DNA of 64,000 nucleotides from Candidatus Auribacter fodinae. GTDB taxonomy: Bacteria; Auribacterota; Auribacteria; Auribacterales; Auribacteraceae. The notes below the pieces were generated by a model, which ran no database searches, was not told where the DNA came from, and worked only from the letters and a program-made list of their open reading frames with translations. The DNA is taken from assembly GCA_003599815.1 (NCBI GenBank), contig QZJZ01000010.1:15050-79049 (forward strand). The letters run 5' to 3'. The position numbers and the translations under genes were made by a program. Of the stretch, positions 1 through 64,000 are shown piece after piece. Positions within the stretch are counted from its first letter, which is position 1; the number at the start of each line of letters is the position of its first letter.

Positions 1-125
1 TGAGCGATATCTTTAATTCTAACGCTTGACTTTGCGCAGACAGCCGGGCAATTCACATGCATACAATATAAACAAATCACTATAAGTGCGATTAAACGAT
101 TACACATACGCCGGTTCTCCATTCA

Positions 126-749
126 TTAAAAAAGCGAAAACATATCCCGAAGCCATGTAAAAACACCACGCCGCTGATTGTCAGCGATAGGCCCTTTACC
201 TTCGTAATATATCTGCGCATCGGATATTAAATTCGAGTCAATAGTATTTTCTGGAGTCACATCACTGCGGCGTACAATCCCGCTGATGATGATTTTCTTC
301 TTGTCATTCGCCACTGAAATAATGCGGCTTCCCTGAATAAGCAGGTTTCCGTTCGGATAAACTTCTATCACCTTTGCAGATATTTCCGCAGTCAAGGTAT
401 CCTGTTCGGTTATCGCGCCTTTTCCTGTAAAATCTTTTTCCGTATCATATTCCCATGCAGGAAGTTCTCCATTGTGCGCCAGCACACCTTTCGATGCGGT
501 CTGCGGGTAAAGCCAGCTTGTTATAGAACCTTTATTGGATACATCTTTGCTGGTCGATGTTTCCGAACTTCTTTTTGCTGAAGTAGTTTCCTTTATAACA
601 ATAGTGATTATATCTCCAATCTGAGCCGCCTTGTCATCGGTAAACAATGATTGCCCCGAATAAGACTGATGCCACAGGGAATCGGCATACCCTTTTGAGG
701 CAACAATAAATAAGGCAATTAACAACATAACGGAAAACACGTTTCTCAT
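126..749 (-). CDS. flgH: Flagellar L-ring lipoprotein FlgH
   Basis: 207 aa with a signal peptide and lipobox-like N-terminus (MRNVFSVMLLIALFIVASKG). FlgH-like sequence throughout. A GGAGA ribosome-binding site sits 7 nt upstream. The start overlaps the flgA stop (ATGA), which suggests translational coupling. Confidence 0.85.
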   Translation of the reverse strand: MRNVFSVMLLIALFIVASKGYADSLWHQSYSGQSLFTDDKAAQIGDIITIVIKETTSAKRSSETSTSKDVSNKGSITSWLYPQTASKGVLAHNGELPAWEYDTEKDFTGKGAITEQDTLTAEISAKVIEVYPNGNLLIQGSRIISVANDKKKIIISGIVRRSDVTPENTIDSNLISDAQIYYEGKGPIADNQRRGVFTWLRDMFSLF

Positions 750-1735
750 CTCAAATTCTCCTGCGCCTCAATTTCAACAGTACGTACCCCAACAACACGG
801 GCAAAAAACAGTTTTTTGGAATCAGTGTTCTGGATGCGAATAAATTGCCCTACACAGCCATCCTCTTTAGCTACCCCGACGGTCTCGATTTGAAAATTTT
901 CATGTTTATACAGCACTTGTACAAGCTCTCTGCGATGAACAATAACCGGCATATCCACAAAATCGTCTTTTATAATTTTCTGAGCGGATATGCTTCTTGT
1001 CGCCACCATTCCCAGTACAAAGCGCGGGTCGCTCAGGGCATCCTGAGAACTCGGCTGCAGCTCACGTTTGGCCATCATGATATTAGCCGGAGAAAACATC
1101 TCTCCGCGTTTTATGTTTCGTGACGCGACAAGAACGTCTTTGAACACCCGTACCCTCAAAAACACATCCACACTTTTCTGGACTCTGCCGTCAACACTGA
1201 TAATTACCGAATACCGTACCTGCCCTATGTAACTCACTTTTGAGACAGGCACCACTTCAACCGTTACTGCGCCAAGACAAACTTCAACAGTTTCCGGCAT
1301 GCGAATCGGCTCGATAATAACCTCTTCTTCACTCCATGGCATAGTTTCTCTGATAAACGTTTCAACAACCGTTACCAGATCCTCTGCCAATACAGGCTGT
1401 AACTGAGGTTTTATGGTTGATACCTCAGCCCCGCTGAAACTGATGGTTTGCGCTTCTATTCCTTCCTGTCCCAGCCGGTATATGATTTCAGCAGGGGTAA
1501 TATTACGTTTTGCGGTTTCCATTTCAGGCACTTTACCCATGGGGATCCTGCCGATCATATCAGCAAGCGGCGTCTGCGCTCCGGTTATAGTAGCGATGTC
1601 GCCAATGGTAAACTCCTGAGACGCGAGTTGAACTTCTTTTTTCAGCTCTATTATAATGCCTTCCGCCTGCGCTATTCCCGAAAGAACAGGCACCAGCAGG
1701 AAAGATATAATCGATAAGAACCACCTGTTCACCAT
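746..1735 (-). CDS. flgA: Flagellar basal-body P-ring formation protein FlgA (SAF-domain), longer than typical
   Basis: 329 aa with an N-terminal signal peptide. It sits between flgG and flgH in the canonical position and has a FlgA/SAF-like C-terminal region. The assignment leans partly on synteny. Confidence 0.6.
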   Translation of the reverse strand: MVNRWFLSIISFLLVPVLSGIAQAEGIIIELKKEVQLASQEFTIGDIATITGAQTPLADMIGRIPMGKVPEMETAKRNITPAEIIYRLGQEGIEAQTISFSGAEVSTIKPQLQPVLAEDLVTVVETFIRETMPWSEEEVIIEPIRMPETVEVCLGAVTVEVVPVSKVSYIGQVRYSVIISVDGRVQKSVDVFLRVRVFKDVLVASRNIKRGEMFSPANIMMAKRELQPSSQDALSDPRFVLGMVATRSISAQKIIKDDFVDMPVIVHRRELVQVLYKHENFQIETVGVAKEDGCVGQFIRIQNTDSKKLFFARVVGVRTVEIEAQENLR

Positions 1736-1742
1736 AAAACTA

Positions 1743-2525
1743 TTACCTCAACTGATTGGCGATCTGCAGCATTTCGTCGGCAGTCCGTATTGCCCTTGAG
1801 TTCACTTCATACGCACGCTGAGCAATAATCATATTTACCAGTTCGTCTACTATTTCAACATTTGACAACTCTAAAAATCCCTGAGCCATAGTTCCCCGCC
1901 CTTCAAGCCCCGCAACACCAGTCGATGGCGCTCCGGACGCTTCTGTTTCCAGCAGCAAGTTGCGCCCCTGTGCGCTTAAACCCGCAGGATTGGCAAATGT
2001 AGCAATGGTTATCTGCCCGACATTGCTGATGGAACCGTCGTCCAGAATCGCTGAGACGGTACCGTCCTGCCCGATACTAACTTGTTTTGAATTTGTGGGA
2101 ACCGAAATCGCCGGCTGAAGAACAAATCCGTCATTATTTACGATACTCCCGTTTGCATCGAGGTTAAACGACCCGTCACGTGTATAGGCTATCGTTCCAT
2201 CCGGCTGAAGTATCTGAAAAAAGCCGTCACCTTCTATCGCGATATCAAGATCGTTCCCTGTAAGGGTAATTGTTCCCTGAGTGAACAGTTTGCTTATCGC
2301 CACCGGCTTCACACCAAGCCCGACCTGCATTCCTTCAGGCACCTGATTACCATCGGCAGTTTCAGAACCCGCCGCTTTAAGTGTCTGGTAGAGCAAATCC
2401 TGAAAATCTATCCTGCTCTTTTTGAAACCAGTCGTATTGACGTTGGCAAGGTTGTTTGCAATGGTATCTACGTATAACTGTTGAGCCTTCATTCCTGTCG
2501 AAGAAGTAAAAAGCGCACCTAGCAT
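1743..2525 (-). CDS. flgG: Flagellar basal-body distal rod protein FlgG
   Basis: 260 aa. The N-terminus MLGALFTSSTGMKAQQ...IANNLANVNTTGFK and the C-terminus ...AQRAYEVNSRAIRTADEMLQ are the classic rod-protein terminal motifs. A strong AGGAGG ribosome-binding site is present. Confidence 0.85.
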   Translation of the reverse strand: MLGALFTSSTGMKAQQLYVDTIANNLANVNTTGFKKSRIDFQDLLYQTLKAAGSETADGNQVPEGMQVGLGVKPVAISKLFTQGTITLTGNDLDIAIEGDGFFQILQPDGTIAYTRDGSFNLDANGSIVNNDGFVLQPAISVPTNSKQVSIGQDGTVSAILDDGSISNVGQITIATFANPAGLSAQGRNLLLETEASGAPSTGVAGLEGRGTMAQGFLELSNVEIVDELVNMIIAQRAYEVNSRAIRTADEMLQIANQLR

Positions 2526-2558
2526 TTATTTTCCTCCTGAACTATATATTATATATTG

Positions 2559-3332
2559 CTATACTCTACCGATTTCATTGACACTTCTTGCTAACACTTC
2601 GCTGTGATTTTTCAGAATTTTTTGATTCGTTTCATACAGGCGCATGTTTGTAATCATAGACACCATCTCATCAAGAATATTGACGTTGGATTCTTCAAGA
2701 TATCCCTGACTCAGGACAAAATCTTCACCGACTAACGTTTGCTCATCCTTTGGTTTAAAGAGGCTGTAACCAAGAGGCTGCATTTGAGAAGGGTCTTCAA
2801 CATCCACAATTTTCAGTTTTCCGATTCTTTCACTCTTCCCATCCTTCAGAACTGAAACGTCACCCGACGCATCAATGGTGACACCGCGTACAATAGCAGG
2901 ATTGGCATCTTCATTCTCAAATACACGCAATTTACCGTTTTCACCGAGCACAAAATAACCTTCGGGAGTAACCAGATACCCCTCTTTATTAAACGTGAAC
3001 CGGCCGTTGCGCGTATAAAGTTCCTGCCCATCGACGTTCAGTGCAAAAAAACCTTCTCCCTCTATGGCGATATCCAGAGGGTTCCCTGTATGTTTCAGCC
3101 TGCCCTGTTCGAAAATAGTGTATGGATCAGTCGTTTTGACTCCTCCGACCTGATCTTTAAGATGCGGGTATGCCTGCATGTACTGATCAAAATCTTTTGT
3201 ATATTCTCTGCATACAGCATTCTGTCGTTTGTGGCCCGTAACGCTTGCTTTCGCGATATTGTTGGCAATCAGTTCATGGAGCTGAGCCTGAGCTATAAGC
3301 CCGGAAGCGGAATTGTAGAGACCCTCAAACAT
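2559..3332 (-). CDS. flgF: Flagellar proximal rod protein FlgF/FlgG family (start corrected to internal Met MFEGLYN)
   Basis: Rod-protein N-terminal motif MFEGLYNSASGLIAQ...IANNIAKASVTGHK. An AGGAGG site lies 5 nt upstream of the ATG at 3332. The 20 codons upstream of that (to 3392) overlap a sigma-54 promoter and are not coding. Confidence 0.75.
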   Translation of the reverse strand: MFEGLYNSASGLIAQAQLHELIANNIAKASVTGHKRQNAVCREYTKDFDQYMQAYPHLKDQVGGVKTTDPYTIFEQGRLKHTGNPLDIAIEGEGFFALNVDGQELYTRNGRFTFNKEGYLVTPEGYFVLGENGKLRVFENEDANPAIVRGVTIDASGDVSVLKDGKSERIGKLKIVDVEDPSQMQPLGYSLFKPKDEQTLVGEDFVLSQGYLEESNVNILDEMVSMITNMRLYETNQKILKNHSEVLARSVNEIGRV

Positions 3333-3370
3333 ATTTTCCTCCTGTATACTTTTTTCTGCAGGAGCTAAGA

Positions 3371-3387
3371 TGCAATACGTATGCCAA
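3371..3387 (-). promoter_or_regulatory. Sigma-54 (RpoN) -24/-12 promoter for the flgF-flgG-flgA-flgH operon
   Basis: The minus strand reads TTGGCATACGTATTGCAT. That is GG-N10-GC with the TGGCA and TTGCA contexts, matching the TGGCAC-N5-TTGCA consensus. It lies about 40 nt upstream of the flgF ATG. Confidence 0.5.
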
Positions 3388-3556
3388 TACACTTTTTTTC
3401 ACCGGTTGACAAAATCTAAGCTTATATTAAGTTCATACTGGCTATTTTCGAATATGTTGCAAATATCAACAAACTGTTTGAATTAATTTCACAAAGTGCT
3501 GACAGGAAAAATTTTCCTACCGCAAACAGCACAGAAAAATATCTCTGTCTGTTAGC

Positions 3557-3585
3557 TTGTTTATTTAACCGCTTGATGCTATAAT
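3557..3585 (+). promoter_or_regulatory. Putative sigma-70 promoter for folE (-35 TTGTTT, 17 nt spacer, -10 TATAAT), implying a ~190 nt leader
   Basis: TATAAT at 3580-3585 with TTGTTT at 3557-3562. This is the only consensus -10 in the 390 bp intergenic region upstream of folE. Confidence 0.3.
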
Positions 3586-3784
3586 AATCAAATTGTTAAT
3601 ATTTGGAGAGCGATGAAAAAGTCATAAAAGAATGTCATTGCGAAGCTCAGAAAGGACTGCGGCAATCTCAGCTTTATACATTTTTAGATTACCGCGTAGC
3701 TAACGTTCTTCGTGATGACATTAAAAAAACAAAACTTAGAAACTTTTTCAGCACCTTCCAGTCTTTAAATTTAAGGAGTTTTTT

Positions 3785-4342
3785 ATGGAATCAGCTATAA
3801 GGAAAATCATTGAACATATTGGAGAAGACCCCAACCGCGAAGGGCTTGTACGCACGCCACACCGGGTTGCGGAAGCATACAAATATCTCACCAAGGGATA
3901 CTCGGTTGATATCGATTCACTTATCAATGGCGCCGTATTTAGCGAAAAATACGACGAAATGGTTATTGTGCGAGACATAGACTTTTACAGCCTGTGCGAA
4001 CATCATATGCTTCCTTTTTACGGTAAATGCCATATTGCCTACCTTCCTAACGGTAAAGTCATGGGATTAAGTAAACTGCCTCGTATTGTAGAGACGTTCA
4101 GCAGAAGACTGCAAATTCAGGAACGACTCACCAACGAAATAGCAGAGTGCCTGATGAAACACCTTAACCCTCTTGGAGTTGCGGTTGTCATGGAAGCAAC
4201 TCACCTTTGTATGGTTATCAGAGGCGTGGAGAAACAGAACGCATTCGCTACAACCAGTTCGATGCTCGGCGCCTTCAGAAGCGACAGAAGCACAAGGATG
4301 GAATTTTTGAATTTAATACAATTGCCCCGATTAAACAGATAG
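3785..4342 (+). CDS. folE: GTP cyclohydrolase I
   Basis: 185 aa. The stretch ...[12 protein letters not shown]...[21 protein letters not shown]...KLPRIVE...RLQIQERLT is unmistakable FolE. A good AAGGAG ribosome-binding site is present. Confidence 0.9.
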
Positions 4343-4395
4343 TTCAACCGGGGCAATTTATATCGTTTGCCTGTTCAGGCAGTTAGTGCATAAAA

Positions 4396-4713
4396 CTATA
4401 ACGAATTCAAAATACTTGATGCGGTATCTTCCAATACTTCGCGGTTATTTTCATAAAACCCGCTCTGAATACGCTCTTTAACACGATTAACCACTTCAGG
4501 GCGTACTGACGGCATTTTACGGGCTATATCAGTATATTTCTGTATTTCCTGCGCTGTACGCGCCTGATCTGATATCTGTAAAGAATCGGTATGTCGTGAT
4601 ACCTGAGCATCTTCAGCCGTCTTTGTACTGCGTGCCGAAGTCTGGGTCGGATTATTTCGTATTTCCCCTGCACGAATCTGACGGGTTATATTGTTTATAT
4701 TCTTTATCTCCAT
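4396..4713 (-). CDS. flgM: Anti-sigma-28 factor FlgM
   Basis: 105 aa, Ser/Thr/Gln-rich and predicted disordered in the N-terminal region. The C-terminal region RPEVVNRVKERIQSGFYENNREVLEDTASSIL matches the FlgM sigma-28-binding helix. A sigma-28 promoter lies upstream. Confidence 0.7.
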   Translation of the reverse strand: MEIKNINNITRQIRAGEIRNNPTQTSARSTKTAEDAQVSRHTDSLQISDQARTAQEIQKYTDIARKMPSVRPEVVNRVKERIQSGFYENNREVLEDTASSILNSL

Positions 4714-4748
4714 AACCTACTCCCTCTTTTATTTTGTGCTCATTACCA

Positions 4749-4775
4749 TTATCGGTAAAAGCATAAACTCTTTTA
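4749..4775 (-). promoter_or_regulatory. Sigma-28 (FliA) promoter for flgM
   Basis: The minus strand reads TAAA-N15-ACCGATAA, one mismatch from the TAAA-N15-GCCGATAA consensus. The -10 element ends about 36 nt upstream of the flgM ATG. Confidence 0.55.
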
Positions 4776-4940
4776 GGAAAAATTTTCCTATCACCGCATA
4801 TTTTTGAGATCATTTTACAATTTTCTTCATACCAATATGTTATAAAATCACTCAAAATTCTGTTAATAGGTTGTTATCGTCACTTACAACGATTACTTTA
4901 TTCTTGAAGGAAAATAGTTTCTATTATTGGAAAGCTTTAT

Positions 4941-6071
4941 TTAATTCAAATCGATTATCTTTTTGTTTTTATATACATCTATCATCTTCTCAAACGAATC
5001 ACAGCTTTCCGCTGTTTGAGCCCATTCCAGCATCTCATCTATTCCGAGTTCAAGCGAGACGGGCAGAAATATGCCAAGATCATGTTGTAAACGGGATGTG
5101 TCAGCATAACACGCCCTGATGTCTCCGCGACGGTACATATGGCTGATACTGGGCTGAATCTTAGAACTCATCACACGTGCTATAATTCCCGCCAGTTTCA
5201 TGATAGATACCTGCCTGCCGCTGCCGACATTATAAACGCGGCACTTATCATCTGAGGAATATATCATTCGCATTAAGATTTCTATCGCGTCATGTATCCA
5301 TATAAAATCACGTATTTGCCCACCGTCCTCAAAAAGGATCGGTGTTTTTTTTCGTTTAAGGCGATTAATGATGACCGGAATTATACCGGCGAACTGATTG
5401 GTTAATGACTGGCGAGGGCCATAGACCGGAAAAAATCGCGCTATTGCGGCAGGAAACGAATACTCCCTGCTGAAATTTTTTACCATCGTTTCCTGTACAT
5501 GTTTGGTTAACGCATATGAACTGGACGGATTCGTTACCCTGTCTTCAGGTGTTGGTATCGCTTCAAGATCATGCCCGCATTTATCACAGGCCGGCTGGTA
5601 ATGATGTTTTTTTATAGATTCCTCATCTCTGGACACCATGTCCTTTACGCCGCATGAAGGGCATATATAAGAACCTTCACCATAGACACACCATGATGAG
5701 CCGAGCACAAATTTTTTACAGCAATGCTCCCCATTAGCCAGAATGTCAAGAATATTGACCGTACCGCCCACATTCACGTCCCAGTAATCCTTGATGTTCC
5801 ATAATGAGGGCATGATACCAACCCTTGACGCAAGGTGCACTATGACTGACTGGTCTTTTATTATTGTACGTAAATGATCGTAATCACAAACATCCCCTTT
5901 GATGAAAAATGCCTTGTGATTCATATACGCAGGCGGTTTTCCGTCTGGATGGATAAGCGGGTCAAGGGTATCCAGAATAGTTACTTCATGTCCTTCGGCA
6001 ATAAGCCTGTCAGCCAGATGCGACCCGATAAATCCCGCACCGCCGGTTATCAATACATGTTCCATGCTCAA
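4941..6071 (-). CDS. NAD-dependent sugar epimerase/dehydratase (extended SDR) with an inserted CxxC...CxxC zinc ribbon
   Basis: Rossmann motif TGGAGFIGSHL and the catalytic SYALTKH (S...YxxxK). A roughly 40 aa insertion containing four cysteines lies between the central strand and the catalytic Tyr: C137 and C140 (...YICPSCG...), C162 and C165 (...ACDKCGH...). Confidence 0.8.
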   Translation of the reverse strand: MSMEHVLITGGAGFIGSHLADRLIAEGHEVTILDTLDPLIHPDGKPPAYMNHKAFFIKGDVCDYDHLRTIIKDQSVIVHLASRVGIMPSLWNIKDYWDVNVGGTVNILDILANGEHCCKKFVLGSSWCVYGEGSYICPSCGVKDMVSRDEESIKKHHYQPACDKCGHDLEAIPTPEDRVTNPSSSYALTKHVQETMVKNFSREYSFPAAIARFFPVYGPRQSLTNQFAGIIPVIINRLKRKKTPILFEDGGQIRDFIWIHDAIEILMRMIYSSDDKCRVYNVGSGRQVSIMKLAGIIARVMSSKIQPSISHMYRRGDIRACYADTSRLQHDLGIFLPVSLELGIDEMLEWAQTAESCDSFEKMIDVYKNKKIIDLN

Positions 6072-6099
6072 AGCGCCCTCCCGGTAACCATCGACTGAT

Positions 6100-6669
6100 T
6101 CAACGCCTGAAATATCTGAATATCAGGGCAAACGGGCTTAACAGTACCATAAGAAAAGCTGTGTAGGCTATCAATAAAAACGTAAAAAAAAGATTTATTC
6201 CAAAGATGGCATAACTGAATACATACTCTACTGCTTTTTTATAGAATCGATTCGGTTTTAAAACTGAAAGAAAACCATCTGGATCCAGAGTAAGTTTATA
6301 ACGCGAGTTCAGCCAGTACGCGTACAAATCAACATTGAAATACCGCGCCATTCCGTTTTGAACCCCATATAGTATAAACACTGCGTCATATTCCTTATTA
6401 CGAAACTCGCGATAATGATCTCCCAGCCGGGCCAGTGTAAAACCTGATGCGTCTTGGGTTTCATATATATTATGAATTTCAGGATACGATTCGCAAGGAT
6501 GCGGAACGCTGTTTTTTACTCGTAAAATATCTACCTGCGCATGTTCGTATTCTTCACGAATCAGCTTAAAAGCAGTCTCCATGGATGGAGAATACGACCG
6601 GATAACCAGTACTTTTTGTATATCATAAACAAAATGTTTACCATTGTTGAGCTGATCCATTCCGAACAA
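6100..6669 (-). CDS. Hypothetical protein with C-terminal transmembrane anchor, embedded in glycosylation operon
   Basis: 189 aa ORF in operon context with tight spacing to both neighbours. It has a hydrophobic C-terminus (FGINLFFTFLLIAYTAFLMVLLSPFALIF). I recognise no motif. Confidence 0.4.
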   Translation of the reverse strand: MFGMDQLNNGKHFVYDIQKVLVIRSYSPSMETAFKLIREEYEHAQVDILRVKNSVPHPCESYPEIHNIYETQDASGFTLARLGDHYREFRNKEYDAVFILYGVQNGMARYFNVDLYAYWLNSRYKLTLDPDGFLSVLKPNRFYKKAVEYVFSYAIFGINLFFTFLLIAYTAFLMVLLSPFALIFRYFRR

Positions 6670-6672
6670 ACC

Positions 6673-7641
6673 CTACCGTTTATCAATATTGTTATAGGCA
6701 TTGTCCCAGTCTCTGTGCCCATGGATGAACAAGGAATAGCGCTTCAACACCATTTTGGGCATTTTCCACGCGGCGCTGATCCGGCTACGCAGGAAACTGA
6801 ACCCGCGGCGCGTCTGTGAAAATTGGCGCGCCATATCAATCTGGTGACTGATAATATCCATAAAATGAACTATAAGCCAGTCCCGCTTATAATTTTTTAC
6901 GATAGTAAACAGCTTATTCCTGTTGGTCAGAAATACGTGACGAGGGCTGAGCGCGCCCAGCGTGGCACTGCCGTGGTGATAACACTTCGCTGATGGAACA
7001 TACAACGCCTTATACCCCGCAAGCAATGACCGGAAATCAAGATCAACATCTTCCATATAGGCAAAATAATCCTCGTCAAAAAAACCGATCTCATCAAAAA
7101 GACTGCGGCGATACACCGCCGCTCCGGCACATGCCCCGAACACATATTTCTGCTGATCGAATTGCCCGTTATCAAGCTGATTATGTCCCCGATTAGTAGG
7201 CGCTCCTCCGGCTGAAAAAGCATCACCCGCGGCATCAATCATCTCACGATGTTTTGCGTTGAGCATTTTACCCGATGCCATACCGCACTGCGGATCTTGT
7301 CTGAGCGTTTCTATCAAAACCGCAAAATAGTCGGATTCGATTTCAACATCATTATTGATGAGCGCAATATATTCTCCTGAAGCGGCCTTTATACCCGCGT
7401 TGCAGGCCGCCGCAAACCCTTTATTTTTTTTGAAGGAGATCATCTTGACGTCAGGAAACGATGTCTCCACCAATTTAACAGAACCATCCTTACTGCCATT
7501 ATCGACAACAATGAGCTCGTAGTCAGTAAAGATGTTTCTCTGCATTGATTTAAGGCACGCCTCCAGATACATTATTCCGTTCCAGTTCGGGATAATGACA
7601 GAAACCCTGTTTTTTATAAACCGTACTGCTTTGAGAGCCAT
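6673..7641 (-). CDS. Glycosyltransferase family 2
   Basis: VSVIIPNWNG...ELIVVDNGS.DGS...DxD-type motif (NNDVE) is typical of GT-A/GT2. The start is placed at the internal Met (MALKAV) to avoid overlapping the upstream gene; the longest ORF extends to 7701. Confidence 0.8.
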   Translation of the reverse strand: MALKAVRFIKNRVSVIIPNWNGIMYLEACLKSMQRNIFTDYELIVVDNGSKDGSVKLVETSFPDVKMISFKKNKGFAAACNAGIKAASGEYIALINNDVEIESDYFAVLIETLRQDPQCGMASGKMLNAKHREMIDAAGDAFSAGGAPTNRGHNQLDNGQFDQQKYVFGACAGAAVYRRSLFDEIGFFDEDYFAYMEDVDLDFRSLLAGYKALYVPSAKCYHHGSATLGALSPRHVFLTNRNKLFTIVKNYKRDWLIVHFMDIISHQIDMARQFSQTRRGFSFLRSRISAAWKMPKMVLKRYSLFIHGHRDWDNAYNNIDKR

Positions 7642-7663
7642 GATATCTTTCCGTACTATTTTA

Positions 7664-8026
7664 TCACCCGATAGAACTGCCCGGCGCGACATCACTGTCA
7701 ACCGTCAGCAGAGCCAAACCTTTTTCATCCCGCGCGGCAAGCAGCATACCTTGAGACACAATGCCCCTCAGCTTGGCTGGCTTTAAATTTGCAACCACGA
7801 CTATTTTTTTCCCGATCAACTGTTCGGGCGAATAATACTGCGCTATACCCGCAACGAGTGTGCGTTCCTCATCTCCAAGTGAGATACTCAGTTTCATCAG
7901 CTTCTCCGTTTCAGGAACCGGTTCCGCAGTAAGAATCTGAGCAACCCTTAGCTTCACGGAAAAAAACTCTTTAATATCAATTAAACCGTCATCCTGAGAA
8001 ACGGTTTGTTTTGCCTGTTCTTCCAT
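7664..8026 (-). CDS. Stand-alone tRNA-binding domain protein (CsaA/Trbp111/MetRS C-terminal-like OB fold)
   Basis: 120 aa. The sequence ...LRVAQILTAEPVPETEKLMKLSISLGDEERTLVAGIAQYY...LIGKKIVVVANLKPAKLRGIVSQGMLLAA matches the EMAP/CsaA tRNA-binding domain signature. A GAGGAG ribosome-binding site is present. Confidence 0.75.
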   Translation of the reverse strand: MEEQAKQTVSQDDGLIDIKEFFSVKLRVAQILTAEPVPETEKLMKLSISLGDEERTLVAGIAQYYSPEQLIGKKIVVVANLKPAKLRGIVSQGMLLAARDEKGLALLTVDSDVAPGSSIG

Positions 8027-8042
8027 TATATACTCCTCTGCT

Positions 8043-8504
8043 TCATTTATTCTCGCTCAGATTTTTCTCGATAGTATCTATTTCATACCCGCAATTCCTC
8101 AACAAGGCATACCGCTTTCTGCTAGCCAAAACCAGATTGTCATCATACTTTTCGGCAAAATCGACTATGCGGGGAAATCGTTCAATAAACGCCATATCAC
8201 GTTCAGTATAATCCGACGCTACGATAAGATAATCATAATGCCGGGCAAGCCGTTGCATCCCCCCTATCACCACCGGGCTTTCAACTCTTTTTTCAGGGCG
8301 GAATACCTCATGCGGAACAAAAGACGACGGCTTGAATGTCCATAAAAGATCGTCCAGAATTCCGGCTTGTTCAGGGGTACCGGCGTAAATATAAACTGAA
8401 TTTCCCTGCTCATAACGATGCTCAGTTATAGCACAGATATAATTGTTCTTTTCAGGTTCGTGGAGAATATAAAACCACGCTCGTTTATGAACAGGCTCAG
8501 TCAT
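8043..8504 (-). CDS. holC: DNA polymerase III chi subunit
   Basis: WFYILHEP...ICAITEHRYEQGNSVYIYAGTPEQAGILDDLLWTFKPSSFVPHEV aligns motif-for-motif with E. coli HolC (TFYLLDND...LVCEIAAERWRSGKRVLIACEDEKQAYRLDEALWARPAESFVPHNL). The C-terminal VDF motif is also conserved. Confidence 0.75.
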   Translation of the reverse strand: MTEPVHKRAWFYILHEPEKNNYICAITEHRYEQGNSVYIYAGTPEQAGILDDLLWTFKPSSFVPHEVFRPEKRVESPVVIGGMQRLARHYDYLIVASDYTERDMAFIERFPRIVDFAEKYDDNLVLASRKRYALLRNCGYEIDTIEKNLSENK

Positions 8505-8536
8505 TGACGATACAGAATCCTCTAAGCAAATCAGGT

Positions 8537-10024
8537 TTATTGTACAGAGTACAGCTTTTCGGTCAGTTTTTCATGAAGGCCGGGTGATATAGCTGTTGTC
8601 CGGGGAAATGATATGGTTTTGTTTAATTGATTATTTCTCAAGTTGTCCAATATGTTCGAGCAACATAATTCTACACCACGCACTGACGCTCCAGTTTCCG
8701 ACAAGGTATAGAATGTCACTTTTTGAGAGTATATTTCAACTAATTTTTCAATATTTTTCCGGTAACTGTTCAGGGATATCGCTGAAAGGACAGGAGTCCG
8801 GTTATATGACGGAACCATAACCTGCTTCTCTCTTGCGATTCGTTTCCGATGCAATATCTCCATCGATTTGAAACGATGCGAGTAGGTATAAAGCTGACGG
8901 CTTTCATAGGAATACGCTGAATACGCTCTGCTTTGCGGATACGCATAATCCATCCCGGCGAAAAATATCTGAGTAAACCCAAATTGAACCGCTATATCAA
9001 CCGCGATACACGATACAGACCCGCCTGCATGCACAACTCCCTTGCCTGTCAATAATTCCTCATATTCTCCTGTCACGGAATGCCCTTTTTGCAGGAACAC
9101 CATAAATGGGCCCGGATACTGCGCAATAGTCTCTGCGTTGGAGACCGGACAGAACAACAGCGGAACAGGTCGTGGAGGAACCAGCCTGAAATGACGAAGG
9201 GTTATAGGCTGGGGATCCACACTGACTATAAAATCAGGACATATATTATTGGTCAAAAGTATTTGCAATGCGGTATCAACAGAAATGATATAAACAGCGC
9301 CTTCAAACTCCCGCAACAACGGCAATGTCTCATCCAGAGACGGCCCTGCGCCAACTATAACAACAGGTTTTCCATGAAACGCACATTTCAAATCGTCTAT
9401 ACCCGGTGAGCGAACTACCGTTTCAAGATTCTTCTCAAAATTAAGCAGGAACTGATTCCTGAACTTTGAGGACGTACGGCGTTCCATCTGCATTGACTCA
9501 AAAAAAGAGTGAATATTGCGAAACTGAGGCGGCAGGCACTTATAAGATGCCTGATGAATGACATACGACCACTGTAAATTCTCTAGTTCCCTGCTTATAT
9601 CATGGAAGCGTTCCAGAACTTCTTTTTCCGTAACGCCGGTTATAAGGCTGAAACGGCATAACGACGCAAAATGTTCAAGGTTCACAACAGACAACCCGGC
9701 AGTCAGGATTTCCGGATTTAGTTCAATAACGACAAGAATACCGTCACTGCCGATACGCTGAGCGATCTCAAAAAGGTGATACCCCAGCCCAAAGCCATAA
9801 ATGACAACATGATTGTCTTTCAGTTGAATACTGTCTGCAAAACGCTGTGCTTCCCGTTCAGGGTTCATCATACTGTGAAGCAATACATCCTTATACCTGA
9901 ACGTATAAGAACCGGAACGGGTAGGCAGAAGATTTATTTGCGTTTGACAGATGTGCCGCTCCACATACGGACAAACTGCTCGGATAAACTCCAAATTATC
10001 TTGAAATCGTTTTACGGGATCCAT
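8537..10024 (-). CDS. Motility accessory factor (Maf/DUF115, MAF_flag10) family putative flagellin nonulosonic-acid glycosyltransferase
   Basis: VVIVGAGPSLDETLPLL...AVYIISVDTALQILLTNNICPDFIVSVDPQ is the diagnostic Maf/DUF115 core. 495 aa. A second paralog lies at 17689-19563. Confidence 0.75.
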   Translation of the reverse strand: MDPVKRFQDNLEFIRAVCPYVERHICQTQINLLPTRSGSYTFRYKDVLLHSMMNPEREAQRFADSIQLKDNHVVIYGFGLGYHLFEIAQRIGSDGILVVIELNPEILTAGLSVVNLEHFASLCRFSLITGVTEKEVLERFHDISRELENLQWSYVIHQASYKCLPPQFRNIHSFFESMQMERRTSSKFRNQFLLNFEKNLETVVRSPGIDDLKCAFHGKPVVIVGAGPSLDETLPLLREFEGAVYIISVDTALQILLTNNICPDFIVSVDPQPITLRHFRLVPPRPVPLLFCPVSNAETIAQYPGPFMVFLQKGHSVTGEYEELLTGKGVVHAGGSVSCIAVDIAVQFGFTQIFFAGMDYAYPQSRAYSAYSYESRQLYTYSHRFKSMEILHRKRIAREKQVMVPSYNRTPVLSAISLNSYRKNIEKLVEIYSQKVTFYTLSETGASVRGVELCCSNILDNLRNNQLNKTISFPRTTAISPGLHEKLTEKLYSVQ

Positions 10025-10977
10025 TATCGAATATCAAATGTGTACAGCACACTGTTCCAGCTGTCCAATACCAGAACATGCCCGTCACCAGTAGCGCAGG
10101 CGGCATTCAGGGATGCACCATCCTTCTGCAGCCGTGCTTTGATTTCACCATCAATTGTCATGATATATAGACTGTCAGATGTCTCCGATGATACAGCGAT
10201 TGTCCGTTTATCTATAGCCGTAACATACGCAATAAATTCCAACGGCAAGGAAGAATTGCTTGAAGAAAACGACCGCTGAAACTGTCCATCACGACTAAAT
10301 TTTTGTAATCGATCATTACCGCTGTCAACAACCCAAACAGAACCGTCTTCCGTGTATGCCGCTGACAACGGGTACTCCATTGTCCCTATTTTATAATCAT
10401 CTTTGAAAAAGAAGACATCAGGGGGCTTTAAACGATGAGAGCGTCGTACCCATGAATCAAAAACCATCCCCCGGCGAAATTCTTCGCTTTCATAATATGA
10501 CTGATCCGGCCCCGGAACCCCAAATATCCTGAGCAGTGTGCCGTCTAGAGCAAACACCTGTACTCGATGATTGTTTCTATCTGTTACAATAATACTGTCG
10601 CCGGCAGAACATATTCCCCACGGTTCGCTGAACTGCCCCGGTTCGCGCCCATACGACCCAATAGTTTTAAGTATACTGCCATCCATATCCATTGCCGCAA
10701 TCCGATGATTCCAGCGGTCAGCTACCCATAATAACCCTGTCCGGTCAATGGTTAGTGATGTAGGATAATCAAATAACCCTGAGGTTTTACCATGCCCTCC
10801 CACCGTCTTAACAACAGTCCCATCCAGATTCAGCCAGAAGATCTTATGATCAAACTGCCCTGCTATTACAATACTTTTGTCGTATTTTATAATCGAAGAC
10901 GGATTACTATCTTTCATTACATCAATACGTAATGACTTGCTGGGATTAATAACTCGAACATCTGTTACTGTATTCAT
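10024..10977 (-). CDS. NHL-repeat (six-bladed beta-propeller) protein, no signal peptide
   Basis: Repeated ...VADRWNHRIAAMDMDG..., ...VTDRNNHRVQVFALDG... and ...VVDSGNDRLQKFSRDG... units are typical NHL repeats. Confidence 0.7.
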   Translation of the reverse strand: MNTVTDVRVINPSKSLRIDVMKDSNPSSIIKYDKSIVIAGQFDHKIFWLNLDGTVVKTVGGHGKTSGLFDYPTSLTIDRTGLLWVADRWNHRIAAMDMDGSILKTIGSYGREPGQFSEPWGICSAGDSIIVTDRNNHRVQVFALDGTLLRIFGVPGPDQSYYESEEFRRGMVFDSWVRRSHRLKPPDVFFFKDDYKIGTMEYPLSAAYTEDGSVWVVDSGNDRLQKFSRDGQFQRSFSSSNSSLPLEFIAYVTAIDKRTIAVSSETSDSLYIMTIDGEIKARLQKDGASLNAACATGDGHVLVLDSWNSVLYTFDIR

Positions 10978-10978
10978 A

Positions 10979-12172
10979 TCACTTCACAGAAATTAAATTT
11001 TTAGCACCGTAAGTATGAACCAGATCCTTAATGGAATCGGTTACGTACATAATATCTTCATAAGTTATATCAGGAAACAAGGGTAATGTTACAACACTTT
11101 TGGAAAGTTTAGCCGCCTCTGGAAAATCGCTTTCCTGATAGCCAAATGTTTCCTGATAATAAGGATGCAGATGAAGTGATACGAAATGTATACTTGATCC
11201 GATTCCTCGTTCACGCAATTTCAGGAGGAATTCATCACGGGTAATCGAAAGCTGGTTCAGATTCAGTTTGACCACCATCAGATGATGTGCATGGCGGTCT
11301 GTCCTGTGCTCTCTAAGCAATTCGATTTCAGGCATTGCCCCTAGCTGTTCCCTGTATATAGCCGCGGCCCTGGTACGTGCTTCATGCATCTTTTCAATGC
11401 GGCGTAACTGTACCAAACCGAGCGCGGCCTGAAGGTCGCTGAGATTATATTTATACCCATGATACATTATCTTATAGTAATCCAATTTTGCCGAACCGTC
11501 GGGTAAATAACGTTTCCACGCGTCTTTACTCATTCCATGCAGGCTCAGTATACGTACCTTTTCAGCGAGCAGGTCGTTATCGCAGGTTACCATTCCGCCT
11601 TCCGCTGTGGTCAGGTTTTTGGTTGCGTAAAATGAGAAACAGGTAAAATCGCCGATTGAACCTATTTTATTTCCTTTGTATTTTGTTTCAAGGGCATGCG
11701 CCGCATCTTCAATAACCATCAGGTCATGTTCAAGTGCAATGTCCATTATAGGATCCATGTCGCATGGCTGGCCCGCGAAGTGTACCGGTACTATAGCGCG
11801 TGTTTTTTCATTCACCGCTTGAGCAATATTTCTTGGGTCAATATTTCCTGTGAAGGGGTCTACATCGACAAACCGTATCCGGCCGCCTGCATGCAGTATT
11901 TCACTGGCAGTAGCTGAAAAGGTAAATGGTGTAGTGATTACTTCATCATCAGGTTTAAGATCAAGTGTCAGCAACGCCAAATGTAACGCGGCGGTACATG
12001 AACTGACAGCTATGGCATTCTGCGCATTGGTGTATCGAGCAAATTCAGATTCAAATTCCTGCACTTTTGGGCCGGTAGTAAGCCAACCTGAACGTAATAC
12101 TTCGAGTACAGCCTGTTCTTCTTCTTTGCCAATAGACGGTTTAAAAAACGGTACATTACGCATCATGCCCAT
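10979..12172 (-). CDS. DegT/DnrJ/EryC1/StrS-family PLP-dependent sugar aminotransferase (PseC/PglE-like)
   Basis: The N-terminus ...PFFKPSIGKEEEQAVLEVLRSGWLTTGPKVQEFE is DegT-like. Motifs ...FSFYATKNLTTAEGGMV... and ...LSLHG...KRY follow, with the conserved Lys in the SFYATK region. Confidence 0.85.
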   Translation of the reverse strand: MGMMRNVPFFKPSIGKEEEQAVLEVLRSGWLTTGPKVQEFESEFARYTNAQNAIAVSSCTAALHLALLTLDLKPDDEVITTPFTFSATASEILHAGGRIRFVDVDPFTGNIDPRNIAQAVNEKTRAIVPVHFAGQPCDMDPIMDIALEHDLMVIEDAAHALETKYKGNKIGSIGDFTCFSFYATKNLTTAEGGMVTCDNDLLAEKVRILSLHGMSKDAWKRYLPDGSAKLDYYKIMYHGYKYNLSDLQAALGLVQLRRIEKMHEARTRAAAIYREQLGAMPEIELLREHRTDRHAHHLMVVKLNLNQLSITRDEFLLKLRERGIGSSIHFVSLHLHPYYQETFGYQESDFPEAAKLSKSVVTLPLFPDITYEDIMYVTDSIKDLVHTYGAKNLISVK

Positions 12173-12193
12173 AGTCGTTCCTTGTGTTATTGT

Positions 12194-14551
12194 TTACACA
12201 GCGCAATCGGTATGTTCTGTGTTAAGTACTCTTAAAACCTGTTCCGCCGAGCGCATTGTGCCGCTTGTTTGCTGAGCGTCATCACGCGGAATGCAGATCA
12301 GCGAATTGACAGTATTACATAATTGATTCCGCACGGTATTGGCGCTGTTCGCATGCCCGACATAACTGATCCGCGCGGTCATATGCCCTCTCCAGTGAAT
12401 ACGTCCTGTTTCATCAGACTCACTTATTGAATTGTATACACGCATCAAATACGATTTTTTTATTTCCTGATACTCAATCATCGGAACGGAATAGAGGAGC
12501 GACTTATCAGTACATATCGCTATCCCCTTATCTTTATCGGAAATATCAACCCATCCCTCGGTGGCTCCCAGACAGGTTCTCGCGGAGGTAAAAGCGCCTA
12601 CAGAATGGTGGTGGTTAATTATCTTTCCATTCGGATTAAAGCATTCAATATCTTTCCCGCCGTTAATCGTGGAAAACCGGAGCGTATTTACGTCAAATGC
12701 TTCCGGATTTAATGTCGTAATGCCAAGCCGAAAAAATATCGGGGTAAGGTCAGCAAAATAGAAGCGGTAGAAGACATCAACTCTCGGTTTATTTCGATAC
12801 ACATAAAAGGTTTTCCACACTTTTCCAGACCCCATGTCCATCTCAGCAGACACTGGAAGGCGCACGGGAAAAACAGACGGATTATCTGGAACGACAATTC
12901 TTGTCTGAACAGTATCGTTATACAGTTTGCCGAAGAAATCACACAACTGTATACCGCCTGTATAATAATCACTTGAATGTCCGATATGATCGTAATAAAC
13001 CGGCGGAAGGTAACCAGCCAATGATTTCGATGATATCCCCGGATATATAAGTTCACGTATATCAGCGCCAGTTTTAGCAGACATGGTCAATATGACAGAA
13101 TCCGTTTCTATGTTTATCCTGTCCCCGGTGTATTGGTGATGTTTATATTCTACTTCTTGTCCAAGTTCCACAATACGTCCCTGAGCGGCGTATCCTGCTT
13201 CAATGAAAGGGCATACTGTCATTTTTACCTGACGTATACTTCCGTCACGGTACAACTGGCGATGCTCACATTGTGAAACTACAAGCTGTCCGTCAATCTC
13301 AACACCGATTCGGCCACGCTTGACGCCTTTTTCGAATGACAGTGTAATTTCAACCGCTTCACCGTTCCAGTCGTGAGCAAAAGGGTTAATCAGTATAAAA
13401 TCGTATTGAGGGGTGAAATGGCTGTATACGGCGGAAAGGCGCTCATCGATTTTATGTGAAAGCTGGCCAAGCTTCATTTTTCCGTTATAGTGTTTCTCTT
13501 CGGTTGTTTTGGTACGAAGGTCACTGCCCCACATTTCATTTAAACCGCTCCAGAGGTCATTATTATTACCCGCCAGCCCATTAAAAAATTCGAGTTCTTT
13601 TAGTTTGTTGTAACTGGCATAACATTGGGAATTCAAATGTACGTTATCCCTGCCGCTGACAGCCCATCTGACAACATTATAGTCATCACGGTTTTTGCAT
13701 GGGATAGGGCATTCGGGCGACTCAATTTCTATTTCGGTTTCAGGAGCAAGCAGACCAAGTACCTCAGACGGATTGATCAGTTGAGCGTTATTCCGCGAAG
13801 TAAGTTTTTTCAGCAGTTTTTCTATTTTATTAATTTCACCGGAAATTATTTCCTGTATTCCCGGGCGGTAATCAAAAATTTCCCAGTCGGTTCCATACAA
13901 AGCAAGCGCACGGTCATGCTCGTCATGCTGATGCGACATCACACTTGTCAAAAAGTCATCTATACTGAGACGGTCATAAATACAGCGCTGAAATTTGTAC
14001 GAATTAAGCGAACTGTTCCATATAATTGGGATCACCGCGCCATTTGTCCCTTTTACCAGTGCAGGTTTATACCGCAGGTCAGGTGGAAAATCGTTATATT
14101 CCGCGGCATTATCCCAATCCATTATCAATGCGCGATACCCTATTTCCCTGAATAACTCAGGGATGGCTTTGGAATATGTCTGTTCATTGATAAAGCCGAT
14201 TTCAGGGAATTCACCCAACAAATTCCGGTACACTTTCCGTCCTTCCCGAAGGTTCACGCGATTAACGTCAACTGGAATCAACGGGAATATGCTCTGTGTC
14301 ATTGATGAACCTATAACATCACATTTCCCATCCATCCAGAGTTCGCGGATCGTTTCAACGAAATGCGGGTCAATAGAGTTAATGGTTTCCAATGTGGACG
14401 CGCTGAATTCTATACCAAGTTTATAGCCCTTGGAGATCAGATCAACAACCGGCCAATAACACTTGTCCAGTATGACGGGATACTGGTCGGTCGGAATGCA
14501 GGAAAAAGAAAGATTCGCATGAAAAATTGTATAAAAGTAGAGTTTTCCCAA
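12194..14551 (-). CDS. Large GH57-like / polysaccharide-deacetylase-fold domain protein (785 aa) of unknown role
   Basis: The N-terminal ~350 aa (LYFYTIFHANLSFS...CDVIGSSMTQSIFPLIP...FGEFPEIGFINEQTYSKAIPELFREIGYRALIMD) resembles the glycoside hydrolase family 57 catalytic (beta/alpha)7 barrel. I recognise nothing in the C-terminal half. Confidence 0.5.
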   Translation of the reverse strand: MGKLYFYTIFHANLSFSCIPTDQYPVILDKCYWPVVDLISKGYKLGIEFSASTLETINSIDPHFVETIRELWMDGKCDVIGSSMTQSIFPLIPVDVNRVNLREGRKVYRNLLGEFPEIGFINEQTYSKAIPELFREIGYRALIMDWDNAAEYNDFPPDLRYKPALVKGTNGAVIPIIWNSSLNSYKFQRCIYDRLSIDDFLTSVMSHQHDEHDRALALYGTDWEIFDYRPGIQEIISGEINKIEKLLKKLTSRNNAQLINPSEVLGLLAPETEIEIESPECPIPCKNRDDYNVVRWAVSGRDNVHLNSQCYASYNKLKELEFFNGLAGNNNDLWSGLNEMWGSDLRTKTTEEKHYNGKMKLGQLSHKIDERLSAVYSHFTPQYDFILINPFAHDWNGEAVEITLSFEKGVKRGRIGVEIDGQLVVSQCEHRQLYRDGSIRQVKMTVCPFIEAGYAAQGRIVELGQEVEYKHHQYTGDRINIETDSVILTMSAKTGADIRELIYPGISSKSLAGYLPPVYYDHIGHSSDYYTGGIQLCDFFGKLYNDTVQTRIVVPDNPSVFPVRLPVSAEMDMGSGKVWKTFYVYRNKPRVDVFYRFYFADLTPIFFRLGITTLNPEAFDVNTLRFSTINGGKDIECFNPNGKIINHHHSVGAFTSARTCLGATEGWVDISDKDKGIAICTDKSLLYSVPMIEYQEIKKSYLMRVYNSISESDETGRIHWRGHMTARISYVGHANSANTVRNQLCNTVNSLICIPRDDAQQTSGTMRSAEQVLRVLNTEHTDCAV

Positions 14552-14712
14552 TATATCAGCTCCTGTTTAGCCGGATATTTCCACAGTTCACCGCTAAACA
14601 TTAGCATAACTTATACCAACACGCACCAACGCAATAATTACAAGAAAATTGAACTTAAAAGCGACTACCAAATGAGAAAAAGATATGCTTTACAACCATC
14701 CTGTCGGCAATT

Positions 14713-15972
14713 TCAACACAAATTACATTCAGCCGGAATAGGTTCCGTAATAATTTTCAGGGTATTCATCACCCGTTCAACACTGCAAAACGCTTCTTCC
14801 CTGTTTGAAGCTGAACAGATAATATTTGCCGCTTTCCCCATATTGCTGACAACAGGCTGAATAATATCACCCTGTTTTACATGGAGAAAAATATGCCGGA
14901 ACCCCGGAATAGAATCGAGTTGATCCAAACCTTCTATGGCAACTACTCGTCCCGGTTCAGGAATTATTGCCCGTTCGCAGGCAACGTGATTTCGTGATGG
15001 AGTTATATCTGCAATATTTAACGGCAACCCGATAGCAATATCTATCGCCGCTTTTATGGAGCGCATTCCGGTAGCAAGCGGATCTGTATACTGGCTATGA
15101 TACCCCCCACTGAGGCGGGCGGTTATTTCACCGATTTTCGGACCGTCTTTTGTGATCTTCATATCAGCTTTTGACGCGCCATACCGAATGCCGACCGCTT
15201 TGATTCCCTGCTTCATGACATCCAGCACCTGAGCACGCATTTCCTCCGAAATAGTTGATGGAACAGTATGCCCTATCTCTACAAAAAATGGTTCCCGTTC
15301 AATATGCCGGTCAGCTATTGTCAGAAGATGGACTTCACCATCATAGACCAGAGTATCAACACTCAGTTCAGGGCCTGCCATGTATTCTTCCATCACCGCT
15401 TTACCGGTTAAACTGAAAGACAACGCGGTTTGTAATGCCTCTTCAACCTCTGTGATGCTGTCAAGACGCCTGACACCGCGAGCACCCATATTATCCACCG
15501 GTTTGACAACCAGCGGAAAACCAATATGCTTTACCGCTTTAAGAGCGTCATTAAGAGACCCGACCTCCGCCCATTTTGGAGCAGGTACGCCGTGCTTCCA
15601 GAAACATTCTCGCATCCTTGCCTTATTCGTCGCGCACAACGCTGTTTCCGGCGATACGCCAACCAGTCCCAGTTCCTGAGCTACTGCCGCAACCGTCCGT
15701 GATACATCCGTTCCCACCGTCATTACACCATGAACTGTATGTATTTTATCGCTAAATACCCTTGCCGCCCTGACTGTTGCGTCAATATCTCTGGTGCTGA
15801 CAATCATCTTGTAATCCGCATACTGAAATCCAACGGCGTTTTCGTCCATATCTGAAGCAAGAACTTTCATACCAAGCTCTTTTGCTTGCTTTATCGCGGC
15901 GCTCTGAAACAAACCTGCACCAATAACCATGAGCAGTTTATTGTCGTAAAGTGACATAATCGGTTTCTCCAC
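14713..15972 (-). CDS. ATP-grasp domain ligase
   Basis: The pre-ATP-grasp N-terminus MVIGAGLFQSAAIKQAKELGMKVLASD is followed by an ATP-grasp core ...FPLVVKPVDNMGARGVRRL...EEYMAGPELSVDTLVYDGEVHLL... Confidence 0.75.
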   Translation of the reverse strand: MEKPIMSLYDNKLLMVIGAGLFQSAAIKQAKELGMKVLASDMDENAVGFQYADYKMIVSTRDIDATVRAARVFSDKIHTVHGVMTVGTDVSRTVAAVAQELGLVGVSPETALCATNKARMRECFWKHGVPAPKWAEVGSLNDALKAVKHIGFPLVVKPVDNMGARGVRRLDSITEVEEALQTALSFSLTGKAVMEEYMAGPELSVDTLVYDGEVHLLTIADRHIEREPFFVEIGHTVPSTISEEMRAQVLDVMKQGIKAVGIRYGASKADMKITKDGPKIGEITARLSGGYHSQYTDPLATGMRSIKAAIDIAIGLPLNIADITPSRNHVACERAIIPEPGRVVAIEGLDQLDSIPGFRHIFLHVKQGDIIQPVVSNMGKAANIICSASNREEAFCSVERVMNTLKIITEPIPAECNLC

Positions 15973-16999
15973 ATTGATTTCTGACTATATCTCCAATAAG
16001 GTTTGCGATGCGAAAAACGCCTTTTGCATCTATAATCTCTTTACCTCTTAAAGACATCGCCTCGCGCAACTCTTTATTTTTGATTACCCGTGAAAATGCC
16101 TGCAAAAATTTCCATGCGTCTTTTTCATTATAGCTGAAAGGACAGAAACAGAATCCGAGCCGCTCAAATTCCCTGCCTATATCATACTGGTGCTCAACCT
16201 GCGGCAGAACCAAAGACGGAGTGCCGGATGCCACTGCTTCATACAAGGTGACGCCTCCTGAGATAATCGCAATATCCGCTTCATACAGCAATTCACCCAT
16301 ACTGTCGGTATCGTATATATATTCATAATGGAATTTAGAGCATAATTGTTTGACTCTTTCCGCATCTTTAACGCCTGACCCGACAACAACTTTAATCTGA
16401 AATTTCTGCAAATGGCTTCCAAGTAATTCAACAATCCATGGCGTAAGGTTACGGGGATCACTCCCGCCAAGTGATATGACAAGATTCCTGACAACAGGGG
16501 CAACACTCTTGTCGCGGTCATGTATTTCGCTGAATACCGGATCCATAACCATATATTGCTTGCCGAACATTCTTATTTGTCCTGAAATCGAAGAAATTTG
16601 CTTTTCAGAAAGATTAGCGTCTATAAGGACATCAGCGTAATCTCTCCCTGATCCCAGATCGTCAAAATGAATCAGATAAAAATCTTCGTCCGCCAGAGCC
16701 CGCACCGTTGCCTCATCAGTGTCCCTGACATCCTGAACAACGATTCTTGCGTTATAACGGTCACGATAACTCAGCGCCTTTTGATATATATCACCATCAG
16801 GCACGTTCTCAACTTGCACTCCCCATGATGCAATTTCTGAAACGACATAATCAGGAGAGCTGGTCAATACCAAAGGCTGAATAGTATTCCGCCTGAGAAC
16901 GGTACATAATGAACGGGCACGCATGATGTGCCCGAGCCCGATGTCATGACTGCCATGTACGCAATAAAGAATTGGTTTCTCAAAAATTCGATTATTCAT
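15938..16999 (-). CDS. pseG: PseG-like UDP-sugar hydrolase (GT28/MurG-like fold; UDP-2,4-diacetamido-2,4,6-trideoxy-L-altropyranose hydrolase family)
   Basis: The N-terminus ILYCVHGSHDIGLGHIMRARSLCTVLRR matches the PseG GxGHxxR motif. The C-terminal ...ISGGVTLYEAVASGTPSLVLP resembles the MurG/PseG C-domain. Confidence 0.65.
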   Translation of the reverse strand: MNNRIFEKPILYCVHGSHDIGLGHIMRARSLCTVLRRNTIQPLVLTSSPDYVVSEIASWGVQVENVPDGDIYQKALSYRDRYNARIVVQDVRDTDEATVRALADEDFYLIHFDDLGSGRDYADVLIDANLSEKQISSISGQIRMFGKQYMVMDPVFSEIHDRDKSVAPVVRNLVISLGGSDPRNLTPWIVELLGSHLQKFQIKVVVGSGVKDAERVKQLCSKFHYEYIYDTDSMGELLYEADIAIISGGVTLYEAVASGTPSLVLPQVEHQYDIGREFERLGFCFCPFSYNEKDAWKFLQAFSRVIKNKELREAMSLRGKEIIDAKGVFRIANLIGDIVRNQCGETDYVTLRQ

Positions 17000-17005
17000 T
17001 ATGGT

Positions 17006-17692
17006 TTATAATAATTGAGAATATGTCTGCCACCATGCGGCAAACTGTTTATTAAACCAGCCGGTACTTCCGGCAAGCAATTCACACCGTTCATACCATC
17101 CAAGAATTATTATTTCATCTAAACCGGTTACAGCACTAAAAAAAGGCTTATTTTCAGATTCAACGACCGGCAGTTCGTGACTCAGTTTATACAGTTTATC
17201 CCATATTTTCGGGTATCGGGCAAGAAAACCCGATTCCATGCCTTCATCTTTTATGCGACAATTCCGGCAATGTATAGATGCCGCGCTTCCCTGAGGGTAT
17301 TCTATACCCCAGAAAATGTCCGGCACCTCCCTGCCGTAGACCCTGCATGAAAAAGGACGGACAGGGTATATCAGGCATCTGCCGTTATCACGAAACACAC
17401 ATTTTCGTTCCTTTGGTTCAGCATAAAAAAAACGCGCGTGTTCATCAACTGAAAATTTATCATATATATATTGTGCTATCGCATAAAACTCAATGGTATA
17501 AATTAGCGGCAGGCTCATGAAATTACCATTTTCATCACAGGCTGAATCAAGTTTTGTACAACACCAGTCACCGCATTCGGATTTCATACACTGTGTGGGA
17601 GGCACGCTGTCAAGCAATGAACATAACTCTACTATTCGCTCTTTAGCACTCCTCGTATGCTTAAGGATAGAATCCATTAGCAACGCCTTCAT
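17006..17692 (-). CDS. YkgJ/UPF0153-family CxxCxxCC Fe-S/zinc-chelating domain protein; FliB (flagellin lysine-N-methylase)-like
   Basis: Cys cluster ...CMKSECGDWCCTKLDSAC... plus downstream ...RCLIYPVRPFSCRVYG... are typical of the PF03692 family to which Salmonella FliB belongs. It lies in a flagellin-modification operon. Confidence 0.55.
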   Translation of the reverse strand: MKALLMDSILKHTRSAKERIVELCSLLDSVPPTQCMKSECGDWCCTKLDSACDENGNFMSLPLIYTIEFYAIAQYIYDKFSVDEHARFFYAEPKERKCVFRDNGRCLIYPVRPFSCRVYGREVPDIFWGIEYPQGSAASIHCRNCRIKDEGMESGFLARYPKIWDKLYKLSHELPVVESENKPFFSAVTGLDEIIILGWYERCELLAGSTGWFNKQFAAWWQTYSQLL

Positions 17693-19563
17693 GAATCGCT
17701 ACCGACATTATTTTTGAACTCATCAAAATTTTTTATAAACATTGAGCATTGTTCAATAAGACGCTGGAAAATTGTTTTGTCTTTGTTGACCAGATCTTTC
17801 AGCCCATCAAGGTTATCCTTGTCAATGGTATCTATTGATCCGAGATCCTTTTTCGCCTGTAATACCATGATATCGGTAATATTATTTCCCAGCAACCGGA
17901 ACACATCTTTTCTGCTGTGCAATTTGCGAGATATAGAAGCCCAGTCTTTGAAAAACTGGTACAACCGCTGATTCGACATATTGTTGTTCTTCACATATTT
18001 TTCTATTGAGTTCAGTATTTCTACTCCATCTGAACAGATCGATACGACATCTTTCAATCCCTTCACTGCGGCATTTATTTTTTGAACAAGGAGATTCCGG
18101 TTACATTCAGGTTTGGCATTATACGCAGTGTGAATCGTGTTTTTGGTATCTATTTGCTGTGACGCTTTACGCAGGATAAATTCTTTTAAAGACAACGGTT
18201 TTGCGCCCGCAATATACGCGCCTCCTTCAGTAAGGTCGTAACAGTCCGGCTTATGTTTATCGAGCAGATCCTCAAAATGTTTCAGGAACACATGCATGGA
18301 TGTGGTGGTAATAACCCTGCCGCCAAAAATATCCTGAACCAGAACCGTGTCTTTCTGATCCTGACTGACCGAACTTTTGCGCACCATAGCCGAGCCGCGG
18401 ACATGGGTCATTTTGTCTGGGAACGACAAGTCCTGCCCTACCAGCCCGACAGGCGTAAGCCCCAGCTTTAACGCCAGCATAAGTGCGGTATGCGCAACAG
18501 AAAGCCCCTTATCCATATTGCCTTTATTTTCCACCGCATCCGATAACCAGTCACAGAGCGATTTGCCCGGCAGCGACATCATAAACTTCGGGCCTTTATA
18601 TCCATAAGTAATGTCAGGATAGACTTCAGGATCGACAATAAGCGCGGTGTTCAGTTCAGGTATTCCCTGAAAATAACGCGCATTATGTTTGGTATAATCA
18701 ATACTCACTACGATATCAGGTTCGATCCCGTGTTTCAATAACACCCTCAAGGCGGTATCCACAGAAATAATAACCGCTTTACCCTGAGCCTGTTTCAGAT
18801 ACCGTATATTTTTATTTAGCGACGGCCCTGCGGATACAACAATACCTGGAAAACCGACAAACTTATTGAATAATTTATTTATCCCCGGCGTACTGACGTA
18901 TGCCGGCATATTCCTGAAAATGTTCGTTGCAAAGTCTTCTGAAGCTTTGATCTGCGATACGGTATTGACCCGCGCCCATTGAAACGTGTCGCGTATCTTT
19001 TCACCAATAGTATTGTAATACGCAGGGTCAATTTTTCCTGAAGCCTGATGACTGACAACAGTAATTCCGTTAGCGAAAAGAGTTATGGCGCATCCCTGCA
19101 GTGCTCGAAAAATGTCCATAGGAGAACGGTCTACCGCGAAATATATTTTTGTGACACCGTAGAATTCACGTAAATCAGCGTGAGACAGGAATGCCTTGAA
19201 AACCGCAGGATCTTTTTCGATCACCAAAATAAAATCCCTTGATTTAGACCGGGATACAAGCTCTTTCACATGGTATCCAAGCCCTAACCCAAGTACAGCT
19301 ATGTTCACGTGCGGCGTCATTGTCAAGCTGTCGATAAAACGTGTTGCCTCTTTGACAGGGTCATACATACTGTGCAGCATCGCATCGCCATGTTTTAGAG
19401 TAGGCACGCCCGTACGCGACTCAACAACAGATATATGTCCGTTATTTCCATTATTATTGCAAAGAGCGGCAACATCAGCGGCAATATCGGGCTGATTCTG
19501 CTTGATAAGTTCAATATTGCGTTTTAAACGGTACTGAACTGACTGCTGAAGAGTATCGACCAT
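17689..19563 (-). CDS. Motility accessory factor (Maf/DUF115) family paralog, 624 aa
   Basis: IVVSAGPSLNKNIRYLKQAQGKAVIISVDTALRVLLKHGIEPDIVVSIDYTKH is the Maf/DUF115 core. The architecture is similar to the paralog at 8537-10024. Confidence 0.75.
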   Translation of the reverse strand: MVDTLQQSVQYRLKRNIELIKQNQPDIAADVAALCNNNGNNGHISVVESRTGVPTLKHGDAMLHSMYDPVKEATRFIDSLTMTPHVNIAVLGLGLGYHVKELVSRSKSRDFILVIEKDPAVFKAFLSHADLREFYGVTKIYFAVDRSPMDIFRALQGCAITLFANGITVVSHQASGKIDPAYYNTIGEKIRDTFQWARVNTVSQIKASEDFATNIFRNMPAYVSTPGINKLFNKFVGFPGIVVSAGPSLNKNIRYLKQAQGKAVIISVDTALRVLLKHGIEPDIVVSIDYTKHNARYFQGIPELNTALIVDPEVYPDITYGYKGPKFMMSLPGKSLCDWLSDAVENKGNMDKGLSVAHTALMLALKLGLTPVGLVGQDLSFPDKMTHVRGSAMVRKSSVSQDQKDTVLVQDIFGGRVITTTSMHVFLKHFEDLLDKHKPDCYDLTEGGAYIAGAKPLSLKEFILRKASQQIDTKNTIHTAYNAKPECNRNLLVQKINAAVKGLKDVVSICSDGVEILNSIEKYVKNNNMSNQRLYQFFKDWASISRKLHSRKDVFRLLGNNITDIMVLQAKKDLGSIDTIDKDNLDGLKDLVNKDKTIFQRLIEQCSMFIKNFDEFKNNVGSDS

Positions 19564-19579
19564 AAATGAGGAACTCCTT

Positions 19580-20200
19580 TTATCTGGCGGCGATATGCTC
19601 TATCAACACGTCAGCAATTTCAATTTCCTCATCGATTTTTGATGCCAGTTCATATTCAAGAAGATCAGAAAGCATAACAAGGTCATCCGCTTCGATAGCC
19701 TTTTTGGTATCCATGAGAAGAGAGAGTAACTCTTCATTGGCACGGTCAACGGATTTATCATTAACTTTGAGCGTGGAATAATTTATCTGCAGTAAGACCG
19801 CAAGGTCGTCGAGAAACTGGATAATTTTTCTCCATTCGGTACACGACTGGGAAAAAGTTTCCAGTGCGCGACCACGGTCTCCGGCCTGGAGCGACTCAGC
19901 AATATTGTTCATTGAACCGGACAGCTTCGGAAGTCCGTCCTTAATTTCTTTCAACGCCCGGATAGCCGTTTTGTTCACATCATCCGTTTTAATAACAATC
20001 TCTTTAAATGTTGACGGGTTTGCCGCTTTTATTTCCTGATCGAACTCATGAAGTTTACGTCCGTCTACAGTTACATCAATCACCAGCCTGCGGTCATCTA
20101 TGTCACGAACATGATTCTGGATAGTCAGCAACACTTCATCGAATGACGAACATCTATCAGTGTTTAAATCTGTTTTGACACCATCAACAATAATTTTCAT
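19580..20200 (-). CDS. Hypothetical protein, first gene of the flagellin-modification operon (start corrected to MKIIVDG)
   Basis: A GGGAGG ribosome-binding site sits 8 nt upstream of the ATG at 20200. The ORF is 206 aa with an acidic, helical C-terminal half and no recognised domain. The longest ORF extends to 20254 but lacks a ribosome-binding site. Confidence 0.45.
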   Translation of the reverse strand: MKIIVDGVKTDLNTDRCSSFDEVLLTIQNHVRDIDDRRLVIDVTVDGRKLHEFDQEIKAANPSTFKEIVIKTDDVNKTAIRALKEIKDGLPKLSGSMNNIAESLQAGDRGRALETFSQSCTEWRKIIQFLDDLAVLLQINYSTLKVNDKSVDRANEELLSLLMDTKKAIEADDLVMLSDLLEYELASKIDEEIEIADVLIEHIAAR

Positions 20201-20465
20201 CTGGATTACCTCCCGATTTAAATGTAAGTGGGAAAATACGGATAACCGGCTCAATCTCCTCAGAATAACCCGCTGAATTTTGTTCTCCGTATTCTCCCCG
20301 AATAATGTAACAAGTCAGAAGCGTTTCCCGACACTGCCTGAAATAACCGTTTAAATGCCCCACAAATGCAAATAGAAAACGACGCAGTATTCAGATAAGC
20401 AGATATCGTTCCATATCGCTAAAAAACTAAAACGCCATGATTCTCCTGACGTTTTATAAATAGAG

Positions 20466-20494
20466 TTTACAAATATAATTCCTTATCTTAATAT
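20466..20494 (+). promoter_or_regulatory. Putative sigma-70 promoter (TTTACA-N17-TAATAT) for the divergent GT2-TPR gene
   Basis: Hexamers sit at the correct spacing about 30 nt upstream of the AGGAG site and the ATG at 20523. Confidence 0.3.
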
Positions 20495-20522
20495 CCTTGA
20501 TATACACAGGAGAACTGATGTA

Positions 20523-21713
20523 ATGAATGCATCCGGTATCAGTTTGTGCATGATTGTCAAAAATGAAGAGAAACGCATTAACAGCTGTTTGCTCTCTATC
20601 GCAGGGTGCGTTGACGAACTAATTGTCGTAGATACCGGATCAACCGATGCCACTGTCGCACTGGCAAAACATGCTGGCGCTGTGGTGTATGAGTTTGAAT
20701 TCAAGGACAGCATCGCTGACGCCCGAAATTTCGCACTTTCAAAAGCCCGGTTTGAGTGGATCCTTGTTCTTGACGCTGATGAACGGCTCGCGGCACGGGA
20801 TTTTCCACGTATCCGGGCATGCGCGAACGATACGGAACATGACGGCTTCATCTTTTTCCAACGCCATTACGTAAATGACCCTGACGTAGAAAACTGGCGG
20901 CCAAACGATCATACCTACACTGAAGCTGAAGGTTATTCCGGCTACTTTGATGTGGAAGTAGTCCGCATGTTCAGAAACCGGCCGTTTATCAGATATAAAG
21001 GACATGTGCACGAACTTGTCGAAGAATCACTTAAAAGCCGTCCCAAACGGCATTCCAGCGTCCCTATTCACCATTACGGGCTTGCCCACGGGCGAATCAC
21101 TTCAAAAGAAAAAAACCAGCAGTATCTTGAATTACTGCTTAAAGATCTCAACGACAATCCAGACTCGTTTAAAACACGTTACCTGCTTGGACGGCAATAC
21201 TACCAATTGGAAAAATATGACGATGCCATCACCCATCTGAAAAAAGCAGTCTCGCTCAACGCAAAGGACGCCAGCGCGTTTAACAGCCTCGGCATGGCAT
21301 GCATTCATATAAACCGTTTTGACGATGCGATAGATTACTTAACACAGGCAACGATCTTATCACCTTTATATGAAGAACCTTTTTTTTCTCTTGGAGTTGC
21401 GTACCTGAAAAAGGGTGCCCTGCGGCAGGCGCTTGACGCAGTGAGGACTTTTCTTGAAATAAACCCTCGTGGCGTTAAAGGGCTGAACCTGATCGGGTAT
21501 ATTTATCTGCAACAGGATTTACTGGGTATGGCGGAACAATATTTTCGTAAAGCGCTTTCTATTCATCCGCTTTATGCGCTGGCACGCGGCAACCTGATAA
21601 AAATACTGGTCGCGAAAAAAGATTATGCCAGTGCGAGAAACGAAGCTAAACTGCTCATTGAAACAAACCCCGACGCTAAAAATTGGCTAACAAGCCTGAT
21701 TCCTGAAGAATAA
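20523..21713 (+). CDS. Glycosyltransferase family 2 fused to C-terminal TPR repeats
   Basis: The N-terminus ISLCMIVKNEEKRINSCLLSIAGCVDELIVVDTGSTD...DADE is a GT2/GT-A core. The C-terminal ~200 aa contains at least four TPR-like repeats (AxxxxxAxxLxP patterns). Confidence 0.8.
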   Translation: MNASGISLCMIVKNEEKRINSCLLSIAGCVDELIVVDTGSTDATVALAKHAGAVVYEFEFKDSIADARNFALSKARFEWILVLDADERLAARDFPRIRACANDTEHDGFIFFQRHYVNDPDVENWRPNDHTYTEAEGYSGYFDVEVVRMFRNRPFIRYKGHVHELVEESLKSRPKRHSSVPIHHYGLAHGRITSKEKNQQYLELLLKDLNDNPDSFKTRYLLGRQYYQLEKYDDAITHLKKAVSLNAKDASAFNSLGMACIHINRFDDAIDYLTQATILSPLYEEPFFSLGVAYLKKGALRQALDAVRTFLEINPRGVKGLNLIGYIYLQQDLLGMAEQYFRKALSIHPLYALARGNLIKILVAKKDYASARNEAKLLIETNPDAKNWLTSLIPEE

Positions 21714-22054
21714 TAGGCTAGCGCCGTTTATAATCAGGGCATTTTCTCGCATTCGGGCGATCAGGACGGGAACAGGCGTTCCCGTAATCGTACTTGCAGG
21801 TATCACACAAAATCTTCCAGTTCATTAAGCTGTCCAGCACCGTCATAAGCTGTTTTAACATGATAATTCTCCTTGCCACGCAATAAGCTGATTCTTCGTT
21901 ATGCCTGATGATTTTGTATTTATGACATATTTACTCAAAAAGAATTGTTATTTACGCTTTTACTATGATATAATATCTCACTTTTTCATATAATCCGAAA
22001 AAAACATAATCTACCTTTCGTTTTTATTATATCATAAACAAAGGACTGAATCCA

Positions 22055-22642
22055 ATGACAAAGCCAAAAATGAGAAAACGCCGCAATTATTTTATAAATA
22101 AACAGGTGCAGGGAATATACGCGCTCTTTATAATTATGAGCGTCAGCATCATTTCATTGCTGGTCAGCATGGAAATTCTCAGGTCTTTTTACAAAACTTT
22201 CGGCGACGTTGGAGAACAATCATTCTTTAATCATATTGATATGGTCTTTGTCATAAAGGTATTATTACTGCTGATCCTTGGAAGCCTGCTTATCGGCGGA
22301 CTTTCGCTCTTCGCATCGCATCGTATCGCCGGTCCTATCTTCAGATTAAATTCCAGCCTGAAAAAATTGACAAAAGGTGAACTCAAGGAACGGGTTTCGT
22401 TTCGTAAGAACGATTATTTTCAGGAAGTCGCGGCAAATTTCAATTCGCTTGCCGAAGCGCTCGAAACAAAAGTAGTGAACGAACAAGAAAAAATCGCTGA
22501 AATGGAACATAAAGTTGATGATATTGTTAAACAGCTTGAACTGGTTGATTTCGATAGAGAAACCACTTTAGTATCACTGGAAGAACTGAAACGGCTGATC
22601 GAAGAATGCCAGCGCGATATTCGTGAAGAACGCGGTTTTTAA
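22055..22642 (+). CDS. Small membrane protein with two TM helices and a HAMP-like domain
   Basis: Two hydrophobic segments are followed by ...HRIAGPIFRLNSSLKKLTKGELKERVSFRKNDYFQEVAANFNSLAEAL, which is a HAMP-type linker. A coiled-coil tail follows. Confidence 0.55.
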   Translation: MTKPKMRKRRNYFINKQVQGIYALFIIMSVSIISLLVSMEILRSFYKTFGDVGEQSFFNHIDMVFVIKVLLLLILGSLLIGGLSLFASHRIAGPIFRLNSSLKKLTKGELKERVSFRKNDYFQEVAANFNSLAEALETKVVNEQEKIAEMEHKVDDIVKQLELVDFDRETTLVSLEELKRLIEECQRDIREERGF

Positions 22643-22666
22643 TAAAGAAATGACGAAGGAGTTTTC

Positions 22667-23953
22667 ATGACTATAACAGCACTGCGGGGTACATATGACA
22701 TACTGCCCCCTCAATCATATATATGGGAAAAGGCCGAATCTCAGGCGCGCAAGATGTTCGCTCTGTATGGATACAGCGAGCTTCGCACACCGATAATAGA
22801 ACAAACGCAATTATTCTCACGGTCAATTGGTGAAAACACAGATATCGTCAGTAAAGAAATGTACACGTTTGCCGACCGGAAAGGACGCTCCATCACCATG
22901 CGTCCCGAAGCGACAGCGCCGGTTGTACGCGCGTATATCGAGCATAAATTATATAAAGACCAGTCCCTGTGCAAATTTTATTATATCGGGCCAATGTTCC
23001 GCTATGAGCGCCCACAGGCAGGACGAAACCGCCAGTTTTATCAACTCGGCACGGAAATTCTTGGTACAGAACACCCCTATCACGACGCGGAATCAATTTC
23101 CCTTGCCGTCTCGTACTTCAAATCACTGGGGATTGATAATATTGTCGTTAAGATTAATTCAGTGGGAGACGCTGAAAGCAAACAGAAATACAACTCTATT
23201 CTTAAGAATTTTTTTGCAGGTTCATTAGATACAATGTGCCCTGACTGCAACACCCGGTTTGAAAAAAATACGCTCCGTATGCTCGATTGCAAAGTTCCGG
23301 CATGCAAGGAAATCATCAAAAACGCTCCCCCGTTGAATGAAAACTTAAATGATGCATCCAAAACTCATTTTGAGTCAGTGCTCGCGTTATTAGACAAAAT
23401 GAAAATAGCCTACGAAATAGAACCTCGCCTTGTACGGGGATTGGATTATTACACCAATACCATTTTTGAAATAACTCATTCGCATCTCGGCAGTCAGGAC
23501 GCGCTCGGCGGCGGAGGGCGGTACAATAACCTGATCGCTGAAATGGGCGGCCCGCAAACAGGCGCAGTCGGATTTGCCGTAGGCATTGACCGCCTGGTCA
23601 TCGTATTGGAAAAAATGACGGCTAATAACAGCACAATAACAGCCGGTTCTGATCTGGATCTCTATATACTCAACCTGGATAATGCGTTATTTACCGATCA
23701 TGCTGAACTCCTTCACAGCTTACGCCAACATGATATTCGTGCAGACATATGCACCGAACAAAAAAGTTTCAAAGCCCAGATGCGTTCCGCCAATAAAGCC
23801 AACGCGCGGTTTGTTCTTATTCAGGGGCAGAACGAACGGGATAACAATATTTTTAAATTAAAAGATATGATTAATGGCACTGAAGAAGACATCAAAACTA
23901 TAAATAATAATGTAGATATAGACAAACTGGTAGAAAGGATACGACAATCATGA
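22667..23953 (+). CDS. hisS: Histidine--tRNA ligase
   Basis: LRGTYDILP...MRPEATAPVVRAY...YYIGPMFRYERPQAGRNRQFYQLG... are class II HisRS motifs. Confidence 0.9.
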   Translation: MTITALRGTYDILPPQSYIWEKAESQARKMFALYGYSELRTPIIEQTQLFSRSIGENTDIVSKEMYTFADRKGRSITMRPEATAPVVRAYIEHKLYKDQSLCKFYYIGPMFRYERPQAGRNRQFYQLGTEILGTEHPYHDAESISLAVSYFKSLGIDNIVVKINSVGDAESKQKYNSILKNFFAGSLDTMCPDCNTRFEKNTLRMLDCKVPACKEIIKNAPPLNENLNDASKTHFESVLALLDKMKIAYEIEPRLVRGLDYYTNTIFEITHSHLGSQDALGGGGRYNNLIAEMGGPQTGAVGFAVGIDRLVIVLEKMTANNSTITAGSDLDLYILNLDNALFTDHAELLHSLRQHDIRADICTEQKSFKAQMRSANKANARFVLIQGQNERDNNIFKLKDMINGTEEDIKTINNNVDIDKLVERIRQS

Positions 23954-25746
23954 GCATGGAGCTCTCATTTAAAGATTTTTTTGTGCACAGCCTCCGGTCA
24001 CATCACTGCAACCAATTGACAAAAGCTGATGTTGGAAAACGCGTAACTCTGATGGGATGGGTACACAACAGGCGCGACCACGGCGGAGTAATATTCATCG
24101 ACCTCCGCGACCGTGAAGGATTAACGCAAATCGTCTTCAACCCTGAAATCTGCGGCACCAGCCACACGATGGCAGAACATTTTCGCGCGGAATTTGTGCT
24201 TCATGTTGAAGGTGAAGTATCCGCTCGTCCCGATTACTCAATAAACCCGAACCTGCCCACAGGTGAAATTGAGGTAATGGTTGATACCGTGAAATTGCTC
24301 AACAACTGCAACCCGCTCCCATTTCAGTTGGATGAGGCTGATTCCGTATCCGAAGAACTGCGCCTCACGTATCGCTATCTGGATTTCCGTCGTCCGCAGA
24401 TGTCGTCAATCCTCCAAGCGCGGCACAGGGTCGCGTTTGCGGTTCGTCAATATCTTAACAGCGAGGGTTTTCTTGAGGTAGAAACTCCAATACTTACCAA
24501 AAGCACTCCGGAAGGAGCGCGGGATTACCTTGTTCCAAGCAGGGTTAATCCTGGCAACTTTTTCGCGTTGCCGCAGTCTCCGCAAATCATGAAGCAGTTG
24601 CTCATGGTCGGCGGAATTGATAAATATTTTCAGATATGCAAATGTTTTCGTGATGAGGATCTGCGCGCTGACCGCCAGCCTGAATTCACCCAGATAGATA
24701 TGGAAATGAGCTATGTCACTCAGGAAGAGGTTTTTCGCATAACTGAAGGCGTTATCAGAAACGCATTCAAAGCGGGGATTAATCATGACTTACGGCTTCC
24801 ATTCCCCCGCATGACACATAAGGAATCTATGGATCTTTACGGGTGCGACAAGCCGGATTTGCGATTCGGACTGGAATTATTTAACGCTACCGAGATATTA
24901 AAAGATTCCAATTTCAAAATATTCAATACAACGCTGGAACAAGGCGGAGTGATTAAAGGGCTTATGTACCCCGGCGGCGCTTCGTTTTCCCGCAAAGATC
25001 TTGATGACCTGACCTCGTATGTGGGTAATTATGGCGCCAAAGGCCTTGCGTGGTTTAAGTTTGTTGACGGCAGTGTTCAGTCGCCTATCGCCAAATTTTT
25101 CAATGAAGATTCCATCGCCAAACTACAGTCTCTTTCCGGCGCGAAAAATAATGACATCGTTTTCATGGTCTGTGACACGCAAAACGTTGTCAACCAGTCA
25201 TTATCAGCATTACGTAACCATCTTGCCCGCATTGGCAAGATGATCGATGATTCGGTATTCTCATTTTTATGGATCATTGACTTTCCGTTGTTCAAATACA
25301 ATGACGAAGAACAACGCCTTGAAAGCGAGCATCATCCGTTTACCGCTCCTGTGGTTGAGGATATAGACCTTCTTGATTCAAACCCTCTGGCAGTTCGATC
25401 AAGTTCATACGACCTCGTTTTGAACGGCGTCGAAGTCGGCAGCGGCAGTATAAGGATCCATAACTACGCCTTACAGAAAAAGATATTCGAGCTTCTCAGT
25501 CTTGATGAATACGCGATAAACGAACAATTTGGATTTTTCCTCGACGCGTTGAAAATGGGCGCGCCGCCGCACGGCGGTATCGCTCCAGGCTTAGACAGGA
25601 TTCTGATGCTCATGCTCGGATTAAGCAGTATACGTGACGTCATCGCGTTTCCAAAAACACAGAAAGCGAGCTGTCTGCTGACCAAATCACCATCAGCAGT
25701 CAGTGATCGCCAACTTAAAGAATTGCATCTAAGAATTACAAAGTAG
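23950..25746 (+). CDS. aspS: Aspartate--tRNA ligase
   Basis: ...GWVHNRRDHGGVIFIDLRDREGLTQIVF... (OB anticodon-binding domain) plus class II motifs ...FRDEDLRADRQPEFTQIDMEMS... and ...GGIAPGLDRILMLM... Start overlaps hisS stop (ATGA). Confidence 0.9.
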   Translation: MSMELSFKDFFVHSLRSHHCNQLTKADVGKRVTLMGWVHNRRDHGGVIFIDLRDREGLTQIVFNPEICGTSHTMAEHFRAEFVLHVEGEVSARPDYSINPNLPTGEIEVMVDTVKLLNNCNPLPFQLDEADSVSEELRLTYRYLDFRRPQMSSILQARHRVAFAVRQYLNSEGFLEVETPILTKSTPEGARDYLVPSRVNPGNFFALPQSPQIMKQLLMVGGIDKYFQICKCFRDEDLRADRQPEFTQIDMEMSYVTQEEVFRITEGVIRNAFKAGINHDLRLPFPRMTHKESMDLYGCDKPDLRFGLELFNATEILKDSNFKIFNTTLEQGGVIKGLMYPGGASFSRKDLDDLTSYVGNYGAKGLAWFKFVDGSVQSPIAKFFNEDSIAKLQSLSGAKNNDIVFMVCDTQNVVNQSLSALRNHLARIGKMIDDSVFSFLWIIDFPLFKYNDEEQRLESEHHPFTAPVVEDIDLLDSNPLAVRSSSYDLVLNGVEVGSGSIRIHNYALQKKIFELLSLDEYAINEQFGFFLDALKMGAPPHGGIAPGLDRILMLMLGLSSIRDVIAFPKTQKASCLLTKSPSAVSDRQLKELHLRITK

Positions 25747-25783
25747 TATAATACAGCCCTGAACAAGGGGGATCAACTCGACA

Positions 25784-26821
25784 ATGGCAAAAATGCGGTT
25801 GCAGTTTGAAAATGGAAGAATAGCACGTTCATTGTTCTGTAATGATGAGTCAAATCTTGACCTGATTGAAGAAAAACTGCGCCTGAAAATTACGTCACGC
25901 GATAATTTCTTTGTGCTCAAAGGGCCGGAAGAAAACCTGAACAGAGCGAAAATTTTTTTCGCCGAACTGGTCAAATTACTGGAACGCGGGTCGGATATTC
26001 ATAAAACCGAATTTCTCTATACCCTGAATCAGGTAAAAGAATCGGATGATGAGGAAACGCTGGTTAATCCTGAAACATCACGCATAGAATTGCCCGGGCG
26101 CAGAAAAGTTATCGTGCCAAAAACACCCGGACAGAAAACGTATGTGGAAACAATTCAGGTACGGTCGCTTGTATTCGGTATCGGTCCTGCAGGAACAGGG
26201 AAAACGTATCTTGCGATGGCTATGGCAGTCGCCGCGCTCAAAGCAGGACAAGTACGAAGAATTATGCTGACACGCCCTGCAGTTGAAGCTGGCGAGAGCC
26301 TCGGATTTTTGCCCGGAGACCTGTACGAGAAAGTTCTCCCCTATCTGAGGCCGTTGTACGATGCGCTCTATGACATGATCGACGAAGATTCCATTGAAAG
26401 GTACAGAGACCGAGGCATAATTGAAGTCGTTCCGCTTGCGTATATGCGAGGGCGGACGCTGAACGATTCATTCATCATACTTGATGAAGCCCAGAACACC
26501 ACTGTTGAACAAATGCGGATGTTTCTCACCCGGCTTGGATTCGGTTCCAAAGCAGTGGTGACCGGCGACGTGACTCAAATAGATCTCCCGTCATACCGTA
26601 ATTCAGGGCTGATCCAGGTTCAATCTATTTTAAAAGGAATAGAAGATATAGACTTTGTCTACTTCAATGAGCATGATGTTGTGCGTCATCCTCTGGTATC
26701 CAAAATTATCAAAGCATATGAAACTCACGACGAACAATCCAAGGTAAATGAAACGATTTATCCGAAAAAGAAAACTCATAAAAAACAAGCTGATCAGTAC
26801 CCAGAAGCGAAAAACAGCTGA
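25784..26821 (+). CDS. phoH: PhoH-like ATPase (YbeZ)
   Basis: A Walker A motif, FGIGPAGTGKTYLAMAMAV, and the PhoH signature ...RIMLTRPAVEAGESLGFLPGDL... Confidence 0.9.
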   Translation: MAKMRLQFENGRIARSLFCNDESNLDLIEEKLRLKITSRDNFFVLKGPEENLNRAKIFFAELVKLLERGSDIHKTEFLYTLNQVKESDDEETLVNPETSRIELPGRRKVIVPKTPGQKTYVETIQVRSLVFGIGPAGTGKTYLAMAMAVAALKAGQVRRIMLTRPAVEAGESLGFLPGDLYEKVLPYLRPLYDALYDMIDEDSIERYRDRGIIEVVPLAYMRGRTLNDSFIILDEAQNTTVEQMRMFLTRLGFGSKAVVTGDVTQIDLPSYRNSGLIQVQSILKGIEDIDFVYFNEHDVVRHPLVSKIIKAYETHDEQSKVNETIYPKKKTHKKQADQYPEAKNS

Positions 26822-28394
26822 AGCCACGAAACTAAGAACATTTATCGAATATGGCCGACTCTTTCGGTACACGCTTTTAGTGGTTACTATTGTTTTGACT
26901 TTCGCGTTGCTGTCGCTTTCAATAAACTGGTCCGGTCTTTTTGTCGTTAATTACCTTGATAATTCCTTTTTCCCGCTCGGACAGCTGACACGATACATCA
27001 GTATGCTGACGGGACTCGGAATTATCGGCGCATTGTTTTTGTATTCCATAAATCACTACCTGAAAATTTTTAAAACCGTCTCTTTTAAAAATAATATAGA
27101 GATGCTGCTCGGTGTGTTCACGTTATTATTGGCATTACTTATGACGCGAATAATGATGTATATACTGCAAACACCTGTTGACGCCTCGCACCTTACTATC
27201 CGCATAGTATCGGCATTAAAGTATACGCCACTGTTCCCATCAATCATGAGTGCCATACTGTGCGGTATCCTGTTGCCGATCCCCGGGGCGCTCATTATTG
27301 TCTCTGTTTTCTCATTATGCATCGGTATCATGTATCATGGCGATTTTGTTATTTTTATCATGAGTATACTGTCGCTCTCTATTGGTATTCTTATTTCATT
27401 CCGGGCACGGCGGCGCTCACACCTTATGCGCGCCGGACTGGTAACCGGTATTATTCAGGGATTGTTTATTTTCGCAGGCGGTATAATTTCAGAACAGGAA
27501 GCGCCTCTGCTCATTATTCATTCCCTGAACGGCATAACCAACGGTTTTCTCGGTGGTTTTTTCTGCGCAGGTTTGTTACCTATTATGGAGGCGCTCTTCC
27601 ATGTGACCACAGATATACGGCTTGTGGAATTGTCAGACCTTAACCACCCTTTGCTTAAAAAACTGGTGCTTGAGGCGCCCGGTACGTATCACCACAGCCT
27701 TATTGTCGCCAACCTTGCTGAATCCGCGGCGGAAGTAGTCGGAGCAAACCCACTGCTGACCCGGGTAGGATCTTATTTCCACGATATTGGCAAATTGAAA
27801 AAACCTGAATATTTTTCTGAGAACGAGTGGCGCGGCAAAAGCAGGCACGACAAACTGATTCCAAGCATGAGCAGTCTGATTATAATATCTCATGTAAAAG
27901 ACGGCATTGATCTCTCACGGAAATATGGTTTGCCGAAAGAAATAGTGGAAATTATTCAACAGCATCACGGGCGAAGCCTTGTCTTCTTTTTCTTCAAACG
28001 GGCGGAACAGAACCTGCAGATGAATGAGACTATCAACGAAGAAGAATACAGATACCCCGGCCCCATTCCGCAAACAAAAGAAGCGGCTATTATTCTGCTT
28101 GCCGATGCAACTGAAGCGGCATCGCGTTCACTTGACAAACCGACACCGTCAAGGATAAGTAATCTGATCGAAAATATTTTCAATTCACGAATTGCCGACG
28201 GTCAGCTCAACAATTCACAACTGACTATGAACGATTTAACACGCATAAAAGAGTGTTTTGCGTATATTTTAAACAGTATATTCCATACACGCCCGAAGTA
28301 TCCCGATGACGAAACAAAAATTATAGAGGACACTCATGAAAATCAGGATAAGCAATCGCCAGAAACGGTTTCAGATATACCCATCAACGATTAA
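26748..28394 (+). CDS. 7TM-receptor/HD-domain membrane phosphohydrolase (PgpH/YqfF-like)
   Basis: Multiple TM helices are followed by the HD domain ...HHSLIVANLAESAA...SYFHDIGKL...IISHVKDGI... The longest ORF overlaps the phoH 3' end by 74 nt, so the true start is uncertain. Confidence 0.8.
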   Translation: MKRFIRKRKLIKNKLISTQKRKTAEATKLRTFIEYGRLFRYTLLVVTIVLTFALLSLSINWSGLFVVNYLDNSFFPLGQLTRYISMLTGLGIIGALFLYSINHYLKIFKTVSFKNNIEMLLGVFTLLLALLMTRIMMYILQTPVDASHLTIRIVSALKYTPLFPSIMSAILCGILLPIPGALIIVSVFSLCIGIMYHGDFVIFIMSILSLSIGILISFRARRRSHLMRAGLVTGIIQGLFIFAGGIISEQEAPLLIIHSLNGITNGFLGGFFCAGLLPIMEALFHVTTDIRLVELSDLNHPLLKKLVLEAPGTYHHSLIVANLAESAAEVVGANPLLTRVGSYFHDIGKLKKPEYFSENEWRGKSRHDKLIPSMSSLIIISHVKDGIDLSRKYGLPKEIVEIIQQHHGRSLVFFFFKRAEQNLQMNETINEEEYRYPGPIPQTKEAAIILLADATEAASRSLDKPTPSRISNLIENIFNSRIADGQLNNSQLTMNDLTRIKECFAYILNSIFHTRPKYPDDETKIIEDTHENQDKQSPETVSDIPIND

Positions 28395-28815
28395 AAATAT
28401 CTGTGCGGAAGTTCTCACCTGCGAAGGCGAACCGGAATCAGTCGAGTTGGACGTCAGTATCGTTTCAGATGAAGAAATAGAACAATTAAACGAGCAGTAC
28501 TTGCAGCATACCGGACCGACAGACGTTCTCTCCTTCTCCCAGCGAGAAGGTGATGATGTTGACGGGCTTGACGATCAGATTGGAGATGTGGTAGTCTCAG
28601 CCGACCGTGCCTTTGAACAGTCAGCTATATTCGACACCAGCTTTAATGAAGAATTCGCGCTGTATATTATACATGGAATACTCCATCTTCTGGGATATGA
28701 CGATACCACCGATGAGGACAAAGACTGCATGGAAAAAAGACAGCAGTACTTATTACAGAAACTGGTAAGAGCAGGCGGAAGCATACAATTGATTTCCGAC
28801 CAAACCGAAGGATAA
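28336..28815 (+). CDS. ybeY: rRNA maturation endoribonuclease YbeY
   Basis: The zinc-binding motif ...YIIHGILHLLGYDD... (HxxxHxxxxxH) matches YbeY, as does the overall size. Confidence 0.85.
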   Translation: MKIRISNRQKRFQIYPSTIKNICAEVLTCEGEPESVELDVSIVSDEEIEQLNEQYLQHTGPTDVLSFSQREGDDVDGLDDQIGDVVVSADRAFEQSAIFDTSFNEEFALYIIHGILHLLGYDDTTDEDKDCMEKRQQYLLQKLVRAGGSIQLISDQTEG

Positions 28816-28825
28816 AGAGCCACTC

Positions 28826-30136
28826 ATGATTTTTATATTTTTAACGGTATCACTCATCGTTTTTTCATTATGCTCATCGCTGGAAGTAACGCTATGGTTA
28901 ATAAGCGATATCAAAGCAAAATTGCTGGAAGACAAGTCCCCGCGCATTAAAAAAGTGGTAAGCCTGTGGGTTCATCATTCTGAAAATATCATTTCTACCC
29001 TGCTTATTATCAAGTCCTTGGCGGGCATATGCCTGGTCGCGCTCGTTCTGAGCGCTGAGATGCAATTGCTTCCACATTACGATTCCATGTCTGTTCTGAT
29101 TCTCTCCTGCATGGGTATCAGCTTAGTGTTTATTACCATATGTGAAGTCGTCCCAAAAATCCTGATTAAAAGAAAACCCGATCTGATACCAATATACATT
29201 ATTCGCCCGTTTTACTATATCTCATTCATTTTTTTTGTTGTTAATGCTCTGCTTCGCGCCTTGGCCAATTCGTTCACCGGAATACTGCGTGTCCCTGCGG
29301 AACAGACTGATTATTCGTTCACCGAAGAAGAAATAAAAACAATTATCGAAATGGGCGAAGAAGAAGGCACAGTCGAAGCTGATGAACGCAAAATGATTCA
29401 CAGTATATTTGATTTCGGTGAAACAATTGTGCGTGAAGTTATGAGCCCGCGAGTCGATATGATCTGCATACAGCATACAGCCGCCCTGAAACAAGCGGTT
29501 GAACTGATTCGTGACTGCCACCACTCGCGAATACCTGTGTACAAAGAAAACATAGATAACATTGTCGGCATACTTTACGCAAAAGACATTCTTGACTTTC
29601 TCGAACAGGATGTTTTTCATAAAACCGCTGTTAGAGATATCATGCACCCCCCCATGTTTGTCCCTGAAACTAAACTGATTAGTGAATTACTGCATGAATT
29701 CAGAAAAGATAAAACACATCTTGCCATTGCTGTTGACGAATATGGAGGCACTTCAGGAGTGGTAACGATTGAGGATATCCTTGAAGAAATCATTGGAGAA
29801 ATACAGGACGAGTATGATACGGATGAAGAAGCGCTTTTTACACAACATTCCGATCATTACATCTTTGACGCAAAAATGCCTATCCCTGAATTTAAGGAAT
29901 TACTCAATATCGATGACGAGTTTGAAGACGAAAGTGAATATGACAGCCTGGGAGGATACGCTTTTTATCAGTTGGGCAGAATACCCCAGATAGGCGAAAT
30001 TTTTGTGAGGCATAACCTTGAATTTGAAGTTGTCGACGCTGACGAAAAACGGGTTATTACACTAAAAGTTTCTATCATTAAATCAGAGTACAAAAATGAT
30101 ACACCTGAACACGACACGAACAATAAGGAAATTTAA
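28826..30136 (+). CDS. corC: CNNM/CorC-family protein (DUF21 TM domain + CBS pair + CorC_HlyC)
   Basis: An N-terminal 4-TM DUF21 domain is followed by CBS-pair and C-terminal transporter-associated domains. It sits at the conserved position after ybeY. Confidence 0.85.
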   Translation: MIFIFLTVSLIVFSLCSSLEVTLWLISDIKAKLLEDKSPRIKKVVSLWVHHSENIISTLLIIKSLAGICLVALVLSAEMQLLPHYDSMSVLILSCMGISLVFITICEVVPKILIKRKPDLIPIYIIRPFYYISFIFFVVNALLRALANSFTGILRVPAEQTDYSFTEEEIKTIIEMGEEEGTVEADERKMIHSIFDFGETIVREVMSPRVDMICIQHTAALKQAVELIRDCHHSRIPVYKENIDNIVGILYAKDILDFLEQDVFHKTAVRDIMHPPMFVPETKLISELLHEFRKDKTHLAIAVDEYGGTSGVVTIEDILEEIIGEIQDEYDTDEEALFTQHSDHYIFDAKMPIPEFKELLNIDDEFEDESEYDSLGGYAFYQLGRIPQIGEIFVRHNLEFEVVDADEKRVITLKVSIIKSEYKNDTPEHDTNNKEI

Positions 30137-30137
30137 A

Positions 30138-30782
30138 ATGTTGCTCAGACGAATGCGTAATTATCTCTTAACCGGCATTATTATAATTCTGCCTATAGTC
30201 ATTTCAATATACCTGATAGTCTTCCTTTTTATTAAAGCGACTGATTATATATTCAACCTTTTTCCGGGCATGTACTATGATCAGCTTCAGCTCAAAATTC
30301 TCATCAGGGTTATCGCGCTTGGATTTCTTATTACAGGGCTTATCCTTGTCGGTATGTTCGGACGCAATGTCATCGGAAGACGGCTACTGACGTTTGGGGA
30401 ATCAATATTACTGAGAATACCATTGCTCGGACGTGTCTATGTTGCGGTAAAACAGGTAAGTGAAGCATTTCTTGGATACGATAAAACCATCCTTAATAAA
30501 GTATGCCTTGTCGAATACCCGAGGAAAGGCATGCACGCCATAGGGTTTATCACATCCACCGCCGTCGGTGAAGTACAATATAAAACGGAAAAAAAAGTTA
30601 TAAACGTTTTTGTGCCAACAACTCCCAACCCTACTTCAGGCACACTTATAATGATTCCGGAAGAAGATGTTACACCACTTGATATGTCCATTGAAGACGG
30701 GTTAAAACTGGTTATTTCAGGCGGAGCGGTAAACCCTCCCTATACCCCCCCTGCAAAAGGTGCGCCTCAACCACCCAGATAA
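30138..30782 (+). CDS. DUF502-family membrane protein
   Basis: Two TM helices, then ...VCLVEYPRKGMHAIGFIT... typical of DUF502/COG2928. The start is placed at the ATG 1 nt after the corC stop. Confidence 0.7.
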   Translation: MLLRRMRNYLLTGIIIILPIVISIYLIVFLFIKATDYIFNLFPGMYYDQLQLKILIRVIALGFLITGLILVGMFGRNVIGRRLLTFGESILLRIPLLGRVYVAVKQVSEAFLGYDKTILNKVCLVEYPRKGMHAIGFITSTAVGEVQYKTEKKVINVFVPTTPNPTSGTLIMIPEEDVTPLDMSIEDGLKLVISGGAVNPPYTPPAKGAPQPPR

Positions 30783-30801
30783 GCGAAAGGACCAGTGCCA
30801 T

Positions 30802-31584
30802 ATGCCGGAGATATGTGAAACGACAGGTATTGTGCTCCGCAAATTCGACTATTCCAATACCAGCCTGATATTCCATTTGTTCTCAGGCGCTGAAGGCATG
30901 ATACACATTCTTGCACGAGGGGCAAAATCACCCAAAAGCGCTTTTCGCGGAAGAATAGAGCTGTTTCACGAACTGCGTTGTCATTATCTAAAAACAGGAT
31001 CAACATCATTATACACGCTCAAAGAATGTACCCCGCTGACCCGCTGCAAATCAGCAACAAACCCTGACATCTTTTTTCTCTGTTCATTTATTGCCGACTG
31101 TATATGTTCATTTCCATGGGAATCCGGCGAAACAATTGAAATATATAATGTATTGAAAAAAACTCTTGATGCTTTGGAACACACCGAGCAAGACAACTAT
31201 ACAACTATTATCCTCTATTATTCATGCAGAGTCTTATCTGTTTTAGGATATATGCCGGATACTGTTTCATGTACCCGATCAGGAATGCCTCTCGCCGGGC
31301 AAATCTACCCCATTTTCGAACCTGTGCCGGGATTCGCACTGCGTTCATCCCTGACAATCACGGAACAAAACAGGTATACAACATCATTAGATAGAGACTT
31401 CCTGTCGGCATTCGAATCAGTTATCGCTATGGAAACTATGGATCAGTTCCTGTCAATCTCATATACGGAAACTATGATAACAAAACTTGCCTCAATCTGT
31501 ATTTTTTTTCTGAACGGTTTATCGGACAGGAAAATGCGTTCTTTTGAACTGCTTCAGAAAACAGGGATTATTTCATCATTATAG
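30802..31584 (+). CDS. recO: DNA repair protein RecO
   Basis: N-terminal OB fold ...GIVLRKFDYSNTSLIFHLFSGAEGMIHILARGAKSPKS.FRG... A C-terminal Cys-containing region follows. Start at the Met with an AAAGGA ribosome-binding site. Confidence 0.7.
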   Translation: MPEICETTGIVLRKFDYSNTSLIFHLFSGAEGMIHILARGAKSPKSAFRGRIELFHELRCHYLKTGSTSLYTLKECTPLTRCKSATNPDIFFLCSFIADCICSFPWESGETIEIYNVLKKTLDALEHTEQDNYTTIILYYSCRVLSVLGYMPDTVSCTRSGMPLAGQIYPIFEPVPGFALRSSLTITEQNRYTTSLDRDFLSAFESVIAMETMDQFLSISYTETMITKLASICIFFLNGLSDRKMRSFELLQKTGIISSL

Positions 31585-31587
31585 GAA

Positions 31588-33396
31588 TTAGCAATACTTG
31601 ATCTGGCTCGCTTGGTCAATCAGGTCATCAGGTGTTGCCGCTTCATTCGGGTATGCCGCGTCGCCCACCCGGACAACAACATTTTTTCCATTCAGCAAAG
31701 CGCATAAACCGGAATGAATTTGTTTTGATTTTTCGCCGGCAGACATTCCCGGGCAAAGAATAACATATACCTCCGGTGTTGCCTGAGAAAAACAATCAGT
31801 TCCACTGAGTACTTGTGAGAAAACTTCATTAATCTCGGATAGCGAACAGGCTCCTGACTGCAATACTGCCTCAAGCCCTTCCATTTCTACAATAATCAGT
31901 ATTCCTCCTGATCCGGACTGAGCGGCAACTGCAATCGTTTTTTCCAGTTTATCCTGAAAAGCTTCCATATCCACACTTTTCGGCTTTTCCTTGATTTTTG
32001 GCTGTTGCGGCAATATTGATGGAGCAGGCTGTTTCAATATGCTCTTCTGAGTAAGATGATTTACCTCTGGTTCACGTGGTTTCAGGATAGTCGGTCCATT
32101 CTGCATAATTGCGTCGCTTTTTACGATATCCAACTTCTTCTCTGTGTCCTGTGTAACGGGTTGAAGAGGTGCGTTGGGTAAAACAACCGTCGCTTTGGAT
32201 GCGTCCTGTTCATGTTGCGACTCAATAACGTTCTGTAAAAAGTTCTTCATATCGTCGCCTGTATCATTCAATGAAATATCTACCTGAAGTATTTCATCGA
32301 CATCATCAGGAACAGACACAGCCTCAGTAATTTCTTCTTCCTGTTCAGTCATCTTTTCAAAAATGGATTTGTTTAATGCTTTTCTATACGCCTCTCGAGC
32401 GGAAATAACCTTTTCCATTACAAGCTTTGATAATGACTGATCCATTGTACAGTTGCCTTCCTGCTTGCTGGTCTCCATAATTGAGGAAATCTGATGTGAT
32501 TTTCCTTCACGAATCAGATTAGCAACACCCGGATTGACAACCAGCACTTCATGAACAGCCACCCTGCCTTTTTTATCTTTTCGTTTCAATAACTGCTGAG
32601 CAATAATGCCCTTCAGCGATGACGCCAGCATTGTCCGTATCTGTTCCTGCTGGTTTTCAGGGAACACATCGATAATACGGTTAATTGTTTTTGGCGCACT
32701 GTTAGTGTGAAGAGTACCAAAAACAAGTATCCCCATTTCAGCCGCCGTAATTGCAAGGGATATGGTCTCAAGGTCACGCATTTCCCCCACCAGAATCACA
32801 TCAGGGTCTTCACGCATCGCGGCACGCAAGGCGTTTGCGAATGAACGAGTATGACGTCCGACTTCACGATGCGAAATAATGGACTGTTTTTCTTCGTGCA
32901 CGAATTCCAACGGATCCTCAATCGTTATTATATGCAATCGGCGATCTGTATTAATCAAATCGATCAGCGCGGCCAGTGTCGTTGATTTACCTGAACCGGT
33001 CGGGCCGGTAACCAGTACAAGGCCGCTTTTCAGATAAGTAAAATTACGAATAGTCTCCGATACTCCCAATTCATCACATGAAAATACCTGCGACGGGATC
33101 ATCCTGAATACTGCACAGACGCCGTTATTCTGCCGGAAAATGTTACCGCGATAACGAGATACTCCTTTAATTTCATAGGACATATCAATGTCATTGTTAT
33201 TTTCAAAAGAAGCTATCTGGTCAGCATCCATTATTTCATACAACAGCGACTTATTGAATTCAGAAGTCAGCACATCAAGAGACGTGCGCCTCATCACACC
33301 ATTCAGGCGTACTATTGGAGGGTCTCCCGGCACCATGTGCAAGTCAGAAGCATTATGTTCAGGCAACAGTTTCAGTATCTGATCTATTTTAGCCAT
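31588..33396 (-). CDS. PilT/PilU-family type IV pilus retraction ATPase paralog with ~260 aa C-terminal extension (putative degenerate GGDEF-like domain)
   Basis: It has a Walker A box (LVTGPTGSGKSTTLAAL) and the PilT core to about residue 345. The C-terminal tail has GGDEF-like secondary-structure blocks (ILIIVEMEG..., ...EVYVILCPG..., ...VVVRVGDAAYP...DDLIDQAS), but the GG[DE]EF motif itself is absent. Confidence 0.8.
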   Translation of the reverse strand: MAKIDQILKLLPEHNASDLHMVPGDPPIVRLNGVMRRTSLDVLTSEFNKSLLYEIMDADQIASFENNNDIDMSYEIKGVSRYRGNIFRQNNGVCAVFRMIPSQVFSCDELGVSETIRNFTYLKSGLVLVTGPTGSGKSTTLAALIDLINTDRRLHIITIEDPLEFVHEEKQSIISHREVGRHTRSFANALRAAMREDPDVILVGEMRDLETISLAITAAEMGILVFGTLHTNSAPKTINRIIDVFPENQQEQIRTMLASSLKGIIAQQLLKRKDKKGRVAVHEVLVVNPGVANLIREGKSHQISSIMETSKQEGNCTMDQSLSKLVMEKVISAREAYRKALNKSIFEKMTEQEEEITEAVSVPDDVDEILQVDISLNDTGDDMKNFLQNVIESQHEQDASKATVVLPNAPLQPVTQDTEKKLDIVKSDAIMQNGPTILKPREPEVNHLTQKSILKQPAPSILPQQPKIKEKPKSVDMEAFQDKLEKTIAVAAQSGSGGILIIVEMEGLEAVLQSGACSLSEINEVFSQVLSGTDCFSQATPEVYVILCPGMSAGEKSKQIHSGLCALLNGKNVVVRVGDAAYPNEAATPDDLIDQASQIKYC

Positions 33397-34465
33397 TGTT
33401 CTCCTCCTTAAGAAACTGTCTGAACTGAGTCTTATCCTGAGCGAAAGCATACGCTTTCTGAGGAGAAATAACGCCGTTTTTAAGTAAATCCATAATACTA
33501 TCGTCCATCATGCACATACCTGACTTGGCTTTTCCGCTCTGAATAATGGACGGTATTTGAAACGTTTTGTTATCGCGAATCATATTTGCCAGAGCAGACG
33601 TATTGATCAGCAATTCCGCCGCGACAACCATTCCCTGCTTATCAGATCTGGGTATAAGCTGTTGAGATAATACGCCTTTCAATGATTCAGCCAGCATAAT
33701 GCGCACTTTATTCTGTTCACCCGGCGGAAACACATCAATAATACGGTTTACCGTACCAACCGCATCAGTAGTGTGCAATGTACCGAAAACAAGATGACCC
33801 GTCTCAGCCGCCGTAAGCGCTAGAGATATGGTTTCTAGGTCACGAAGTTCGCCCACCATAATCACATCAGGGTCTTCACGCAGTGCTGACCGCAATGCCG
33901 CAGTGTAACTTTTGGTATGAATACGGACTTCACGCTGGTTAACCACACCGCGAAGGTTTTTATGTATATATTCTATCGGATCTTCAATAGTGAGAATATG
34001 GTCAGCCCTGTTTCTGTTTATAAGGTTAACCATGGAGGCAAGTGTCGTGGTTTTTCCACTGCCCATGGGCCCGGTTACCAGAACCAGTCCCTGATGAAGG
34101 TCGGTAAAATTTTTAACCGCTGGAGGCAACCCGAGATCATGGAGTTCAGGTATAGTATCCGGTATCAGCCTGAATACGCCATTTACTCCGCCGCGGTACT
34201 GCATGAACAAGTTACCGCGATACCTGTAATTATCGGTGGAAGTATAGGCAAAATCAAGGTCAAGGGACTGCTTAAAGAATTCGCTCTGTTCAGACGTGAG
34301 CATTGCAAACAACATATCATGAGAATTCGATACAACATCATCATTATCATTAAGATACGTTAGTTCACCATGAAGCCGGACAACAGGAGCACGTCCTGAG
34401 GCAATATGGATGTCAGACGCACCCTTTTCCCGGGCTTGCGCGAATAGTTCTTCGATTTTGAGCAT
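33389..34465 (-). CDS. pilT: Type IV pilus twitching-motility ATPase PilT
   Basis: 358 aa. LVTGPMGSGKTTTLASMVNLIN, ...ILTIEDPIEY... and ...VGELRD.ETI... are PilT hallmarks. Confidence 0.85.
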   Translation of the reverse strand: MLKIEELFAQAREKGASDIHIASGRAPVVRLHGELTYLNDNDDVVSNSHDMLFAMLTSEQSEFFKQSLDLDFAYTSTDNYRYRGNLFMQYRGGVNGVFRLIPDTIPELHDLGLPPAVKNFTDLHQGLVLVTGPMGSGKTTTLASMVNLINRNRADHILTIEDPIEYIHKNLRGVVNQREVRIHTKSYTAALRSALREDPDVIMVGELRDLETISLALTAAETGHLVFGTLHTTDAVGTVNRIIDVFPPGEQNKVRIMLAESLKGVLSQQLIPRSDKQGMVVAAELLINTSALANMIRDNKTFQIPSIIQSGKAKSGMCMMDDSIMDLLKNGVISPQKAYAFAQDKTQFRQFLKEENNG

Positions 34466-34474
34466 GGCGATAGT

Positions 34475-35539
34475 TTACTGTTCAGGGTTAAGTGCCGTTA
34501 TCCTTCGTCGTTCGGCCTGCCTGAAATTCTGCTCATATGAGTTTTTGTACTGACTGCGCACCAATGATTCCTCACCTTCGCGCAATTCCTGCACTTTTGC
34601 TTCAAATGCCCTGATGTAGAGATCTATGATGTTCCCCACTTCAGGATGCGCATAGCGTTTAAGGCGTTTAAGTTGCAGTAGAGCTTTCATGGCATCCGGC
34701 CTACGATGATAATATCGCCAGTATTCGGGTGAGAATTGAGCAAATTCTTTAATTATTTTTTCCAGCCGCTCGGTAGACAATGCAAACAAGTCACCGCTTT
34801 CCATACCCACCACAATGTCTACGTATTCCTGTTTCTGCTGTGCCTGTTCAAGCTTCTGTTTTTCTCTTTCAAGTTTAATACGAACCAGCTTTCTGTTTAT
34901 TTCATGGAGTTCTTCCAATTTGTGAAGTAGATAAAAACGGCTCTTTTCATCCATTTCATCAATATAATCTATCTCTTCCAGACGATACACCGACAACCCG
35001 GTTTCCGTCTCAATCGAAACTATCTCATCGGTACTTGTCCGTATTACTCCTTCAACCGATTCGCCATTCGCCAGCAAAATTATATCCGCAGGAGCGACAG
35101 CTACTTCAAGCTGTAATTTAGATTTTTTACGAGTCAGAGACTCAATCGTATCATTCTCTTCTTCGGCAATGACAGGCACATACTGATCCGGCATAGATTC
35201 AAGCAGGGCTTCAAAACCAAGATCTTCCAGTGCTTTCAGTTCGTCATCGTACAATGTATCGTTATCAACATATCCGTCATCAAGGTCAGTTATCTCTTCC
35301 GAGACAGAAACATCAGTATCATTCTCCGATTCAGGTGCCGTAGCTTCGCCTCCAAGAATAATGATTACCCCTTCATTATCCATCATAACCCGTGTATCAT
35401 TGCTCTGTTCGGCGAGTACTTGCTCGTTACCGGTATTGTCCGGCATTACCTCTTCAGGCGCAGAGTCCTGTGCCATGCACACAGATGACAAGGAGAACAT
35501 TAAAATTACAAACACATAAACAGAACTTGATTTTTTCAT
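34475..35539 (-). CDS. Secreted acidic/coiled-coil hypothetical protein
   Basis: Signal peptide MKKSSSVYVFVILMFSLSSVCMAQ. The N-terminal half is Asp/Glu-rich and low-complexity; the C-terminal half is charged and helical. It lies between the NYN gene and pilT with 2 nt and 10 nt gaps. Confidence 0.5.
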   Translation of the reverse strand: MKKSSSVYVFVILMFSLSSVCMAQDSAPEEVMPDNTGNEQVLAEQSNDTRVMMDNEGVIIILGGEATAPESENDTDVSVSEEITDLDDGYVDNDTLYDDELKALEDLGFEALLESMPDQYVPVIAEEENDTIESLTRKKSKLQLEVAVAPADIILLANGESVEGVIRTSTDEIVSIETETGLSVYRLEEIDYIDEMDEKSRFYLLHKLEELHEINRKLVRIKLEREKQKLEQAQQKQEYVDIVVGMESGDLFALSTERLEKIIKEFAQFSPEYWRYYHRRPDAMKALLQLKRLKRYAHPEVGNIIDLYIRAFEAKVQELREGEESLVRSQYKNSYEQNFRQAERRRITALNPEQ

Positions 35540-35540
35540 T

Positions 35541-36110
35541 TTATGTTCTTTCTTTCGTTTTACTGTCTTTGTTATCTTTAAAGATCAGCGATTCATCTAT
35601 TGGTATGAACAATGTTGCCGCCACCTGAAGTTCCTGAGCAGTACTTCGTTCAAAAGCGACTACTTCCACCCTGCATCCGCGCGCTTTGAGCATTTCCACA
35701 AGAGGGACAAAATCGCCATCGCCAGTAACCAGCACAACAGTATCGACTTTATCTGATATGGCTATGGAGTCGATTGCGATCCCCATATCCCAGTCGCCTT
35801 TAGCGGTTCCATCAGGCCGTATTTTCAATTCCTTTTTCCGAATCTCATATCCCACTCTGGTTAAAACATCGATAAAACCGCTCTGATTAATATCTTCGTG
35901 TTGAACAATATACGCTATCGCCCGTATCATTTGCCGATCGCCGACAATCATGTCCATCAGCTTTTTAAAGTTAATTTTTGAATGGAATATATTTCGCGCG
36001 GAATAAAAGACGTTCTGAACATCAACAAATATGCCGATACGCTGGGGAAAATGACGGTATGTGTTAAAATCAAAATTTGCTTCATCCAAGTCATCTCTTC
36101 TAACTGCCAT
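35541..36110 (-). CDS. NYN-domain (LabA-like/DUF88) putative RNase
   Basis: ...IGIFVDVQNVFYSA...RAIAYIV...VVLVTGDGDFVPLVEMLKARGCRVEVVAF... carries the PIN-like Asp residues typical of NYN/LabA. Confidence 0.75.
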   Translation of the reverse strand: MAVRRDDLDEANFDFNTYRHFPQRIGIFVDVQNVFYSARNIFHSKINFKKLMDMIVGDRQMIRAIAYIVQHEDINQSGFIDVLTRVGYEIRKKELKIRPDGTAKGDWDMGIAIDSIAISDKVDTVVLVTGDGDFVPLVEMLKARGCRVEVVAFERSTAQELQVAATLFIPIDESLIFKDNKDSKTKERT

Positions 36111-36280
36111 AACGCTCCTTTATGTAATAAAGATCTTCAGAATACACTTTTCATTATTATAGTACCAGAAAACAGACGTCTATTTCGAGAAAAATTTCAA
36201 TTGTCACCTGATTTTCAAAGCTATATACTTGAGATACAAACAACACATCAACATTTCATTTTATTTTCCGGACACGCTAA

Positions 36281-37450
36281 ATGACACTATCAGTTTTTGA
36301 TCGAGACCAGTTGGAACAGAATGAACATGCGCTCCTTGCTCCGTACGCAATGAAAAGCAATATGAGCAAAGGCAGGCTCTATAATGAACCGGAACATCCA
36401 TACCGTTCACGGTATCAGAGAGACCGAGACAGGATTGTGCATAGCAGGGCGTTTCGACGGCTTGAATATAAAACACAGGTGTTTGTTAATTCTGAAGGAG
36501 ATCATTTCCGTACACGCCTGACTCATACACTTGAAGTTGCTATGATTACACGAACCATCGGCCGGTGCCTGAGGCTCAATGAAGATCTGATAGAAACGCT
36601 CGCTCTGGCACACGATATGGGGCATCCGGCATTCGGGCATTCCGGTGAACAGAAACTGAACCAGCTCATGCAGGAACACGGAGGATTCGAACACAACCAC
36701 CAGACATTGCGCATCGTAGAGTTACTGGAAAAAAAATATCCTGATTTCGACGGACTGAACCTTACGTGGGAAGTACGAGAAGGAATAATAAAGCACAGCA
36801 TGGACTACAACAAGCCGGAAAAACACCAGTATGATCCATACAAAGCGCCCCTGCTTGAGGTACAAGCTGTAAACATCGGTGATGAAATAGCGTACAATTC
36901 ACATGACCTTGACGATGGGCTTTCCGCCGGTTTATTTACCTTCAGCGACCTTGCTCATATAGACATCTGGCGCGAAGCGTTTAATGCTGTGAACAAAAAA
37001 TATCACGAACTCGATGAAAAAACACTCGGCAGTTATGTCGTTCGTGAAATAATAGACCGTCAGGTTCAGGATGTTTTAACGCATACTCAACACATCATTC
37101 AGCAGTACGGCATATCCTCAGTTGATGATGTCCGCAATACTATGAAACCTATCGTTACATTAAGCCCTGAGCTGGAACAAAAAAATAAAGAGCTGAAAGA
37201 ATACCTGTACAAAAATTTCTACACTCATTATCAGGTTGAAATTATGAACCAGAAAGGATTGCGGATAATCCAGGAATTATTCGAGTTATTCATTAATAAT
37301 CCACGACTGCTAGACCCGTCCACACTGGAACGGCTTAATCATACACCTCTTCAACGAGTGGTCTGCGATTATATTGCAGGTATGACCGACCGCTACGCGT
37401 TCAATACGTACCGTAAACTATGCAGTTTGTCAGAACGCTATAATTTCTAA
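36281..37450 (+). CDS. dgt: dGTP triphosphohydrolase-like HD-domain protein
   Basis: ...YQRDRDRIVHSRAFRRLEYKTQVF...HFRTRLTHTLEVA... and ...LAHDMGHPAFGH... form the HD motif seen in the dGTPase family. Confidence 0.8.
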   Translation: MTLSVFDRDQLEQNEHALLAPYAMKSNMSKGRLYNEPEHPYRSRYQRDRDRIVHSRAFRRLEYKTQVFVNSEGDHFRTRLTHTLEVAMITRTIGRCLRLNEDLIETLALAHDMGHPAFGHSGEQKLNQLMQEHGGFEHNHQTLRIVELLEKKYPDFDGLNLTWEVREGIIKHSMDYNKPEKHQYDPYKAPLLEVQAVNIGDEIAYNSHDLDDGLSAGLFTFSDLAHIDIWREAFNAVNKKYHELDEKTLGSYVVREIIDRQVQDVLTHTQHIIQQYGISSVDDVRNTMKPIVTLSPELEQKNKELKEYLYKNFYTHYQVEIMNQKGLRIIQELFELFINNPRLLDPSTLERLNHTPLQRVVCDYIAGMTDRYAFNTYRKLCSLSERYNF

Positions 37451-37454
37451 AAGA

Positions 37455-38003
37455 TTATTTCTCGGCAGTGCGAATAGAAAAACCTATGTTGCCGGCAGAA
37501 AAGTTATCTTTACTCAACCAGATAACAGACCCGTCTGTCAGCAGGATATTACATCCGCCATTATGTCGAAATGCAGGATTCGCCATGGGGAATAAATCAA
37601 AACCCGCAGGATCATGTATCCCGTCTACGATCAGAACCTTGCGATGAGCGGCATCAGGAAGGCTGTGCTTGTCTTTAATATGGTCATACGCAGATTTATT
37701 CAGCGCGTAATGAGTGTATGTTTTGCCTTTTTCCGGCTGAACTGTTTTGTCCGCTGACGGGCAGACAAGATAATGCTGGTCAACCTTCAGCAGTTCATAC
37801 CACGGAGACTCAGGATGCTCGTCGAATAAAGCAGGGTTCTGTTCAATTTCTTCTATCATATTCTGGTATATTCTTTTCAAATGCCCCGCGCATATCAGTT
37901 GATGAAACTTGTCCGTACCGATGCGGACGCGCGTACCCGATAAAACAACAAGGAATATGATAATCATGGCGATTGCCAGATATTCTTTGATTGTCACTAT
38001 CAT
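37455..38003 (-). CDS. H-X9-DG (DUF1559-like) domain protein with N-terminal hydrophobic segment
   Basis: The C-terminal ...FRHNGGCNILLTDGSVIWLS... fits the H-X9-DG motif. The N-terminal hydrophobic helix is not a canonical prepilin (G-F-T-L-I-E) leader. Confidence 0.5.
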   Translation of the reverse strand: MIVTIKEYLAIAMIIIFLVVLSGTRVRIGTDKFHQLICAGHLKRIYQNMIEEIEQNPALFDEHPESPWYELLKVDQHYLVCPSADKTVQPEKGKTYTHYALNKSAYDHIKDKHSLPDAAHRKVLIVDGIHDPAGFDLFPMANPAFRHNGGCNILLTDGSVIWLSKDNFSAGNIGFSIRTAEK

Positions 38004-38055
38004 AATGAATCAGCCCTTGAATATGCTTGAACAGCAGTTATGAGGATTTTCCATA

Positions 38056-39705
38056 TCATAGACTGTCAATAGGACAATGGTCAAGAGGTATATAATTCTG
38101 AACGATTGGAATACGGCGCCCCTCACCGAATGCTTTCACTGACACTTTCAACGCCAATGCCGCCTGTTTACGTTTATATTCTGTCCGGTCAACCATCTGA
38201 ACAACACGAAGCACGGTTTCCCTGTCATACCCGGCGGTAACAATGTCTTCCACTGCCTGCTGTTCTTCGATATACAGGCGAAGAATCCCATCAAGTATAC
38301 CATAATCCGGTAACGTGTCCTGATCTGTCTGGTTGTGGCGCAGTTCCGCTGAGGGCGGCTTGGTAATGGACGATTCAGGTATAATCTCTCTGTCACGGTT
38401 CAAGGCGTACGCCAGTTCATACACACGGGTTTTAAACACATCCGCTATGACCGCCAGCCCGCCGCACATATCCCCATATAACGTACAGTATCCGACGGCG
38501 AGCTCCGATTTATTGCCGGTAGTCAACAACAACCAACGATGCTTATTCGATAAACTCATCAAAATGGAGCCGCGTATGCGCGCCTGCATGTTTTCTTCCG
38601 TAATATCCCACTGATCTGTCTGGAAAAATGGTGAGATGTGAGATAAATGCGATTGAAAAATAGGTTCTATCGGTATAGTGAAACATTCTATACCAAGGTT
38701 TTTCGCCAGATGAAGCGCATCGGTTTTGCTCCCTTCTGAAGAGAAGCGTGACGGCATGCTGACCCCTTTCACGTGCTCGCTTCCCAATGCGCGCTGAGCC
38801 AGAGCGGCGGTAAGAGCAGAATCTATACCTCCACTCAACCCAAGCACAACTGTCTTGAACCCTGTTTTGTGAGTATAATCCCTGATACCAAGCGTTAATG
38901 CTTCAATTAGATCATCATCAGGGTCAGGAAACTTAAACGTCGACGGGGTGTATTTTTCATCAGTATCATAAACAAGAGCTTCTTCGGAAAATCTGTCAAC
39001 CTGAGTTAAAGCCTCACCTTTTCCATTTACAACAACCGCGCCACCGTCAAAGATTATACCGTCGTTCCCTCCAACCTGATTCACATACAGTAAAGGCACA
39101 CCGCACCTTTTCCCGACAGAAGAGATTAGATTCAACCGTTTTTCCACTTTGCCTTCTTCAAACGGAGACGCTGAAATATTAATTAAATAATCAATGTTTT
39201 TCTCGATTAACTTTTCAATCGGGTCAACACGGTATTTGCGCATCGTTTCAAACCAGAGGTCTTCACAAATGCTAATACCAAAACGTTTACCCCGAATAGT
39301 CAGAACAGTGACAGATTCGGCAGGCGTGAAATACCGGTGTTCATCAAAAACATCATAGGTTGGCAGCAAAGACTTATGCACAAATCGCTGAACCTTCCCC
39401 CCTGAAAGATAGGCGGCGGCATTATACAATTGCCGCTTGCCGTCAACAATACCGGTATCCACACATCCGACGATAATGTCAATGCCTGTTTCCGCAGTCG
39501 CCTGAGCAAGCAGGGATACCGCCTGCCGGATATCATCAATGAATGACGGTTTATCGAGTAAATCTTTTGGCGGATAACCACATACAGACAGTTCAGGAAA
39601 AACAGCAAGATCAGCGGCGCTTTGCTGTATTATCTTACACATTCGTTTCAGATTATTATAAATATCCCCAACAACCGGATTAAAAGGCACTAACATAATT
39701 TTCAT
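38056..39705 (-). CDS. nadE: Glutamine-dependent NAD+ synthetase (CN-hydrolase + NAD synthase domains)
   Basis: The N-terminal nitrilase-like domain (...VFPELSVCGYPP...) is joined to a C-terminal PP-loop ...VVLGLSGGIDSALTAAL... Confidence 0.9.
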   Translation of the reverse strand: MKIMLVPFNPVVGDIYNNLKRMCKIIQQSAADLAVFPELSVCGYPPKDLLDKPSFIDDIRQAVSLLAQATAETGIDIIVGCVDTGIVDGKRQLYNAAAYLSGGKVQRFVHKSLLPTYDVFDEHRYFTPAESVTVLTIRGKRFGISICEDLWFETMRKYRVDPIEKLIEKNIDYLINISASPFEEGKVEKRLNLISSVGKRCGVPLLYVNQVGGNDGIIFDGGAVVVNGKGEALTQVDRFSEEALVYDTDEKYTPSTFKFPDPDDDLIEALTLGIRDYTHKTGFKTVVLGLSGGIDSALTAALAQRALGSEHVKGVSMPSRFSSEGSKTDALHLAKNLGIECFTIPIEPIFQSHLSHISPFFQTDQWDITEENMQARIRGSILMSLSNKHRWLLLTTGNKSELAVGYCTLYGDMCGGLAVIADVFKTRVYELAYALNRDREIIPESSITKPPSAELRHNQTDQDTLPDYGILDGILRLYIEEQQAVEDIVTAGYDRETVLRVVQMVDRTEYKRKQAALALKVSVKAFGEGRRIPIVQNYIPLDHCPIDSL

Positions 39706-39894
39706 TTTTTTGATCCTGAAATATTTATTTTGAACTCGACAAAAGCTCCATTATGCACAAAAAGCCGTCCCTGTTAAATACAATAAGCAAATAACTCGTT
39801 GAATTCAATACTTCTTTTTGATACTATTGCTATTTATCAAAAATGCGGACATTAATTGGCTATAAAACTATAATTCATTTTTTATCAAGTATTT

Positions 39895-41553
39895 ATGAAT
39901 TTCAAAGAATGCATATCACAACTTAATCCGAACCACTTAAAAACCATTACGGAGACGTATGGTATTGTAATAATACCGTTCGCTTCGCAACATGCTCGCG
40001 ATAAACTATTTGAGTATAGCAATAAACCGAATTTTTTCAAGGAATGCCTTGAATATTTATCGCCGGAACAGAAAAAAAGTCTTTTTTTGATCAATTTTTT
40101 CGCTGACTATCTTCCAGCGCCAATCATTAATCAATTCGTTGAGCAATCCGTTCCATGCCAAAAGATATTCGAAACCATCACTGTCCTTCTTAATGCAGGA
40201 TTCATTTTTCATATTATCAACACCGACACGGATGATTCGCATTATATTGTTCCTGATGAATTGCGCACGCTGCTTCATTCAATAGTGGCGAATAATAGAG
40301 CGCTTCTGTTCCCGGCCGAATCAATCGCTCCGTCACGCATCCATGCTGAACACGGTTCATTCATTCTTGGAGTGTTCGCTGTACTCATCGCAGGATTGAA
40401 AGACGAATTGCGCTTTAACATGGATAAAACGCTTAACAAGCGCGTCATAAATAAACTATCCAACCAGCTCTGCGTTATCGCCGACTCTCTGGGAGAAGAT
40501 ACGCTCTCGGCATACTGTAACGCATTGCTGGCGTATGTTACGTCTCTTGACCTGATTACACTCCGGGATCTTAAGCCTCTTTTCCGTATTAAACCGATTA
40601 ACGCATGGGTAAACCTCTCCTATACAGCAAAACAGGCGTCCTTTTTAAATTTCATTATAACATCATACGATGCTAACTACTCATGGCGCTCAATGATGCG
40701 GTTCATGGCGGAAATGAAGGAAGAAACCTTTTATCCTATAACTGCGCTGGCGGAATTGTACAAATCATTCTTTAAAGGCGATAATTTCTCGGAAGATACG
40801 TTTTATCGCAAACCATTATCGTATTTTCCCGTCTTCATACTCCACCAGCTCGATATTATAGAAATCGGTTCAAGCGACTTAGATACATTCTGCGCATGGA
40901 AAATTACCGACTCCGGCATGTGCCTTGTAAAAGGGATTATACCTGAAGCGGGAGAACCTCAGTACGATAACCGCATTATTATTCAGCCTAATTTTGAACT
41001 GATCATATCCAGAGATGCCGATCCACGCATATTGTGGAAACTCTATCTTGCCGCTGATATACACCAATGTGATTTTCTGATGCGGTTTCATTTCAATCGC
41101 CATTCTGTTCATCGCGGATTATCTCAGGAACTTGCTCAACCAGATATTTTTTCGATTCTGGAATCCAACACTGACCAGCCAATACCTCAAAACGTCTTGT
41201 ATTCACTAACGGAATGGTGCGAAGAATATGGATCTGTTTACTTTATGGACGTCTTCCTGCTTCGATGCAAAACCGCCCAACTGGCGGAACAAATCAGCCT
41301 GCATCCCAAGACACGAGATTATATTAAAGGTTCGTTTTCCGATACCGATTTGATTATCAGCAGGGAAGATTATCAGGACGTGTTTGATATCCTGCATTCA
41401 CTTGATCTGATGCCATTACGTAAAATCCGCAAACCGGATGCTAAATCGACTGAAAATATTCCTGATTTTTTAATTGATAACAACTATGTTCTGCGCCCTG
41501 TTTCGCAGTATAACGGACAGTCACTCAAATTTATCCCGGGCATAATAATATGA
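39895..41553 (+). CDS. XPB-helicase-associated partner protein of unknown function
   Basis: 552 aa with no catalytic motif I recognise. Its stop overlaps the start of the XPB-like helicase (ATGA), implying a co-translated pair. Confidence 0.5.
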   Translation: MNFKECISQLNPNHLKTITETYGIVIIPFASQHARDKLFEYSNKPNFFKECLEYLSPEQKKSLFLINFFADYLPAPIINQFVEQSVPCQKIFETITVLLNAGFIFHIINTDTDDSHYIVPDELRTLLHSIVANNRALLFPAESIAPSRIHAEHGSFILGVFAVLIAGLKDELRFNMDKTLNKRVINKLSNQLCVIADSLGEDTLSAYCNALLAYVTSLDLITLRDLKPLFRIKPINAWVNLSYTAKQASFLNFIITSYDANYSWRSMMRFMAEMKEETFYPITALAELYKSFFKGDNFSEDTFYRKPLSYFPVFILHQLDIIEIGSSDLDTFCAWKITDSGMCLVKGIIPEAGEPQYDNRIIIQPNFELIISRDADPRILWKLYLAADIHQCDFLMRFHFNRHSVHRGLSQELAQPDIFSILESNTDQPIPQNVLYSLTEWCEEYGSVYFMDVFLLRCKTAQLAEQISLHPKTRDYIKGSFSDTDLIISREDYQDVFDILHSLDLMPLRKIRKPDAKSTENIPDFLIDNNYVLRPVSQYNGQSLKFIPGIII

Positions 41554-43235
41554 AGTATCAACCAGACAACCCTTTAATCGTGCAGAGCGACAGCACTATT
41601 CTGCTCGAGGTAAACAACACGAAATACCAGGAAGCCCGTATCTGTATCAGCCGTTTCAGCGAATTGGAAAAATCTCCCGAACATATTCATACATATAGAA
41701 TTACTCCATTGTCTCTATGGAATGCCGCTTCAAGCGGGCTTGATCCGAACACTATCATAGATCAACTCAATGCATACTCAAAATACGATGTCCCGCAAAA
41801 TGTACTGCGCGACATCCTTGAATTTACCGGGCGTTACGGCAAAGTCAGATTGACTAAAGCAGATGATTCCGATGTATTGCTCCTTCACTCAACAGATCCG
41901 ATATTTATAGAGGAAATAAGCCACAATAAAAGCGCTCTCCCCTATATCGCCGGCAGAAAAGATGACAACCATTTGGAAATCAAACCTGAACACCGCGGAA
42001 TGATTAAACAGGTACTTATAAAAATGGGGTTCCCGGTCGAAGACCTTGCCGGATACAGACAGGGAACGCCGCATCCAATACATTTACGTGCTGAAACCAG
42101 TGCAGGACATCCGTTCAACCTGCGTCATTATCAGGAAGACTCAGTCGCTTGTTTTTATCAGGCAGGAAGCGTGCGCGGAGGCTCAGGAGTAATCGTGCTT
42201 CCCTGTGGCGCCGGTAAAACAATTATCGGTATAGCGGTTATGTCTCAACTTCAGACCCAGACACTGATCTTATGCACAAATATCGTCGCAGTACGGCAGT
42301 GGATGGATGAAATACTCGATAAAACCGACATCAGGCCAGAAGACATCGGTGAATACAGCGGCGAAAAAAAAGAAATCAAGCCGATAACCATTTCCACATA
42401 CCAGATACTCACCTACCGGAAAGACAAACAGTCCGATTTTGCTCATTTCCACTTATTTAACTCTCAGCAGTGGGGCCTGATCATATACGATGAAGTACAC
42501 CTTCTTCCCGCGCCGATATTCAGGATAACATCATCCATACAAAGTACTCGCCGTCTCGGTTTAACCGCTACTCTTATACGAGAAGACGGGCATGAATCCG
42601 ATGTATTCAGCCTGATAGGACCCAAAAAACAGGATATCCCGTGGAAAGAACTGGAAAAAGAAGGCTGGATTGCCACAGCATTCTGCCATGAAATACGTGT
42701 TCCGCTTCCTGATCACCTGCGAATGCAGCACGCTATGGCTACCTCAAAAACACAATATCGAATCGCGTCCGAAAATACAGCGAAAATATCTATCGTACAA
42801 AAACTTCTTGAAAAACATAAAAATGACAACGTGCTGATTATCGGCCAGTTTCTCACACAACTGGACGAGATAACAGAAGTAATAAAAGCCCCATTGATTA
42901 CCGGCAGTACAAAAAACGAAGAGAGGCAACGGCTATACTCTGAGTTTAAATCGGGTAAAATCAAAATACTTATTGTGTCCAAAGTCGCTAATTTTTCCGT
43001 TGATCTGCCTGACGCCAATGTCGCGATTCAGATTTCCGGCACATTCGGGTCAAGACAGGAAGAAGCGCAACGTCTGGGGCGTATTCTTCGCCCGAAAAAA
43101 ACAGGCGAACATGCCCATTTTTATTCCATCATAACCCGTGAAACGGCTGATCAGAAATACGCGGCAAAACGGCAGTTGTTCCTGACTGAACAAGGATACA
43201 GTTACGAGATCATTGATTCTAAGTCATTGGAATAA
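41550..43235 (+). CDS. XPB/Ssl2 (ERCC3)-like SF2 DNA helicase with N-terminal damage-recognition-like domain
   Basis: N-terminal PLIVQSDSTILLEV... DRD-like region. Helicase motif I, LPCGAGKT; motif II, IYDEVHLL; motif III, LGLTATLIRED; C-terminal RecA2 with ...QRLGRILR... Confidence 0.8.
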   Translation: MKYQPDNPLIVQSDSTILLEVNNTKYQEARICISRFSELEKSPEHIHTYRITPLSLWNAASSGLDPNTIIDQLNAYSKYDVPQNVLRDILEFTGRYGKVRLTKADDSDVLLLHSTDPIFIEEISHNKSALPYIAGRKDDNHLEIKPEHRGMIKQVLIKMGFPVEDLAGYRQGTPHPIHLRAETSAGHPFNLRHYQEDSVACFYQAGSVRGGSGVIVLPCGAGKTIIGIAVMSQLQTQTLILCTNIVAVRQWMDEILDKTDIRPEDIGEYSGEKKEIKPITISTYQILTYRKDKQSDFAHFHLFNSQQWGLIIYDEVHLLPAPIFRITSSIQSTRRLGLTATLIREDGHESDVFSLIGPKKQDIPWKELEKEGWIATAFCHEIRVPLPDHLRMQHAMATSKTQYRIASENTAKISIVQKLLEKHKNDNVLIIGQFLTQLDEITEVIKAPLITGSTKNEERQRLYSEFKSGKIKILIVSKVANFSVDLPDANVAIQISGTFGSRQEEAQRLGRILRPKKTGEHAHFYSIITRETADQKYAAKRQLFLTEQGYSYEIIDSKSLE

Positions 43236-43290
43236 ATCAGGTTCTTAACTAATTACTAAACCATTGTTTTATTAACGACGATATATTAAT

Positions 43291-43317
43291 TATACTTAGT
43301 CTCCTCAACTAAGTATA
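43291..43317. repeat. Perfect 10 bp inverted repeat TATACTTAGT-N7-ACTAAGTATA downstream of XPB gene
   Basis: Read directly: tatacttagt ctcctca actaagtata. It could be an RNA hairpin or a dimeric-regulator operator. Confidence 0.4.
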
Positions 43318-43330
43318 ATAACCCCTGAAG

Positions 43331-43366
43331 AACGAGGGCTGTTTTTCAGCCCTCGTTTGTTTCGCT
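43331..43366 (+). terminator. Rho-independent terminator after XPB helicase gene
   Basis: An 11 bp perfect stem AACGAGGGCTG / CAGCCCTCGTT with a TTTTT loop, followed by TGTTTCGCTTT. Confidence 0.6.
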
Positions 43367-43401
43367 TTACGCGACATAAAAAGTATTTTTAGCCTATCAA
43401 T

Positions 43402-43430
43402 TTGCAACCCGCCCGGTTATGCAGTATAAT
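43402..43430 (+). promoter_or_regulatory. Sigma-70 promoter (TTGCAA-N17-TATAAT) for giant subtilase gene
   Basis: Near-consensus hexamers at optimal spacing sit about 95 nt upstream of the ATG at 43525. Confidence 0.5.
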
Positions 43431-43524
43431 ATATAATGAAAGTGTAATAAAGCATGCTCTTTTTTTGTATTAAGAATAACCATACGTGTATTCACTAATG
43501 ATTATAAACATAAGGAAACGCATT

Positions 43525-46500
43525 ATGAGCACACTCCCCCTTCGAAACAGTGGTATTCGCGTATTATGCGCAATAGTGATATCACTTGTACTAGCAATGA
43601 ACTGCACGCTTCTTTTTGCCCAGTCCAGCAATAGCAGAAAAATAACCCGCGACAGAGAATCCACGCCTGATCGGGATGAACACATCTTTTTACGACGCAG
43701 TCACATAAATACGCGGTTCCATGACAGAACAAAAATACCTCGTCAATTAAGGACACGTTTTGCAAACAGGTTCATCATACAATTCAGCGATACCATTGAC
43801 GAATCATGGATTAATCAGCTGAATGATGCCGGGATAACCCTCGTTTCTTATATTCCTGAAAACGCATATATAATCACCATGAAAGAAGACGCGCCTATCG
43901 ACTGGTCACAGTTCCCTTTTGTCACATGGGCAGGCCCATATGAAGCGTACTATAAGCTGTCTGATGAAATTATCGCCAAAATTGAAGAACAACAGGATGT
44001 ACAGCCGACAGAAGCGGATCAGGAATTTCCTGAAATAATCTCTTTGAATGTGCTCTTTTTCCCGGGGGAAGAAGAAAAAGCGATTGAACAGATCGAAAAC
44101 CTGTTCGGTGAAGTCGTTTCTACCGTCAAACAGGGTTCTTTATCAATGGCAACCGTCCTGATACCCAGTTACCATCTCGAACAGGTAGCGCAGATTGACG
44201 GTGTAAAATGGATAGAAAGCGAACCGCGCTTAGTAAAACATAACGATCTTTCACGCAACCTGACCGGAGTTACCGCAACACTGCTGTCACACGCAACCCT
44301 GACAGGACGCGGTGTCATAGTTAATGTAAATGATACGGGAGTTGACCATACTCATCCCGCATTTGCGCTTAATCCCCTGCTCCCCACAAGTTATCCAGAT
44401 AACAACACCCGCATACGATACTATTCATGGGGTTCAGGAGAACAGGGTGACACTGACGCCCACGGCACACATGTATCAGGGTCTATACTCGGCAATGGCG
44501 CACTTTCCAATACAATCATTTCCGCTCCGGGTTCAACATACCCGTACTCAGTAAAAGGTATGGCTCCCGATGCGGAACTGGTTCTTATGGAAATATTTAA
44601 TGGAGGCGGTATTGCGCACACTACTATTTTAAACACCGCCTATACGCAAGGCGCCCGCATATCGTCCAACAGCTGGGGATACAACGGTTTTTTCGGTCCG
44701 CTTGCGCAATACGATTCTAATGCCGCAATATATGATGCCGGAGTCAGAGATGCGTTAAATATGACTTCAGGAGATCAGGGTTTGACAATATTGTTCGCCG
44801 CAGGTAATTCCGGTGGAGGAACCACGAACGGCCTCGGCGGAAAACCCAATACCGTCGCTTCGCCGGGAACAGCGAAAAACGTGATTACTGTCGGTGCGTA
44901 CGAACTTAACAGAAACGCTGACAACCACAATAACGCGGCAAGCAATGACAACGTTGGCGAAGTATCTTATTTCAGCAGCCGCGGTCCTGTGGAACCGGGT
45001 ACAGACGGTGAATTCGGGAGATTTAAACCGGATATCGTCGCTCCGGGCGTCTATGTTCTTTCAACGCATTCTTCTCAGTCCGAGGATTCCGATTCGTCAC
45101 CGACATCGTGGGATTACAAAGCGGGTAATGTCGACTCCGGTCCCCGATACGAATTTATGTCAGGGACAAGCATGGCATGCCCTGTCACAGCCGGAGTCAG
45201 TTCTCTTATTTATCAATACTACCGAGACCTCGGCAAAGCCATATCTCCCGCCTTACTTAAAGCTCTGCTTATCAATGGAGCCCGCAGTCTGAGCGCAATT
45301 TACGATTTTAATACTAAAGCAGATATAATTTATCAGGGCTGGGGAGGAATCAATTTACAAAATTCTATAGACGGACCGAACGGCATTGGTGACGCGAACG
45401 ACCTGCTTGTCTTCGATCAAGGAGATTTAGGCCTCTTGGAAACAGGCTCCACAGCTACCACCATTATTGCGGTTAATGACCTTTCACGCCCATTGCGTAT
45501 CACGCTTGTCTGGACAGACCCGCCGGGAGACCCCGCCGCTGATATAACACTGGTCAATAACCTTGACCTGCTTGTCACCGCGCCTGACGGTAAAGTATAC
45601 AGGGGTAATAACTTTCCTAAAGGCAGTACATGGACGGCTCCGGACGGCGAACACGATTTTATTAACAATGTTGAAAACGTCTATATCGACTCAGCGCTCA
45701 TCGGCGCCTATACTATATCTGTTAAAGGAACCTCCATTAACGCTGATGCCTGCACACAAACTCCCGGTACAATAGATCAGGATTTCGCGCTGGTTATCTC
45801 AGGAAGTATGGGATTCGAACCGCAGAGCTTCGCTTTAATCACCGTCAATAAACCGGTATGTAATATCGGTGAATTTATTACTGTATCCGTCGCAGATAAT
45901 GACCTCGCCGGATCAGGGTCATGCACCGTAACCGTATCCAGCGAAACGGAAACAGGCGAACAAATGACTCTTCTCGAATCCGCAACTGATGGTGTGTTTA
46001 ATGGTACCATACAGGTTGACAACGGCCCAGTCCAGGCTGGCGACGGCAAAATTCAGGTGGTTCAGGGAGAAGATATTGTCTTTACTTTCATAGATCAGGA
46101 TGACGGACAGGGCAATTTTAATACTCCTCGAACGGCAACAAGCCGCAGTAATACACCCCCTGTATTCTCCGGACTGCAATCATTAACGGAAGAAGAAAGT
46201 CAGATAACCATTTCATGGACTCCTGCCGTTGATCAGGAATCGCCAATAATCTACCGCATTTTCCGTAGAAAAGCCGGAGAAAGTTTTGATTTTTTCAGGC
46301 CATATATGGAAACAACAGACTTCTCCTTTACCGACACAATAGTTTCAGCGATCGTCACCTATCATTACCTTGTCCGTGCGGTCGACAAATATAACTTGTC
46401 AGACAGCAATACAGTAGAGTTATCAGGCAGTCCGGATGACTCAGTACCTCCATCATTTGAAGGATTAAAGGACATCTCTGCCGGTGACAGTACCATTCAG

Positions 46501-49500
46501 CTTGTCTGGTCACCCGCCTATGATCCGAGTTACCCAGTTTCCTACAATATTTACCGGGCAACGACATCCGGCGCTCAGGATTTTAATACTCCCCTTCACA
46601 CGCTGGCAGATCTTACAAAATATACAGATAACACAGTCACAAACGGTATCATGTACTTCTATGTGGTACGCGCTATAGATGCTCTGGGCAATGAAGACAA
46701 CAATACAGTTGAACTGTTCGCACAGCCTGATACACCTCCAAGCAACGTTATTTTTGTTGATAAAGACCGGCTGGGCGGTGGAAACGGTACTTCATGGCTT
46801 CAGGCATACAATAACCTCAGCCTTGCTATTAATGACGCGCAATCAGGCGGTAATCAGATAATATGGGTAGCCGAAGGCACCTATTATTTCAATGATACTA
46901 TTGTTATTCCTAACGGCGTGAAAATTTACGGCGGATTTGCCGGCGACGAAGTCAGCGAAACAGCCCACGAAACCCGTAATCCGCTGGAGCATAAAACAAT
47001 CTTCAAGAATAATTCCTTCTTCGCGGAATCTACTGTCCAGCTTGGCGAGAATGCTCTTCTCAATGGTGTCTATGTCAGTAAATATTATTCCGTATTTTTC
47101 GATGGAGTTGCTATAACCACTGTCGATTCCGGTGCGGAAATTAACCAGTGTGTAATCTACGACTCCAAATGGGGCATTCACAATAAGTCAACGGGTTCAG
47201 GCACTAAAATTTATAACTGCGTATTTCTGAACAACGAAATAGGCGTAGTCATGGACCAGCCGACAGTATCTCTAATTAACAATACATTTCAATTTAATGA
47301 TACCGCGGTTTCCATACTCACCAGCGGAGCCGCAACAATTAAAAACAACATTTTCTACAAGTGTGATGATTATGCGGTAAAAAATACCGGTTCAAGTACA
47401 ACTATATCACTTAACTATAACAATTATTTTGAGAATGGCGACAATTATTTGAATTTGTCGCCCGGGAACAATGAACTGTACGACGACCCTATATTTATAT
47501 CGGAAGACCTGGATTTTCATCTTGGTAAAGGATCTCCATGCATTAACGCCGGTGCAGCGTTAATCAATGACTATGATATCGAAGGGCAAACACGTTCTTC
47601 TGCGGCTATTGATATTGGCGCGGATGAAGTTGAAGTTGTCGATACGCCTTCAACAGCTATGCTCTTTGAAATACTCAACGACCCTATCGGTATGGTCAAA
47701 ATAACCGCAACAGTCAGTGACCCTAACGGTGATCTATGCAGAATGAAGCTGGAACATAAGGATTTGCTTGATCGGAACGCTCCCTATTTTAACAGTATAT
47801 GCGATGGACCTATAAGTTCAGTGCTCGGCTCGCCGCCGGACATCACAAATGATATGGACTACCAAATCGGTTCCAAAACACCTCTGCAAACCTTGGTAGC
47901 CAATACGTTAACATTTTATTGGAATTCAGGCAAAGACGTGTATTTTAAATATCACGTTCCCGCGCCCCGAAAAGAGTATAATATAAAACTCCGTCTCACT
48001 GTTAATGACGGAAAAGCGGATGACACTGCACCGCCTCAACCGAGTTTATATCTTGATAACCGACCGGTTATGCTCACTGAACCCGAATTCACCATAGGCA
48101 CAACAAATACGGTTCACTGCAAAGCGATTGAGCAAGCGTCGCAGTTCTGGTTCCAGGCATCAACATCATCGGCGTTCTCATCCATATTTGCTCAGAGCGG
48201 GTGGATACCCACCTCGTCACATACATTTACCGGTTTGGCGCAAGGCACTCAATACTATTTCCGTACTAAAGCAAGAGCGCTAAAGACTACATCAGCCCAG
48301 TGGATTCAGACAAAATGGAATGAGTTTAACACCAATTCACTGACTGACATTGACGTTATTACTCAACCGTTATCTGCAATACTCAACAGCGATTTTTCGT
48401 GGAAAAATGAGTTAATCCTTGATAGAAGTTTTGAAAGTATGTCCGGCGACTGGACTACCGGCGAGTCGATCAATGCATCGTCGGACAGCCTGATTGTTCA
48501 GAAAAACGGTACATGGGCATCTGATGGTGCATACAGCGCCAAAATTGCCAATAATACAGAGTCATTGAACTATCCCAATGATTACGGATACGTTCGTCAG
48601 AGCATTAACTTAACCAATGTCAGCGCATTGTTGTTTGATGTTAAGTACGAAGCGCTCAACCCAACCGGGCTCAAGGTAAAAGGACAACTCCGTGTCGGCA
48701 GTAAAATCCTGTGGGAAAAGGCTATATCTGGCGATCATCTGAATCAGGAAGTTGATGTTTCAGACATTACCGGCGCACAAAACGTGGAATTCAGGCTGGT
48801 ATTTCTTGATTATGTGCTTTCCACCACTACTTCCGATTTGTTCTCCATGCACATTGACAACATGCGGGCAAAAGGCCTTCAGCTCTATGATAACGACGGC
48901 GGGGTTATGGTAACACCTGTAATTTCACCAACAACTTTTGTCCGCTGGGAAACATTGCAGTATTCAACTTCAAATATCACCGACGCTACGGATGTGACTA
49001 TAGATGTGCTCGATTCATCCGGCAACGTATTGCTGGCAGATGTTCTCAGTACAACTGACTTGATGTCAAACGGAATCACTGGCCCGATCAAACTGCGGGC
49101 AACACTATATTCCTCTGATCCGGCTCAGACACCTGCTTTGGATGAATGGAGTATTACCTACATTGAAAAAGAAAATGAGGCTATTGATTCGGAATATTCC
49201 ACATCAACAACGTCTTATCAGGATTTTGACACGGATAACGACGGGATGCCGAACCAATACGAAACATATTACTCAACTCATCTTGCTGACCCATCCGCAA
49301 TACCGCTTGACCCGGCTGTTGCGGATGGCTCGGTCGACAGTGATAATGACTCCAAATCCAACTTCTGGGAATATATTACAGGCACTGACCCAACTGATCC
49401 GGCTGATTTTATAGAAATGACATCTAACATCACTTACACTGACGGCGTTACTGCTGTGGTATTAACAATACCATCCAAGGACGCACGGTGGTATGAAGCG

Positions 49501-49659
49501 TTCTCCTCTGAATGTGATACATCAGCACCAGTATGGACTCAATTGGGTGAAACCATTCGAGGCAACGGACTTAATATAACCTTTACGGATACGGATGAGG
49601 ATCTTGAGATTCCGTACGAAAAGAAGATATATTTTATCCGCATAAAACGTGACAACTAA
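43525..49659 (+). CDS. Giant (2044 aa) secreted subtilisin-like serine protease (S8) with FN3-like, right-handed beta-helix and Ca-binding repeat regions
   Basis: Signal peptide MSTLPLRNSGIRVLCAIVISLVLAMNCTLLFAQ with an AAGGA ribosome-binding site. S8 catalytic triad motifs VNDTGVDHTHP (Asp), HGTHVSGSILG (His) and GTSMACP (Ser). Two FN3-like modules (PPVFSGL...ISWTP; PPSFEGL...LVWSP). A beta-helix cap ...GGGNGTSWLQAY...GTYYFNDTIVIPNGVKIYGGF and NNxF repeats. C-terminal D-x-D-x-DG thrombospondin-type-3-like Ca-binding motifs. Confidence 0.85.
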   Translation: MSTLPLRNSGIRVLCAIVISLVLAMNCTLLFAQSSNSRKITRDRESTPDRDEHIFLRRSHINTRFHDRTKIPRQLRTRFANRFIIQFSDTIDESWINQLNDAGITLVSYIPENAYIITMKEDAPIDWSQFPFVTWAGPYEAYYKLSDEIIAKIEEQQDVQPTEADQEFPEIISLNVLFFPGEEEKAIEQIENLFGEVVSTVKQGSLSMATVLIPSYHLEQVAQIDGVKWIESEPRLVKHNDLSRNLTGVTATLLSHATLTGRGVIVNVNDTGVDHTHPAFALNPLLPTSYPDNNTRIRYYSWGSGEQGDTDAHGTHVSGSILGNGALSNTIISAPGSTYPYSVKGMAPDAELVLMEIFNGGGIAHTTILNTAYTQGARISSNSWGYNGFFGPLAQYDSNAAIYDAGVRDALNMTSGDQGLTILFAAGNSGGGTTNGLGGKPNTVASPGTAKNVITVGAYELNRNADNHNNAASNDNVGEVSYFSSRGPVEPGTDGEFGRFKPDIVAPGVYVLSTHSSQSEDSDSSPTSWDYKAGNVDSGPRYEFMSGTSMACPVTAGVSSLIYQYYRDLGKAISPALLKALLINGARSLSAIYDFNTKADIIYQGWGGINLQNSIDGPNGIGDANDLLVFDQGDLGLLETGSTATTIIAVNDLSRPLRITLVWTDPPGDPAADITLVNNLDLLVTAPDGKVYRGNNFPKGSTWTAPDGEHDFINNVENVYIDSALIGAYTISVKGTSINADACTQTPGTIDQDFALVISGSMGFEPQSFALITVNKPVCNIGEFITVSVADNDLAGSGSCTVTVSSETETGEQMTLLESATDGVFNGTIQVDNGPVQAGDGKIQVVQGEDIVFTFIDQDDGQGNFNTPRTATSRSNTPPVFSGLQSLTEEESQITISWTPAVDQESPIIYRIFRRKAGESFDFFRPYMETTDFSFTDTIVSAIVTYHYLVRAVDKYNLSDSNTVELSGSPDDSVPPSFEGLKDISAGDSTIQLVWSPAYDPSYPVSYNIYRATTSGAQDFNTPLHTLADLTKYTDNTVTNGIMYFYVVRAIDALGNEDNNTVELFAQPDTPPSNVIFVDKDRLGGGNGTSWLQAYNNLSLAINDAQSGGNQIIWVAEGTYYFNDTIVIPNGVKIYGGFAGDEVSETAHETRNPLEHKTIFKNNSFFAESTVQLGENALLNGVYVSKYYSVFFDGVAITTVDSGAEINQCVIYDSKWGIHNKSTGSGTKIYNCVFLNNEIGVVMDQPTVSLINNTFQFNDTAVSILTSGAATIKNNIFYKCDDYAVKNTGSSTTISLNYNNYFENGDNYLNLSPGNNELYDDPIFISEDLDFHLGKGSPCINAGAALINDYDIEGQTRSSAAIDIGADEVEVVDTPSTAMLFEILNDPIGMVKITATVSDPNGDLCRMKLEHKDLLDRNAPYFNSICDGPISSVLGSPPDITNDMDYQIGSKTPLQTLVANTLTFYWNSGKDVYFKYHVPAPRKEYNIKLRLTVNDGKADDTAPPQPSLYLDNRPVMLTEPEFTIGTTNTVHCKAIEQASQFWFQASTSSAFSSIFAQSGWIPTSSHTFTGLAQGTQYYFRTKARALKTTSAQWIQTKWNEFNTNSLTDIDVITQPLSAILNSDFSWKNELILDRSFESMSGDWTTGESINASSDSLIVQKNGTWASDGAYSAKIANNTESLNYPNDYGYVRQSINLTNVSALLFDVKYEALNPTGLKVKGQLRVGSKILWEKAISGDHLNQEVDVSDITGAQNVEFRLVFLDYVLSTTTSDLFSMHIDNMRAKGLQLYDNDGGVMVTPVISPTTFVRWETLQYSTSNITDATDVTIDVLDSSGNVLLADVLSTTDLMSNGITGPIKLRATLYSSDPAQTPALDEWSITYIEKENEAIDSEYSTSTTSYQDFDTDNDGMPNQYETYYSTHLADPSAIPLDPAVADGSVDSDNDSKSNFWEYITGTDPTDPADFIEMTSNITYTDGVTAVVLTIPSKDARWYEAFSSECDTSAPVWTQLGETIRGNGLNITFTDTDEDLEIPYEKKIYFIRIKRDN

Positions 49660-49682
49660 ACCTTATAATTTCTCTGTCTCAA

Positions 49683-49720
49683 AGCCCCTTCCTGAACCAT
49701 TTAGGAAGGGGCTTTTTATT
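49683..49720 (+). terminator. Rho-independent terminator after giant subtilase gene
   Basis: An 11 bp stem AGCCCCTTCCT / AGGAAGGGGCT with a 9 nt loop, followed by TTTTT. Confidence 0.6.
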
Positions 49721-49794
49721 TGACATCAGAATGTTACATAATTTCATCCATGAATATGCCATTTAATTATAAACGGGAAATACAACGGTATTTA

Positions 49795-49803
49795 TGGTAT
49801 AAT
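49795..49803 (+). promoter_or_regulatory. Extended -10 promoter (TGGTATAAT) for second giant gene
   Basis: TGnTATAAT lies about 60 nt upstream of the ATG at 49865. There is no good -35, which is consistent with the extended -10 class. Confidence 0.35.
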
Positions 49804-49864
49804 AGTATTGTATTTTTTTTACATTTACTGAGTGTCACCGCCACTAAAGGATTATATACATAGC

Positions 49865-52800
49865 ATGAAAGCAAAGAAGTATTTTTATACATTCTGCACG
49901 ATCCTCTTTCTTATTACATATTGTGCATTCAGCCAAAATACAATTAATCACTCATATGGTGAAGAACCTGCCATATCCAGCCGTTCAGAAACCGCATACG
50001 AACCTTCACTTCGGGAAATTCTGGATACGCGATCATACTCTTTAATTGACTGGTACAAGGGAAATTCCAACGTATTTATACTCAATATACAGGATTTTCA
50101 CGGCAATTATGCCACTCAAAAAAAATATTCCGCCCTATTCGAGAGCCTTATAAAAAGCAATCACACGTTCAATATTAAATATATTGCTGTCGAAGGGGCT
50201 TCAGGCATTATAGACACAACAACCGCCTCAACATACCCCGATGAGGCAACACGTAATGAAGTCGCTAATCAATTTTTGAATAGAGGATTTATTTCAGGCA
50301 TAGAGTACTACTCTATTACCGCTGATGATGCTCCGCCTATCATCGGGATCGATGATGCTTCCCTGTATAGAAAAAATGCTGAATTGTTTCTCCGTCTTCA
50401 GGATGAGAACAGCGAGGAAATAAAACGTGCCTCCGCCTTTATGTCATTTGTACAGCAGGAATCCGCCGTTGTAATTAATACTATTCTTTCAGAGGATGAA
50501 AGAATTATTGTCACAGCTTTCACAGAATGGGTAACCAGCCGCATTTCGTCACTGGAGTATCTTCAGCAGATCAGCACTGTTAAACACGGTTCCGGCTTAA
50601 TTCCGCGTTACGCATCGCTCGACCGGCTTCGACACGCTGTAAAATTACAAACTGAAATAATGTATGACCAGCTAGAAAGGGAAAAACTGGAGTTCCTTCA
50701 CTCTGTTCACGCAATTATTCTTCCTGATGAGTATAATGAGTTATCCAAAAACATCATGCGTGCGTCTGTGGGGTCAATTGCGTCTGACGCGGTATACGCA
50801 AAAATTAGTGAAATAGCTGAACGTTATTCCCTGTCTCTTGACACATATCCAACTATTACCAGCATGACAATCATATCCAAAGCGTTTTCTTCTGTTACCG
50901 AGCAAGAGCTTCGGAAAGATTTGTTCTCATTTACGACTGAACTTGTTTCATCTGTCCCCGGACATCATCAGAGTATCACGGATATCCTTGCGTACGTCCG
51001 CATGACAGCCGTCATTGACGCTGTTACACAAACCCGCGCATCAAGAGAAGAATACGACTTTTACAAGAGTCAGTTTGAATCAGCATCCGCAGAAAAACTG
51101 CTTGATACTTTCAAGAATATCACCGGCAAAGATTTATTTGAAGGAACAAACGACACTGAATTACGCAATGTAGACTATATCCTGTCCATGGCAGATCAAT
51201 TCTATCAGGAAGCGCTTAAGCGTGACCAGCTCCTGCTTGAAAACAGCCTCCGTGTAAACCAGAAACTGAACGGCAAAACTATCGTTATGGTTACAGGCGG
51301 GTTTCATTCGGATGGGATAGCCGCGCTGTTAAAAGAACGGTCTATTTCATATGCTATCATTCGCCCTTATCTTGGAGCAGGCAGTTTAGAGTCAAACTAT
51401 AAATCCCTGATGTTTAACCAAACGCCTGCTTTCGACCACATTCTGTCTGCGTTGCCTGGCATGCTGATGCCCTCCTCAAATTTCAGGAATATTTTATACC
51501 CGGCAAATAAAGCGGTTCTACTGGCAAAGTGGATAATTATATCCGAAGCGATAAATCTTGCGCGGGAATCACAAAAACAAATACTCACCGCTGAATATCT
51601 CGCGTCAAGCATTACCGCCCATCAGACAAAATGGCTTGAGGAACTCCGCAGTGAACTTGACTCACGATATAAACCCCTTATCACCGCAGGCATAGCCACA
51701 CCAAAAGATATAGATGTAGAATTTGAGCGTTTCAGAGAAATATTGAATGCCATTGAATTTGATAGAAACGCCTATGCCGTCTACAACTTAATTCCAATAG
51801 TCATTCATGGTGAAACGCCCCATCGGATCATACTCAGCGTAAGTCCGGATAGCACAGTCACACCTCAACTGCCCGATTTTATAGATCTGCTGGATGACTA
51901 CAAAAACCCCTACTATCATTTTCGGATCTGGAACGAAGCAGAGCTGGAACACTATACCCGGCTGTCGGATATAATTGAAAGCAAAGATCTCGAATTATCA
52001 ACTGAAGCGCGCCAAAACATCCTTGTCCTTATGGATTTGTTCGGGTTAGAAACAGTCGACCAGCTTATTGAGGATATGCCCTCCTCAGCTTTAAATTCTC
52101 TGTTGGAAAGCCTCCCTGATTATGAGGAATTAAAACAGTTTGTCACCATGGCAGGGCATGAAAACGCGACTGAACTGCTGATATGGGACCCTCAAGGCTT
52201 TTTCAATTTGGTCTACACGTTTGAGAACATAGACGATACCGAACTTCAGACAAATTACATAGAACTATTGCTGTCACAACGACCGTCTTACCAGAATGGC
52301 GCGGGCAAAATGCCGGAATTCGTTATACAGCAGGCTTCTCTGTATGATGTTGATGAATGGATGCAGTACGGTATACCCAGAACGTTCAGCAGAGAACATT
52401 GGGAATCGGCAGATACAAATGATTTCTTCTACAAAGCTATGGCCGCTAATGGAACAGTCATAGGGTTAATCAGCGCCCGTATAGCTGAAGGACATAACCT
52501 AGTTTATGTTGATTTTCTGGAAACCTGTTCTACCGTTCAGCATAAAGGTATTGGGACAGCTCTTATCAAATCTATTGTTGCAGAAAGCCTTCGGAGCGGC
52601 TTTGACGGTTCCGTTGCGCTTGATCCGCAATTCGGATCCAAGCCATTTTACACAAAATTAGGATTTATTGAGCAAACCAAAGGCAACACCTACCTACTCT
52701 TGCCGGAAGAAAACGCACTGAAGCTGTTAGGATCGCCCGAAGACATTAAACGGGAATCCAAAGTAAAAATAGATGAACAGCGTCTTGCAGAAATAGCATC

Positions 52801-55800
52801 ACTGCCGCAACTTCAGATAATCGAGCAGATAATCCCGCTTTTTCAGCGTTACAACAGCCTCACCAACGACAACAAATTACTCCTGATCAGTCAGCTGATG
52901 GCGGTGTACAATCTGAATCAGGAGCAGGCATTGAACGAACTATACATGATGTTGTCCAGCCCGTCTGTTTTCACAAACAAACTAACGGAATTGTATGATC
53001 TCATGATGGATACATGGATAACCTCTCAGGAAACCACGGACGAACTGCCTAATGCCGTCATTCGCCCTACACTCGGGCAATTGCCTGATGAAATGCAGGT
53101 TACATTTCCGCTTTTTCACCCTAAATATACATCTGTTCTTTTTTCTTTAATCGAACTTAACAAAACAACATCGCCTACTTCATTTGATGCTCCTTTGCGC
53201 GACACCCCTTCCGCTCTGAAATTTATACGGTACATGCTCCAGCAAAATGCGCTGTTTATGGACGTTGTTGCTGTACCTGAGAACGATCCCCGCATTAGCG
53301 GCAAAACCGCAACCCTGGAAGACAACATCCTTTACATCAACGAAAACGCTACCCGTGCCGAATTGTGGTTCTATCTTCCTCATGAGATTTCGCACCTGTT
53401 TAAAAATGAAACTGCCGCCCGGCTTCATGACGCCGACAATATCAATCATTTAAAAAACATAGCGAAAACGCTCCGGGAAGTTGCGGTTCAACTGCCCGTC
53501 GGAGAACGTAAGGATATGCTGATACAAATGTCGTCAGCAGTAATGAAGCACGCATTATCCTTTGAATTGGACATCCATACTGCTTATATGCAGTTAACGA
53601 CTCCCGGAAAGAACATTCTGAGAAACAACAACCTGCCTTATTTCGATACGGAAAATGAATTATACCTTGCTTCTATTGCGGGCGCGGCGTCCCGGCTCAG
53701 GGAACCGGTTACGGATTTAAAATTATTTTCTGAAATAGAAAAGCTTGCGGCAGATGCCAGCGTATCTGTGGACCAACTGACAGCCAGAGTAAACCGGATA
53801 GTTACCCGAAAGATAATTAACAATTCTCTCGAACAAATAAAACCCTATCAAAACGATATTGATGAGATAATTCAAAACTGGCTGAAAAAACAAATTAAAC
53901 ACCGTTTATGGCATTTCACAACACACGCCATGCCCCGTGATTTGCGCCCCTTTGTAACAACATCCTCTCGTGAACTTGGATACCTTGATATAAATGATAT
54001 CCGCACACGAATCGTCGCTCATATTAGATCAATTGAAGATCCCAAAGCAAAAGCCGATTTTGAAGAAATTGTTGCGAAATGGCTTAAACGACTAATATCT
54101 GATAATATTAAATCGCTTAACTTACCCAGTGACCTGCGTTCCGCATTGAATGACGGCTGTTCCAATTGTCTCGGTTATGCCAAACTCTATCGCGCCTTAG
54201 GGTTTCAATTCGGGCTCAACATCGAAGTCACTCTTTATTATTACGAAACGAACGATGTTCCACACCTGCATGCCGCGAATTTAGTGCTTCTTTCTGATGG
54301 ACATCGCTATCTTACTGATATTGGTGACCTTACACAGTATTCACCTCCCTCGCATGTGTGCGTACAACTCGAATCGAGTACCGGGCTTACACCCGCAACG
54401 ATCACCATGCAGGATTATTTAATACATAGCAGAATTATCCGAGGTGTTCCTGAAGAATATGTCAGCGCCTTCGGATATTCTAACAAAGCCTATGACTTAT
54501 TTGTCTACGACTCACGTGTTGAACAGGCATTCCATGCGATTTCAAAAGCGTATGCCCTCGCTCCCGGCAACCCGTACATCGCCTCTAACATGGCAGAGAT
54601 ATCTTTCAGCCATTGGAAGAGATCTCTTACCAGCTTGGGAATCCAGCCGTCTCAAGAGGAACTCCTTGATAAACTTCGCGAATTGTATGAACAATATCAA
54701 TTGCATATCAATTCAATGGAATCCCTGAACAACTACTACAAGGCACAATTGAAAAGCGCGGCGAGAATAGCAAAAGTAGAAATGGTAAACCCCATTAACG
54801 GCGGCAACGGTAATTTCAGGTTCCCGCTATACCAGAATGTACAGAAAAAACAGGAACCGGCAGAAACAGCGGAAACGCAGAAGCCGCAAACACCATCACA
54901 GCCTGTTGACCGTGAAACAGCCGCAAAAAACGATGCAATGGCGCTCGATCATCTTCAGAGAATGGGCGAGATGAACCGCATTGCCCATGGAATCACACCC
55001 ACACAACAAGGATCAAAAACGGAAAATGCCCTGTTTCAATACAAAGTCAATCAATTGCTTGGTACCGGTATAGACTACAACACTGCACGCAGTCTTATAC
55101 AAACAGGAGCGGCTCTGCAAAAAATGATTGAACAACAACAGTTTCAACAAGTAAATGCACGCCTGACGGGGCTTGACCCTCATTTTGCAGAACGGATTAT
55201 GATCGAATTCCCGTATATCATGGCCTACTTACTGGAAATTTATCCTGAATGGTGGAAAGGAAAAGAACTCCGTGAACTCGCTCGCCAGCACCGGCTGACT
55301 GAAGAGGTAAAAGCAATGGTGAGAAAACAGATGACTACTGTAACGGCAACTCAGTCATCACAGGATCGTGACAACATTCGACGCCCTTATGAGTTTAACC
55401 CGCTGTGGACAATCGCCCGAGACCGCGCCAAATTATTGAACAGCCTTGAAAGAGCATATGAACAGGATAGAATTACCGATCAGCAATACCGCGCAATTTA
55501 TAGCCTTCTTACTGCAGATTCCCCTGTTTCAAAAGAATCTTTATCATATGAACAAAGAAGGGTCTTATTTGGCAAAGAAGATGAAATACCTGTACCCGGC
55601 GGATTATCTGTTAGCAATAACTTTATACTCGGAGACACGTTCATCGACGTTCCTAAAACCACTGAATTCAGCACATACGCATCATTCCTTACTACACTTG
55701 TTGATGAGCATCCTCAGGAACTCGCTCTTGTCCTGAATGATATGGATCAGGAACCGTTTCTCGCGGGTATCGTTGCGGCCCGCAAAGGAAAATCTTTCAG

Positions 55801-56314
55801 CAGAGCCCATGCAGACGCGCGAGGCGGGTTATCGTCCGTCGCGGATGACCTTCTGTCTTCTATCAGCGGTGACCAGATCGAATCTTCCCTTGAATCGATA
55901 AGTGAATCAGGGTATATACGCGTTTTTCTTGAGGAGTTGTTCACCTCAAATATACTGCGAAAAGACATTCAGGCATTTGTCAGGTCAGTTCAGGAAAAAG
56001 GGATTTTATCTCCGCAGGAAAAAACTATGTTCGCTTATTTCAATAATTATTATATTACCGGTGATGAAAATACAAAATCATTTCGGGACGGAATCACTCT
56101 TGTAGAGCAACTCTTTCGTATTGATAATGATGTTCGGGATCAACTGACCGCATTGCAGGCACAATTACGCGATGCTGACCCCGGCAAATTCTTATTCGCA
56201 TTAATCACGTCGACTTATTATGACGCGTCAGGTACTCTGGTTTCTCCGACACAGCCGGCATCTGCTTTACGAGGTTATTCTGTCCGGCGTGACCTTCTCG
56301 AACAAGCATTATAA
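49865..56314 (+). CDS. Giant (2149 aa) secreted multi-domain protein: TIKI/TraB/GumN-like domain + GNAT acetyltransferase + HExxH motif + transglutaminase-like Cys-His-Asp core + long helical C-terminal region
   Basis: Signal peptide MKAKKYFYTFCTILFLITYCAFSQ. The N-terminal ~450 aa carry the ...FILNIQDFHGNY... and ...TIVMVTGGFHSDGIAALL... pair characteristic of the TIKI/TraB/GumN/ChaN family (nt ~50040-51330). A GNAT fold follows: ...VIGLISARIAEGHNLVYVDFLETCSTVQHKGIGTALIKSI...YTKLGFIE (nt ~52400-52680). HEISH at nt 53381-53395. A TGase-like core ...CSNCLGYAKLYRALGF...HLHAANLVLLSDGHRYLTDIGD (nt ~54160-54330). Confidence 0.8.
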   Translation: MKAKKYFYTFCTILFLITYCAFSQNTINHSYGEEPAISSRSETAYEPSLREILDTRSYSLIDWYKGNSNVFILNIQDFHGNYATQKKYSALFESLIKSNHTFNIKYIAVEGASGIIDTTTASTYPDEATRNEVANQFLNRGFISGIEYYSITADDAPPIIGIDDASLYRKNAELFLRLQDENSEEIKRASAFMSFVQQESAVVINTILSEDERIIVTAFTEWVTSRISSLEYLQQISTVKHGSGLIPRYASLDRLRHAVKLQTEIMYDQLEREKLEFLHSVHAIILPDEYNELSKNIMRASVGSIASDAVYAKISEIAERYSLSLDTYPTITSMTIISKAFSSVTEQELRKDLFSFTTELVSSVPGHHQSITDILAYVRMTAVIDAVTQTRASREEYDFYKSQFESASAEKLLDTFKNITGKDLFEGTNDTELRNVDYILSMADQFYQEALKRDQLLLENSLRVNQKLNGKTIVMVTGGFHSDGIAALLKERSISYAIIRPYLGAGSLESNYKSLMFNQTPAFDHILSALPGMLMPSSNFRNILYPANKAVLLAKWIIISEAINLARESQKQILTAEYLASSITAHQTKWLEELRSELDSRYKPLITAGIATPKDIDVEFERFREILNAIEFDRNAYAVYNLIPIVIHGETPHRIILSVSPDSTVTPQLPDFIDLLDDYKNPYYHFRIWNEAELEHYTRLSDIIESKDLELSTEARQNILVLMDLFGLETVDQLIEDMPSSALNSLLESLPDYEELKQFVTMAGHENATELLIWDPQGFFNLVYTFENIDDTELQTNYIELLLSQRPSYQNGAGKMPEFVIQQASLYDVDEWMQYGIPRTFSREHWESADTNDFFYKAMAANGTVIGLISARIAEGHNLVYVDFLETCSTVQHKGIGTALIKSIVAESLRSGFDGSVALDPQFGSKPFYTKLGFIEQTKGNTYLLLPEENALKLLGSPEDIKRESKVKIDEQRLAEIASLPQLQIIEQIIPLFQRYNSLTNDNKLLLISQLMAVYNLNQEQALNELYMMLSSPSVFTNKLTELYDLMMDTWITSQETTDELPNAVIRPTLGQLPDEMQVTFPLFHPKYTSVLFSLIELNKTTSPTSFDAPLRDTPSALKFIRYMLQQNALFMDVVAVPENDPRISGKTATLEDNILYINENATRAELWFYLPHEISHLFKNETAARLHDADNINHLKNIAKTLREVAVQLPVGERKDMLIQMSSAVMKHALSFELDIHTAYMQLTTPGKNILRNNNLPYFDTENELYLASIAGAASRLREPVTDLKLFSEIEKLAADASVSVDQLTARVNRIVTRKIINNSLEQIKPYQNDIDEIIQNWLKKQIKHRLWHFTTHAMPRDLRPFVTTSSRELGYLDINDIRTRIVAHIRSIEDPKAKADFEEIVAKWLKRLISDNIKSLNLPSDLRSALNDGCSNCLGYAKLYRALGFQFGLNIEVTLYYYETNDVPHLHAANLVLLSDGHRYLTDIGDLTQYSPPSHVCVQLESSTGLTPATITMQDYLIHSRIIRGVPEEYVSAFGYSNKAYDLFVYDSRVEQAFHAISKAYALAPGNPYIASNMAEISFSHWKRSLTSLGIQPSQEELLDKLRELYEQYQLHINSMESLNNYYKAQLKSAARIAKVEMVNPINGGNGNFRFPLYQNVQKKQEPAETAETQKPQTPSQPVDRETAAKNDAMALDHLQRMGEMNRIAHGITPTQQGSKTENALFQYKVNQLLGTGIDYNTARSLIQTGAALQKMIEQQQFQQVNARLTGLDPHFAERIMIEFPYIMAYLLEIYPEWWKGKELRELARQHRLTEEVKAMVRKQMTTVTATQSSQDRDNIRRPYEFNPLWTIARDRAKLLNSLERAYEQDRITDQQYRAIYSLLTADSPVSKESLSYEQRRVLFGKEDEIPVPGGLSVSNNFILGDTFIDVPKTTEFSTYASFLTTLVDEHPQELALVLNDMDQEPFLAGIVAARKGKSFSRAHADARGGLSSVADDLLSSISGDQIESSLESISESGYIRVFLEELFTSNILRKDIQAFVRSVQEKGILSPQEKTMFAYFNNYYITGDENTKSFRDGITLVEQLFRIDNDVRDQLTALQAQLRDADPGKFLFALITSTYYDASGTLVSPTQPASALRGYSVRRDLLEQAL

Positions 56315-56344
56315 TCAAAATAATAAAAACAATATTCCGGCATA

Positions 56345-56380
56345 AAAAAAGAGCGGATCATCCTGATCCGCTCTTTTTAT
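56345..56380. terminator. Bidirectional rho-independent terminator shared by convergent giant gene and PFOR
   Basis: AAAAAAA-GAGCGGATCA-tcc-TGATCCGCTC-TTTTTAT. The A-tract and T-tract flank a 10 bp stem, so it can function on both strands. Confidence 0.6.
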
Positions 56381-56401
56381 TCGTATGGTTCATAGAACCA
56401 T

Positions 56402-59400
56402 TTATTTTTCTTCTGCCTTAATAGAAGCCAACTGCTGGTAGAGCCTAAACCTGTTTTTCACATCATGCTCAGCAAGGCTAAGCAACTCTTCAGCCTGTTC
56501 AGGATTTGCCTGATATAATGAGCGATAACGGTTTTCTCCTCCAGCATAGTCCTTGAAGCTGATTGACGGTTCGCGAGAATCAAGCTGTAACGGATTTTGC
56601 GTTCCGGAAAGCATCGGATTATACCTGAACAACGGCCAGTGCCCTGAATTAACCGCTTTCTTTTGTTCATCAAGACCAGTTGTCATATTGATACCGTGTG
56701 CTATACAGTGCGCATACGCAATGATCAACGACGGCCCGTCATAGGCTTCCGCTTCCATAAACGCTCTCACTGCCTGGTTCGGATTCGCGCCAAGAGCAAT
56801 TTTGGCGACATATATCGTTCCGTAAGACATCGCAATCATGCCAAGATCTTTTTTCGGCATCAATTTGCCTGCTGATGCGAATTTTGCTGTCGCCGCACGC
56901 GGCGTTGATTTTGACATCTGTCCACCGGTATTGGAATACACTTCAGTATCAAGAACAAGCACATTTACATTTTTACCTGAAGCAAGAACATGATCCAATC
57001 CGCCGTATCCGATATCATACGCCCAGCCGTCTCCGCCGAGAGCCCACACGGATTTTTTCACCAGATAATCGGCAAGTGTAAGCAGGCGTTTTGCCTCAGA
57101 CACATTCTGATGAGCGTCAAGAGCGGATTTAAGCTGAGCTACACGTTTACGCTGTTTCTCGATCTGATCCTGAACAGTCTGTTCAGCGGAAACGATTTCC
57201 TGCAAAAGATCGGCACATATCCCTTTGTCAATCAAGATGCGTGACAGCTCAACCGCGAATTCATACAGTTTATCGACAGTCAACCGCATGCCAAGAGCAA
57301 ACTCAGCGTTATCCTCGAACAGAGAATTTGACCACGCCGGGCCGCGCCCGTCAGCGCGTGTGCAATATGGAGTCGTTGGCAGATTACCGCCATAAATAGA
57401 CGAACAGCCTGTGGCATTAGCGATAATAGCCCTGTCTCCGAATAACTGCGTCAACAGCTTCACATACGCCGTTTCACCACAGCCGGCGCATGCGCCTGAA
57501 TATTCAAACAAAGCTGGTGTCAACTGACTGCCTTTAACCGTGTTCAATTTCTTCTTTTCCGCTTCCAGATCGGGTATGGAAAGGAAAAACTGATAATTTT
57601 TTACTTCCTGATCGCGCAAAGGCGCCTGCGCAATCATGTTAATCGCTTTGCGGTCTGTCTTATTGCCCGCCGCGTCTTTCTGCGATGCAGGACAGGTAAA
57701 TACGCACGCACCACAACCGGTACAATCTTCCGGAGCGATCTGAACAGTAAATTTCATTCCTTCAAAATCCTTGGTTTTCGCATCAATAGATTTGAAATTT
57801 GCCGGAGCGTTTTTCAGTAACGAAGGATCATATGCTTTAATACGAATCGACGCATGCGGGCACACCAGTGAACACTGACCGCACTGAACGCATGTTGCCG
57901 GATCCCATTCAGGAATCTCAACCGCTATATTACGTTTTTCAAACCGAGCGGTCGCCGTTGGGAATGTACCATCAATAGGCATTTTCGATACCGGCAGGGA
58001 ATCGCCTTTACCCTGTATAATTTTACCGATCACTTCCTTAACAAACGCAGGAGCATCAGCAGGTACAGGTTCCATAATGCCGAACTTCGCGGTAACTTTC
58101 GATGGTACCGGAACTTCATAAATATTCTTCAACGCAGTCTCAACAGCGTCAAGGTTCATTTTGACCACTTTCTCGCCTTTTTGACCATAGGTTTTCTTAA
58201 TGGCTCCCTTAATAGCGCTTACGGCCTGATCAATAGGAAGAATGTTGGAAATGGCAAAAAAGGCGGTCTGCATAATCACATTGATACGTTCGCCCAACCC
58301 GCAATCATGGGCAAGCTTTGTTCCGTCAATCACATATACTTTTATTTTTCTGTCAATAATCTGTTTTTGAGTTTCGGACGGGATGTGATCCCATACTTCA
58401 TCCTTGGAAAACGGGCTGTTCAAAAGGAACGTAGCGCCTTCAGTCGCGTTATAGAGCATATCGAATTTTTCAAGAAATGAGAATTTATGACAGGCAACGA
58501 AATTAGCTTTACGGATAAGATACGGCTTACGAATCACTTCAGCTCCAAAACGCAAGTGCGAAATAGTAACAGCTCCGGCTTTTTTGGAATCGTATACAAA
58601 ATAGCCCTGAGCATAATTATTCGTGTTCTCGCCAATGATTTTAATAGAGTTCTTATTCGCGCTGACCGTCCCATCCGCGCCAAGACCGTAAAACATCGCG
58701 CGGTATACGCCTTTCGTTTCGATATCGAAAGACTGGTCATAATCAAGGCTGGTGTGTGTGACATCATCCTCAATGCCAACCGTAAAATGGTTACGGGGCT
58801 TATCCAGCTTAAGGTTGTCAAAAACAGCCTTTGCCATTGCAGGATTAAACTCTTTTGATCCTAATCCGTAACGTCCGCCAACAACAACCGGATAACCGTC
58901 AAATTTGAATTGACCATCTGCCATTGCTTCACCAATCGCAGTACGCACGTCAAGATACAGCGGTTCGCCGATGGATCCGGGTTCTTTGGTGCGGTCGAGA
59001 ACAGCGATTTTCCGTACTGATTTCGGTAATGCGGCGGCAAATGCGGCAACATCAAACGGCCTGTACAGGCGTACTTTCAGCACACCGACTTTTTCGCCTT
59101 TAGCGGTCAGGTACTCAACCAGTTCGTGTACGCATTCCGCGCCAGAACCCATTATAACAATAATACGTTCCGCATCAGGAGCTCCAACATAATCAAACAG
59201 ATGATACTGACGCCCGGTAAGTTTCGCGAATTTGTCCATTTCTTCCTGCACAATAGCCGGAGTATCCATGTAAAACTGGTTCACTGTTTCACGCGCCTGA
59301 AAGTAGACATCAGGGTTCTGAGAAGTTCCTTTAATAAAAGGACGATCCGGAGAAAGTGCCCTAAGACGATGCTGTTCAATGAGATTATCATCCAGCATAG

Positions 59401-59977
59401 CCCTCATTTCGTCAAATGTAGGAAGCTCTACTTTCTGGATTTCATGAGATGTGCGGAACCCGTCAAAAAAATGCATAAAGGGTACTCGTGAACGTAATGT
59501 CGCGGATTGGGCAATCAACGCAAAATCAGTAGCTTCCTGAATACTTCCCGAGCAGAAAAGAGCAAATCCTGTGGATCTCGTGGACATAACATCGGAATGA
59601 TCGCAGAAAATTGAAAGAGCCTGACACGCCAATGAACGAGCGGTTACATGAAAAACAGTAGGAGTCAATTCACCAGCTATTTTATACATGTTGGGGATCA
59701 TCAATAATAATCCCTGCGATGCGGTAAATGTTGTTGTTAATGCTCCTGTGCTCAACGCACCGTGCACAGCGCCGGCGGCGCCGCCTTCCGATTGCAGTTC
59801 GCTTACAACCGGAATAGTGCCCCAGATATTTTTTTCACCGGCGGCCGACTTCGCGTCAGCAATTTCGCCCATACCCGAAGAAGGGGTAATAGGATAAATA
59901 GCAATTACTTCGTTTGTCGCGTGCGCCACATGGGCGACAGCGGAATTCCCGTCAATAGTGATCATTTTTTTACTCAT
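56402..59977 (-). CDS. nifJ: Pyruvate:ferredoxin (flavodoxin) oxidoreductase, single-chain (NifJ/PFOR type)
   Basis: 1191 aa. N-terminus ...IDGNSAVAHVAHATNEVIAIYPITPSS... Two 4Fe-4S ferredoxin motifs (CVQCGQCSLVCPH; CTGCGACVFTCP) and a TPP-binding C-terminal domain (...GGDGWAYDIGYGGLDH...). Confidence 0.95.
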   Translation of the reverse strand: MSKKMITIDGNSAVAHVAHATNEVIAIYPITPSSGMGEIADAKSAAGEKNIWGTIPVVSELQSEGGAAGAVHGALSTGALTTTFTASQGLLLMIPNMYKIAGELTPTVFHVTARSLACQALSIFCDHSDVMSTRSTGFALFCSGSIQEATDFALIAQSATLRSRVPFMHFFDGFRTSHEIQKVELPTFDEMRAMLDDNLIEQHRLRALSPDRPFIKGTSQNPDVYFQARETVNQFYMDTPAIVQEEMDKFAKLTGRQYHLFDYVGAPDAERIIVIMGSGAECVHELVEYLTAKGEKVGVLKVRLYRPFDVAAFAAALPKSVRKIAVLDRTKEPGSIGEPLYLDVRTAIGEAMADGQFKFDGYPVVVGGRYGLGSKEFNPAMAKAVFDNLKLDKPRNHFTVGIEDDVTHTSLDYDQSFDIETKGVYRAMFYGLGADGTVSANKNSIKIIGENTNNYAQGYFVYDSKKAGAVTISHLRFGAEVIRKPYLIRKANFVACHKFSFLEKFDMLYNATEGATFLLNSPFSKDEVWDHIPSETQKQIIDRKIKVYVIDGTKLAHDCGLGERINVIMQTAFFAISNILPIDQAVSAIKGAIKKTYGQKGEKVVKMNLDAVETALKNIYEVPVPSKVTAKFGIMEPVPADAPAFVKEVIGKIIQGKGDSLPVSKMPIDGTFPTATARFEKRNIAVEIPEWDPATCVQCGQCSLVCPHASIRIKAYDPSLLKNAPANFKSIDAKTKDFEGMKFTVQIAPEDCTGCGACVFTCPASQKDAAGNKTDRKAINMIAQAPLRDQEVKNYQFFLSIPDLEAEKKKLNTVKGSQLTPALFEYSGACAGCGETAYVKLLTQLFGDRAIIANATGCSSIYGGNLPTTPYCTRADGRGPAWSNSLFEDNAEFALGMRLTVDKLYEFAVELSRILIDKGICADLLQEIVSAEQTVQDQIEKQRKRVAQLKSALDAHQNVSEAKRLLTLADYLVKKSVWALGGDGWAYDIGYGGLDHVLASGKNVNVLVLDTEVYSNTGGQMSKSTPRAATAKFASAGKLMPKKDLGMIAMSYGTIYVAKIALGANPNQAVRAFMEAEAYDGPSLIIAYAHCIAHGINMTTGLDEQKKAVNSGHWPLFRYNPMLSGTQNPLQLDSREPSISFKDYAGGENRYRSLYQANPEQAEELLSLAEHDVKNRFRLYQQLASIKAEEK

Positions 59978-60005
59978 GTACCCACCTTTTTTTATATGTA
60001 CTCAA

Positions 60006-60020
60006 TTGATAAATTATCAA
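60006..60020. promoter_or_regulatory. Perfect palindrome TTGATAA-A-TTATCAA ~30 nt upstream of PFOR start codon; candidate operator overlapping putative -35
   Basis: A 7 bp inverted repeat with a 1 nt spacer, read directly. On the minus strand it is followed by TATAAA at promoter-like spacing. Confidence 0.3.
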
Positions 60021-60216
60021 AAAGCATATTGTATTGTTGTATTCCACTGTTTGATACGATTCATAGTATTTTATATATACAGCCTGATTTTTCCAATAGT
60101 ATTCGGCTTTTATTACCAATCAATTTGAATCCTAAGCCCTATGCTTCTAAAAAATCAAAAAAGGATTAAATTTATACCATATCTAAAAAAATTTTTCCAT
60201 CGAAATTATACTATTT

Positions 60217-60256
60217 ATCAGAATAATATAGACTTAATCAGAATAATATAGATTTA
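60217..60256. repeat. Tandem direct repeat 2 x 20 bp (ATCAGAATAATATAGACTTA / ATCAGAATAATATAGATTTA) ~250 bp upstream of PFOR
   Basis: Read directly; 19 of 20 positions are identical. The 20 bp periodicity suggests binding sites for a winged-helix or response-regulator dimer. Confidence 0.5.
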
Positions 60257-60487
60257 ACGTTATAAATACATCCAGTACAACAATAGAGCCGACAACCATT
60301 TCATCAACACAACGTAGAGACATAATTAAGGGAGAGGCTCAATTGAGGGCAATGCGCAGTTTACATCTATATCGACATTTATATCATTAAATTGAATGCA
60401 TTAAATCATATTTTTTGACTGTTTACCCAGCGCCAGTGTTCAGTGATAAATCAACATATTCATAAAATATTACCGAACAGTAATTAA

Positions 60488-60985
60488 TCAATTCAGAAGC
60501 ATATCCAGATGTTTCTTCACATCTTCCATCGACGAAGCGTCTATAATGGTATCCACGCGGTAATCGTCGATCTGACTGCCCGCCAGTTTAGCGCTCCAGC
60601 CGCCTGTAAAACTGCATGCGACTATCTTTTTTCGGTACTGCCATGCATACGCCAGTTCCGACAAAGTACCGGTCGCACCGCCAATGCTGATAATCAGGTC
60701 GCCGGACAAAACATTAAACAGATTACGGGCATACCCTATACCAGTGGGAATGACCACAGAGCAATATTCGTTCGCTTCGTCAAACTCCGTACCGGGCAAA
60801 ATCCCTATCACAATACCTCCGTGATCAGCGGCGCCGCGTGACACCGCCTGCATGACACCGGATTTGCCTCCGCTGATGGTTACAAAACCACGCAATGCTA
60901 TCTCGGAACCGATCTGATACCCAATTTCAATCTGTTCAGCAGATGCGTCGCGCCCACCGATAACCACAACTTGTTTATAGCGCAT
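60488..60985 (-). CDS. LOG/TIGR00725-family Rossmann-fold nucleotide-binding protein
   Basis: ...VVVIGGRDASAEQ...ISGGKSGVMQAVSRGA...GIVIGILPG...GGATGTLSELAYAW... match the LOG/YvdD-like family signature GGxxGxM...PGGxGTxxE. Confidence 0.7.
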   Translation of the reverse strand: MRYKQVVVIGGRDASAEQIEIGYQIGSEIALRGFVTISGGKSGVMQAVSRGAADHGGIVIGILPGTEFDEANEYCSVVIPTGIGYARNLFNVLSGDLIISIGGATGTLSELAYAWQYRKKIVACSFTGGWSAKLAGSQIDDYRVDTIIDASSMEDVKKHLDMLLN

Positions 60986-61000
60986 GTATTCTCCCACGCG

Positions 61001-62854
61001 TCATTGCTCCTTCAGCGCTTTTTCAAGCATACGCAATTTTTCATGAATCAACTCATCGCCCGGCTTGAGCCGTTCCGCTTCACGCATTAAACTATGCGCG
61101 CGCTTGTATTCCTGATTATTAGCATAATAGCATGCCAGATTATAATACGCATTGAATTTATCAGGATAATCCCTGACATTTTTCTGCCATATTTCAACAG
61201 CCTCTTCAACCGTCCCAATCTGCATATATGCCGTAGCGAGATTGTTCCATACATCGAACTGATCAGCATTAACGTCCAATGACTTTTTATAGAAACCAAC
61301 AGCTTTTTTCAATTCACCGGTATGGTGATATGCCATGGCAAGATGTTTATACAACTGGTCCGTTGCATATCCCATCATCCACGCGTCAGTCAGGTGCGCA
61401 AGCGCTTCATTGTATTTACCCCGTTGAAATTCAATGACTCCCAGTAAAAAAGCCGCCATCTTTGAGGCAGGATCAAAACGAAGGCTTCGCTTAATCGCTA
61501 TTTCCGCCTTATCCAGATCTCCCTGAGCCAGATACAGATTGCCCCTGTTCAGTAACTGGTTGTATGCAAAACTCATTCTGTATTTTCTGGTCAGAGCTTT
61601 ACTGTTCAGAGCCATAACCAAAAAACCAAAAACCACTATTATTATGATAATCCGTTTAACATATCTTAATTTTAGCCATTCAGCAGTTCGGGCAATACAA
61701 TATCCGCCCGCGATACAGAACAGCGGGATAAACGGCTGTCTGAAACGGGCAATAATATAAAATATGATAACTGATGCGCAGGCACTCACAAAATACACAA
61801 CAAAAAGCCGTTCAGTGCTCTTCCTTGCCGCCAGCATCAAGGCTACCCCAATCAGCGCCAGCGGAGACAACACACCGAATGGTATCCCTCTCAAGCGCAA
61901 TAAAGGCACTACCTCACGCAAAAACTGCACGTCAATAAACTGCGGAAATTCATAACCGAGAAAAAACGCGTACGTTTTCACTGCCTGTTTTGTCGCCCAT
62001 CTGGGAATATTCGAGCTGATATCGGACCAAAGAATTGAAAGAAACCGTAAAAAACTACCGCCGGCACGCTGGATAATCTGAGGCTCGTTTGGAGTGCGGT
62101 ACCACCCGATACCATCAGAGTCATGCCAGTGTCCTGATAACAGCACTATCTCACCCTGCGTGGTAATATTGAGAGGGTCACCGCCGGCAACGATATTACG
62201 CACAATCAAAGCCGAATAGAGAGACATTGTTCCTGCCAGAAACAGTACTCCGCATATACGATGCTTTTTACGGATCAACAATGATACTGCCAGAACAAAA
62301 GGCAAAATAAGACTGTTCGGCCTGCACAGAAACGCCCAGCCGAAACAAACTCCGGAAAGTGCAAACAGCCAGAGGTTCCGGTTCCGGCGGGCACAAAAAA
62401 ATAACCATAACCCCGCAGTCACAAGAAAAGCGATCAAAGGCATCATCAAAAGAGCCGCCTCGTACGCTATAATCGGCAGGTACAAAGAATACAAAAATCC
62501 AGCCAGAATACCGACAACACCCCCGAACATCAACGTCCCGCACTGGATAACCATAAGCCCGGTTATGACGCCAAGCCCGAATTGTATAATGCGCGCAACC
62601 AAAGCGCTGTTCGCGGTAAACTTATAAATAAGCCCAAGAAAATAAATGTAACCCGGCCCACGTGTGATGTTTACTTCGGACAGCAAATACGAGCCTGCTG
62701 AAAATTCCCGCGCCATCCGGTCGTAGTACTCCTGATCGTCAGGAAAGAGAAATATGCTGAATCCGGGATAATCTTTTATCTGGATGAAATAGATTATCCG
62801 AAGGATAACCATCAGCAGAACTACAGTTAAAATACAGATTTTACGTTTACTCAT
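61001..62854 (-). CDS. GT-C fold glycosyltransferase (PMT/ArnT, GT39/GT83-like) with C-terminal TPR repeats
   Basis: The N-terminal ~420 aa carry about 11 TM helices with an early loop acidic motif (...PDDQEYYDRMA...). The C-terminal ~190 aa carry TPR repeats (...AxxYxxxG...). Confidence 0.7.
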   Translation of the reverse strand: MSKRKICILTVVLLMVILRIIYFIQIKDYPGFSIFLFPDDQEYYDRMAREFSAGSYLLSEVNITRGPGYIYFLGLIYKFTANSALVARIIQFGLGVITGLMVIQCGTLMFGGVVGILAGFLYSLYLPIIAYEAALLMMPLIAFLVTAGLWLFFCARRNRNLWLFALSGVCFGWAFLCRPNSLILPFVLAVSLLIRKKHRICGVLFLAGTMSLYSALIVRNIVAGGDPLNITTQGEIVLLSGHWHDSDGIGWYRTPNEPQIIQRAGGSFLRFLSILWSDISSNIPRWATKQAVKTYAFFLGYEFPQFIDVQFLREVVPLLRLRGIPFGVLSPLALIGVALMLAARKSTERLFVVYFVSACASVIIFYIIARFRQPFIPLFCIAGGYCIARTAEWLKLRYVKRIIIIIVVFGFLVMALNSKALTRKYRMSFAYNQLLNRGNLYLAQGDLDKAEIAIKRSLRFDPASKMAAFLLGVIEFQRGKYNEALAHLTDAWMMGYATDQLYKHLAMAYHHTGELKKAVGFYKKSLDVNADQFDVWNNLATAYMQIGTVEEAVEIWQKNVRDYPDKFNAYYNLACYYANNQEYKRAHSLMREAERLKPGDELIHEKLRMLEKALKEQ

Positions 62855-62856
62855 AT

Positions 62857-63216
62857 CTATTTGGAAAAAAACATCTTCACTGAGATTACCAGAAATACCA
62901 GCGCGAACACCTTCTTTAAAACATCACCAGGCAGATGCGCCGCGGCCTTGACTCCAATAAACGCTCCTATAAGCGATAAAGGAAGAAAATACAAAAGCAG
63001 CGACCCTTTCACATTGCCATGCATATGATGGAGGAACGACCCGATCAGAGCCGTGGGAAAAATTACGCACAAAGATGTACCGATGGCAACAATTGGTTCC
63101 AGCCTGAAAACATATATCAGGACTGGAACAGTAATAATGCCTCCCCCTATGCCCAATAACCCACTGAGAAAACCGCTCGATACACCGGCAATCATAACCA
63201 GCACAAACGTATACAT
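62857..63216 (-). CDS. Half-size TSUP (TauE/SafE, DUF81) family membrane protein (4 TM)
   Basis: ...GFLSGLLGIGGGIITVPVLIYVF... is the TauE/SafE N-terminal repeat. The gene is only 119 aa and is followed 2 nt later by the next gene, so it encodes a single 4-TM unit, not the usual 8-TM duplicate. Confidence 0.6.
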   Translation of the reverse strand: MYTFVLVMIAGVSSGFLSGLLGIGGGIITVPVLIYVFRLEPIVAIGTSLCVIFPTALIGSFLHHMHGNVKGSLLLYFLPLSLIGAFIGVKAAAHLPGDVLKKVFALVFLVISVKMFFSK

Positions 63217-63308
63217 TCACTGCCCCCATTTTTTTCTTGAAAACAAAAGGTATACCTGTTAATACCATATATCTACATCTAACAATACTTAGGAGATATA
63301 CACATAGT

Positions 63309-63914
63309 ATGGCAAATGCACTCAAGACTCCAGAGATAATTATAAAAACTTTTACCCAACAGCTCAGGATGGAAGATCTGTTCAGCAGGGAATGCCCTGT
63401 GTGGCTTGAAATCGGCTTTGGAGTAGGTAAATTTTTTCTTGAACAGGCTCGAAATAATCCTGATAAAGGACTGATCGGCGTTGAAAACGACCCTGCCCGA
63501 TATTTCAAGATGCGTGATAAACTTTCCTACATAGATATAGATAATACCCGCATATGCCGAACTGAAGCGGAAATGCTGGTGAAATATCTGATTCCGGAAA
63601 AATCCATTGATTACGTTTTCATTAATTTTCCTGACCCATGGCCCAAAAACAGGCACACGAAATTCCGCCTCTTCACTCTTGATTTCAGTCAAGATCTTGC
63701 GCGAATCATGAAACATGGCGCGCGGGTACGCATAGTCACCGATGTCAAAGAATATGCTGACCATATTAGAAAAGTCATGCTGTTTGAGGACCATTTTATT
63801 CCCGTAAACAATGACACTACATCGTTTCCCACAACGACGTTTCAGGACAGGTTCATAAAAACCAACATACCGTACTATCCGCAAATCTTTCAATCCGTAA
63901 ACGGAATACAATGA
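63309..63914 (+). CDS. trmB: tRNA (guanine46-N7)-methyltransferase
   Basis: ...PVWLEIGFGVGKFFLEQARNNPDKGLIGVE... and ...FINFPDPWPKNRHTKFRL... are TrmB signatures. Start at MANALK (ATG 63309); the longer ORF from 63237 has no ribosome-binding site. Confidence 0.85.
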   Translation: MANALKTPEIIIKTFTQQLRMEDLFSRECPVWLEIGFGVGKFFLEQARNNPDKGLIGVENDPARYFKMRDKLSYIDIDNTRICRTEAEMLVKYLIPEKSIDYVFINFPDPWPKNRHTKFRLFTLDFSQDLARIMKHGARVRIVTDVKEYADHIRKVMLFEDHFIPVNNDTTSFPTTTFQDRFIKTNIPYYPQIFQSVNGIQ

Positions 63915-64000
63915 TGCGATTTGATGAGCCCCTGATCCCATGCACCCTCTTAAAGCGATATAAACGCTTTATGTGTGATATTATACTGGATCATCACATT

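Follow-up and report, generated by a model that had tools for sequence, protein, structure and literature searches.

A Conserved, Probable Flagellar-Filament Glycosylation Locus of Candidatus Auribacter fodinae with GH57-like and ATP-Grasp Genes

What is made by a run of 14 co-directional genes that lies beside flagellar genes, and why are genes for a DNA polymerase III chi homologue and a tRNA-binding protein found among them? The question is raised by a 64-kb stretch of DNA (the window) from Candidatus Auribacter fodinae, an organism that encodes flagella (PMC9324843). The glycosylation of flagellin by Maf proteins is well known, and the chemistry that diversifies the transferred sugars is mostly unassigned.

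The 14 open reading frames occupy positions 4941-20254, all on the minus strand. A sequence-only reading had described them as tightly spaced or overlapping genes beside flgM and the rod/ring genes, and the listing of open reading frames and the Pfam assignments agree. The spacing is -38 to +32 nt throughout the island, the sole exception being a 161-nt gap (14552-14712), and the flanking genes are flgM, folE, and flgF/G/A/H (Pfam). The same reading had proposed comparative genomics of the island, and its gene order was found to be retained in at least seven other Auribacterota genomes (L004-L009 and L011; 31-74% amino-acid identity), a recurrence that exceeds chance. The two Maf genes are kept in every close relative; the adjacency to flgM is absent in L004 and L005. 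In these two genomes, a gene for a 396-residue GT2 and TPR glycosyltransferase, which is divergent from the island here (20523-21713, plus strand), is located inside the island between the ATP-grasp and GH57-like genes, and this gene is part of the system. No flagellin gene and no tRNA gene was found in the window, and an Rfam scan of the whole window gave zero matches. The conserved island is probably a flagellar-filament glycosylation locus, an ordinary kind of system, and for the candidate phylum Auribacterota it would provide the first view of flagellar glycosylation and of flagellar control by sigma-54.

Most of the earlier domain calls hold in Pfam and NCBIfam (two Maf, DegT, PseG-like, ATP-grasp, GH57-like, NHL, GT2, SDR, chi, and tRNA-binding), and the two Maf paralogs around which a flagellin-modification island had been proposed are well supported. 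The putative flagellin glycosyltransferase Maf624 (624 residues; 17689-19563) and the second paralog, Maf495 (495 residues; 8537-10024), were matched by the MptE-like catalytic domain PF01973 (155 and 143 bits, respectively) and by the N-terminal domain PF20157 (25.1 and 23.6 bits, respectively), all above the cutoffs. They are 26% identical to each other (E 3e-53) and match the Maf structure 5MU5 at 4e-9 and 2e-6, respectively. The NCBIfam PseD domain model gave 76 and 110 bits on the two proteins against a cutoff of 670. The first gene of the island (19580-20254; 206-224 residues) encodes a DUF8042-type protein. Its orthologues carry DUF8042, those in L004-L006 being matched by PF26154 and that in L005 also by TP0873_N. 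DUF8042 genes adjoin Maf in Clostridium botulinum and are also present in the Pelotomaculum island.

The profile searches that supported the Maf assignments did not support that of PseG. The 353-residue GT-B protein encoded at 15938-16999, a putative NDP-sugar hydrolase with matches to TIGR03590 and PF04101, scored 136.5 bits with the former (E 1.3e-39), below the equivalog cutoff of 153.55, and a phmmer search against solved PseG gave no match. In C. botulinum, the counterpart of this PseG-like protein is the C-terminal half of a NeuA fusion. The aminotransferase that had been read with it as a sign of pseudaminic acid synthesis (397 residues; 10979-12172) belongs to the DegT/PseC/ArnB type (PF01041, 432 bits), and it too is below the equivalog cutoffs of both PseC (TIGR03588; 364.7 bits versus 423.5) and ArnB (381 bits versus 631). 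Both proteins are thus present, and neither equivalog name could be retained. An Arn-type reading, that is, lipid A aminoarabinose, was considered from the best DegT match to ArnB and weak matches to ArnA and ArnC; the scores are far under the cutoffs, and the Maf and DUF8042 context disfavors it.

The ATP-grasp enzyme (419 residues; 14713-15972) is of the L-amino-acid-ligase type. It combines the ATP-grasp fold (PF13535, 61.8 bits) with the LAL C-terminal domain 2 (PF18603 LAL_C2, 57.1 bits; cutoff 29.4), and its best PDB match is the L-amino-acid ligase BL00235 (3VOT; 1e-28). At 10024-10977 is found a cytoplasmic six-bladed NHL propeller (317 residues; PF01436) that matches TRIM-type NHL domains at 4e-58 and has no transmembrane segment. 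A GT2 glycosyltransferase (342 residues by open reading frame; 6673-7701; PF00535, 97 bits) may have its true start up to 20 codons downstream. Its gene is followed, in relatives too, by that for a 189-residue protein with a C-terminal membrane anchor (6100-6669; transmembrane-like segment at residues 149-185) and no match in Pfam or NCBIfam. The last gene, for an extended, epimerase-like SDR with a CxxC...CxxC insert (376 residues; 4941-6071; PF01370, 157 bits), is a variable member that is missing from L004, L008, and L009. The suggestion that this SDR is a dehydratase is not supported, for it lacks the D-E dyad of 4,6-dehydratases. A PseB/LegB-type role is doubtful, given its SSWCVYG motif and its absence from several relatives, and it scored 139 bits with the LegB model (cutoff 475).

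The reported lack of PseB, PseH, PseI, and PseF from the island was borne out by profile searches of the 64-kb window. Only the PseC-like and PseG-like members of the pseudaminic acid pathway (PseB, C, H, G, I, and F) were found there, and no NeuB (PF03102), CTP_transf_3 (PF02348), PseB/LegB-type Polysacc_synt_2 dehydratase, or acetyltransferase was detected. The same search within 10 kb of 12 Auribacterota islands found no NeuB, CMP-transferase, PseB/LegB-type dehydratase, or N-acetyltransferase.

The 785-residue protein encoded at 12194-14551 has a GH57/GH38 fold. PF03065 matches only its N-terminal third (59.3 bits; cutoff 21.2), and a structure model (pLDDT 91.5) has the GH38/GH57 fold over the whole chain. 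Residues E123 and D222 align with E123 and D214 of the GH57 4-alpha-glucanotransferase from Thermococcus litoralis (1K1W), which we take to be the catalytic nucleophile and acid/base, and both are invariant in 43 homologues. The two proteins have the N-terminal (beta/alpha)7 barrel in common, and the whole-chain architecture is similar to that of GH38 alpha-mannosidases (2WYI; TM 0.64). Unlike 1K1W and 2WYI, to which it is only about 10-13% identical, the GH57-like protein has many invariant Arg residues and is found among nonulosonic acid and flagellin genes rather than those of glucan metabolism. The genomic context argues against alpha-glucans as the substrate.

The GH57-like family is small, with 382 clusters at 50% identity among 1.84 billion proteins. 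Across 83 nonredundant loci, which include the flagellar glycosylation islands of C. botulinum and Pelotomaculum, the neighbors of the gene are ATP-grasp (52), Maf (51), PseG-like (39), DegT (38), NeuB (31), and flagellin (25), and at 62 of the loci, C. botulinum included, it adjoins Maf, NeuB, or flagellin genes. It is found beside flagellin-sugar genes in more than 10 phyla, and flagellin, FliD, and FliS genes adjoin it across other phyla. Members are also present in taxa without flagella, Methanobacterium and Dehalococcoidia for example, and the family is therefore linked to a sugar pathway rather than to flagellin specifically. The ATP-grasp, GH57-like, and NHL proteins had been regarded as foreign to standard loci. 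They are indeed non-canonical, but the first two are not idiosyncratic: the ATP-grasp and GH57-like genes recur together, across phyla, as a module of nonulosonic acid and flagellin glycosylation loci. The island thereby points to a sharply defined GH57-fold family that keeps the glycosidase catalytic residues and occurs in such loci from Clostridia to archaea. In the open-access literature we found no paper linking GH57 to flagellin glycosylation, and nothing relevant on nonulosonic acids either. Family members are labeled "alpha-amylase" in current genomes. Assigning the steps of the GH57-like enzyme and the adjacent amino-acid ligase would mend this recurrent misannotation and close a gap in what is known of how modified legionaminic and pseudaminic acids, such as that of the flagellar glycan of C. 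botulinum, are made.

From the gene content, synteny, promoter motifs, catalytic-residue conservation, and cross-phylum association, all observed directly, we infer every enzymatic step and the nature of the sugar as follows. The DegT protein would aminate a 4-keto sugar nucleotide, and the ATP-grasp enzyme would join an amino acid or another carboxylate to a sugar amine, an acylation in place of that by the missing PseH/LegH acetyltransferase. The PseG-like protein would free the sugar from the nucleotide. The GH57-like protein is predicted to be a catalytically competent retaining alpha-glycosidase-fold enzyme that acts in the sugar pathway and not on starch. In the reading that we prefer, it would hydrolyze or transglycosylate an alpha-linked sugar or sugar nucleotide that carries negative charge. 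The two Maf proteins would, from their family, transfer a CMP-activated nonulosonic-type acid to Ser/Thr of flagellin in the cytoplasm. The 4,6-dehydratase, the NeuB-type synthase, and the CMP-transferase would have to be encoded elsewhere in the genome. We regard it as quite probable that the island is an O-glycosylation locus for the flagellin of flagellated Candidatus Auribacter and that it works in this manner. More tentatively, as a possibility that we would not yet favor, the GH57/GH38-fold protein may be an undescribed, catalytically active enzyme that works with the LAL-type ATP-grasp ligase in a widespread route to amino-acid-acylated nonulosonic (or related) acids. Such a route would decorate flagellins, and other proteins of the cell surface, across more than 10 phyla of bacteria and archaea, with C. 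botulinum among the members; the Auribacterota module has no linked NeuB/NeuA, and its Maf donor could be a new class of sugar.

The pse/ptm/maf loci of Campylobacter, Helicobacter, and Aeromonas likewise have Maf transferases, a PseC-type aminotransferase, a PseG-type protein, and a place beside flagellar genes. Relative to these loci, the island is without PseB, PseH, PseI, and PseF and adds the ATP-grasp ligase, the GH57-like protein, the NHL propeller, an 8-Cys protein, GT2, GT2 + TPR, chi, and the tRNA-binding protein. With the C. botulinum flagellar island it has in common the DUF8042 gene beside Maf, the adjacent ATP-grasp(LAL_C2)/GH57-like pair (32-38% identity), and the PseG-like domain. 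NeuB, the NeuA-PseG-like fusion, methyltransferases, a TPP enzyme, a UDP-sugar dehydrogenase, a FliB_C protein, and an adjacent flagellin are found in the C. botulinum island and not in that of Auribacter. The native flagellar glycan of C. botulinum is a legionaminic acid derivative (PMC11339370, PMC2674064). The sfmABCDE operon of Shewanella oneidensis also contains an ATP-grasp ligase (SfmE), which alters the flagellin mass, and has two Maf genes nearby and no clear PseH/G/I/F orthologues; it differs in its PseI-like SfmA, SDR, and methyltransferase, and no GH57-like gene was reported there (PMC3765264). An ATP-grasp gene is also found in the type B locus of C. difficile (PMC5207246).

The donor used by the Maf proteins may not be a nonulosonic acid at all but CMP-Kdo or else a novel activated amino sugar that the DegT, ATP-grasp, PseG-like, and GH57-like proteins produce, and we consider this unlikely. 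Such a donor would account for the lack of a NeuB/NeuA gene accompanying the island, as in the window and the ±10 kb of 12 of 12 Auribacterota loci described above, set beside the NeuB genes near 31 of the 83 loci in other phyla. The C. botulinum Maf accepts both CMP-Kdo and CMP-Neu5Ac (PMC11339370), and lipid A genes (lpxK and an acyltransferase) adjoin the island in L004. However, Shewanella glycosylates its flagellin despite missing clear PseH/G/I/F orthologues (PMC3765264). The DegT and PseG-like proteins are, moreover, the signature of a diamino-trideoxyhexose precursor route, and the genome was inspected over 64 kb only. In several genomes, such as that of H. pylori, pse/leg genes are scattered, which also counts against a donor of another kind.

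As sigma-54-type promoters we took GG-N10-GC motifs in a TGGCAC/TTGCW-like context that precede a gene and are kept at orthologous loci. A relaxed motif search gave three matches in the window, against about 1.65 expected by chance, and all three are intergenic and correctly oriented on the minus strand, one each before the island start, the GH57-like gene, and flgF. The first, P1 (TGGAACGATATCTGCT; 20398-20413), precedes the first island gene by approximately 200 nt, and in L004, L005, L006, L008, and L009 the orthologous gene has the same motif, TGGAAT-N6-TGCT, upstream. The second, P2 (TGGTATAAGTTATGCT; 14603-14618), is located within the 161-nt gap, approximately 53 nt before the start codon of the GH57-like gene; TGGTA...TGCT is invariant across a five-locus alignment, and in L004-L009 and L011 the motif precedes the GH57-like gene by 60-70 nt. 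The third (TGGCATACGTATTGCA; 3371-3386) precedes the true start of flgF (ATG 3331) by 40 nt. On the conservation of motif and position, P1 and P2 are candidate sigma-54 promoters, identified as motif matches. Flagellar genes in the epsilonproteobacteria with pse/ptm/maf loci named above are also under sigma-54 control. Upstream of flgM (4396-4713; FlgM by Pfam), a sigma-28-type promoter, TAAA-N15-ACCGATAA, was read from the sequence (4767-4793, minus strand), and this predicted promoter marks the downstream boundary of the island. Generic sigma-70 and terminator scans gave counts equal to the shuffled expectation.

A single transcript from 20250 to 4941 had been anticipated. Given the second conserved sigma-54-type motif before the GH57-like gene and the sigma-28-type promoter of flgM's own, one transcript spanning the whole island is unlikely. 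At least two sigma-54-dependent units would be turned on together with the rod genes, namely DUF8042-Maf624-Cys228-PseG-like-ATP-grasp and GH57-like-DegT-NHL-Maf495-chi-tRNA-binding-GT2-189aa-SDR, and the island is likely to be co-regulated with flagellar genes. A chi gene within a sigma-54-dependent unit would be unusual unless internal promoters exist, and this counts against the proposed units.

The shared class of sigma-54 motif at the island and at flgF also speaks against a general cell-surface glycan cluster (LPS, capsule, or S-layer) whose flagellar neighborhood is coincidental. The GH57-like/ATP-grasp/PseG-like module does occur in non-flagellated lineages, the GT2, membrane-anchored 189-residue, and SDR proteins resemble an envelope module, and the adjacency to flgM is not conserved. 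The retention of both Maf genes in every close relative, the DUF8042 genes that accompany Maf and flagellar genes in Clostridia, and the flagellin, FliD, and FliS genes beside the GH57-like gene in other phyla nevertheless make this explanation improbable.

The embedding of holC and a CsaA/Trbp111-like gene among glycosylation genes, noted earlier as odd, is real, but it is confined to one Auribacterota clade (55-64% identity) and is absent in L012-L016 and every other phylum. In all close relatives the two genes are located between Maf495 and GT2, with gaps of 16-32 nt. The chi homologue (153 residues; 8043-8504) was matched by PF04364 at 102.5 bits (cutoff 25.4), with all NCBIfam equivalogs below cutoff, and aligns along its length with E. 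coli chi (1EM8; 2.9e-11). It retains the equivalents of R128 and Y131, which we take to be SSB-tail-binding residues, and not those of K124 and K132. It shares 100% identity with a Ca. Auribacter fodinae protein that is named chi, and a homology search returned mostly short proteobacteria-like contigs, with no independent context outside the island. The 120-residue Trbp111/MetRS-C-terminal-type protein (7664-8026; PF01588, 104 bits) scored 135.5 bits with TIGR00399 (cutoff 116.65) and 57.3 bits with the CsaA model (cutoff 119.65), and so the CsaA part of the assignment failed. Both proteins pass the family profiles of E. coli HolC and of Aquifex Trbp111 or the MetRS C-terminal domain; unlike those counterparts, they are encoded inside a flagellin glycosylation operon. 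E. coli holC adjoins valS. With the embedding limited to one clade, the two genes are probably housekeeping passengers, which fits better than a role in glycosylation, and they would have become fixed inside the second unit in one lineage. That they act in the modification system, for example as a CsaA-like chaperone holding flagellin for Maf or in aminoacyl-tRNA handling for sugar aminoacylation, is very improbable despite their conserved position and a tRNA_bind fold in common with the export chaperone CsaA, given the narrow distribution, the MetRS beta-subunit profile, the chi-like alignment, and the lack of a Fem-type aminoacyl-tRNA transferase.

The Cys-rich, YkgJ/CxxCxxCC-like protein of 228 residues (17006-17692) had been read as FliB-like, with additional flagellin lysine methylation. 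This reading was rejected: none of 20 family members matched the NCBIfam FliB models at E<=10, PF03692 scored 19.5 bits (cutoff 23), and the protein is shorter than the Salmonella lysine N-methylase and has no FliB_C domain, the likeness being limited to a cysteine-rich motif that recalls PF03692. FliB is approximately 400 residues long. The precomputed Pfam assignments were blank for all homologues, and a structure model (pLDDT 90) found no PDB fold match. The family is lineage-restricted and has eight invariant cysteines. Its gene overlaps that of Maf624 by 4 nt, which suggests translational coupling. At the head of the same unit, the DUF8042-type gene most likely starts at an ATG near 20200 (206 residues) and not at the TTG at 20254, as indicated by a GGGAGG ribosome-binding site and by orthologue lengths of 205-208 residues.

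The ORF listing of the window contains 14 minus-strand ORFs from 4941 to 20254, with overlaps of no more than 38 nt and gaps of no more than 32 nt, the sole exception being a gap of 161 nt at 14552–14712. The genes were assigned by profile searches. Starting from the upstream end, the island encodes a 206–224 aa protein with no match in the local profile libraries, a Maf protein of 624 aa (Maf624), a Cys-rich protein of 228 aa (Cys228), a PseG-like GT-B protein, an ATP-grasp enzyme with an L-amino-acid-ligase C-terminal domain, a 785 aa protein that matches GH57 over residues 1–280 (the GH57-like protein; 12194–14551), a DegT aminotransferase, a cytoplasmic NHL propeller (10024–10977), a second Maf of 495 aa (Maf495), DNA polymerase III chi, a tRNA-binding domain protein (7664–8026), a GT2 transferase, a 189 aa protein with a membrane helix at the C-terminus, and an extended SDR (4941–6071). 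Downstream of the island are flgM, folE, and flgF-flgG-flgA-flgH, and upstream are a divergent GT2+TPR gene, a HAMP protein, hisS, and aspS. The sequence-only description of the island was thus accurate. Flagellin, NeuB, a CMP-sugar synthetase, and an acetyltransferase are all missing from the 64 kb window, the remainder of which is housekeeping. Between the GT2+TPR and HAMP genes is a small Cys-rich ORF (21718–21879, minus strand; 47–53 aa) that contains a CxxC motif and two more cysteines and has no Pfam match; a gene of 47–48 aa is called at the matching position in loci L004, L005, and L006 from relatives.

Conservation was determined from the gene contexts of homologues and from a tblastn matrix of every island protein against 86 fetched loci. 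A protein from a Candidatus Auribacterota MAG shares 99% identity with the GH57-like protein, and chi is 100% identical to a protein annotated in Candidatus Auribacter fodinae, which reportedly encodes flagella (PMC9324843). The comparison of the island with related genomes that the sequence-only reading had proposed revealed one common gene order in the closest Auribacterota loci (L004–L009 and L011), where the GH57-like proteins are 55–64% identical: DUF8042, Maf624, Cys228, PseG-like, ATP-grasp, (GT2+TPR), GH57-like, DegT, NHL, Maf495, chi, tRNA-binding, (an extra gene), GT2, the 189 aa protein, (SDR), and (flgM). The GT2+TPR gene lies within the island in L004 and L005 and is therefore part of the system. 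The SDR gene and the adjacency to flgM vary across relatives. Maf624 and Maf495 share 26% identity, and both are kept in all close relatives. In the more distant Auribacterota and Omnitrophota loci (L012–L016; 45–50% identity) only the PseG-like, ATP-grasp, and GH57-like genes are kept, together with Maf, DegT, or NHL. The flagellin glycosylation island in this candidate phylum is real and conserved, and is probably under sigma-54 control. Islands of this kind are already known, and the Auribacterota form is a variant.

The most informative part of the island is the GH57-like protein. Its homologues (29–65% identity) are found in Auribacterota, Omnitrophota, Clostridia, Dehalococcoidia, Nitrospirota, Binatia, Vampirovibrionales, Myxococcota, Spirochaetes, Desulfobacterota, Methanobacterium, and Thermoplasmata. 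The family is small, with only 382 clusters at 50% identity (E ≤ 1e-30) in an exhaustive search of 1.84 billion representatives. Across 43 aligned members, H11, N13, E123, D222, and E224 are invariant, as are many arginines. In a profile search of the PDB, E123 and D222 correspond to E123 and D214 of the GH57 4-alpha-glucanotransferase from Thermococcus litoralis (1K1W), the nucleophile and acid/base of that enzyme. The whole-chain architecture of the high-confidence AlphaFold model (pLDDT 91.5) resembles that of the GH38 alpha-mannosidases (TM 0.64) and also that of GH57 enzymes. Matches from the exhaustive search have two architectures, one of ~750–790 aa that aligns end to end and a second of ~620–700 aa that shares the N-terminal ~360 residues and a second, weaker matching stretch.

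The genes within 10 kb of the GH57-like gene were counted in 83 non-redundant loci. An ATP-grasp gene is present in 52 of these (adjacent in 24), Maf in 51 (adjacent in 27–29), a PseG-like gene in 39, DegT in 38 (adjacent in 27), NeuB in 31, and flagellin in 25; at least one of Maf, NeuB, and flagellin is found in 62/83. ORF clustering and Pfam searches added PseB/PglF-type dehydratases, methyltransferases, DUF8042, short-chain reductases, B12-radical SAM enzymes, FliD, and FliS. In Clostridium botulinum and Pelotomaculum, the GH57-like gene is part of a flagellar glycosylation island, where it is next to an ATP-grasp ligase gene or one gene away from it and near NeuB, a NeuA-PseG-like fusion, and Maf. 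The C. botulinum gene is annotated as "alpha-amylase", and no paper tying GH57 to flagellin or nonulosonic acids was found in the open-access literature. The main value of the island is that it exposes this GH57-fold and ATP-grasp module, which is uncharacterized and occurs across phyla. The fused "NeuA" proteins of 580–600 aa (L001 3159–4901 in C. botulinum; L003 3592–5394 in Pelotomaculum) consist of a CMP-sugar synthetase and a PseG-like C-terminal half, and their tblastn matches fall on the Auribacterota PseG-like genes.

The ATP-grasp enzyme is of the L-amino-acid-ligase type, and its best solved relative is BL00235 (1e-28). There are precedents for such an enzyme in flagellin modification. 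Deletion of the ATP-grasp gene sfmE in Shewanella affects the mass of flagellin (PMC3765264), and the type B locus of C. difficile contains an ATP-grasp gene of the ligase kind (PMC5207246). Since the island encodes an aminotransferase and no N-acetyltransferase, the ligase would most simply catalyze the N-acylation of a sugar amine by an amino acid or a similar carboxylate. In none of 12 Auribacterota loci (window and 10-kb flanks) is the island linked to a nonulosonic acid synthase, a CMP-transferase, or a 4,6-dehydratase. Either these enzymes are encoded at another genomic site or the Maf proteins use different donors; a Maf from C. botulinum accepts CMP-Kdo (PMC11339370).

Generic promoter and terminator scans of the window were uninformative. 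Across the 64 kb, both strands included, there are only three occurrences of a sigma-54-type motif (GG-N10-GC in a TGGNAY-N6-TGCW context), relative to about 1.65 expected by chance, and all three are intergenic and on the minus strand. The first (20413–20398) is upstream of the first island gene, the second (14618–14603) falls within the 161-nt gap, where it precedes the start codon of the GH57-like gene by 53 nt, and the third, TGGCATACGTATTGCA (3386–3371), is 40 nt before the true flgF start. The latter is likely ATG 3331 (minus strand), which has an AGGAGG ribosome binding site; the ORF list begins the gene instead at GTG 3392. The positions of the first two motifs are kept in orthologous loci, and in L014 and L015 a motif is found ~100 nt upstream of the PseG-like gene. 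Directly upstream of flgM is a textbook sigma-28-type motif, TAAA-N15-ACCGATAA (4767–4793, minus strand). On the basis of these motif matches the island looks like at least two sigma-54 units coregulated with the rod genes, with flgM as a separate transcription unit. The predicted units contradict the single transcript previously proposed but strengthen the flagellar link of the island. Sigma-54-type motifs are also found at fixed positions (~7683–7772 and ~16450–16600, plus strand) in L049, L052, L054, L056–L058, L060, L061, and L064. Relative to the GH57-like gene, these positions are ~2.3 kb upstream and ~4.2 kb downstream. The loci are from MAGs labeled Myxococcota or Spirochaete, and most also contain Maf, DegT, NeuB, and flagellin.

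Cys228 had been called FliB-like and proposed to support flagellin lysine methylation. It contains eight invariant cysteines (C35, C40, C44, C45, C98, C106, C116, and C142) in an arrangement similar to that of the YkgJ/CxxCxxCC family, but its score against PF03692, 19.5 bits, does not reach the cutoff of 23. A search of 5.8 billion proteins yielded only 20 homologues, which are all of 207–231 aa with no Pfam domain, and none matched the FliB models in NCBIfam even at E ≤ 10. The confident structural model (pLDDT 90) had no fold match in the PDB. The FliB-like assignment is not supported, and Cys228 was rejected as a lysine methylase. The gene overlaps that of Maf624 by 4 nt, which suggests translational coupling, and Cys228 is a possible metal- or Fe-S-binding partner of Maf624.

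Both of the housekeeping-type genes reported as embedded in the island are true members of their families. Relative to E. coli chi, which it matches at 2.9e-11, the chi protein retains the equivalents of R128 and Y131; the tRNA-binding protein passed the MetRS beta-subunit/Trbp111 model but failed that for CsaA. Only the closest clade keeps the two genes in this position, and by tblastn against the 86 loci they are absent from L012–L016 and from every other phylum. We consider them housekeeping genes that became fixed as passengers in the second unit, and a role in the modification system is highly improbable.

The 376 aa SDR contains SSWCVYG and YxxxK motifs and lacks the D-E dyad, a motif of the 4,6-dehydratases; an enzyme of the epimerase type is likely, and some relatives can dispense with it. 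A zinc-ribbon-like insert of about 35 aa (CPSC...CDKC; residues ~136–165) lies between its Ser and Tyr-x3-Lys catalytic motifs. The NHL propeller matches the NHL domain of Drosophila Thin/TRIM32 at 4e-58 (200 bits) and TRIM71 at 1e-42, and this likeness suggests a scaffold more than an enzyme. Such closeness to TRIM-type NHL binding domains is unusual for a bacterial protein.

Elsewhere in the window, two T2SSE-family ATPases of 620 and 358 aa (31588–36110, minus strand) are followed downstream by a 354 aa protein without a Pfam match and an NYN-domain protein. A 552 aa Helicase_C_3 protein precedes an XPB/ERCC3-type helicase of 561 aa (39895–43235, plus strand). Two tandem giant ORFs (43486–49659 and 49832–56314, plus strand) encode proteins of 2057 and 2160 aa, the first of which contains an S8 subtilase domain, fn3, and right-handed beta-helix regions.

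Follow-up and report, generated by a model that had tools for sequence, protein, structure and literature searches.

A PilT-type ATPase fused to a catalytically dead GGDEF-like domain in Candidatus Auribacterota

Analysis of a 64-kb stretch of Candidatus Auribacter fodinae DNA (64,000 nucleotides, hereafter the window) supports the presence of a PilT paralog that carries a catalytically dead GGDEF-like domain at its C-terminus, a protein we call PilT-GGDEF*. The fusion is a novel domain architecture made of known parts. We lean towards a reading in which the tethered GGDEF* domain acts as a regulatory or recruitment module of a second retraction motor and, in the window organism, does so without canonical c-di-GMP binding. 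The fusion gene, its parts and its neighbours are laid out as follows.

31588..33396, minus strand: whole pilT-GGDEF* gene, 602 aa plus stop
32371..33396, minus strand: PilT ATPase module, residues 1-342, from a 450-bit TIGR01420 match, PDB PilT matches and invariant motifs
32182..32370, minus strand: acidic linker and conserved element, residues 343-405, conserved in 14 orthologs
31978..32181, minus strand: variable Pro/Gln/Lys-rich spacer, residues 406-473, predicted disordered
31591..31977, minus strand: compact degenerate GGDEF-fold domain, residues 474-602, from the family profile, AlphaFold2 and Foldseek
33389..34465, minus strand: pilT paralog of plain length, 358 aa, TIGR01420 434 bits
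34475..35539, minus strand: conserved secreted protein, 354 aa, second gene of the cluster, its position kept in orthologous loci
35541..36110, minus strand: NYN (LabA-like) domain protein, first gene of the cluster, PF01936 1.4e-36

The fusion reading frame runs on the minus strand from an ATG at 33396 to a stop at 31588-31590, with a ribosome-binding site, AAGGAGGAG, 6 nt 5′ of the start codon. A 620-aa version starting from an upstream ATG is unlikely, as the orthologs all begin with MAK/MPR-ID. The preliminary description of this DNA had given the protein a tail of about 260 aa and placed it at residues 360-620; the length is correct at 260 aa, while the numbering shifts to 343-602 in a protein of 602 aa. 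The frame is intact through the tail, and a protein from an NCBI MAG of Candidatus Auribacterota (P0001) is 99% identical to the window protein.

The first 342 residues make up a complete PilT-type pilus-retraction ATPase that looks to be in working order, with its role in retraction predicted from these sequence features. The TIGR01420 match of 450 bits exceeds the cutoff of 319.1 and pairs residues 4-342 with positions 2-340 of the 343-position model, and Pfam T2SSE matches the fusion protein at 1e-49, both of which bear out the earlier naming of this part as PilT. Known PilT proteins align end to end with residues 1-342 at 341-345 bits, including P. aeruginosa PilT (3JVU/3JVV, 345 bits), Geobacter metallireducens PilT4 (6OJX, 341 bits) and Aquifex PilT (2EWV), and PilT proteins of Desulfuromonadales are ~60% identical to the fusion protein. 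The module has every NTPase box of these proteins and, of their AIRNLIRE motif, the core NLIRE. Walker A is GPTGSGKST at 131-139, Walker B is DPDVILVGEMRD at 197-208 with its catalytic Glu in place, the Asp box is E160/D161 and the His box is H230; G131-T139, E160/D161, D197-D208 and H230 are all invariant in a 36-sequence alignment (A2). The same alignment shows N293, I295 and R296 of GVANLIRE (290-297) to be invariant, and this helix is of PilT type rather than PilU type.

Known PilT proteins stop at ~345-375 aa, whereas the fusion protein continues for 260 residues that include a folded C-terminal domain. A profile of this domain from 14 orthologs matched diguanylate cyclases in the PDB over its full length (best E=3.3e-8), with GGDEF proteins making up 20 of the 25 sequences listed, and Pfam PF00990 was matched by 9 of the 14 members, the best at 1.4e-8. 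When searched against Pfam on its own, the tail of the window protein gave no GGDEF match, either as 260 aa or as the 129-aa domain, and returned only a weak match to Csa5 (E=0.053), so it takes the family profile and the fold to reveal its GGDEF homology. AlphaFold2 modelled the window domain with a pLDDT of 92.1 and a pTM of 0.86. The best 50 Foldseek matches of this model in the PDB were all GGDEF domains, at E down to 3.3e-7 and query-normalised TM-scores of 0.54-0.79 (0.7-0.79 for nearly all, about 0.74), with 11-22% identity to the window domain; no PilZ or STAS fold was found among these 50. The blocks that had first drawn attention to the tail are all present, namely ILIIVEMEG (499-507), EVYVILCPG (542-550), VVVRVGDAAYP (574-584) and DDLIDQAS (590-597), and on the predicted GGDEF fold the first maps to strand 1, the second to the strand 2/3 hairpin, the third to a later strand and the fourth to the last helix. 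The proposed GGDEF-like fold thus holds up in the profile search as well as in structure prediction, where the tail domain is ordered and resembles neither PilZ nor STAS. A chance resemblance, with the tail being an unrelated alpha/beta domain, would fit the missing Pfam match for the lone window sequence and its low identity to solved GGDEF domains, but it is hardly credible given that profile (E=3e-8) and fold evidence agree independently and that the conserved blocks are in register with strand 1, RxxD, the GGDEF hairpin, SxGxA..yP and the ADxA helix.

Judging from the alignment, the catalytic site is lost in every aligned member and the domain is predicted to be unable to make c-di-GMP. 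The former GGDEF reads TPEVY (540-544) in the window protein, in line with the earlier remark that GG[DE]EF is missing, and NDQVY in the consensus, and the fourth position, that of the catalytic Glu, is Val or Ile in 14 of 14 members. The profile alignment places a 5-residue deletion opposite KHINDSLGHPIGD of GTP-bound PA0575 (5M3C) and shows no conserved Asn/Asp there. The window protein also terminates inside the ADxALYxAK helix, leaving the last helix truncated. In PleD and WspR the guanine- and phosphate-binding residues are the Asn/Asp of xxNDxxGHxxGD and the Lys/Arg of ALYxAKxxGRN. A mononucleotide role has been proposed for the degenerate GGDEF domain of GdpP/YybT, and the invariant E504, which aligns with the first Asp of DxDxFK (the first metal-binding position, on strand 1), could be taken as the remnant of an A-site where bound GTP or ATP would keep the motor informed of energy or nucleotide status. 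We find this very unlikely, however: the segment for base recognition is missing, GGDEF has neither of its acidic residues, and the phosphate-binding Lys/Arg helix at the C-terminus is cut short.

Between the ATPase and the C-terminal domain, the preliminary description saw one low-complexity linker. This is true of about residues 406-473, which are variable and rich in Pro, Gln and Lys, but residues 366-405 form a conserved element that was missed. The core of this element (~40 aa) is strand-helix-strand-like, with the consensus vLqVdl...iGqFVESImd...keTiiiP across the 14 orthologs; it has no relative in the PDB or Pfam, and AlphaFold2 gave a low-confidence helix at 381-399. An MshEN-like c-di-GMP motif was considered for the element and set aside, as by eye iGqFVES does not fit RLGxx(L)(V/I)xxG. 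In the full-length AlphaFold2 model, residues 392-469 have a pLDDT of ~29-31 and are predicted to be disordered. This model was poor overall (pTM 0.37), and the tail is not confidently docked on the ATPase. Orthologs differ widely in the spacer between the element and the C-domain, which is anywhere from about 5 to about 115 aa long, and in the window its DNA contains no tandem repeat. The window clade has an expanded spacer of ~70-100 aa and a diverged linker element, with a G to N change in the iGqFVES core.

Nine residues of the C-domain are invariant in the family (E504, G507, D534, C548, P549, G578, P583, A596 and S597), and all nine are kept in the window protein, as is the KY motif of the KYY-type C-terminus that is conserved in the family. 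Most of the conserved residues are at fold-core positions, leaving no interaction surface to point to. Mean pairwise identity is 39% for the C-domain versus 78% for the ATPase, and with mean pairwise differences of 61% and 22% the C-domain has changed about three times faster. This rate, together with a window clade that is the most derived of the family in its lost I-site, long spacer and diverged element, could mean that the tail of the window lineage is a drifting relic of a once-regulatory domain with little or no function left. We think this quite unlikely, as the frame, the nine invariant residues and the KY motif have all been retained, the window sequence gives a very confident model (pLDDT 92), and the window and P0002 domains, at 41% identity, both carry the fold signature.

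The I-site is where members of the family differ. RxxD, five residues before the former GGDEF, is found in 10 of the 14 aligned members, P0003 and P0006 among them, and the second I-site arginine is found in 7 of 14, all of them RxxD-bearing; this second position was inferred to be the equivalent of PleD R390 from an alignment to TM1788 and PA0575. The 10 RxxD-bearing members share just 14 invariant columns out of 133, and the R and the D of RxxD are two of them. By sequence, the ancestral domain and these 10 members resemble the PelD/PopA/CdgA kind of c-di-GMP receptor, which uses the I-site, and c-di-GMP sensing would be plausible for the PilT-GGDEF* family. RxxD is present in 44-57% of all GGDEF domains (PMC3974145), too common a motif to say much, by itself, about receptor function.

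In the window protein the I-site reads SGTD (531-534) and the second-arginine position is Q559. Both arginines are also absent from P0001 (SGSD, read from sequence and alignment), P0002 (DGDD, with Lys at the second-arginine position), P0004 (HxxD) and P0008. The suggestion that c-di-GMP could control retraction is therefore unsupported for the window ortholog, where the missing arginines, the much longer spacer and the diverged element indicate that the tail is most likely free of canonical c-di-GMP binding. It could be argued that the window protein is itself a receptor through non-canonical residues, with ligand-bridged tails switching retraction on or off, since the RxxD Asp (D534) is family-invariant, the I-site is complete and apparently constrained in most relatives, and degenerate GGDEF domains are established receptors (PelD, PopA and CdgA; PMC3974145). 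Against this stand the Ser and Gln that replace the two arginines, the same losses in P0001 (RxxD arginine) and P0002 (both arginines), and the small number of other conserved basic residues in the domain, and we consider it unlikely. No active diguanylate cyclase was found in the scanned parts of the window, no GGDEF, EAL or PilZ gene among its scanned ORFs, and no Rfam family, c-di-GMP riboswitches included, in its 64 kb.

PelD, PopA, SgmT and CdgA share with the PilT-GGDEF* family a GGDEF fold without the catalytic motif and bind their ligand via the I-site, whereas the window domain lacks both arginines. Their domain is also longer, at ~160 aa compared to ~125 aa with a truncated last helix in PilT-GGDEF*, and its partners are receiver, GAF or membrane modules instead of a motor ATPase. 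In the examples we know of c-di-GMP input to type IV pilus motors, it is extension motors that receive the signal, either through an MshEN domain at their N-terminus or from separate adaptors. We are aware of no second messenger that acts directly on PilT, the retraction motor. The MshEN domain of MshE, PilB and PilF and the FimX-PilZ-PilB complex (PMC4624772, PMC8389850, PMC5595344 and PMC11731258) likewise couple a module related to second messengers physically to a motor of the T2SSE family. The MshEN-type ATPases carry theirs at the N-terminus of an extension motor, while here a GGDEF-type module sits at the C-terminus of a retraction motor, and Pfam found no MshEN/T2SSE_N domain in the fusion protein, which begins directly with the PilT N-domain.

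What these data show directly is the fused architecture, the GGDEF-type fold and a catalytic site that has been lost; how the protein works we infer from them. In a PilT hexamer every subunit would bear one tethered GGDEF* domain. These tails may pair with neighbouring tails or bind a partner, and such contacts would decide at which place or time the second retraction motor is coupled to the pilus machinery. The tail of the window protein is most likely a protein-interaction or dimerisation module of this kind. A bolder extension, which we offer tentatively and with some doubt, is that the family represents the first c-di-GMP receptor built into a pilus retraction motor. In the 7-10 members whose I-site is intact, intercalated c-di-GMP dimers might then bridge the GGDEF* domains of neighbouring subunits, or link them to a partner, and so gate retraction, and the window lineage would be a natural I-site-loss variant rewired to ligand-independent control.

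Homologous fusions do exist, as had been asked of the tail, and about 14 protein clusters retain the fusion in frame; it was found only in the uncultured phylum Candidatus Auribacterota. A motif search of genome contigs found full-tail loci in only 5 of 185,579 species genomes. Four of the five encode stored clusters exactly (P0004, P0008, P0005 and P0009); the fifth, L010, encodes a 551-aa protein with no exact stored match, apparently the complete version of P0015, which is truncated. A single-sequence phmmer search with the tail against 1.84 billion representatives returned only the family member P0004 (E=2.9e-10) and, through low-complexity sequence, a protein of 3740 aa, with no stand-alone copies of the domain and no other fusion partners. 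The metagenome scan was dominated by the generic NLIREGKS pattern and gave no new members among the matches listed. No description of a PilT-GGDEF* fusion was found in the literature searched, and the Auribacterota genome paper mentions type IV pili and neither PilT nor c-di-GMP.

A PilT fused to a receptor-type domain derived from GGDEF is a concrete, testable candidate for second-messenger input to a retraction motor, and the natural variants with and without the I-site arginines are ready-made controls. It would also add to the cases in which an enzyme domain has lost its activity and been put to regulatory use on a tether. The uncultured hosts, the small size of the family and a window copy without the ligand-binding signature limit how much weight it can carry.

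The fusion gene is the last of a four-gene operon with the order NYN, conserved secreted protein, pilT and pilT-GGDEF*, an order that recurs with the fusion. The plain-length PilT upstream is 47% identical to the ATPase of the fusion and scores 322 bits against Aquifex PilT, and the end of its gene, stop included, overlaps the fusion start by 8 nt, in agreement with the original account of a second PilT paralog in tandem. This resembles the PilT/PilU tandem pairs (PilU 9N32), likewise adjacent retraction-type ATPase paralogs in one operon with the second extended at the C-terminus. Both paralogs are closer to P. aeruginosa PilT than to PilU, by 345 vs 235 bits for the fusion and 308 vs 211 bits for the upstream protein. 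The extension of PilU is short and has no GGDEF domain. PADLOC returned only weak generic P-loop and generic NYN (LabA-like) matches, and a defence-system reading of the NYN/ATPase cluster was rejected. That the operon begins with an NYN gene and a secreted acidic protein was also correct, the former by its Pfam NYN match and the latter by its signal peptide. The NYN gene has the same position in loci L001-L004. The secreted protein has no Pfam family; its signal peptide is followed by a variable acidic region and then a conserved C-terminal part of ~215 aa, and this last part aligns well with the orthologs found at the same place in L001, L003 and L004.

The fusion gene is the last of four genes packed together on the minus strand, with 1-9 nt gaps or overlaps between them:

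35541..36110 (-), NYN gene, first of the cluster
34475..35539 (-), secreted protein gene, second
33389..34465 (-), pilT, encoding a 358-aa PilT, third
31588..33396 (-), pilT-GGDEF fusion gene, fourth

The preliminary description had an NYN gene and a secreted acidic protein gene opening the operon and a canonical pilT in tandem with the fusion, and all three were found in those places. The canonical pilT lies directly upstream, its product is 47% identical to the fusion's ATPase, and its stop overlaps the start of the fusion gene by 8 nt. The same four genes in identical order are found in the orthologous contigs L001/L002, L003 and L004/L005, whose fusion proteins are 51-53% identical to the window protein; the operon with its second PilT is lineage-restricted but conserved. 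The flanks are syntenic too (RecO, DUF502, CorC, YbeY and PhoH at one end, a dGTPase-like HD protein and NAD synthase at the other end), so gene order is generally conserved in the lineage. The secreted acidic protein (34475-35539 (-)) belongs to a conserved family without a Pfam assignment, in which a signal peptide and an acidic region of variable sequence precede ~215 well-conserved C-terminal residues. Its orthologs (L001:5740-6597, L003:7893-8930, L004:7684-8922) always separate the NYN gene from the pair of pilT genes. The protein also shows a coiled coil, a beta-rich block (PADIILLxNGESxEGVIR...) and, in its helical end, a near-invariant YWRYYHR.

The minus-strand ORF of the fusion spans 31588..33450 and has two candidate starts. 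Because AAGGAGGAG precedes the ATG at 33396, and every ortholog starts at the equivalent position with M-A/P-K/R-I/L-D, we assign a product of 602 aa and coordinates of 31588-33396. Residues 4-342 score 450 bits against TIGR01420 (PilT/PilU family; cutoff 319), and the ATPase matches Pfam T2SSE at 1e-49. Its closest solved relatives are the PilT proteins of P. aeruginosa (345 bits) and Geobacter (341 bits), with PilU far lower at 235 bits. Walker A, the Asp box, Walker B, the His box and the NLIRE core of AIRNLIRE are all present and invariant across the 36-sequence alignment. By every trait that could be checked in the sequence the ATPase part groups with PilT, and in sequence it is the more PilT-like of the two neighbours.

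Homologous fusions, whose existence had been left as a check, do occur: a whole-protein search returned 14 long relatives (P0001-P0010 and P0012-P0015; 531-633 aa) that each cover the entire query. Those with a name derive from MAGs of Candidatus Auribacterota or from unclassified 'bacterium' MAGs; for five, a weak PF00990 (GGDEF) flag had already been precomputed. In the 14-row alignments A1 (C-domain) and A4, the window sequence stands in for P0001, to which it is 99% identical. Another protein from the search, P0011 (818 aa, ENA metagenome), has an unrelated architecture, apparently two tandem PilT-type ATPase modules behind an N-terminal extension.

The tail alignment resolves four segments: an acidic stretch right behind the PilT C-terminus; a ~40-aa conserved element (residues 366-405 of the window protein; 32182-32301 (-); consensus vLqVdl...iGqFVESImd...keTiiiP); a Pro/Gln/Lys-rich spacer of roughly 5 to 115 aa, long in the window protein and P0002 and containing no DNA tandem repeat; and a C-terminal domain of ~125-135 aa with a conserved K-Y/F-Y/F at its end. 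The low-complexity linker described previously thus holds for the spacer and not for the element at 366-405. The element, strand-helix-strand-like within an otherwise disordered linker, found no relative in PDB or Pfam, and it may be where the tail really touches the ATPase or a partner. The full-length model built on 36 sequences was poor overall (pLDDT 63.6, pTM 0.37); it scored ~29 at residues 392-469, indicating disorder, drew the element as a low-confidence helix at 381-399, gave the C-terminal domain 75-88, and placed the tail without confident docking on the ATPase.

That the tail adopts a GGDEF fold is well borne out. The window domain alone had no match in Pfam, but the A1 profile of 14 domains matches solved diguanylate cyclases full-length (PA0575, 5M3C, E=3.3e-8; T. 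maritima TM1788, 1e-6), with GGDEF proteins making up 20 of the 25 matches listed, and nine of the 14 members match PF00990 individually (best 1.4e-8). AlphaFold2 with A1 folded the window sequence confidently (pLDDT 92.1, pTM 0.86) in the order alpha0-beta1-alpha1-alpha2-beta2-beta3-alpha3-beta4-alpha4. The best 50 Foldseek matches in the PDB were GGDEF domains only (E down to 3.3e-7, TM mostly 0.7-0.79). None of the outcomes set out beforehand as refuting came about: the predicted domain is neither disordered nor a PilZ or STAS fold, and profile similarity to GGDEF is present. Profile and model together place the tail in the GGDEF homology and fold family, supporting the structural part of the original proposal; a resemblance by chance is scarcely credible.

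The catalytic motif is missing, as first described. In the register of the solved enzymes the pentapeptide reads TPEVY in the window protein (540-544) and NDQVY in the consensus, with the catalytic fourth-position Glu replaced by Val or Ile in all 14 members. The guanine-recognising Asn/Asp segment (KHINDSLGHPIGD in GTP-bound PA0575) is five residues shorter and not conserved, and the protein terminates within the ADxALYxAK..GRN helix, so the phosphate-binding Lys and Arg are gone; we take these guanine-recognising, catalytic and phosphate-binding roles from PleD and WspR. Judged by these positions the domain cannot be a cyclase, and sensing of a mononucleotide by the remnant A-site (active site) is highly improbable. 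The family-invariant residues (E504, G507, D534, C548-P549, G578, P583 and A596-S597, with E504 aligned to the first Asp of DxDxFK) are mostly fold core. C548 (31753-31755), right before the conserved Pro that ends the former GGDEF hairpin (ILCP versus canonical ILLP), is the sole one unexplained by the generic GGDEF core.

Canonical GGDEF domains bind c-di-GMP at an RxxD near the active site, the inhibitory site or I-site. RxxD is present in 44-57% of GGDEF domains, and serves as a receptor site in the degenerate domains of PelD, PopA and CdgA (PMC3974145), which the fusion resembles in having a dead GGDEF domain. In the family the I-site tetrapeptide lies exactly five residues ahead of the former GGDEF and is RxxD in 10 of the 14 aligned members, seven of which also retain an Arg aligned with that of the following helix ('aERI' position) in TM1788 and PA0575. 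The ten fall into four subclades, 28-50% identical between one another, and only 14 of 133 columns are invariant among them; because these include the R and D of RxxD, the alignment suggests that the I-site is under constraint in these lineages. The window protein lacks both receptor motifs, with SGTD at the I-site and Gln559 at the second Arg position. P0002 has DGDD and Lys, P0004 and P0008 have HxxD and Lys, and P0001, absent from the 14-row table, reads SGSD. From this pattern the two arginines tend to be kept or lost jointly, and both are lost in the window lineage. The I-site check proposed at the outset comes out negative for this gene and positive for most related proteins.

The protein is thus a complete PilT motor that carries, on a tether, a GGDEF-fold domain that is conserved and catalytically dead. 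Six such domains would be displayed per hexamer and, since the tether is long, disordered and variable in length, a recruitment or cross-linking role fits better than that of a lid held rigidly over the ATPase. The c-di-GMP responsiveness proposed earlier is plausible for the family and unsupported for this gene. For most members, where the I-site is intact and apparently constrained, c-di-GMP-dependent pairing or partner binding is the most economical reading, held tentatively. Canonical binding is unlikely in the window ortholog because both arginines are lost, and we also think it unlikely that its tail binds c-di-GMP in a non-canonical way; that it is a drifting relic is rather improbable. 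Ligand-independent partner binding or dimerisation is the most likely role there, by our somewhat favourable estimate.

c-di-GMP inputs to pili include MshEN domains on extension ATPases and the FimX-PilZ-PilB route, from which the fusion differs in domain type, position and placement on a retraction motor; the tandem gene arrangement recalls PilT/PilU. It joins known parts in a new domain architecture that is limited to one uncultured phylum. The full tail occurs in only 5 of 185,579 species-representative genomes, all uncultured Auribacterota-type MAGs. Four of these encode exactly P0004, P0008, P0005 and P0009, and the fifth locus, L010, has no exact stored match and is apparently the complete version of P0015, which is truncated. 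With the tail as a single query sequence, an exhaustive search of 1.84 billion representative proteins matched only a family member. Type IV pili are reported for Auribacterota from genes in their MAGs (PMC9324843), and full-text literature searches turned up no paper describing a PilT-GGDEF fusion.

Elsewhere in the window, flagellar basal-body genes (FlgH, FlgA, FlgG, FlgF-like) and those of two Maf/MptE-like proteins are set amid genes for sugar modification (126-3392 (-), 8537-10024 (-), 17689-19563 (-)), and the organism probably has glycosylated flagella besides its PilT motors. Next to the HisRS and AspRS genes lies one for a small 195-aa protein with a HAMP domain only (22055-22642 (+)). 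Its position is shared with L001, L003 and L004 and is syntenic throughout the lineage, and in relatives a conserved ~47-aa ORF comes after it. Two adjacent giant ORFs encode 2057 aa (43486-49659 (+); subtilase S8 domain, beta-helix, fn3) and 2160 aa (49832-56314 (+)), the latter with a GNAT acetyltransferase at residues 848-945 as its sole recognisable domain and ~2000 aa without assignment. Finally, a stand-alone SLOG cluster-4 (LDcluster4/DprA-like) protein of 169 aa (60488-60997 (-)) adjoins the gene of a TPR/PMT_2 glycosyltransferase-like membrane protein (61001-62854).

Follow-up and report, generated by a model that had tools for sequence, protein, structure and literature searches.

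The gene at 43525-49659 (+) in the window, the 64,000-nucleotide stretch of the Candidatus Auribacter fodinae genome analysed here, probably encodes a ~220-kDa exported subtilase zymogen, a KP-43-type relative with a modular tail and a transcription unit of its own. It is a single intact gene of 2044 aa, as the earlier note had claimed for its subtilase ORF. The longest open reading frame begins at a GTG at 43486, and the start is assigned to the ATG at 43525, which is preceded by AAGGAAA 7 nt 5' and is used in the database entries. The same protein in a sister MAG already carries the label "S8 family serine peptidase". The features of the locus are collected in Table 1.

Table 1. Features of the S8 gene, its product and its flanks (window coordinates).
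Feature	Position	Strand	Description
Upstream intrinsic terminator	43330..43358	+	12-bp stem, 7 GC pairs, T-rich tail
Sigma-70-like promoter of S8 gene	43401..43430	+	-35 TTTGCA/TTGCAA, N17, -10 TATAAT; 10/12 consensus
Putative Sec-type signal peptide	43525..43623	+	residues 1 to about 33; cleavage between VLA and M or between LFA and Q, uncertain
Prodomain	43672..44241	+	residues 50-239, ~190-200 aa; two beta-alpha-beta-beta-alpha-beta lobes
S8 catalytic domain	44242..45324	+	residues 240 to about 600
Catalytic codons	D270 44332-44334, H313 44461-44463, N428 44806-44808, S549 45169-45171	+	codons verified
KP-43-type C-terminal beta jelly-roll	45382..45738	+	residues about 620-738
Unassigned beta-sandwich	45757..46149	+	residues about 745-875; AF2 strands, pLDDT <50
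Two tandem FN3 domains	46153..46728	+	residues 877-1068 (about 877-970, 972-1068)
Right-handed parallel beta-helix	46747..47634	+	residues about 1075-1370; choice-of-anchor-Q-type C-terminal cap
Unknown domain	47662..48054	+	residues 1380-1510; no fold resolved by AF2
Third FN3-like domain	48055..48324	+	residues 1511-1600; Pfam fn3 and Pur_ac_phosph_N weak
Jelly-roll and beta-sandwich module	48325..49194	+	'NPSFE' jelly-roll 1601-1788, beta-sandwich 1789-1890
Two TSP3-like Ca motifs	49207..49404	+	DTDNDGMP at 1902, DSDNDS at 1938 (motif scan)
C-terminal beta domain	49411..49659	+	82 aa; ends ...KKIYFIRIKRDN, then stop codon
S8 gene terminator, strong intrinsic	49681..49715	+	16-bp stem, 7 GC pairs, then TTATTT

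Pfam Peptidase_S8 (PF00082) spans residues 261-589 with E = 6.5e-42 and a score of 144 bits (cut-off 21.8). Residues 240-738 were aligned by phmmer to the KP-43 protease (PDB 1wmd, E = 5e-51), and D270, H313 and S549 match KP-43 D30, H68 and S255 residue for residue. These residues lie in the motifs VNVNDTGVDH, AHGTHVSG and SGTSMACP, and the oxyanion N428 (AAGN) is aligned to KP-43 as well. D270, H313 and N428 are invariant among 34 family members, and S549 is at least 90% conserved. The Asp/His/Ser triad proposed earlier is therefore borne out, with every member aligned. The alignment extends as far as residue 421 of KP-43, which has 434, through the motif LRITLVWTDPPG...LVNNLDL...NNVENVYI, and the KP-43-type jelly-roll was modeled by AF2 with pLDDT 76-92. 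Foldseek matched the AF2 model to 1wmd with TMt 0.84 and 34% identity, and the N-terminal model (pTM 0.76) to ProN-Tk-SP and pro-subtilisins with TMt 0.65-0.75.

Residues 6-35 form the sole hydrophobic window of the protein. A hydrophobic N-terminus is present in 4/4 orthologues, and the putative signal peptide has no lipobox. The prodomain region is common to all 120 homologues listed. Its AF2 model (pLDDT 75-93) places E82-87, H93-101, E104-110, E114-119 and E133-138 in lobe 1 and E171-178, H183-192, E196-203, E206-214, H215-222 and E227-232 in lobe 2. Sequence matches to known prodomains are marginal (9rk9_A, E = 0.074), and Pfam Fervidolysin_NPro-like matches one family member only (E = 0.007). 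The possible propeptide or I9 domain raised earlier corresponds to this prodomain, found at about residues 50-239, but by sequence it is not a Pfam I9 member, and no Pfam family matched here even at E <= 10. Mature KP-43 begins with N1-D2, a pair that aligns to N240-D241, which is invariant in the family, and autoprocessing between H239 and N240 is predicted.

The S8 domain and jelly-roll are followed by beta-rich modules of non-catalytic appearance, about 1300 aa in all. The beta-sandwich that begins this tail has full-domain matches in the orthologue set only, and a family search with it gave no match. Pfam fn3 reaches 29.2 bits (cut-off 25) on the tandem FN3 region and resolves into two stretches when the region is scanned alone, PDB 3mpc ('Fn3-like') matches residues 980-1066 with E = 1.8e-4, and the two copies resemble each other; the two FN3-like modules described earlier are thus supported. 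The third FN3-like domain occurs, often repeated, in 138 of the best 150 exhaustive-search matches. The domain before it was found, besides the orthologues, in 2 of the best 150 exhaustive-search proteins. AF2 gave no resolved structure at residues 745-875 and 1317-1641. The module at 1601-1890 aligns to 12 unrelated multidomain proteins with 26-30% identity and has no Pfam or NCBIfam model; a PDB profile search was marginal only. Its 'NPSFE' jelly-roll (pLDDT 60-86) matches CBM4, CBM29, mannanase CBM and MAM domains in Foldseek with E = 1e-4 to 1e-3, and its beta-sandwich carries the motif TVDVL...IRLRANLS..TP.L..W.

The calcium motifs score 13-15 bits with Pfam TSP3_bac, below the threshold of 25, and tblastn ties them to TSP3 regions in 72 loci. 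Of the C-terminal D-x-D-x-DG repeats reported earlier, the TSP3 link is retained, but there are two motifs only and TSP3_bac is sub-threshold. The 82-aa C-terminal domain is 43-44% identical in all orthologues and has six strands in AF2 (pLDDT 55-70). It is in register with the post-TSP3 ends of Verrucomicrobia and Auribacterota proteins in a weak match (hhalign probability 32%, E = 4.9e-4). No hydrophobic segment is present at the C-terminus, and scans of the tail against Pfam and NCBIfam (E <= 10) returned chance-level matches only, with no curated sorting or anchor model. These results agree with the earlier claim that a cell-wall or PEP-CTERM sorting signal is absent.

Pfam Beta_helix identifies the beta-helix with E = 2.3e-7 (35 bits when the region is scanned alone). 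Pect-lyase_RHGA_epim (E = 5.6e-6) and NosD also match, and AF2 pLDDT is 70-88. The cap has the sequence DFHL..GSPCIN...DIGADE, and NCBIfam choice_anch_Q scores 25.3 bits against 25. The DUF1565-like beta-helix of the earlier note is indeed a beta-helix, but its DUF1565 character is weak, with a weak PF07602 match in orthologue P0003 and none in the window protein. The best folds in Foldseek are PL3 pectate lyase (TMt 0.70), pectin methylesterase and alginate lyase, and a CBM-like jelly-roll is present in the same chain. The beta-helix could thus be catalytic instead of binding, and the protein would then be a bifunctional enzyme combining a protease with a polysaccharide lyase or hydrolase for glycoprotein or cell-wall matrices. 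This reading is unlikely. Identity to the enzymes is 11-15% only, and non-enzymatic adhesins and viral proteins (PfbA, LH3) match the same fold too. The Pect-lyase match on the whole protein, 26.7 versus 27 bits, is just below the curated cut-off, and by its sequence features the region falls into the generic Beta_helix/choice-of-anchor-Q class, which has no assigned activity.

Judged from a conserved promoter and terminators on either side, the gene is its own transcription unit. The upstream terminator closes an XPB-type helicase pair and insulates the S8 gene, and its GAGGGC/GCCCTC core is partly kept in the nearest orthologous locus, that of a relative (L001). At L001 the ATTTGC (-35) and AGTATAAT (-10) boxes of the S8 promoter are kept and the flanks have diverged. 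Promoter-type sites in the region number 14 versus 15 expected, a count no better than chance, so support for the promoter comes from its position and its conservation in L001. The independent strong sigma-70 promoter claimed earlier is accordingly upheld as a conserved TTGCAA-N17-TATAAT at 43402-43430, but not by its frequency; the claim of an own terminator holds.

The downstream gene encodes a 2149-aa GNAT/M78-like giant, and the earlier note proposed that the protease processes or activates it. Such a dedicated maturase, exported along with its target and comparable to SphB1 acting on FHA or to the leader peptidases of lantibiotics, is very unlikely. The two genes are neighbours with a common orientation in the window, in a same-species locus (L076) and in L001, and both proteins have signal-like N-termini, so contact is topologically possible. 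In a third locus (L003) the S8 orthologue is followed 2 kb downstream, behind a YfhO gene, by a remote giant homologue (22% identity, ~600 aa). However, the 16-bp-stem terminator separates the two genes, the giant is served by a conserved extended -10 promoter of its own, and the proteins have no domain in common. Adjacency is limited to the same species and one relative, and the synteny with L001 covers at least NAD synthase-helicases-S8-giant, so the arrangement of the two genes can be inherited rather than selected; the pattern points to shared ancestry. Neither a giant orthologue (P0272, 36% identity) nor a giant paralogue (P0274, 30% identity, in the genome of P0001) has an S8 neighbour, and no giant is found in the ~6 kb of contig downstream of S8 orthologue P0003 (L002). 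The long binding-module tail is also atypical of a dedicated maturase. With separate transcription units and some members of the two families found apart, the processing proposal is not sustained.

By its prodomain-S8 core the protein falls into a family of giant subtilases with more than 1500 members. Only four homologue clusters show the complete domain architecture, and the protein is not a widespread housekeeping protease. Identity across the four orthologues is 31-71% over every domain; therefore, selection acts on the protein over its entire length. The catalytic core is the best conserved part (63-71%) and the jelly-roll is the most divergent domain. The presence of the core in more than 1500 subtilases with differing tails suggests that the function common to them all resides in the protease and that the tails serve for targeting. 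A mainly adhesive or structural envelope protein, using its protease for self-processing alone, would fit the ~64% of the chain made of FN3, beta-helix, Ig-like or CBM-like modules and a C-terminal TSP3 and beta domain resembling the ends of other large PVC proteins, but is highly improbable given the conservation of the core and the variability of tails across the family. The earlier "adhesin/protease" reading stays reasonable as "protease and/or adhesin"; as a processor of the giant it is unsupported by context.

The host is an uncultured, deep-subsurface member of the PVC group, for which anaerobic fermentation of sugars and amino acids was inferred from MAGs, and PFOR is encoded close to the S8 gene. 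Auribacterota are described as anaerobes living on sugars and amino acids, with many signal-peptide proteases (PMC9324843). The substrate and physiological role of the proposed zymogen are inferred from its architecture and this metabolism. The protein would be exported through the Sec system, and the prodomain would act as intramolecular chaperone and inhibitor until its autocatalytic removal between H239 and N240. The FN3, beta-helix and CBM-like modules may hold or target the mature protease to polymeric substrates, with detritus, cell envelopes and glycoprotein matrices as candidates. The TSP3-type motifs would bind Ca2+, and the C-terminal beta domain may contribute to surface retention. 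Released peptides would feed the amino-acid and peptide fermentation inferred for Auribacterota. The protein appears to be a fairly ordinary protease of the nutrient-scavenging or surface type.

KP-43 and SubHal, oxidatively stable subtilases of Bacillus (MEROPS S08.123; 1wmd, 5fax), share the catalytic domain and contiguous jelly-roll, and with KP-43 the triad, oxyanion residues and mature N-terminal 'ND' align. KP-43 also has a long prepro region of ~200 aa. It ends after the jelly-roll as a 434-aa mature enzyme, whereas the S8 protein runs ~1300 aa further and comes from a PVC-group anaerobe rather than Bacillus. The 34% identity to KP-43 is far under the 92% reported for the OSP clade (PMC9549277). 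Tk-SP (3afg) and fervidolysin (1r6v) have a prodomain and beta jelly-roll or sandwich domains, and the fold match spans prodomain, catalytic and beta domains (3afg, TMt 0.73 over 638 columns), but they are archaeal or thermophile proteins with 17-22% identity and no long tail, and the prodomain of the S8 protein, with two lobes, is about twice as long. The Gram-positive envelope subtilases (C5a peptidase ScpA/ScpB, SpyCEP, lactocepin) likewise join FN3-type domains to an S8 head (Foldseek E ~1e-15), but TM-scores are just ~0.27-0.30, and those enzymes contain an inserted PA domain and are anchored through LPXTG, whereas the tail of the S8 protein has no family match at E <= 10. The giant 'subtilisin-like proprotein convertase family' of Verrucomicrobiota, Kiritimatiellia and other phyla (P0005-P0120, 1200-3400 aa) mostly carries P_proprotein (PF01483), PPC or LamG-type tails, all absent from the S8 protein, whose beta-helix, FN3 and jelly-roll tail is confined to the four homologue clusters. 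These giants share its N-terminal third of prodomain, S8 domain and jelly-roll with 33-40% identity, and are organized likewise, the protease head staying the same and the long tail varying; some also contain FN3 and TSP3_bac.

The gene at window 43525-49659 (+) encodes a secreted S8 subtilase of giant size and many domains, whose tail is lineage-specific; proteins of this kind are already known. Residues 261-589 match Pfam Peptidase_S8 (PF00082) with E = 6.5e-42 and 144.2 bits against a cut-off of 21.8. A phmmer comparison with all PDB sequences matched the subtilase to KP-43 of Bacillus (1wmd, E = 5.2e-51) and to SubHal (5fax). The KP-43 alignment spans subtilase residues 240-738 and almost all of the mature enzyme, to residue 421 of 434, and includes its C-terminal jelly-roll, which directly follows the catalytic domain in the subtilase. 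Counting along this alignment placed the counterparts of KP-43 D30, H68 and S255, the catalytic triad of that enzyme, and of its AAGN oxyanion motif. In an alignment of 34 family members, D270, H313 and N428 do not vary and conservation of S549 is at least 90%; all four residues are invariant in all four orthologues. The Asp-His-Ser triad proposed in the earlier note holds in its order and in its alignment to a solved subtilase. An AF2 model of residues 1-880, built from 34 sequences (pTM 0.76), superimposes on 1wmd with a Foldseek TM-score (TMt) of 0.84 at 34% identity. Scores against the NCBIfam equivalogs for Type VII mycosin (51 bits against 279), dentilisin PrtP (29 against 300) and the EprS autotransporter (19 against 1700) reflect generic S8 similarity, and identity as an LPXTG-peptidase is ruled out by curated cut-offs.

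Positions of the subtilase gene signals, active-site residues and tail domains
Feature	Window position	Subtilase residues	KP-43 counterpart	Basis or remark
Terminator of preceding helicase pair	43330-43358			12-bp stem
Promoter-like site, subtilase gene	43402-43430			TTGCAA-N17-TATAAT
Terminator 3' of subtilase stop codon	49681-49715			16-bp stem
Catalytic Asp		D270	D30	phmmer alignment count
Catalytic His		H313	H68	phmmer alignment count
Oxyanion residue		N428	AAGN motif	phmmer alignment count
Catalytic Ser		S549	S255	phmmer alignment count
Beta-sandwich		745-875		No family assigned
Two FN3 domains		877-1068		
Right-handed beta-helix		~1075-1370		With choice-of-anchor-Q cap
Domain of no named kind		1380-1510		
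Third FN3-like domain		1511-1600		
Jelly-roll		1601-1788		
Beta-sandwich		1789-1890		
TSP3-like motifs		1895-1960		Two only, Pfam sub-threshold
C-terminal beta domain		1963-2044		82 aa

The sole hydrophobic stretch of the protein is residues 6-35, and every orthologue keeps one. A lipoprotein is ruled out, AMNC not being a lipobox. Residues ~50-239, common to 120 of 120 homologues among the matches listed, are modeled by AF2 as two beta-alpha-beta-beta-alpha-beta units with pLDDT 75-93. A propeptide or I9 domain had been considered for residues 60-250; the prodomain region is present, but I9 is not recognized by sequence. Pfam searched with residues 1-260 at E ≤ 10 returned no family, I9 (PF05922) included, and I9 matched 0 of 12 family prodomains. 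Foldseek analysis of the 1-880 model taken whole retrieved the pro-forms of Tk-SP (ProN-Tk-SP), Tk-subtilisin and subtilisin E at TMt 0.65-0.75. Profile searches with the prodomain gave marginal matches, to the 9rk9_A prodomain in the PDB (E = 0.074) and, in one family member, to a Fervidolysin_NPro-like domain (E = 0.007). N1-D2, where mature KP-43 begins, lines up with N240-D241 of the subtilase, a pair that does not vary across the family, and autoprocessing is therefore predicted between H239 and N240.

The two FN3-like modules described previously are above the Pfam threshold: fn3 (PF00041) scores 29.2 bits over the whole subtilase against a cut-off of 25, with two stretches within residues 871-1090, and PDB 3mpc matches residues 980-1066 (E = 1.8e-4). 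The right-handed beta-helix described as DUF1565-like is supported as a fold and by Pfam Beta_helix (PF13229, 31-35 bits against 25.9), but not as DUF1565 itself (PF07602), which has no match in the subtilase and only a weak one in the orthologue P0003. AF2 models the helix with pLDDT 70-88, and the folds that Foldseek matches to it include a PL3 pectate lyase (TMt 0.70) as well as adhesins and viral proteins. The jelly-roll of the tail resembles CBM4, CBM29 and MAM domains by Foldseek (E = 1e-4 to 1e-3). Residues 1380-2044 were searched exhaustively with HMMER against 1.8 billion representatives, which returned 858 proteins at E ≤ 1e-3; in this set the FN3-like unit, the jelly-roll and the sandwich turn up again alongside C10 or C14 peptidases, beta-propellers, BACON, GEVED and dockerin domains. 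These units are generic extracellular binding-type modules. The jelly-roll and sandwich form a pair of ~290 aa (residues 1601-1890) for which Pfam and NCBIfam hold no model; PDB and Pfam profile searches with the pair gave marginal matches and no clear PDB relative. The pair lies at window 48325-49194 and carries the motifs 'NPSFE' in the jelly-roll and 'TVDVL...IRLRANLS..TP.L..W' in the beta-sandwich. As a widespread module outside the curated families, it is possibly of wider use. AF2 modeling of residues 1061-2044 from 5 sequences (mean pLDDT 50) gave no fold for residues 1317-1641 or the TSP3 region, which leaves the domain of no named kind and the third FN3-like domain without a structural assignment. 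Identity per domain among the four orthologues ranges from 31 to 71%, highest in the catalytic domain and lowest in the jelly-roll.

The C-terminal D-x-D-x-DG repeats of the earlier description do resemble TSP3, but there are only two motifs and they score below the Pfam threshold (PF18884, 13.0-14.9 bits against 25). The resemblance, though sub-threshold, is real; tblastn ties the motifs to TSP3 regions of other proteins. GTDB genomes were also scanned with patterns back-translated from the tail alignment; the TSP3 motif dominated these patterns, and the scan retrieved unrelated TSP3 proteins, 72 of them, without adding a subtilase orthologue. The signal peptide is the only hydrophobic segment of the protein, and there is no hydrophobic anchor at the C-terminus. 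Scans of the last 154 aa against NCBIfam and Pfam at E ≤ 10, libraries assumed to include models for LPXTG, PEP-CTERM and T9SS C-terminal domain signals, gave only chance-level unrelated matches. With no curated model match and no membrane anchor, the earlier reading that there is no recognizable cell-wall or PEP-CTERM sorting signal is supported.

The extreme C-terminus resembles the ends of some other proteins. Several large exported Verrucomicrobiota proteins (loci L004, L005, L006, L056 and L066) finish with TSP3 motifs and then a beta domain of ~75-90 aa whose last residues are FYR[VIL], as does an LTD protein of Auribacterota (L078, 22920-24785 (-)). The corresponding region of the subtilase (window 49207-49656) ends in IYFIRI, and orthologues end in FYKLKI and LYKIKV. 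An hhalign comparison of the 82-aa C-terminus with the Verrucomicrobia C-termini was in register and weak (probability 3.7%); addition of one Auribacterota sequence raised the probability to 32% (E = 4.9e-4). By sequence, the TSP3 motifs and the beta domain may constitute a C-terminal module of the PVC group, which we treat as a lead rather than a result. Its recurrence at the ends of large PVC proteins makes it possibly of wider use. A bolder reading, which we consider unlikely, is that the TSP3 motifs and the ~80-aa beta C-terminus, with its aromatic-aromatic-basic-hydrophobic end, would be an unrecognized PVC signal for export or cell-surface anchoring that follows a logic like that of the T9SS C-terminal domain, in which case a sorting pathway not yet described would carry the subtilase as one of its cargoes.

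The longest plus-strand ORF around the gene (window 43486-49659) starts at a GTG. The ATG at 43525, 7 nt 3' of AAGGAAA, gives the 2044-aa product, the same length as the database entries. The uninterrupted frame and four orthologues collinear over the full length rule out a pseudogene or mis-assembly. The promoter and the terminator assigned to the gene in the earlier note are both present. Promoter-like sites are not enriched in the region (14 observed against 15.0 ± 4.1 in shuffled sequence). At the orthologous locus of a relative (L001), the -35 (ATTTGC) and -10 (AGTATAAT) boxes are kept and the flanks have diverged. The downstream giant gene, encoding a 2149-aa GNAT/M78-like protein, has its own conserved extended -10 promoter (TTATGGTATAATAG, at about 49793-49806). 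Together, the terminators, the conserved promoter of the subtilase gene and that of the giant indicate that the subtilase gene is most likely monocistronic.

Upstream, an overlapping pair at window 39895-43235 encodes a 552-aa Helicase_C_3-only protein followed by a 561-aa XPB/ERCC3-type helicase, which looks like an arrangement of XPB and partner. Locus L001 and the same-species locus L076 have this conserved pair upstream of their S8 genes. Between the helicase stop codon and terminator lies a perfect 12-nt inverted repeat, ATTATACTTAGT-N7-ACTAAGTATAAT (window 43289-43319), whose core TACTTAGTCTCCTC[A/T]ACTAAGTAT is identical in L001 with diverging flanks; the repeat may act as an operator or form a small RNA hairpin. 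Two adjoining genes for ATPases of T2SSE/PilB-PilT type, one of 620 aa and one of 358 aa, occupy window 31588-34465 (-), ~9 kb upstream of the subtilase gene.

Processing or activation of the giant by the subtilase, put forward in the earlier note, would fit the adjacency of the two genes in the window, in L076 and in L001, the signal-like N-termini of both proteins and, at the more distant locus L003, a remote giant homologue 2 kb downstream of the S8 orthologue. The L001 adjacency may, however, be plain inheritance, since a larger syntenic block is kept there. The two genes are separate units divided by terminators and promoters, and a search for a domain common to both proteins found none. 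The giant orthologue P0272 (36% identity) and paralogue P0274 (30%) lack S8 neighbors. Downstream of the S8 orthologue P0003 come YfhO and an unrelated protein that includes a methyltransferase. Maturation of the giant by the subtilase is highly improbable, and this tempting link is withdrawn as unsupported.

The giant itself (window 49865-56314) is 100% identical to a Candidatus Auribacter fodinae protein. Its most likely start is ATG 49865, which gives the signal-like N-terminus MKAKKYFYTFCTILFLITYCAFSQ. A sister genome carries its 30%-identical paralogue elsewhere. About one quarter of its length is common to Omnitrophota and Elusimicrobiota proteins of 1500-3700 aa with varied enzyme domains. 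In the two S8 orthologue loci that are more distant, L002 (6703-8766 (-)) and L003 (6326-8392 (-)), a convergent gene for a YfhO-family membrane protein stands in the giant's place, immediately downstream of the S8 gene.

Full-length homologues of the subtilase form only four clusters (P0001-P0004), and the S8 head is found in at least 1590 proteins, those with a source name coming from Verrucomicrobiota, Kiritimatiellae and 'Binatia'. The exact sequence is already in NCBI, and its near-identical cluster carries the names 'hypothetical protein C4541_01500', 'Fibronectin type-III domain-containing protein' (UniRef) and 'S8 family serine peptidase' (MEW6534147.1). A residue-level map with the triad, a predicted autoprocessing site and 14 parts improves on deposits named 'hypothetical protein' or 'Fibronectin type-III domain-containing protein'. 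The earlier description of the protein was right in nearly every detail. The Auribacter lineage, a deep-subsurface member of the PVC group known from MAGs alone, is described as using sugars and amino acids (PMC9324843). Candidatus Auribacter fodinae gains one concrete candidate extracellular protease, which most likely serves to break down protein outside the cell, on substrates that are particulate or bound to surfaces.

The subtilase differs from most of the homologous giant subtilases listed, which carry P_proprotein (PF01483); this domain is absent after the catalytic domain among the subtilase's Pfam matches. KP-43 is MEROPS S08.123, in the 'oxidatively stable protease' (OSP) subgroup of the pyrolysins, and members of the OSP clade are about 92% identical to one another (PMC9549277). 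The subtilase has the same jelly-roll after its catalytic domain as KP-43, but its identity to 1wmd and 5fax is only 33-34%. At ~34% identity, the sequence comparison places the subtilase outside the Bacillus OSP clade, as a distant relative of KP-43.
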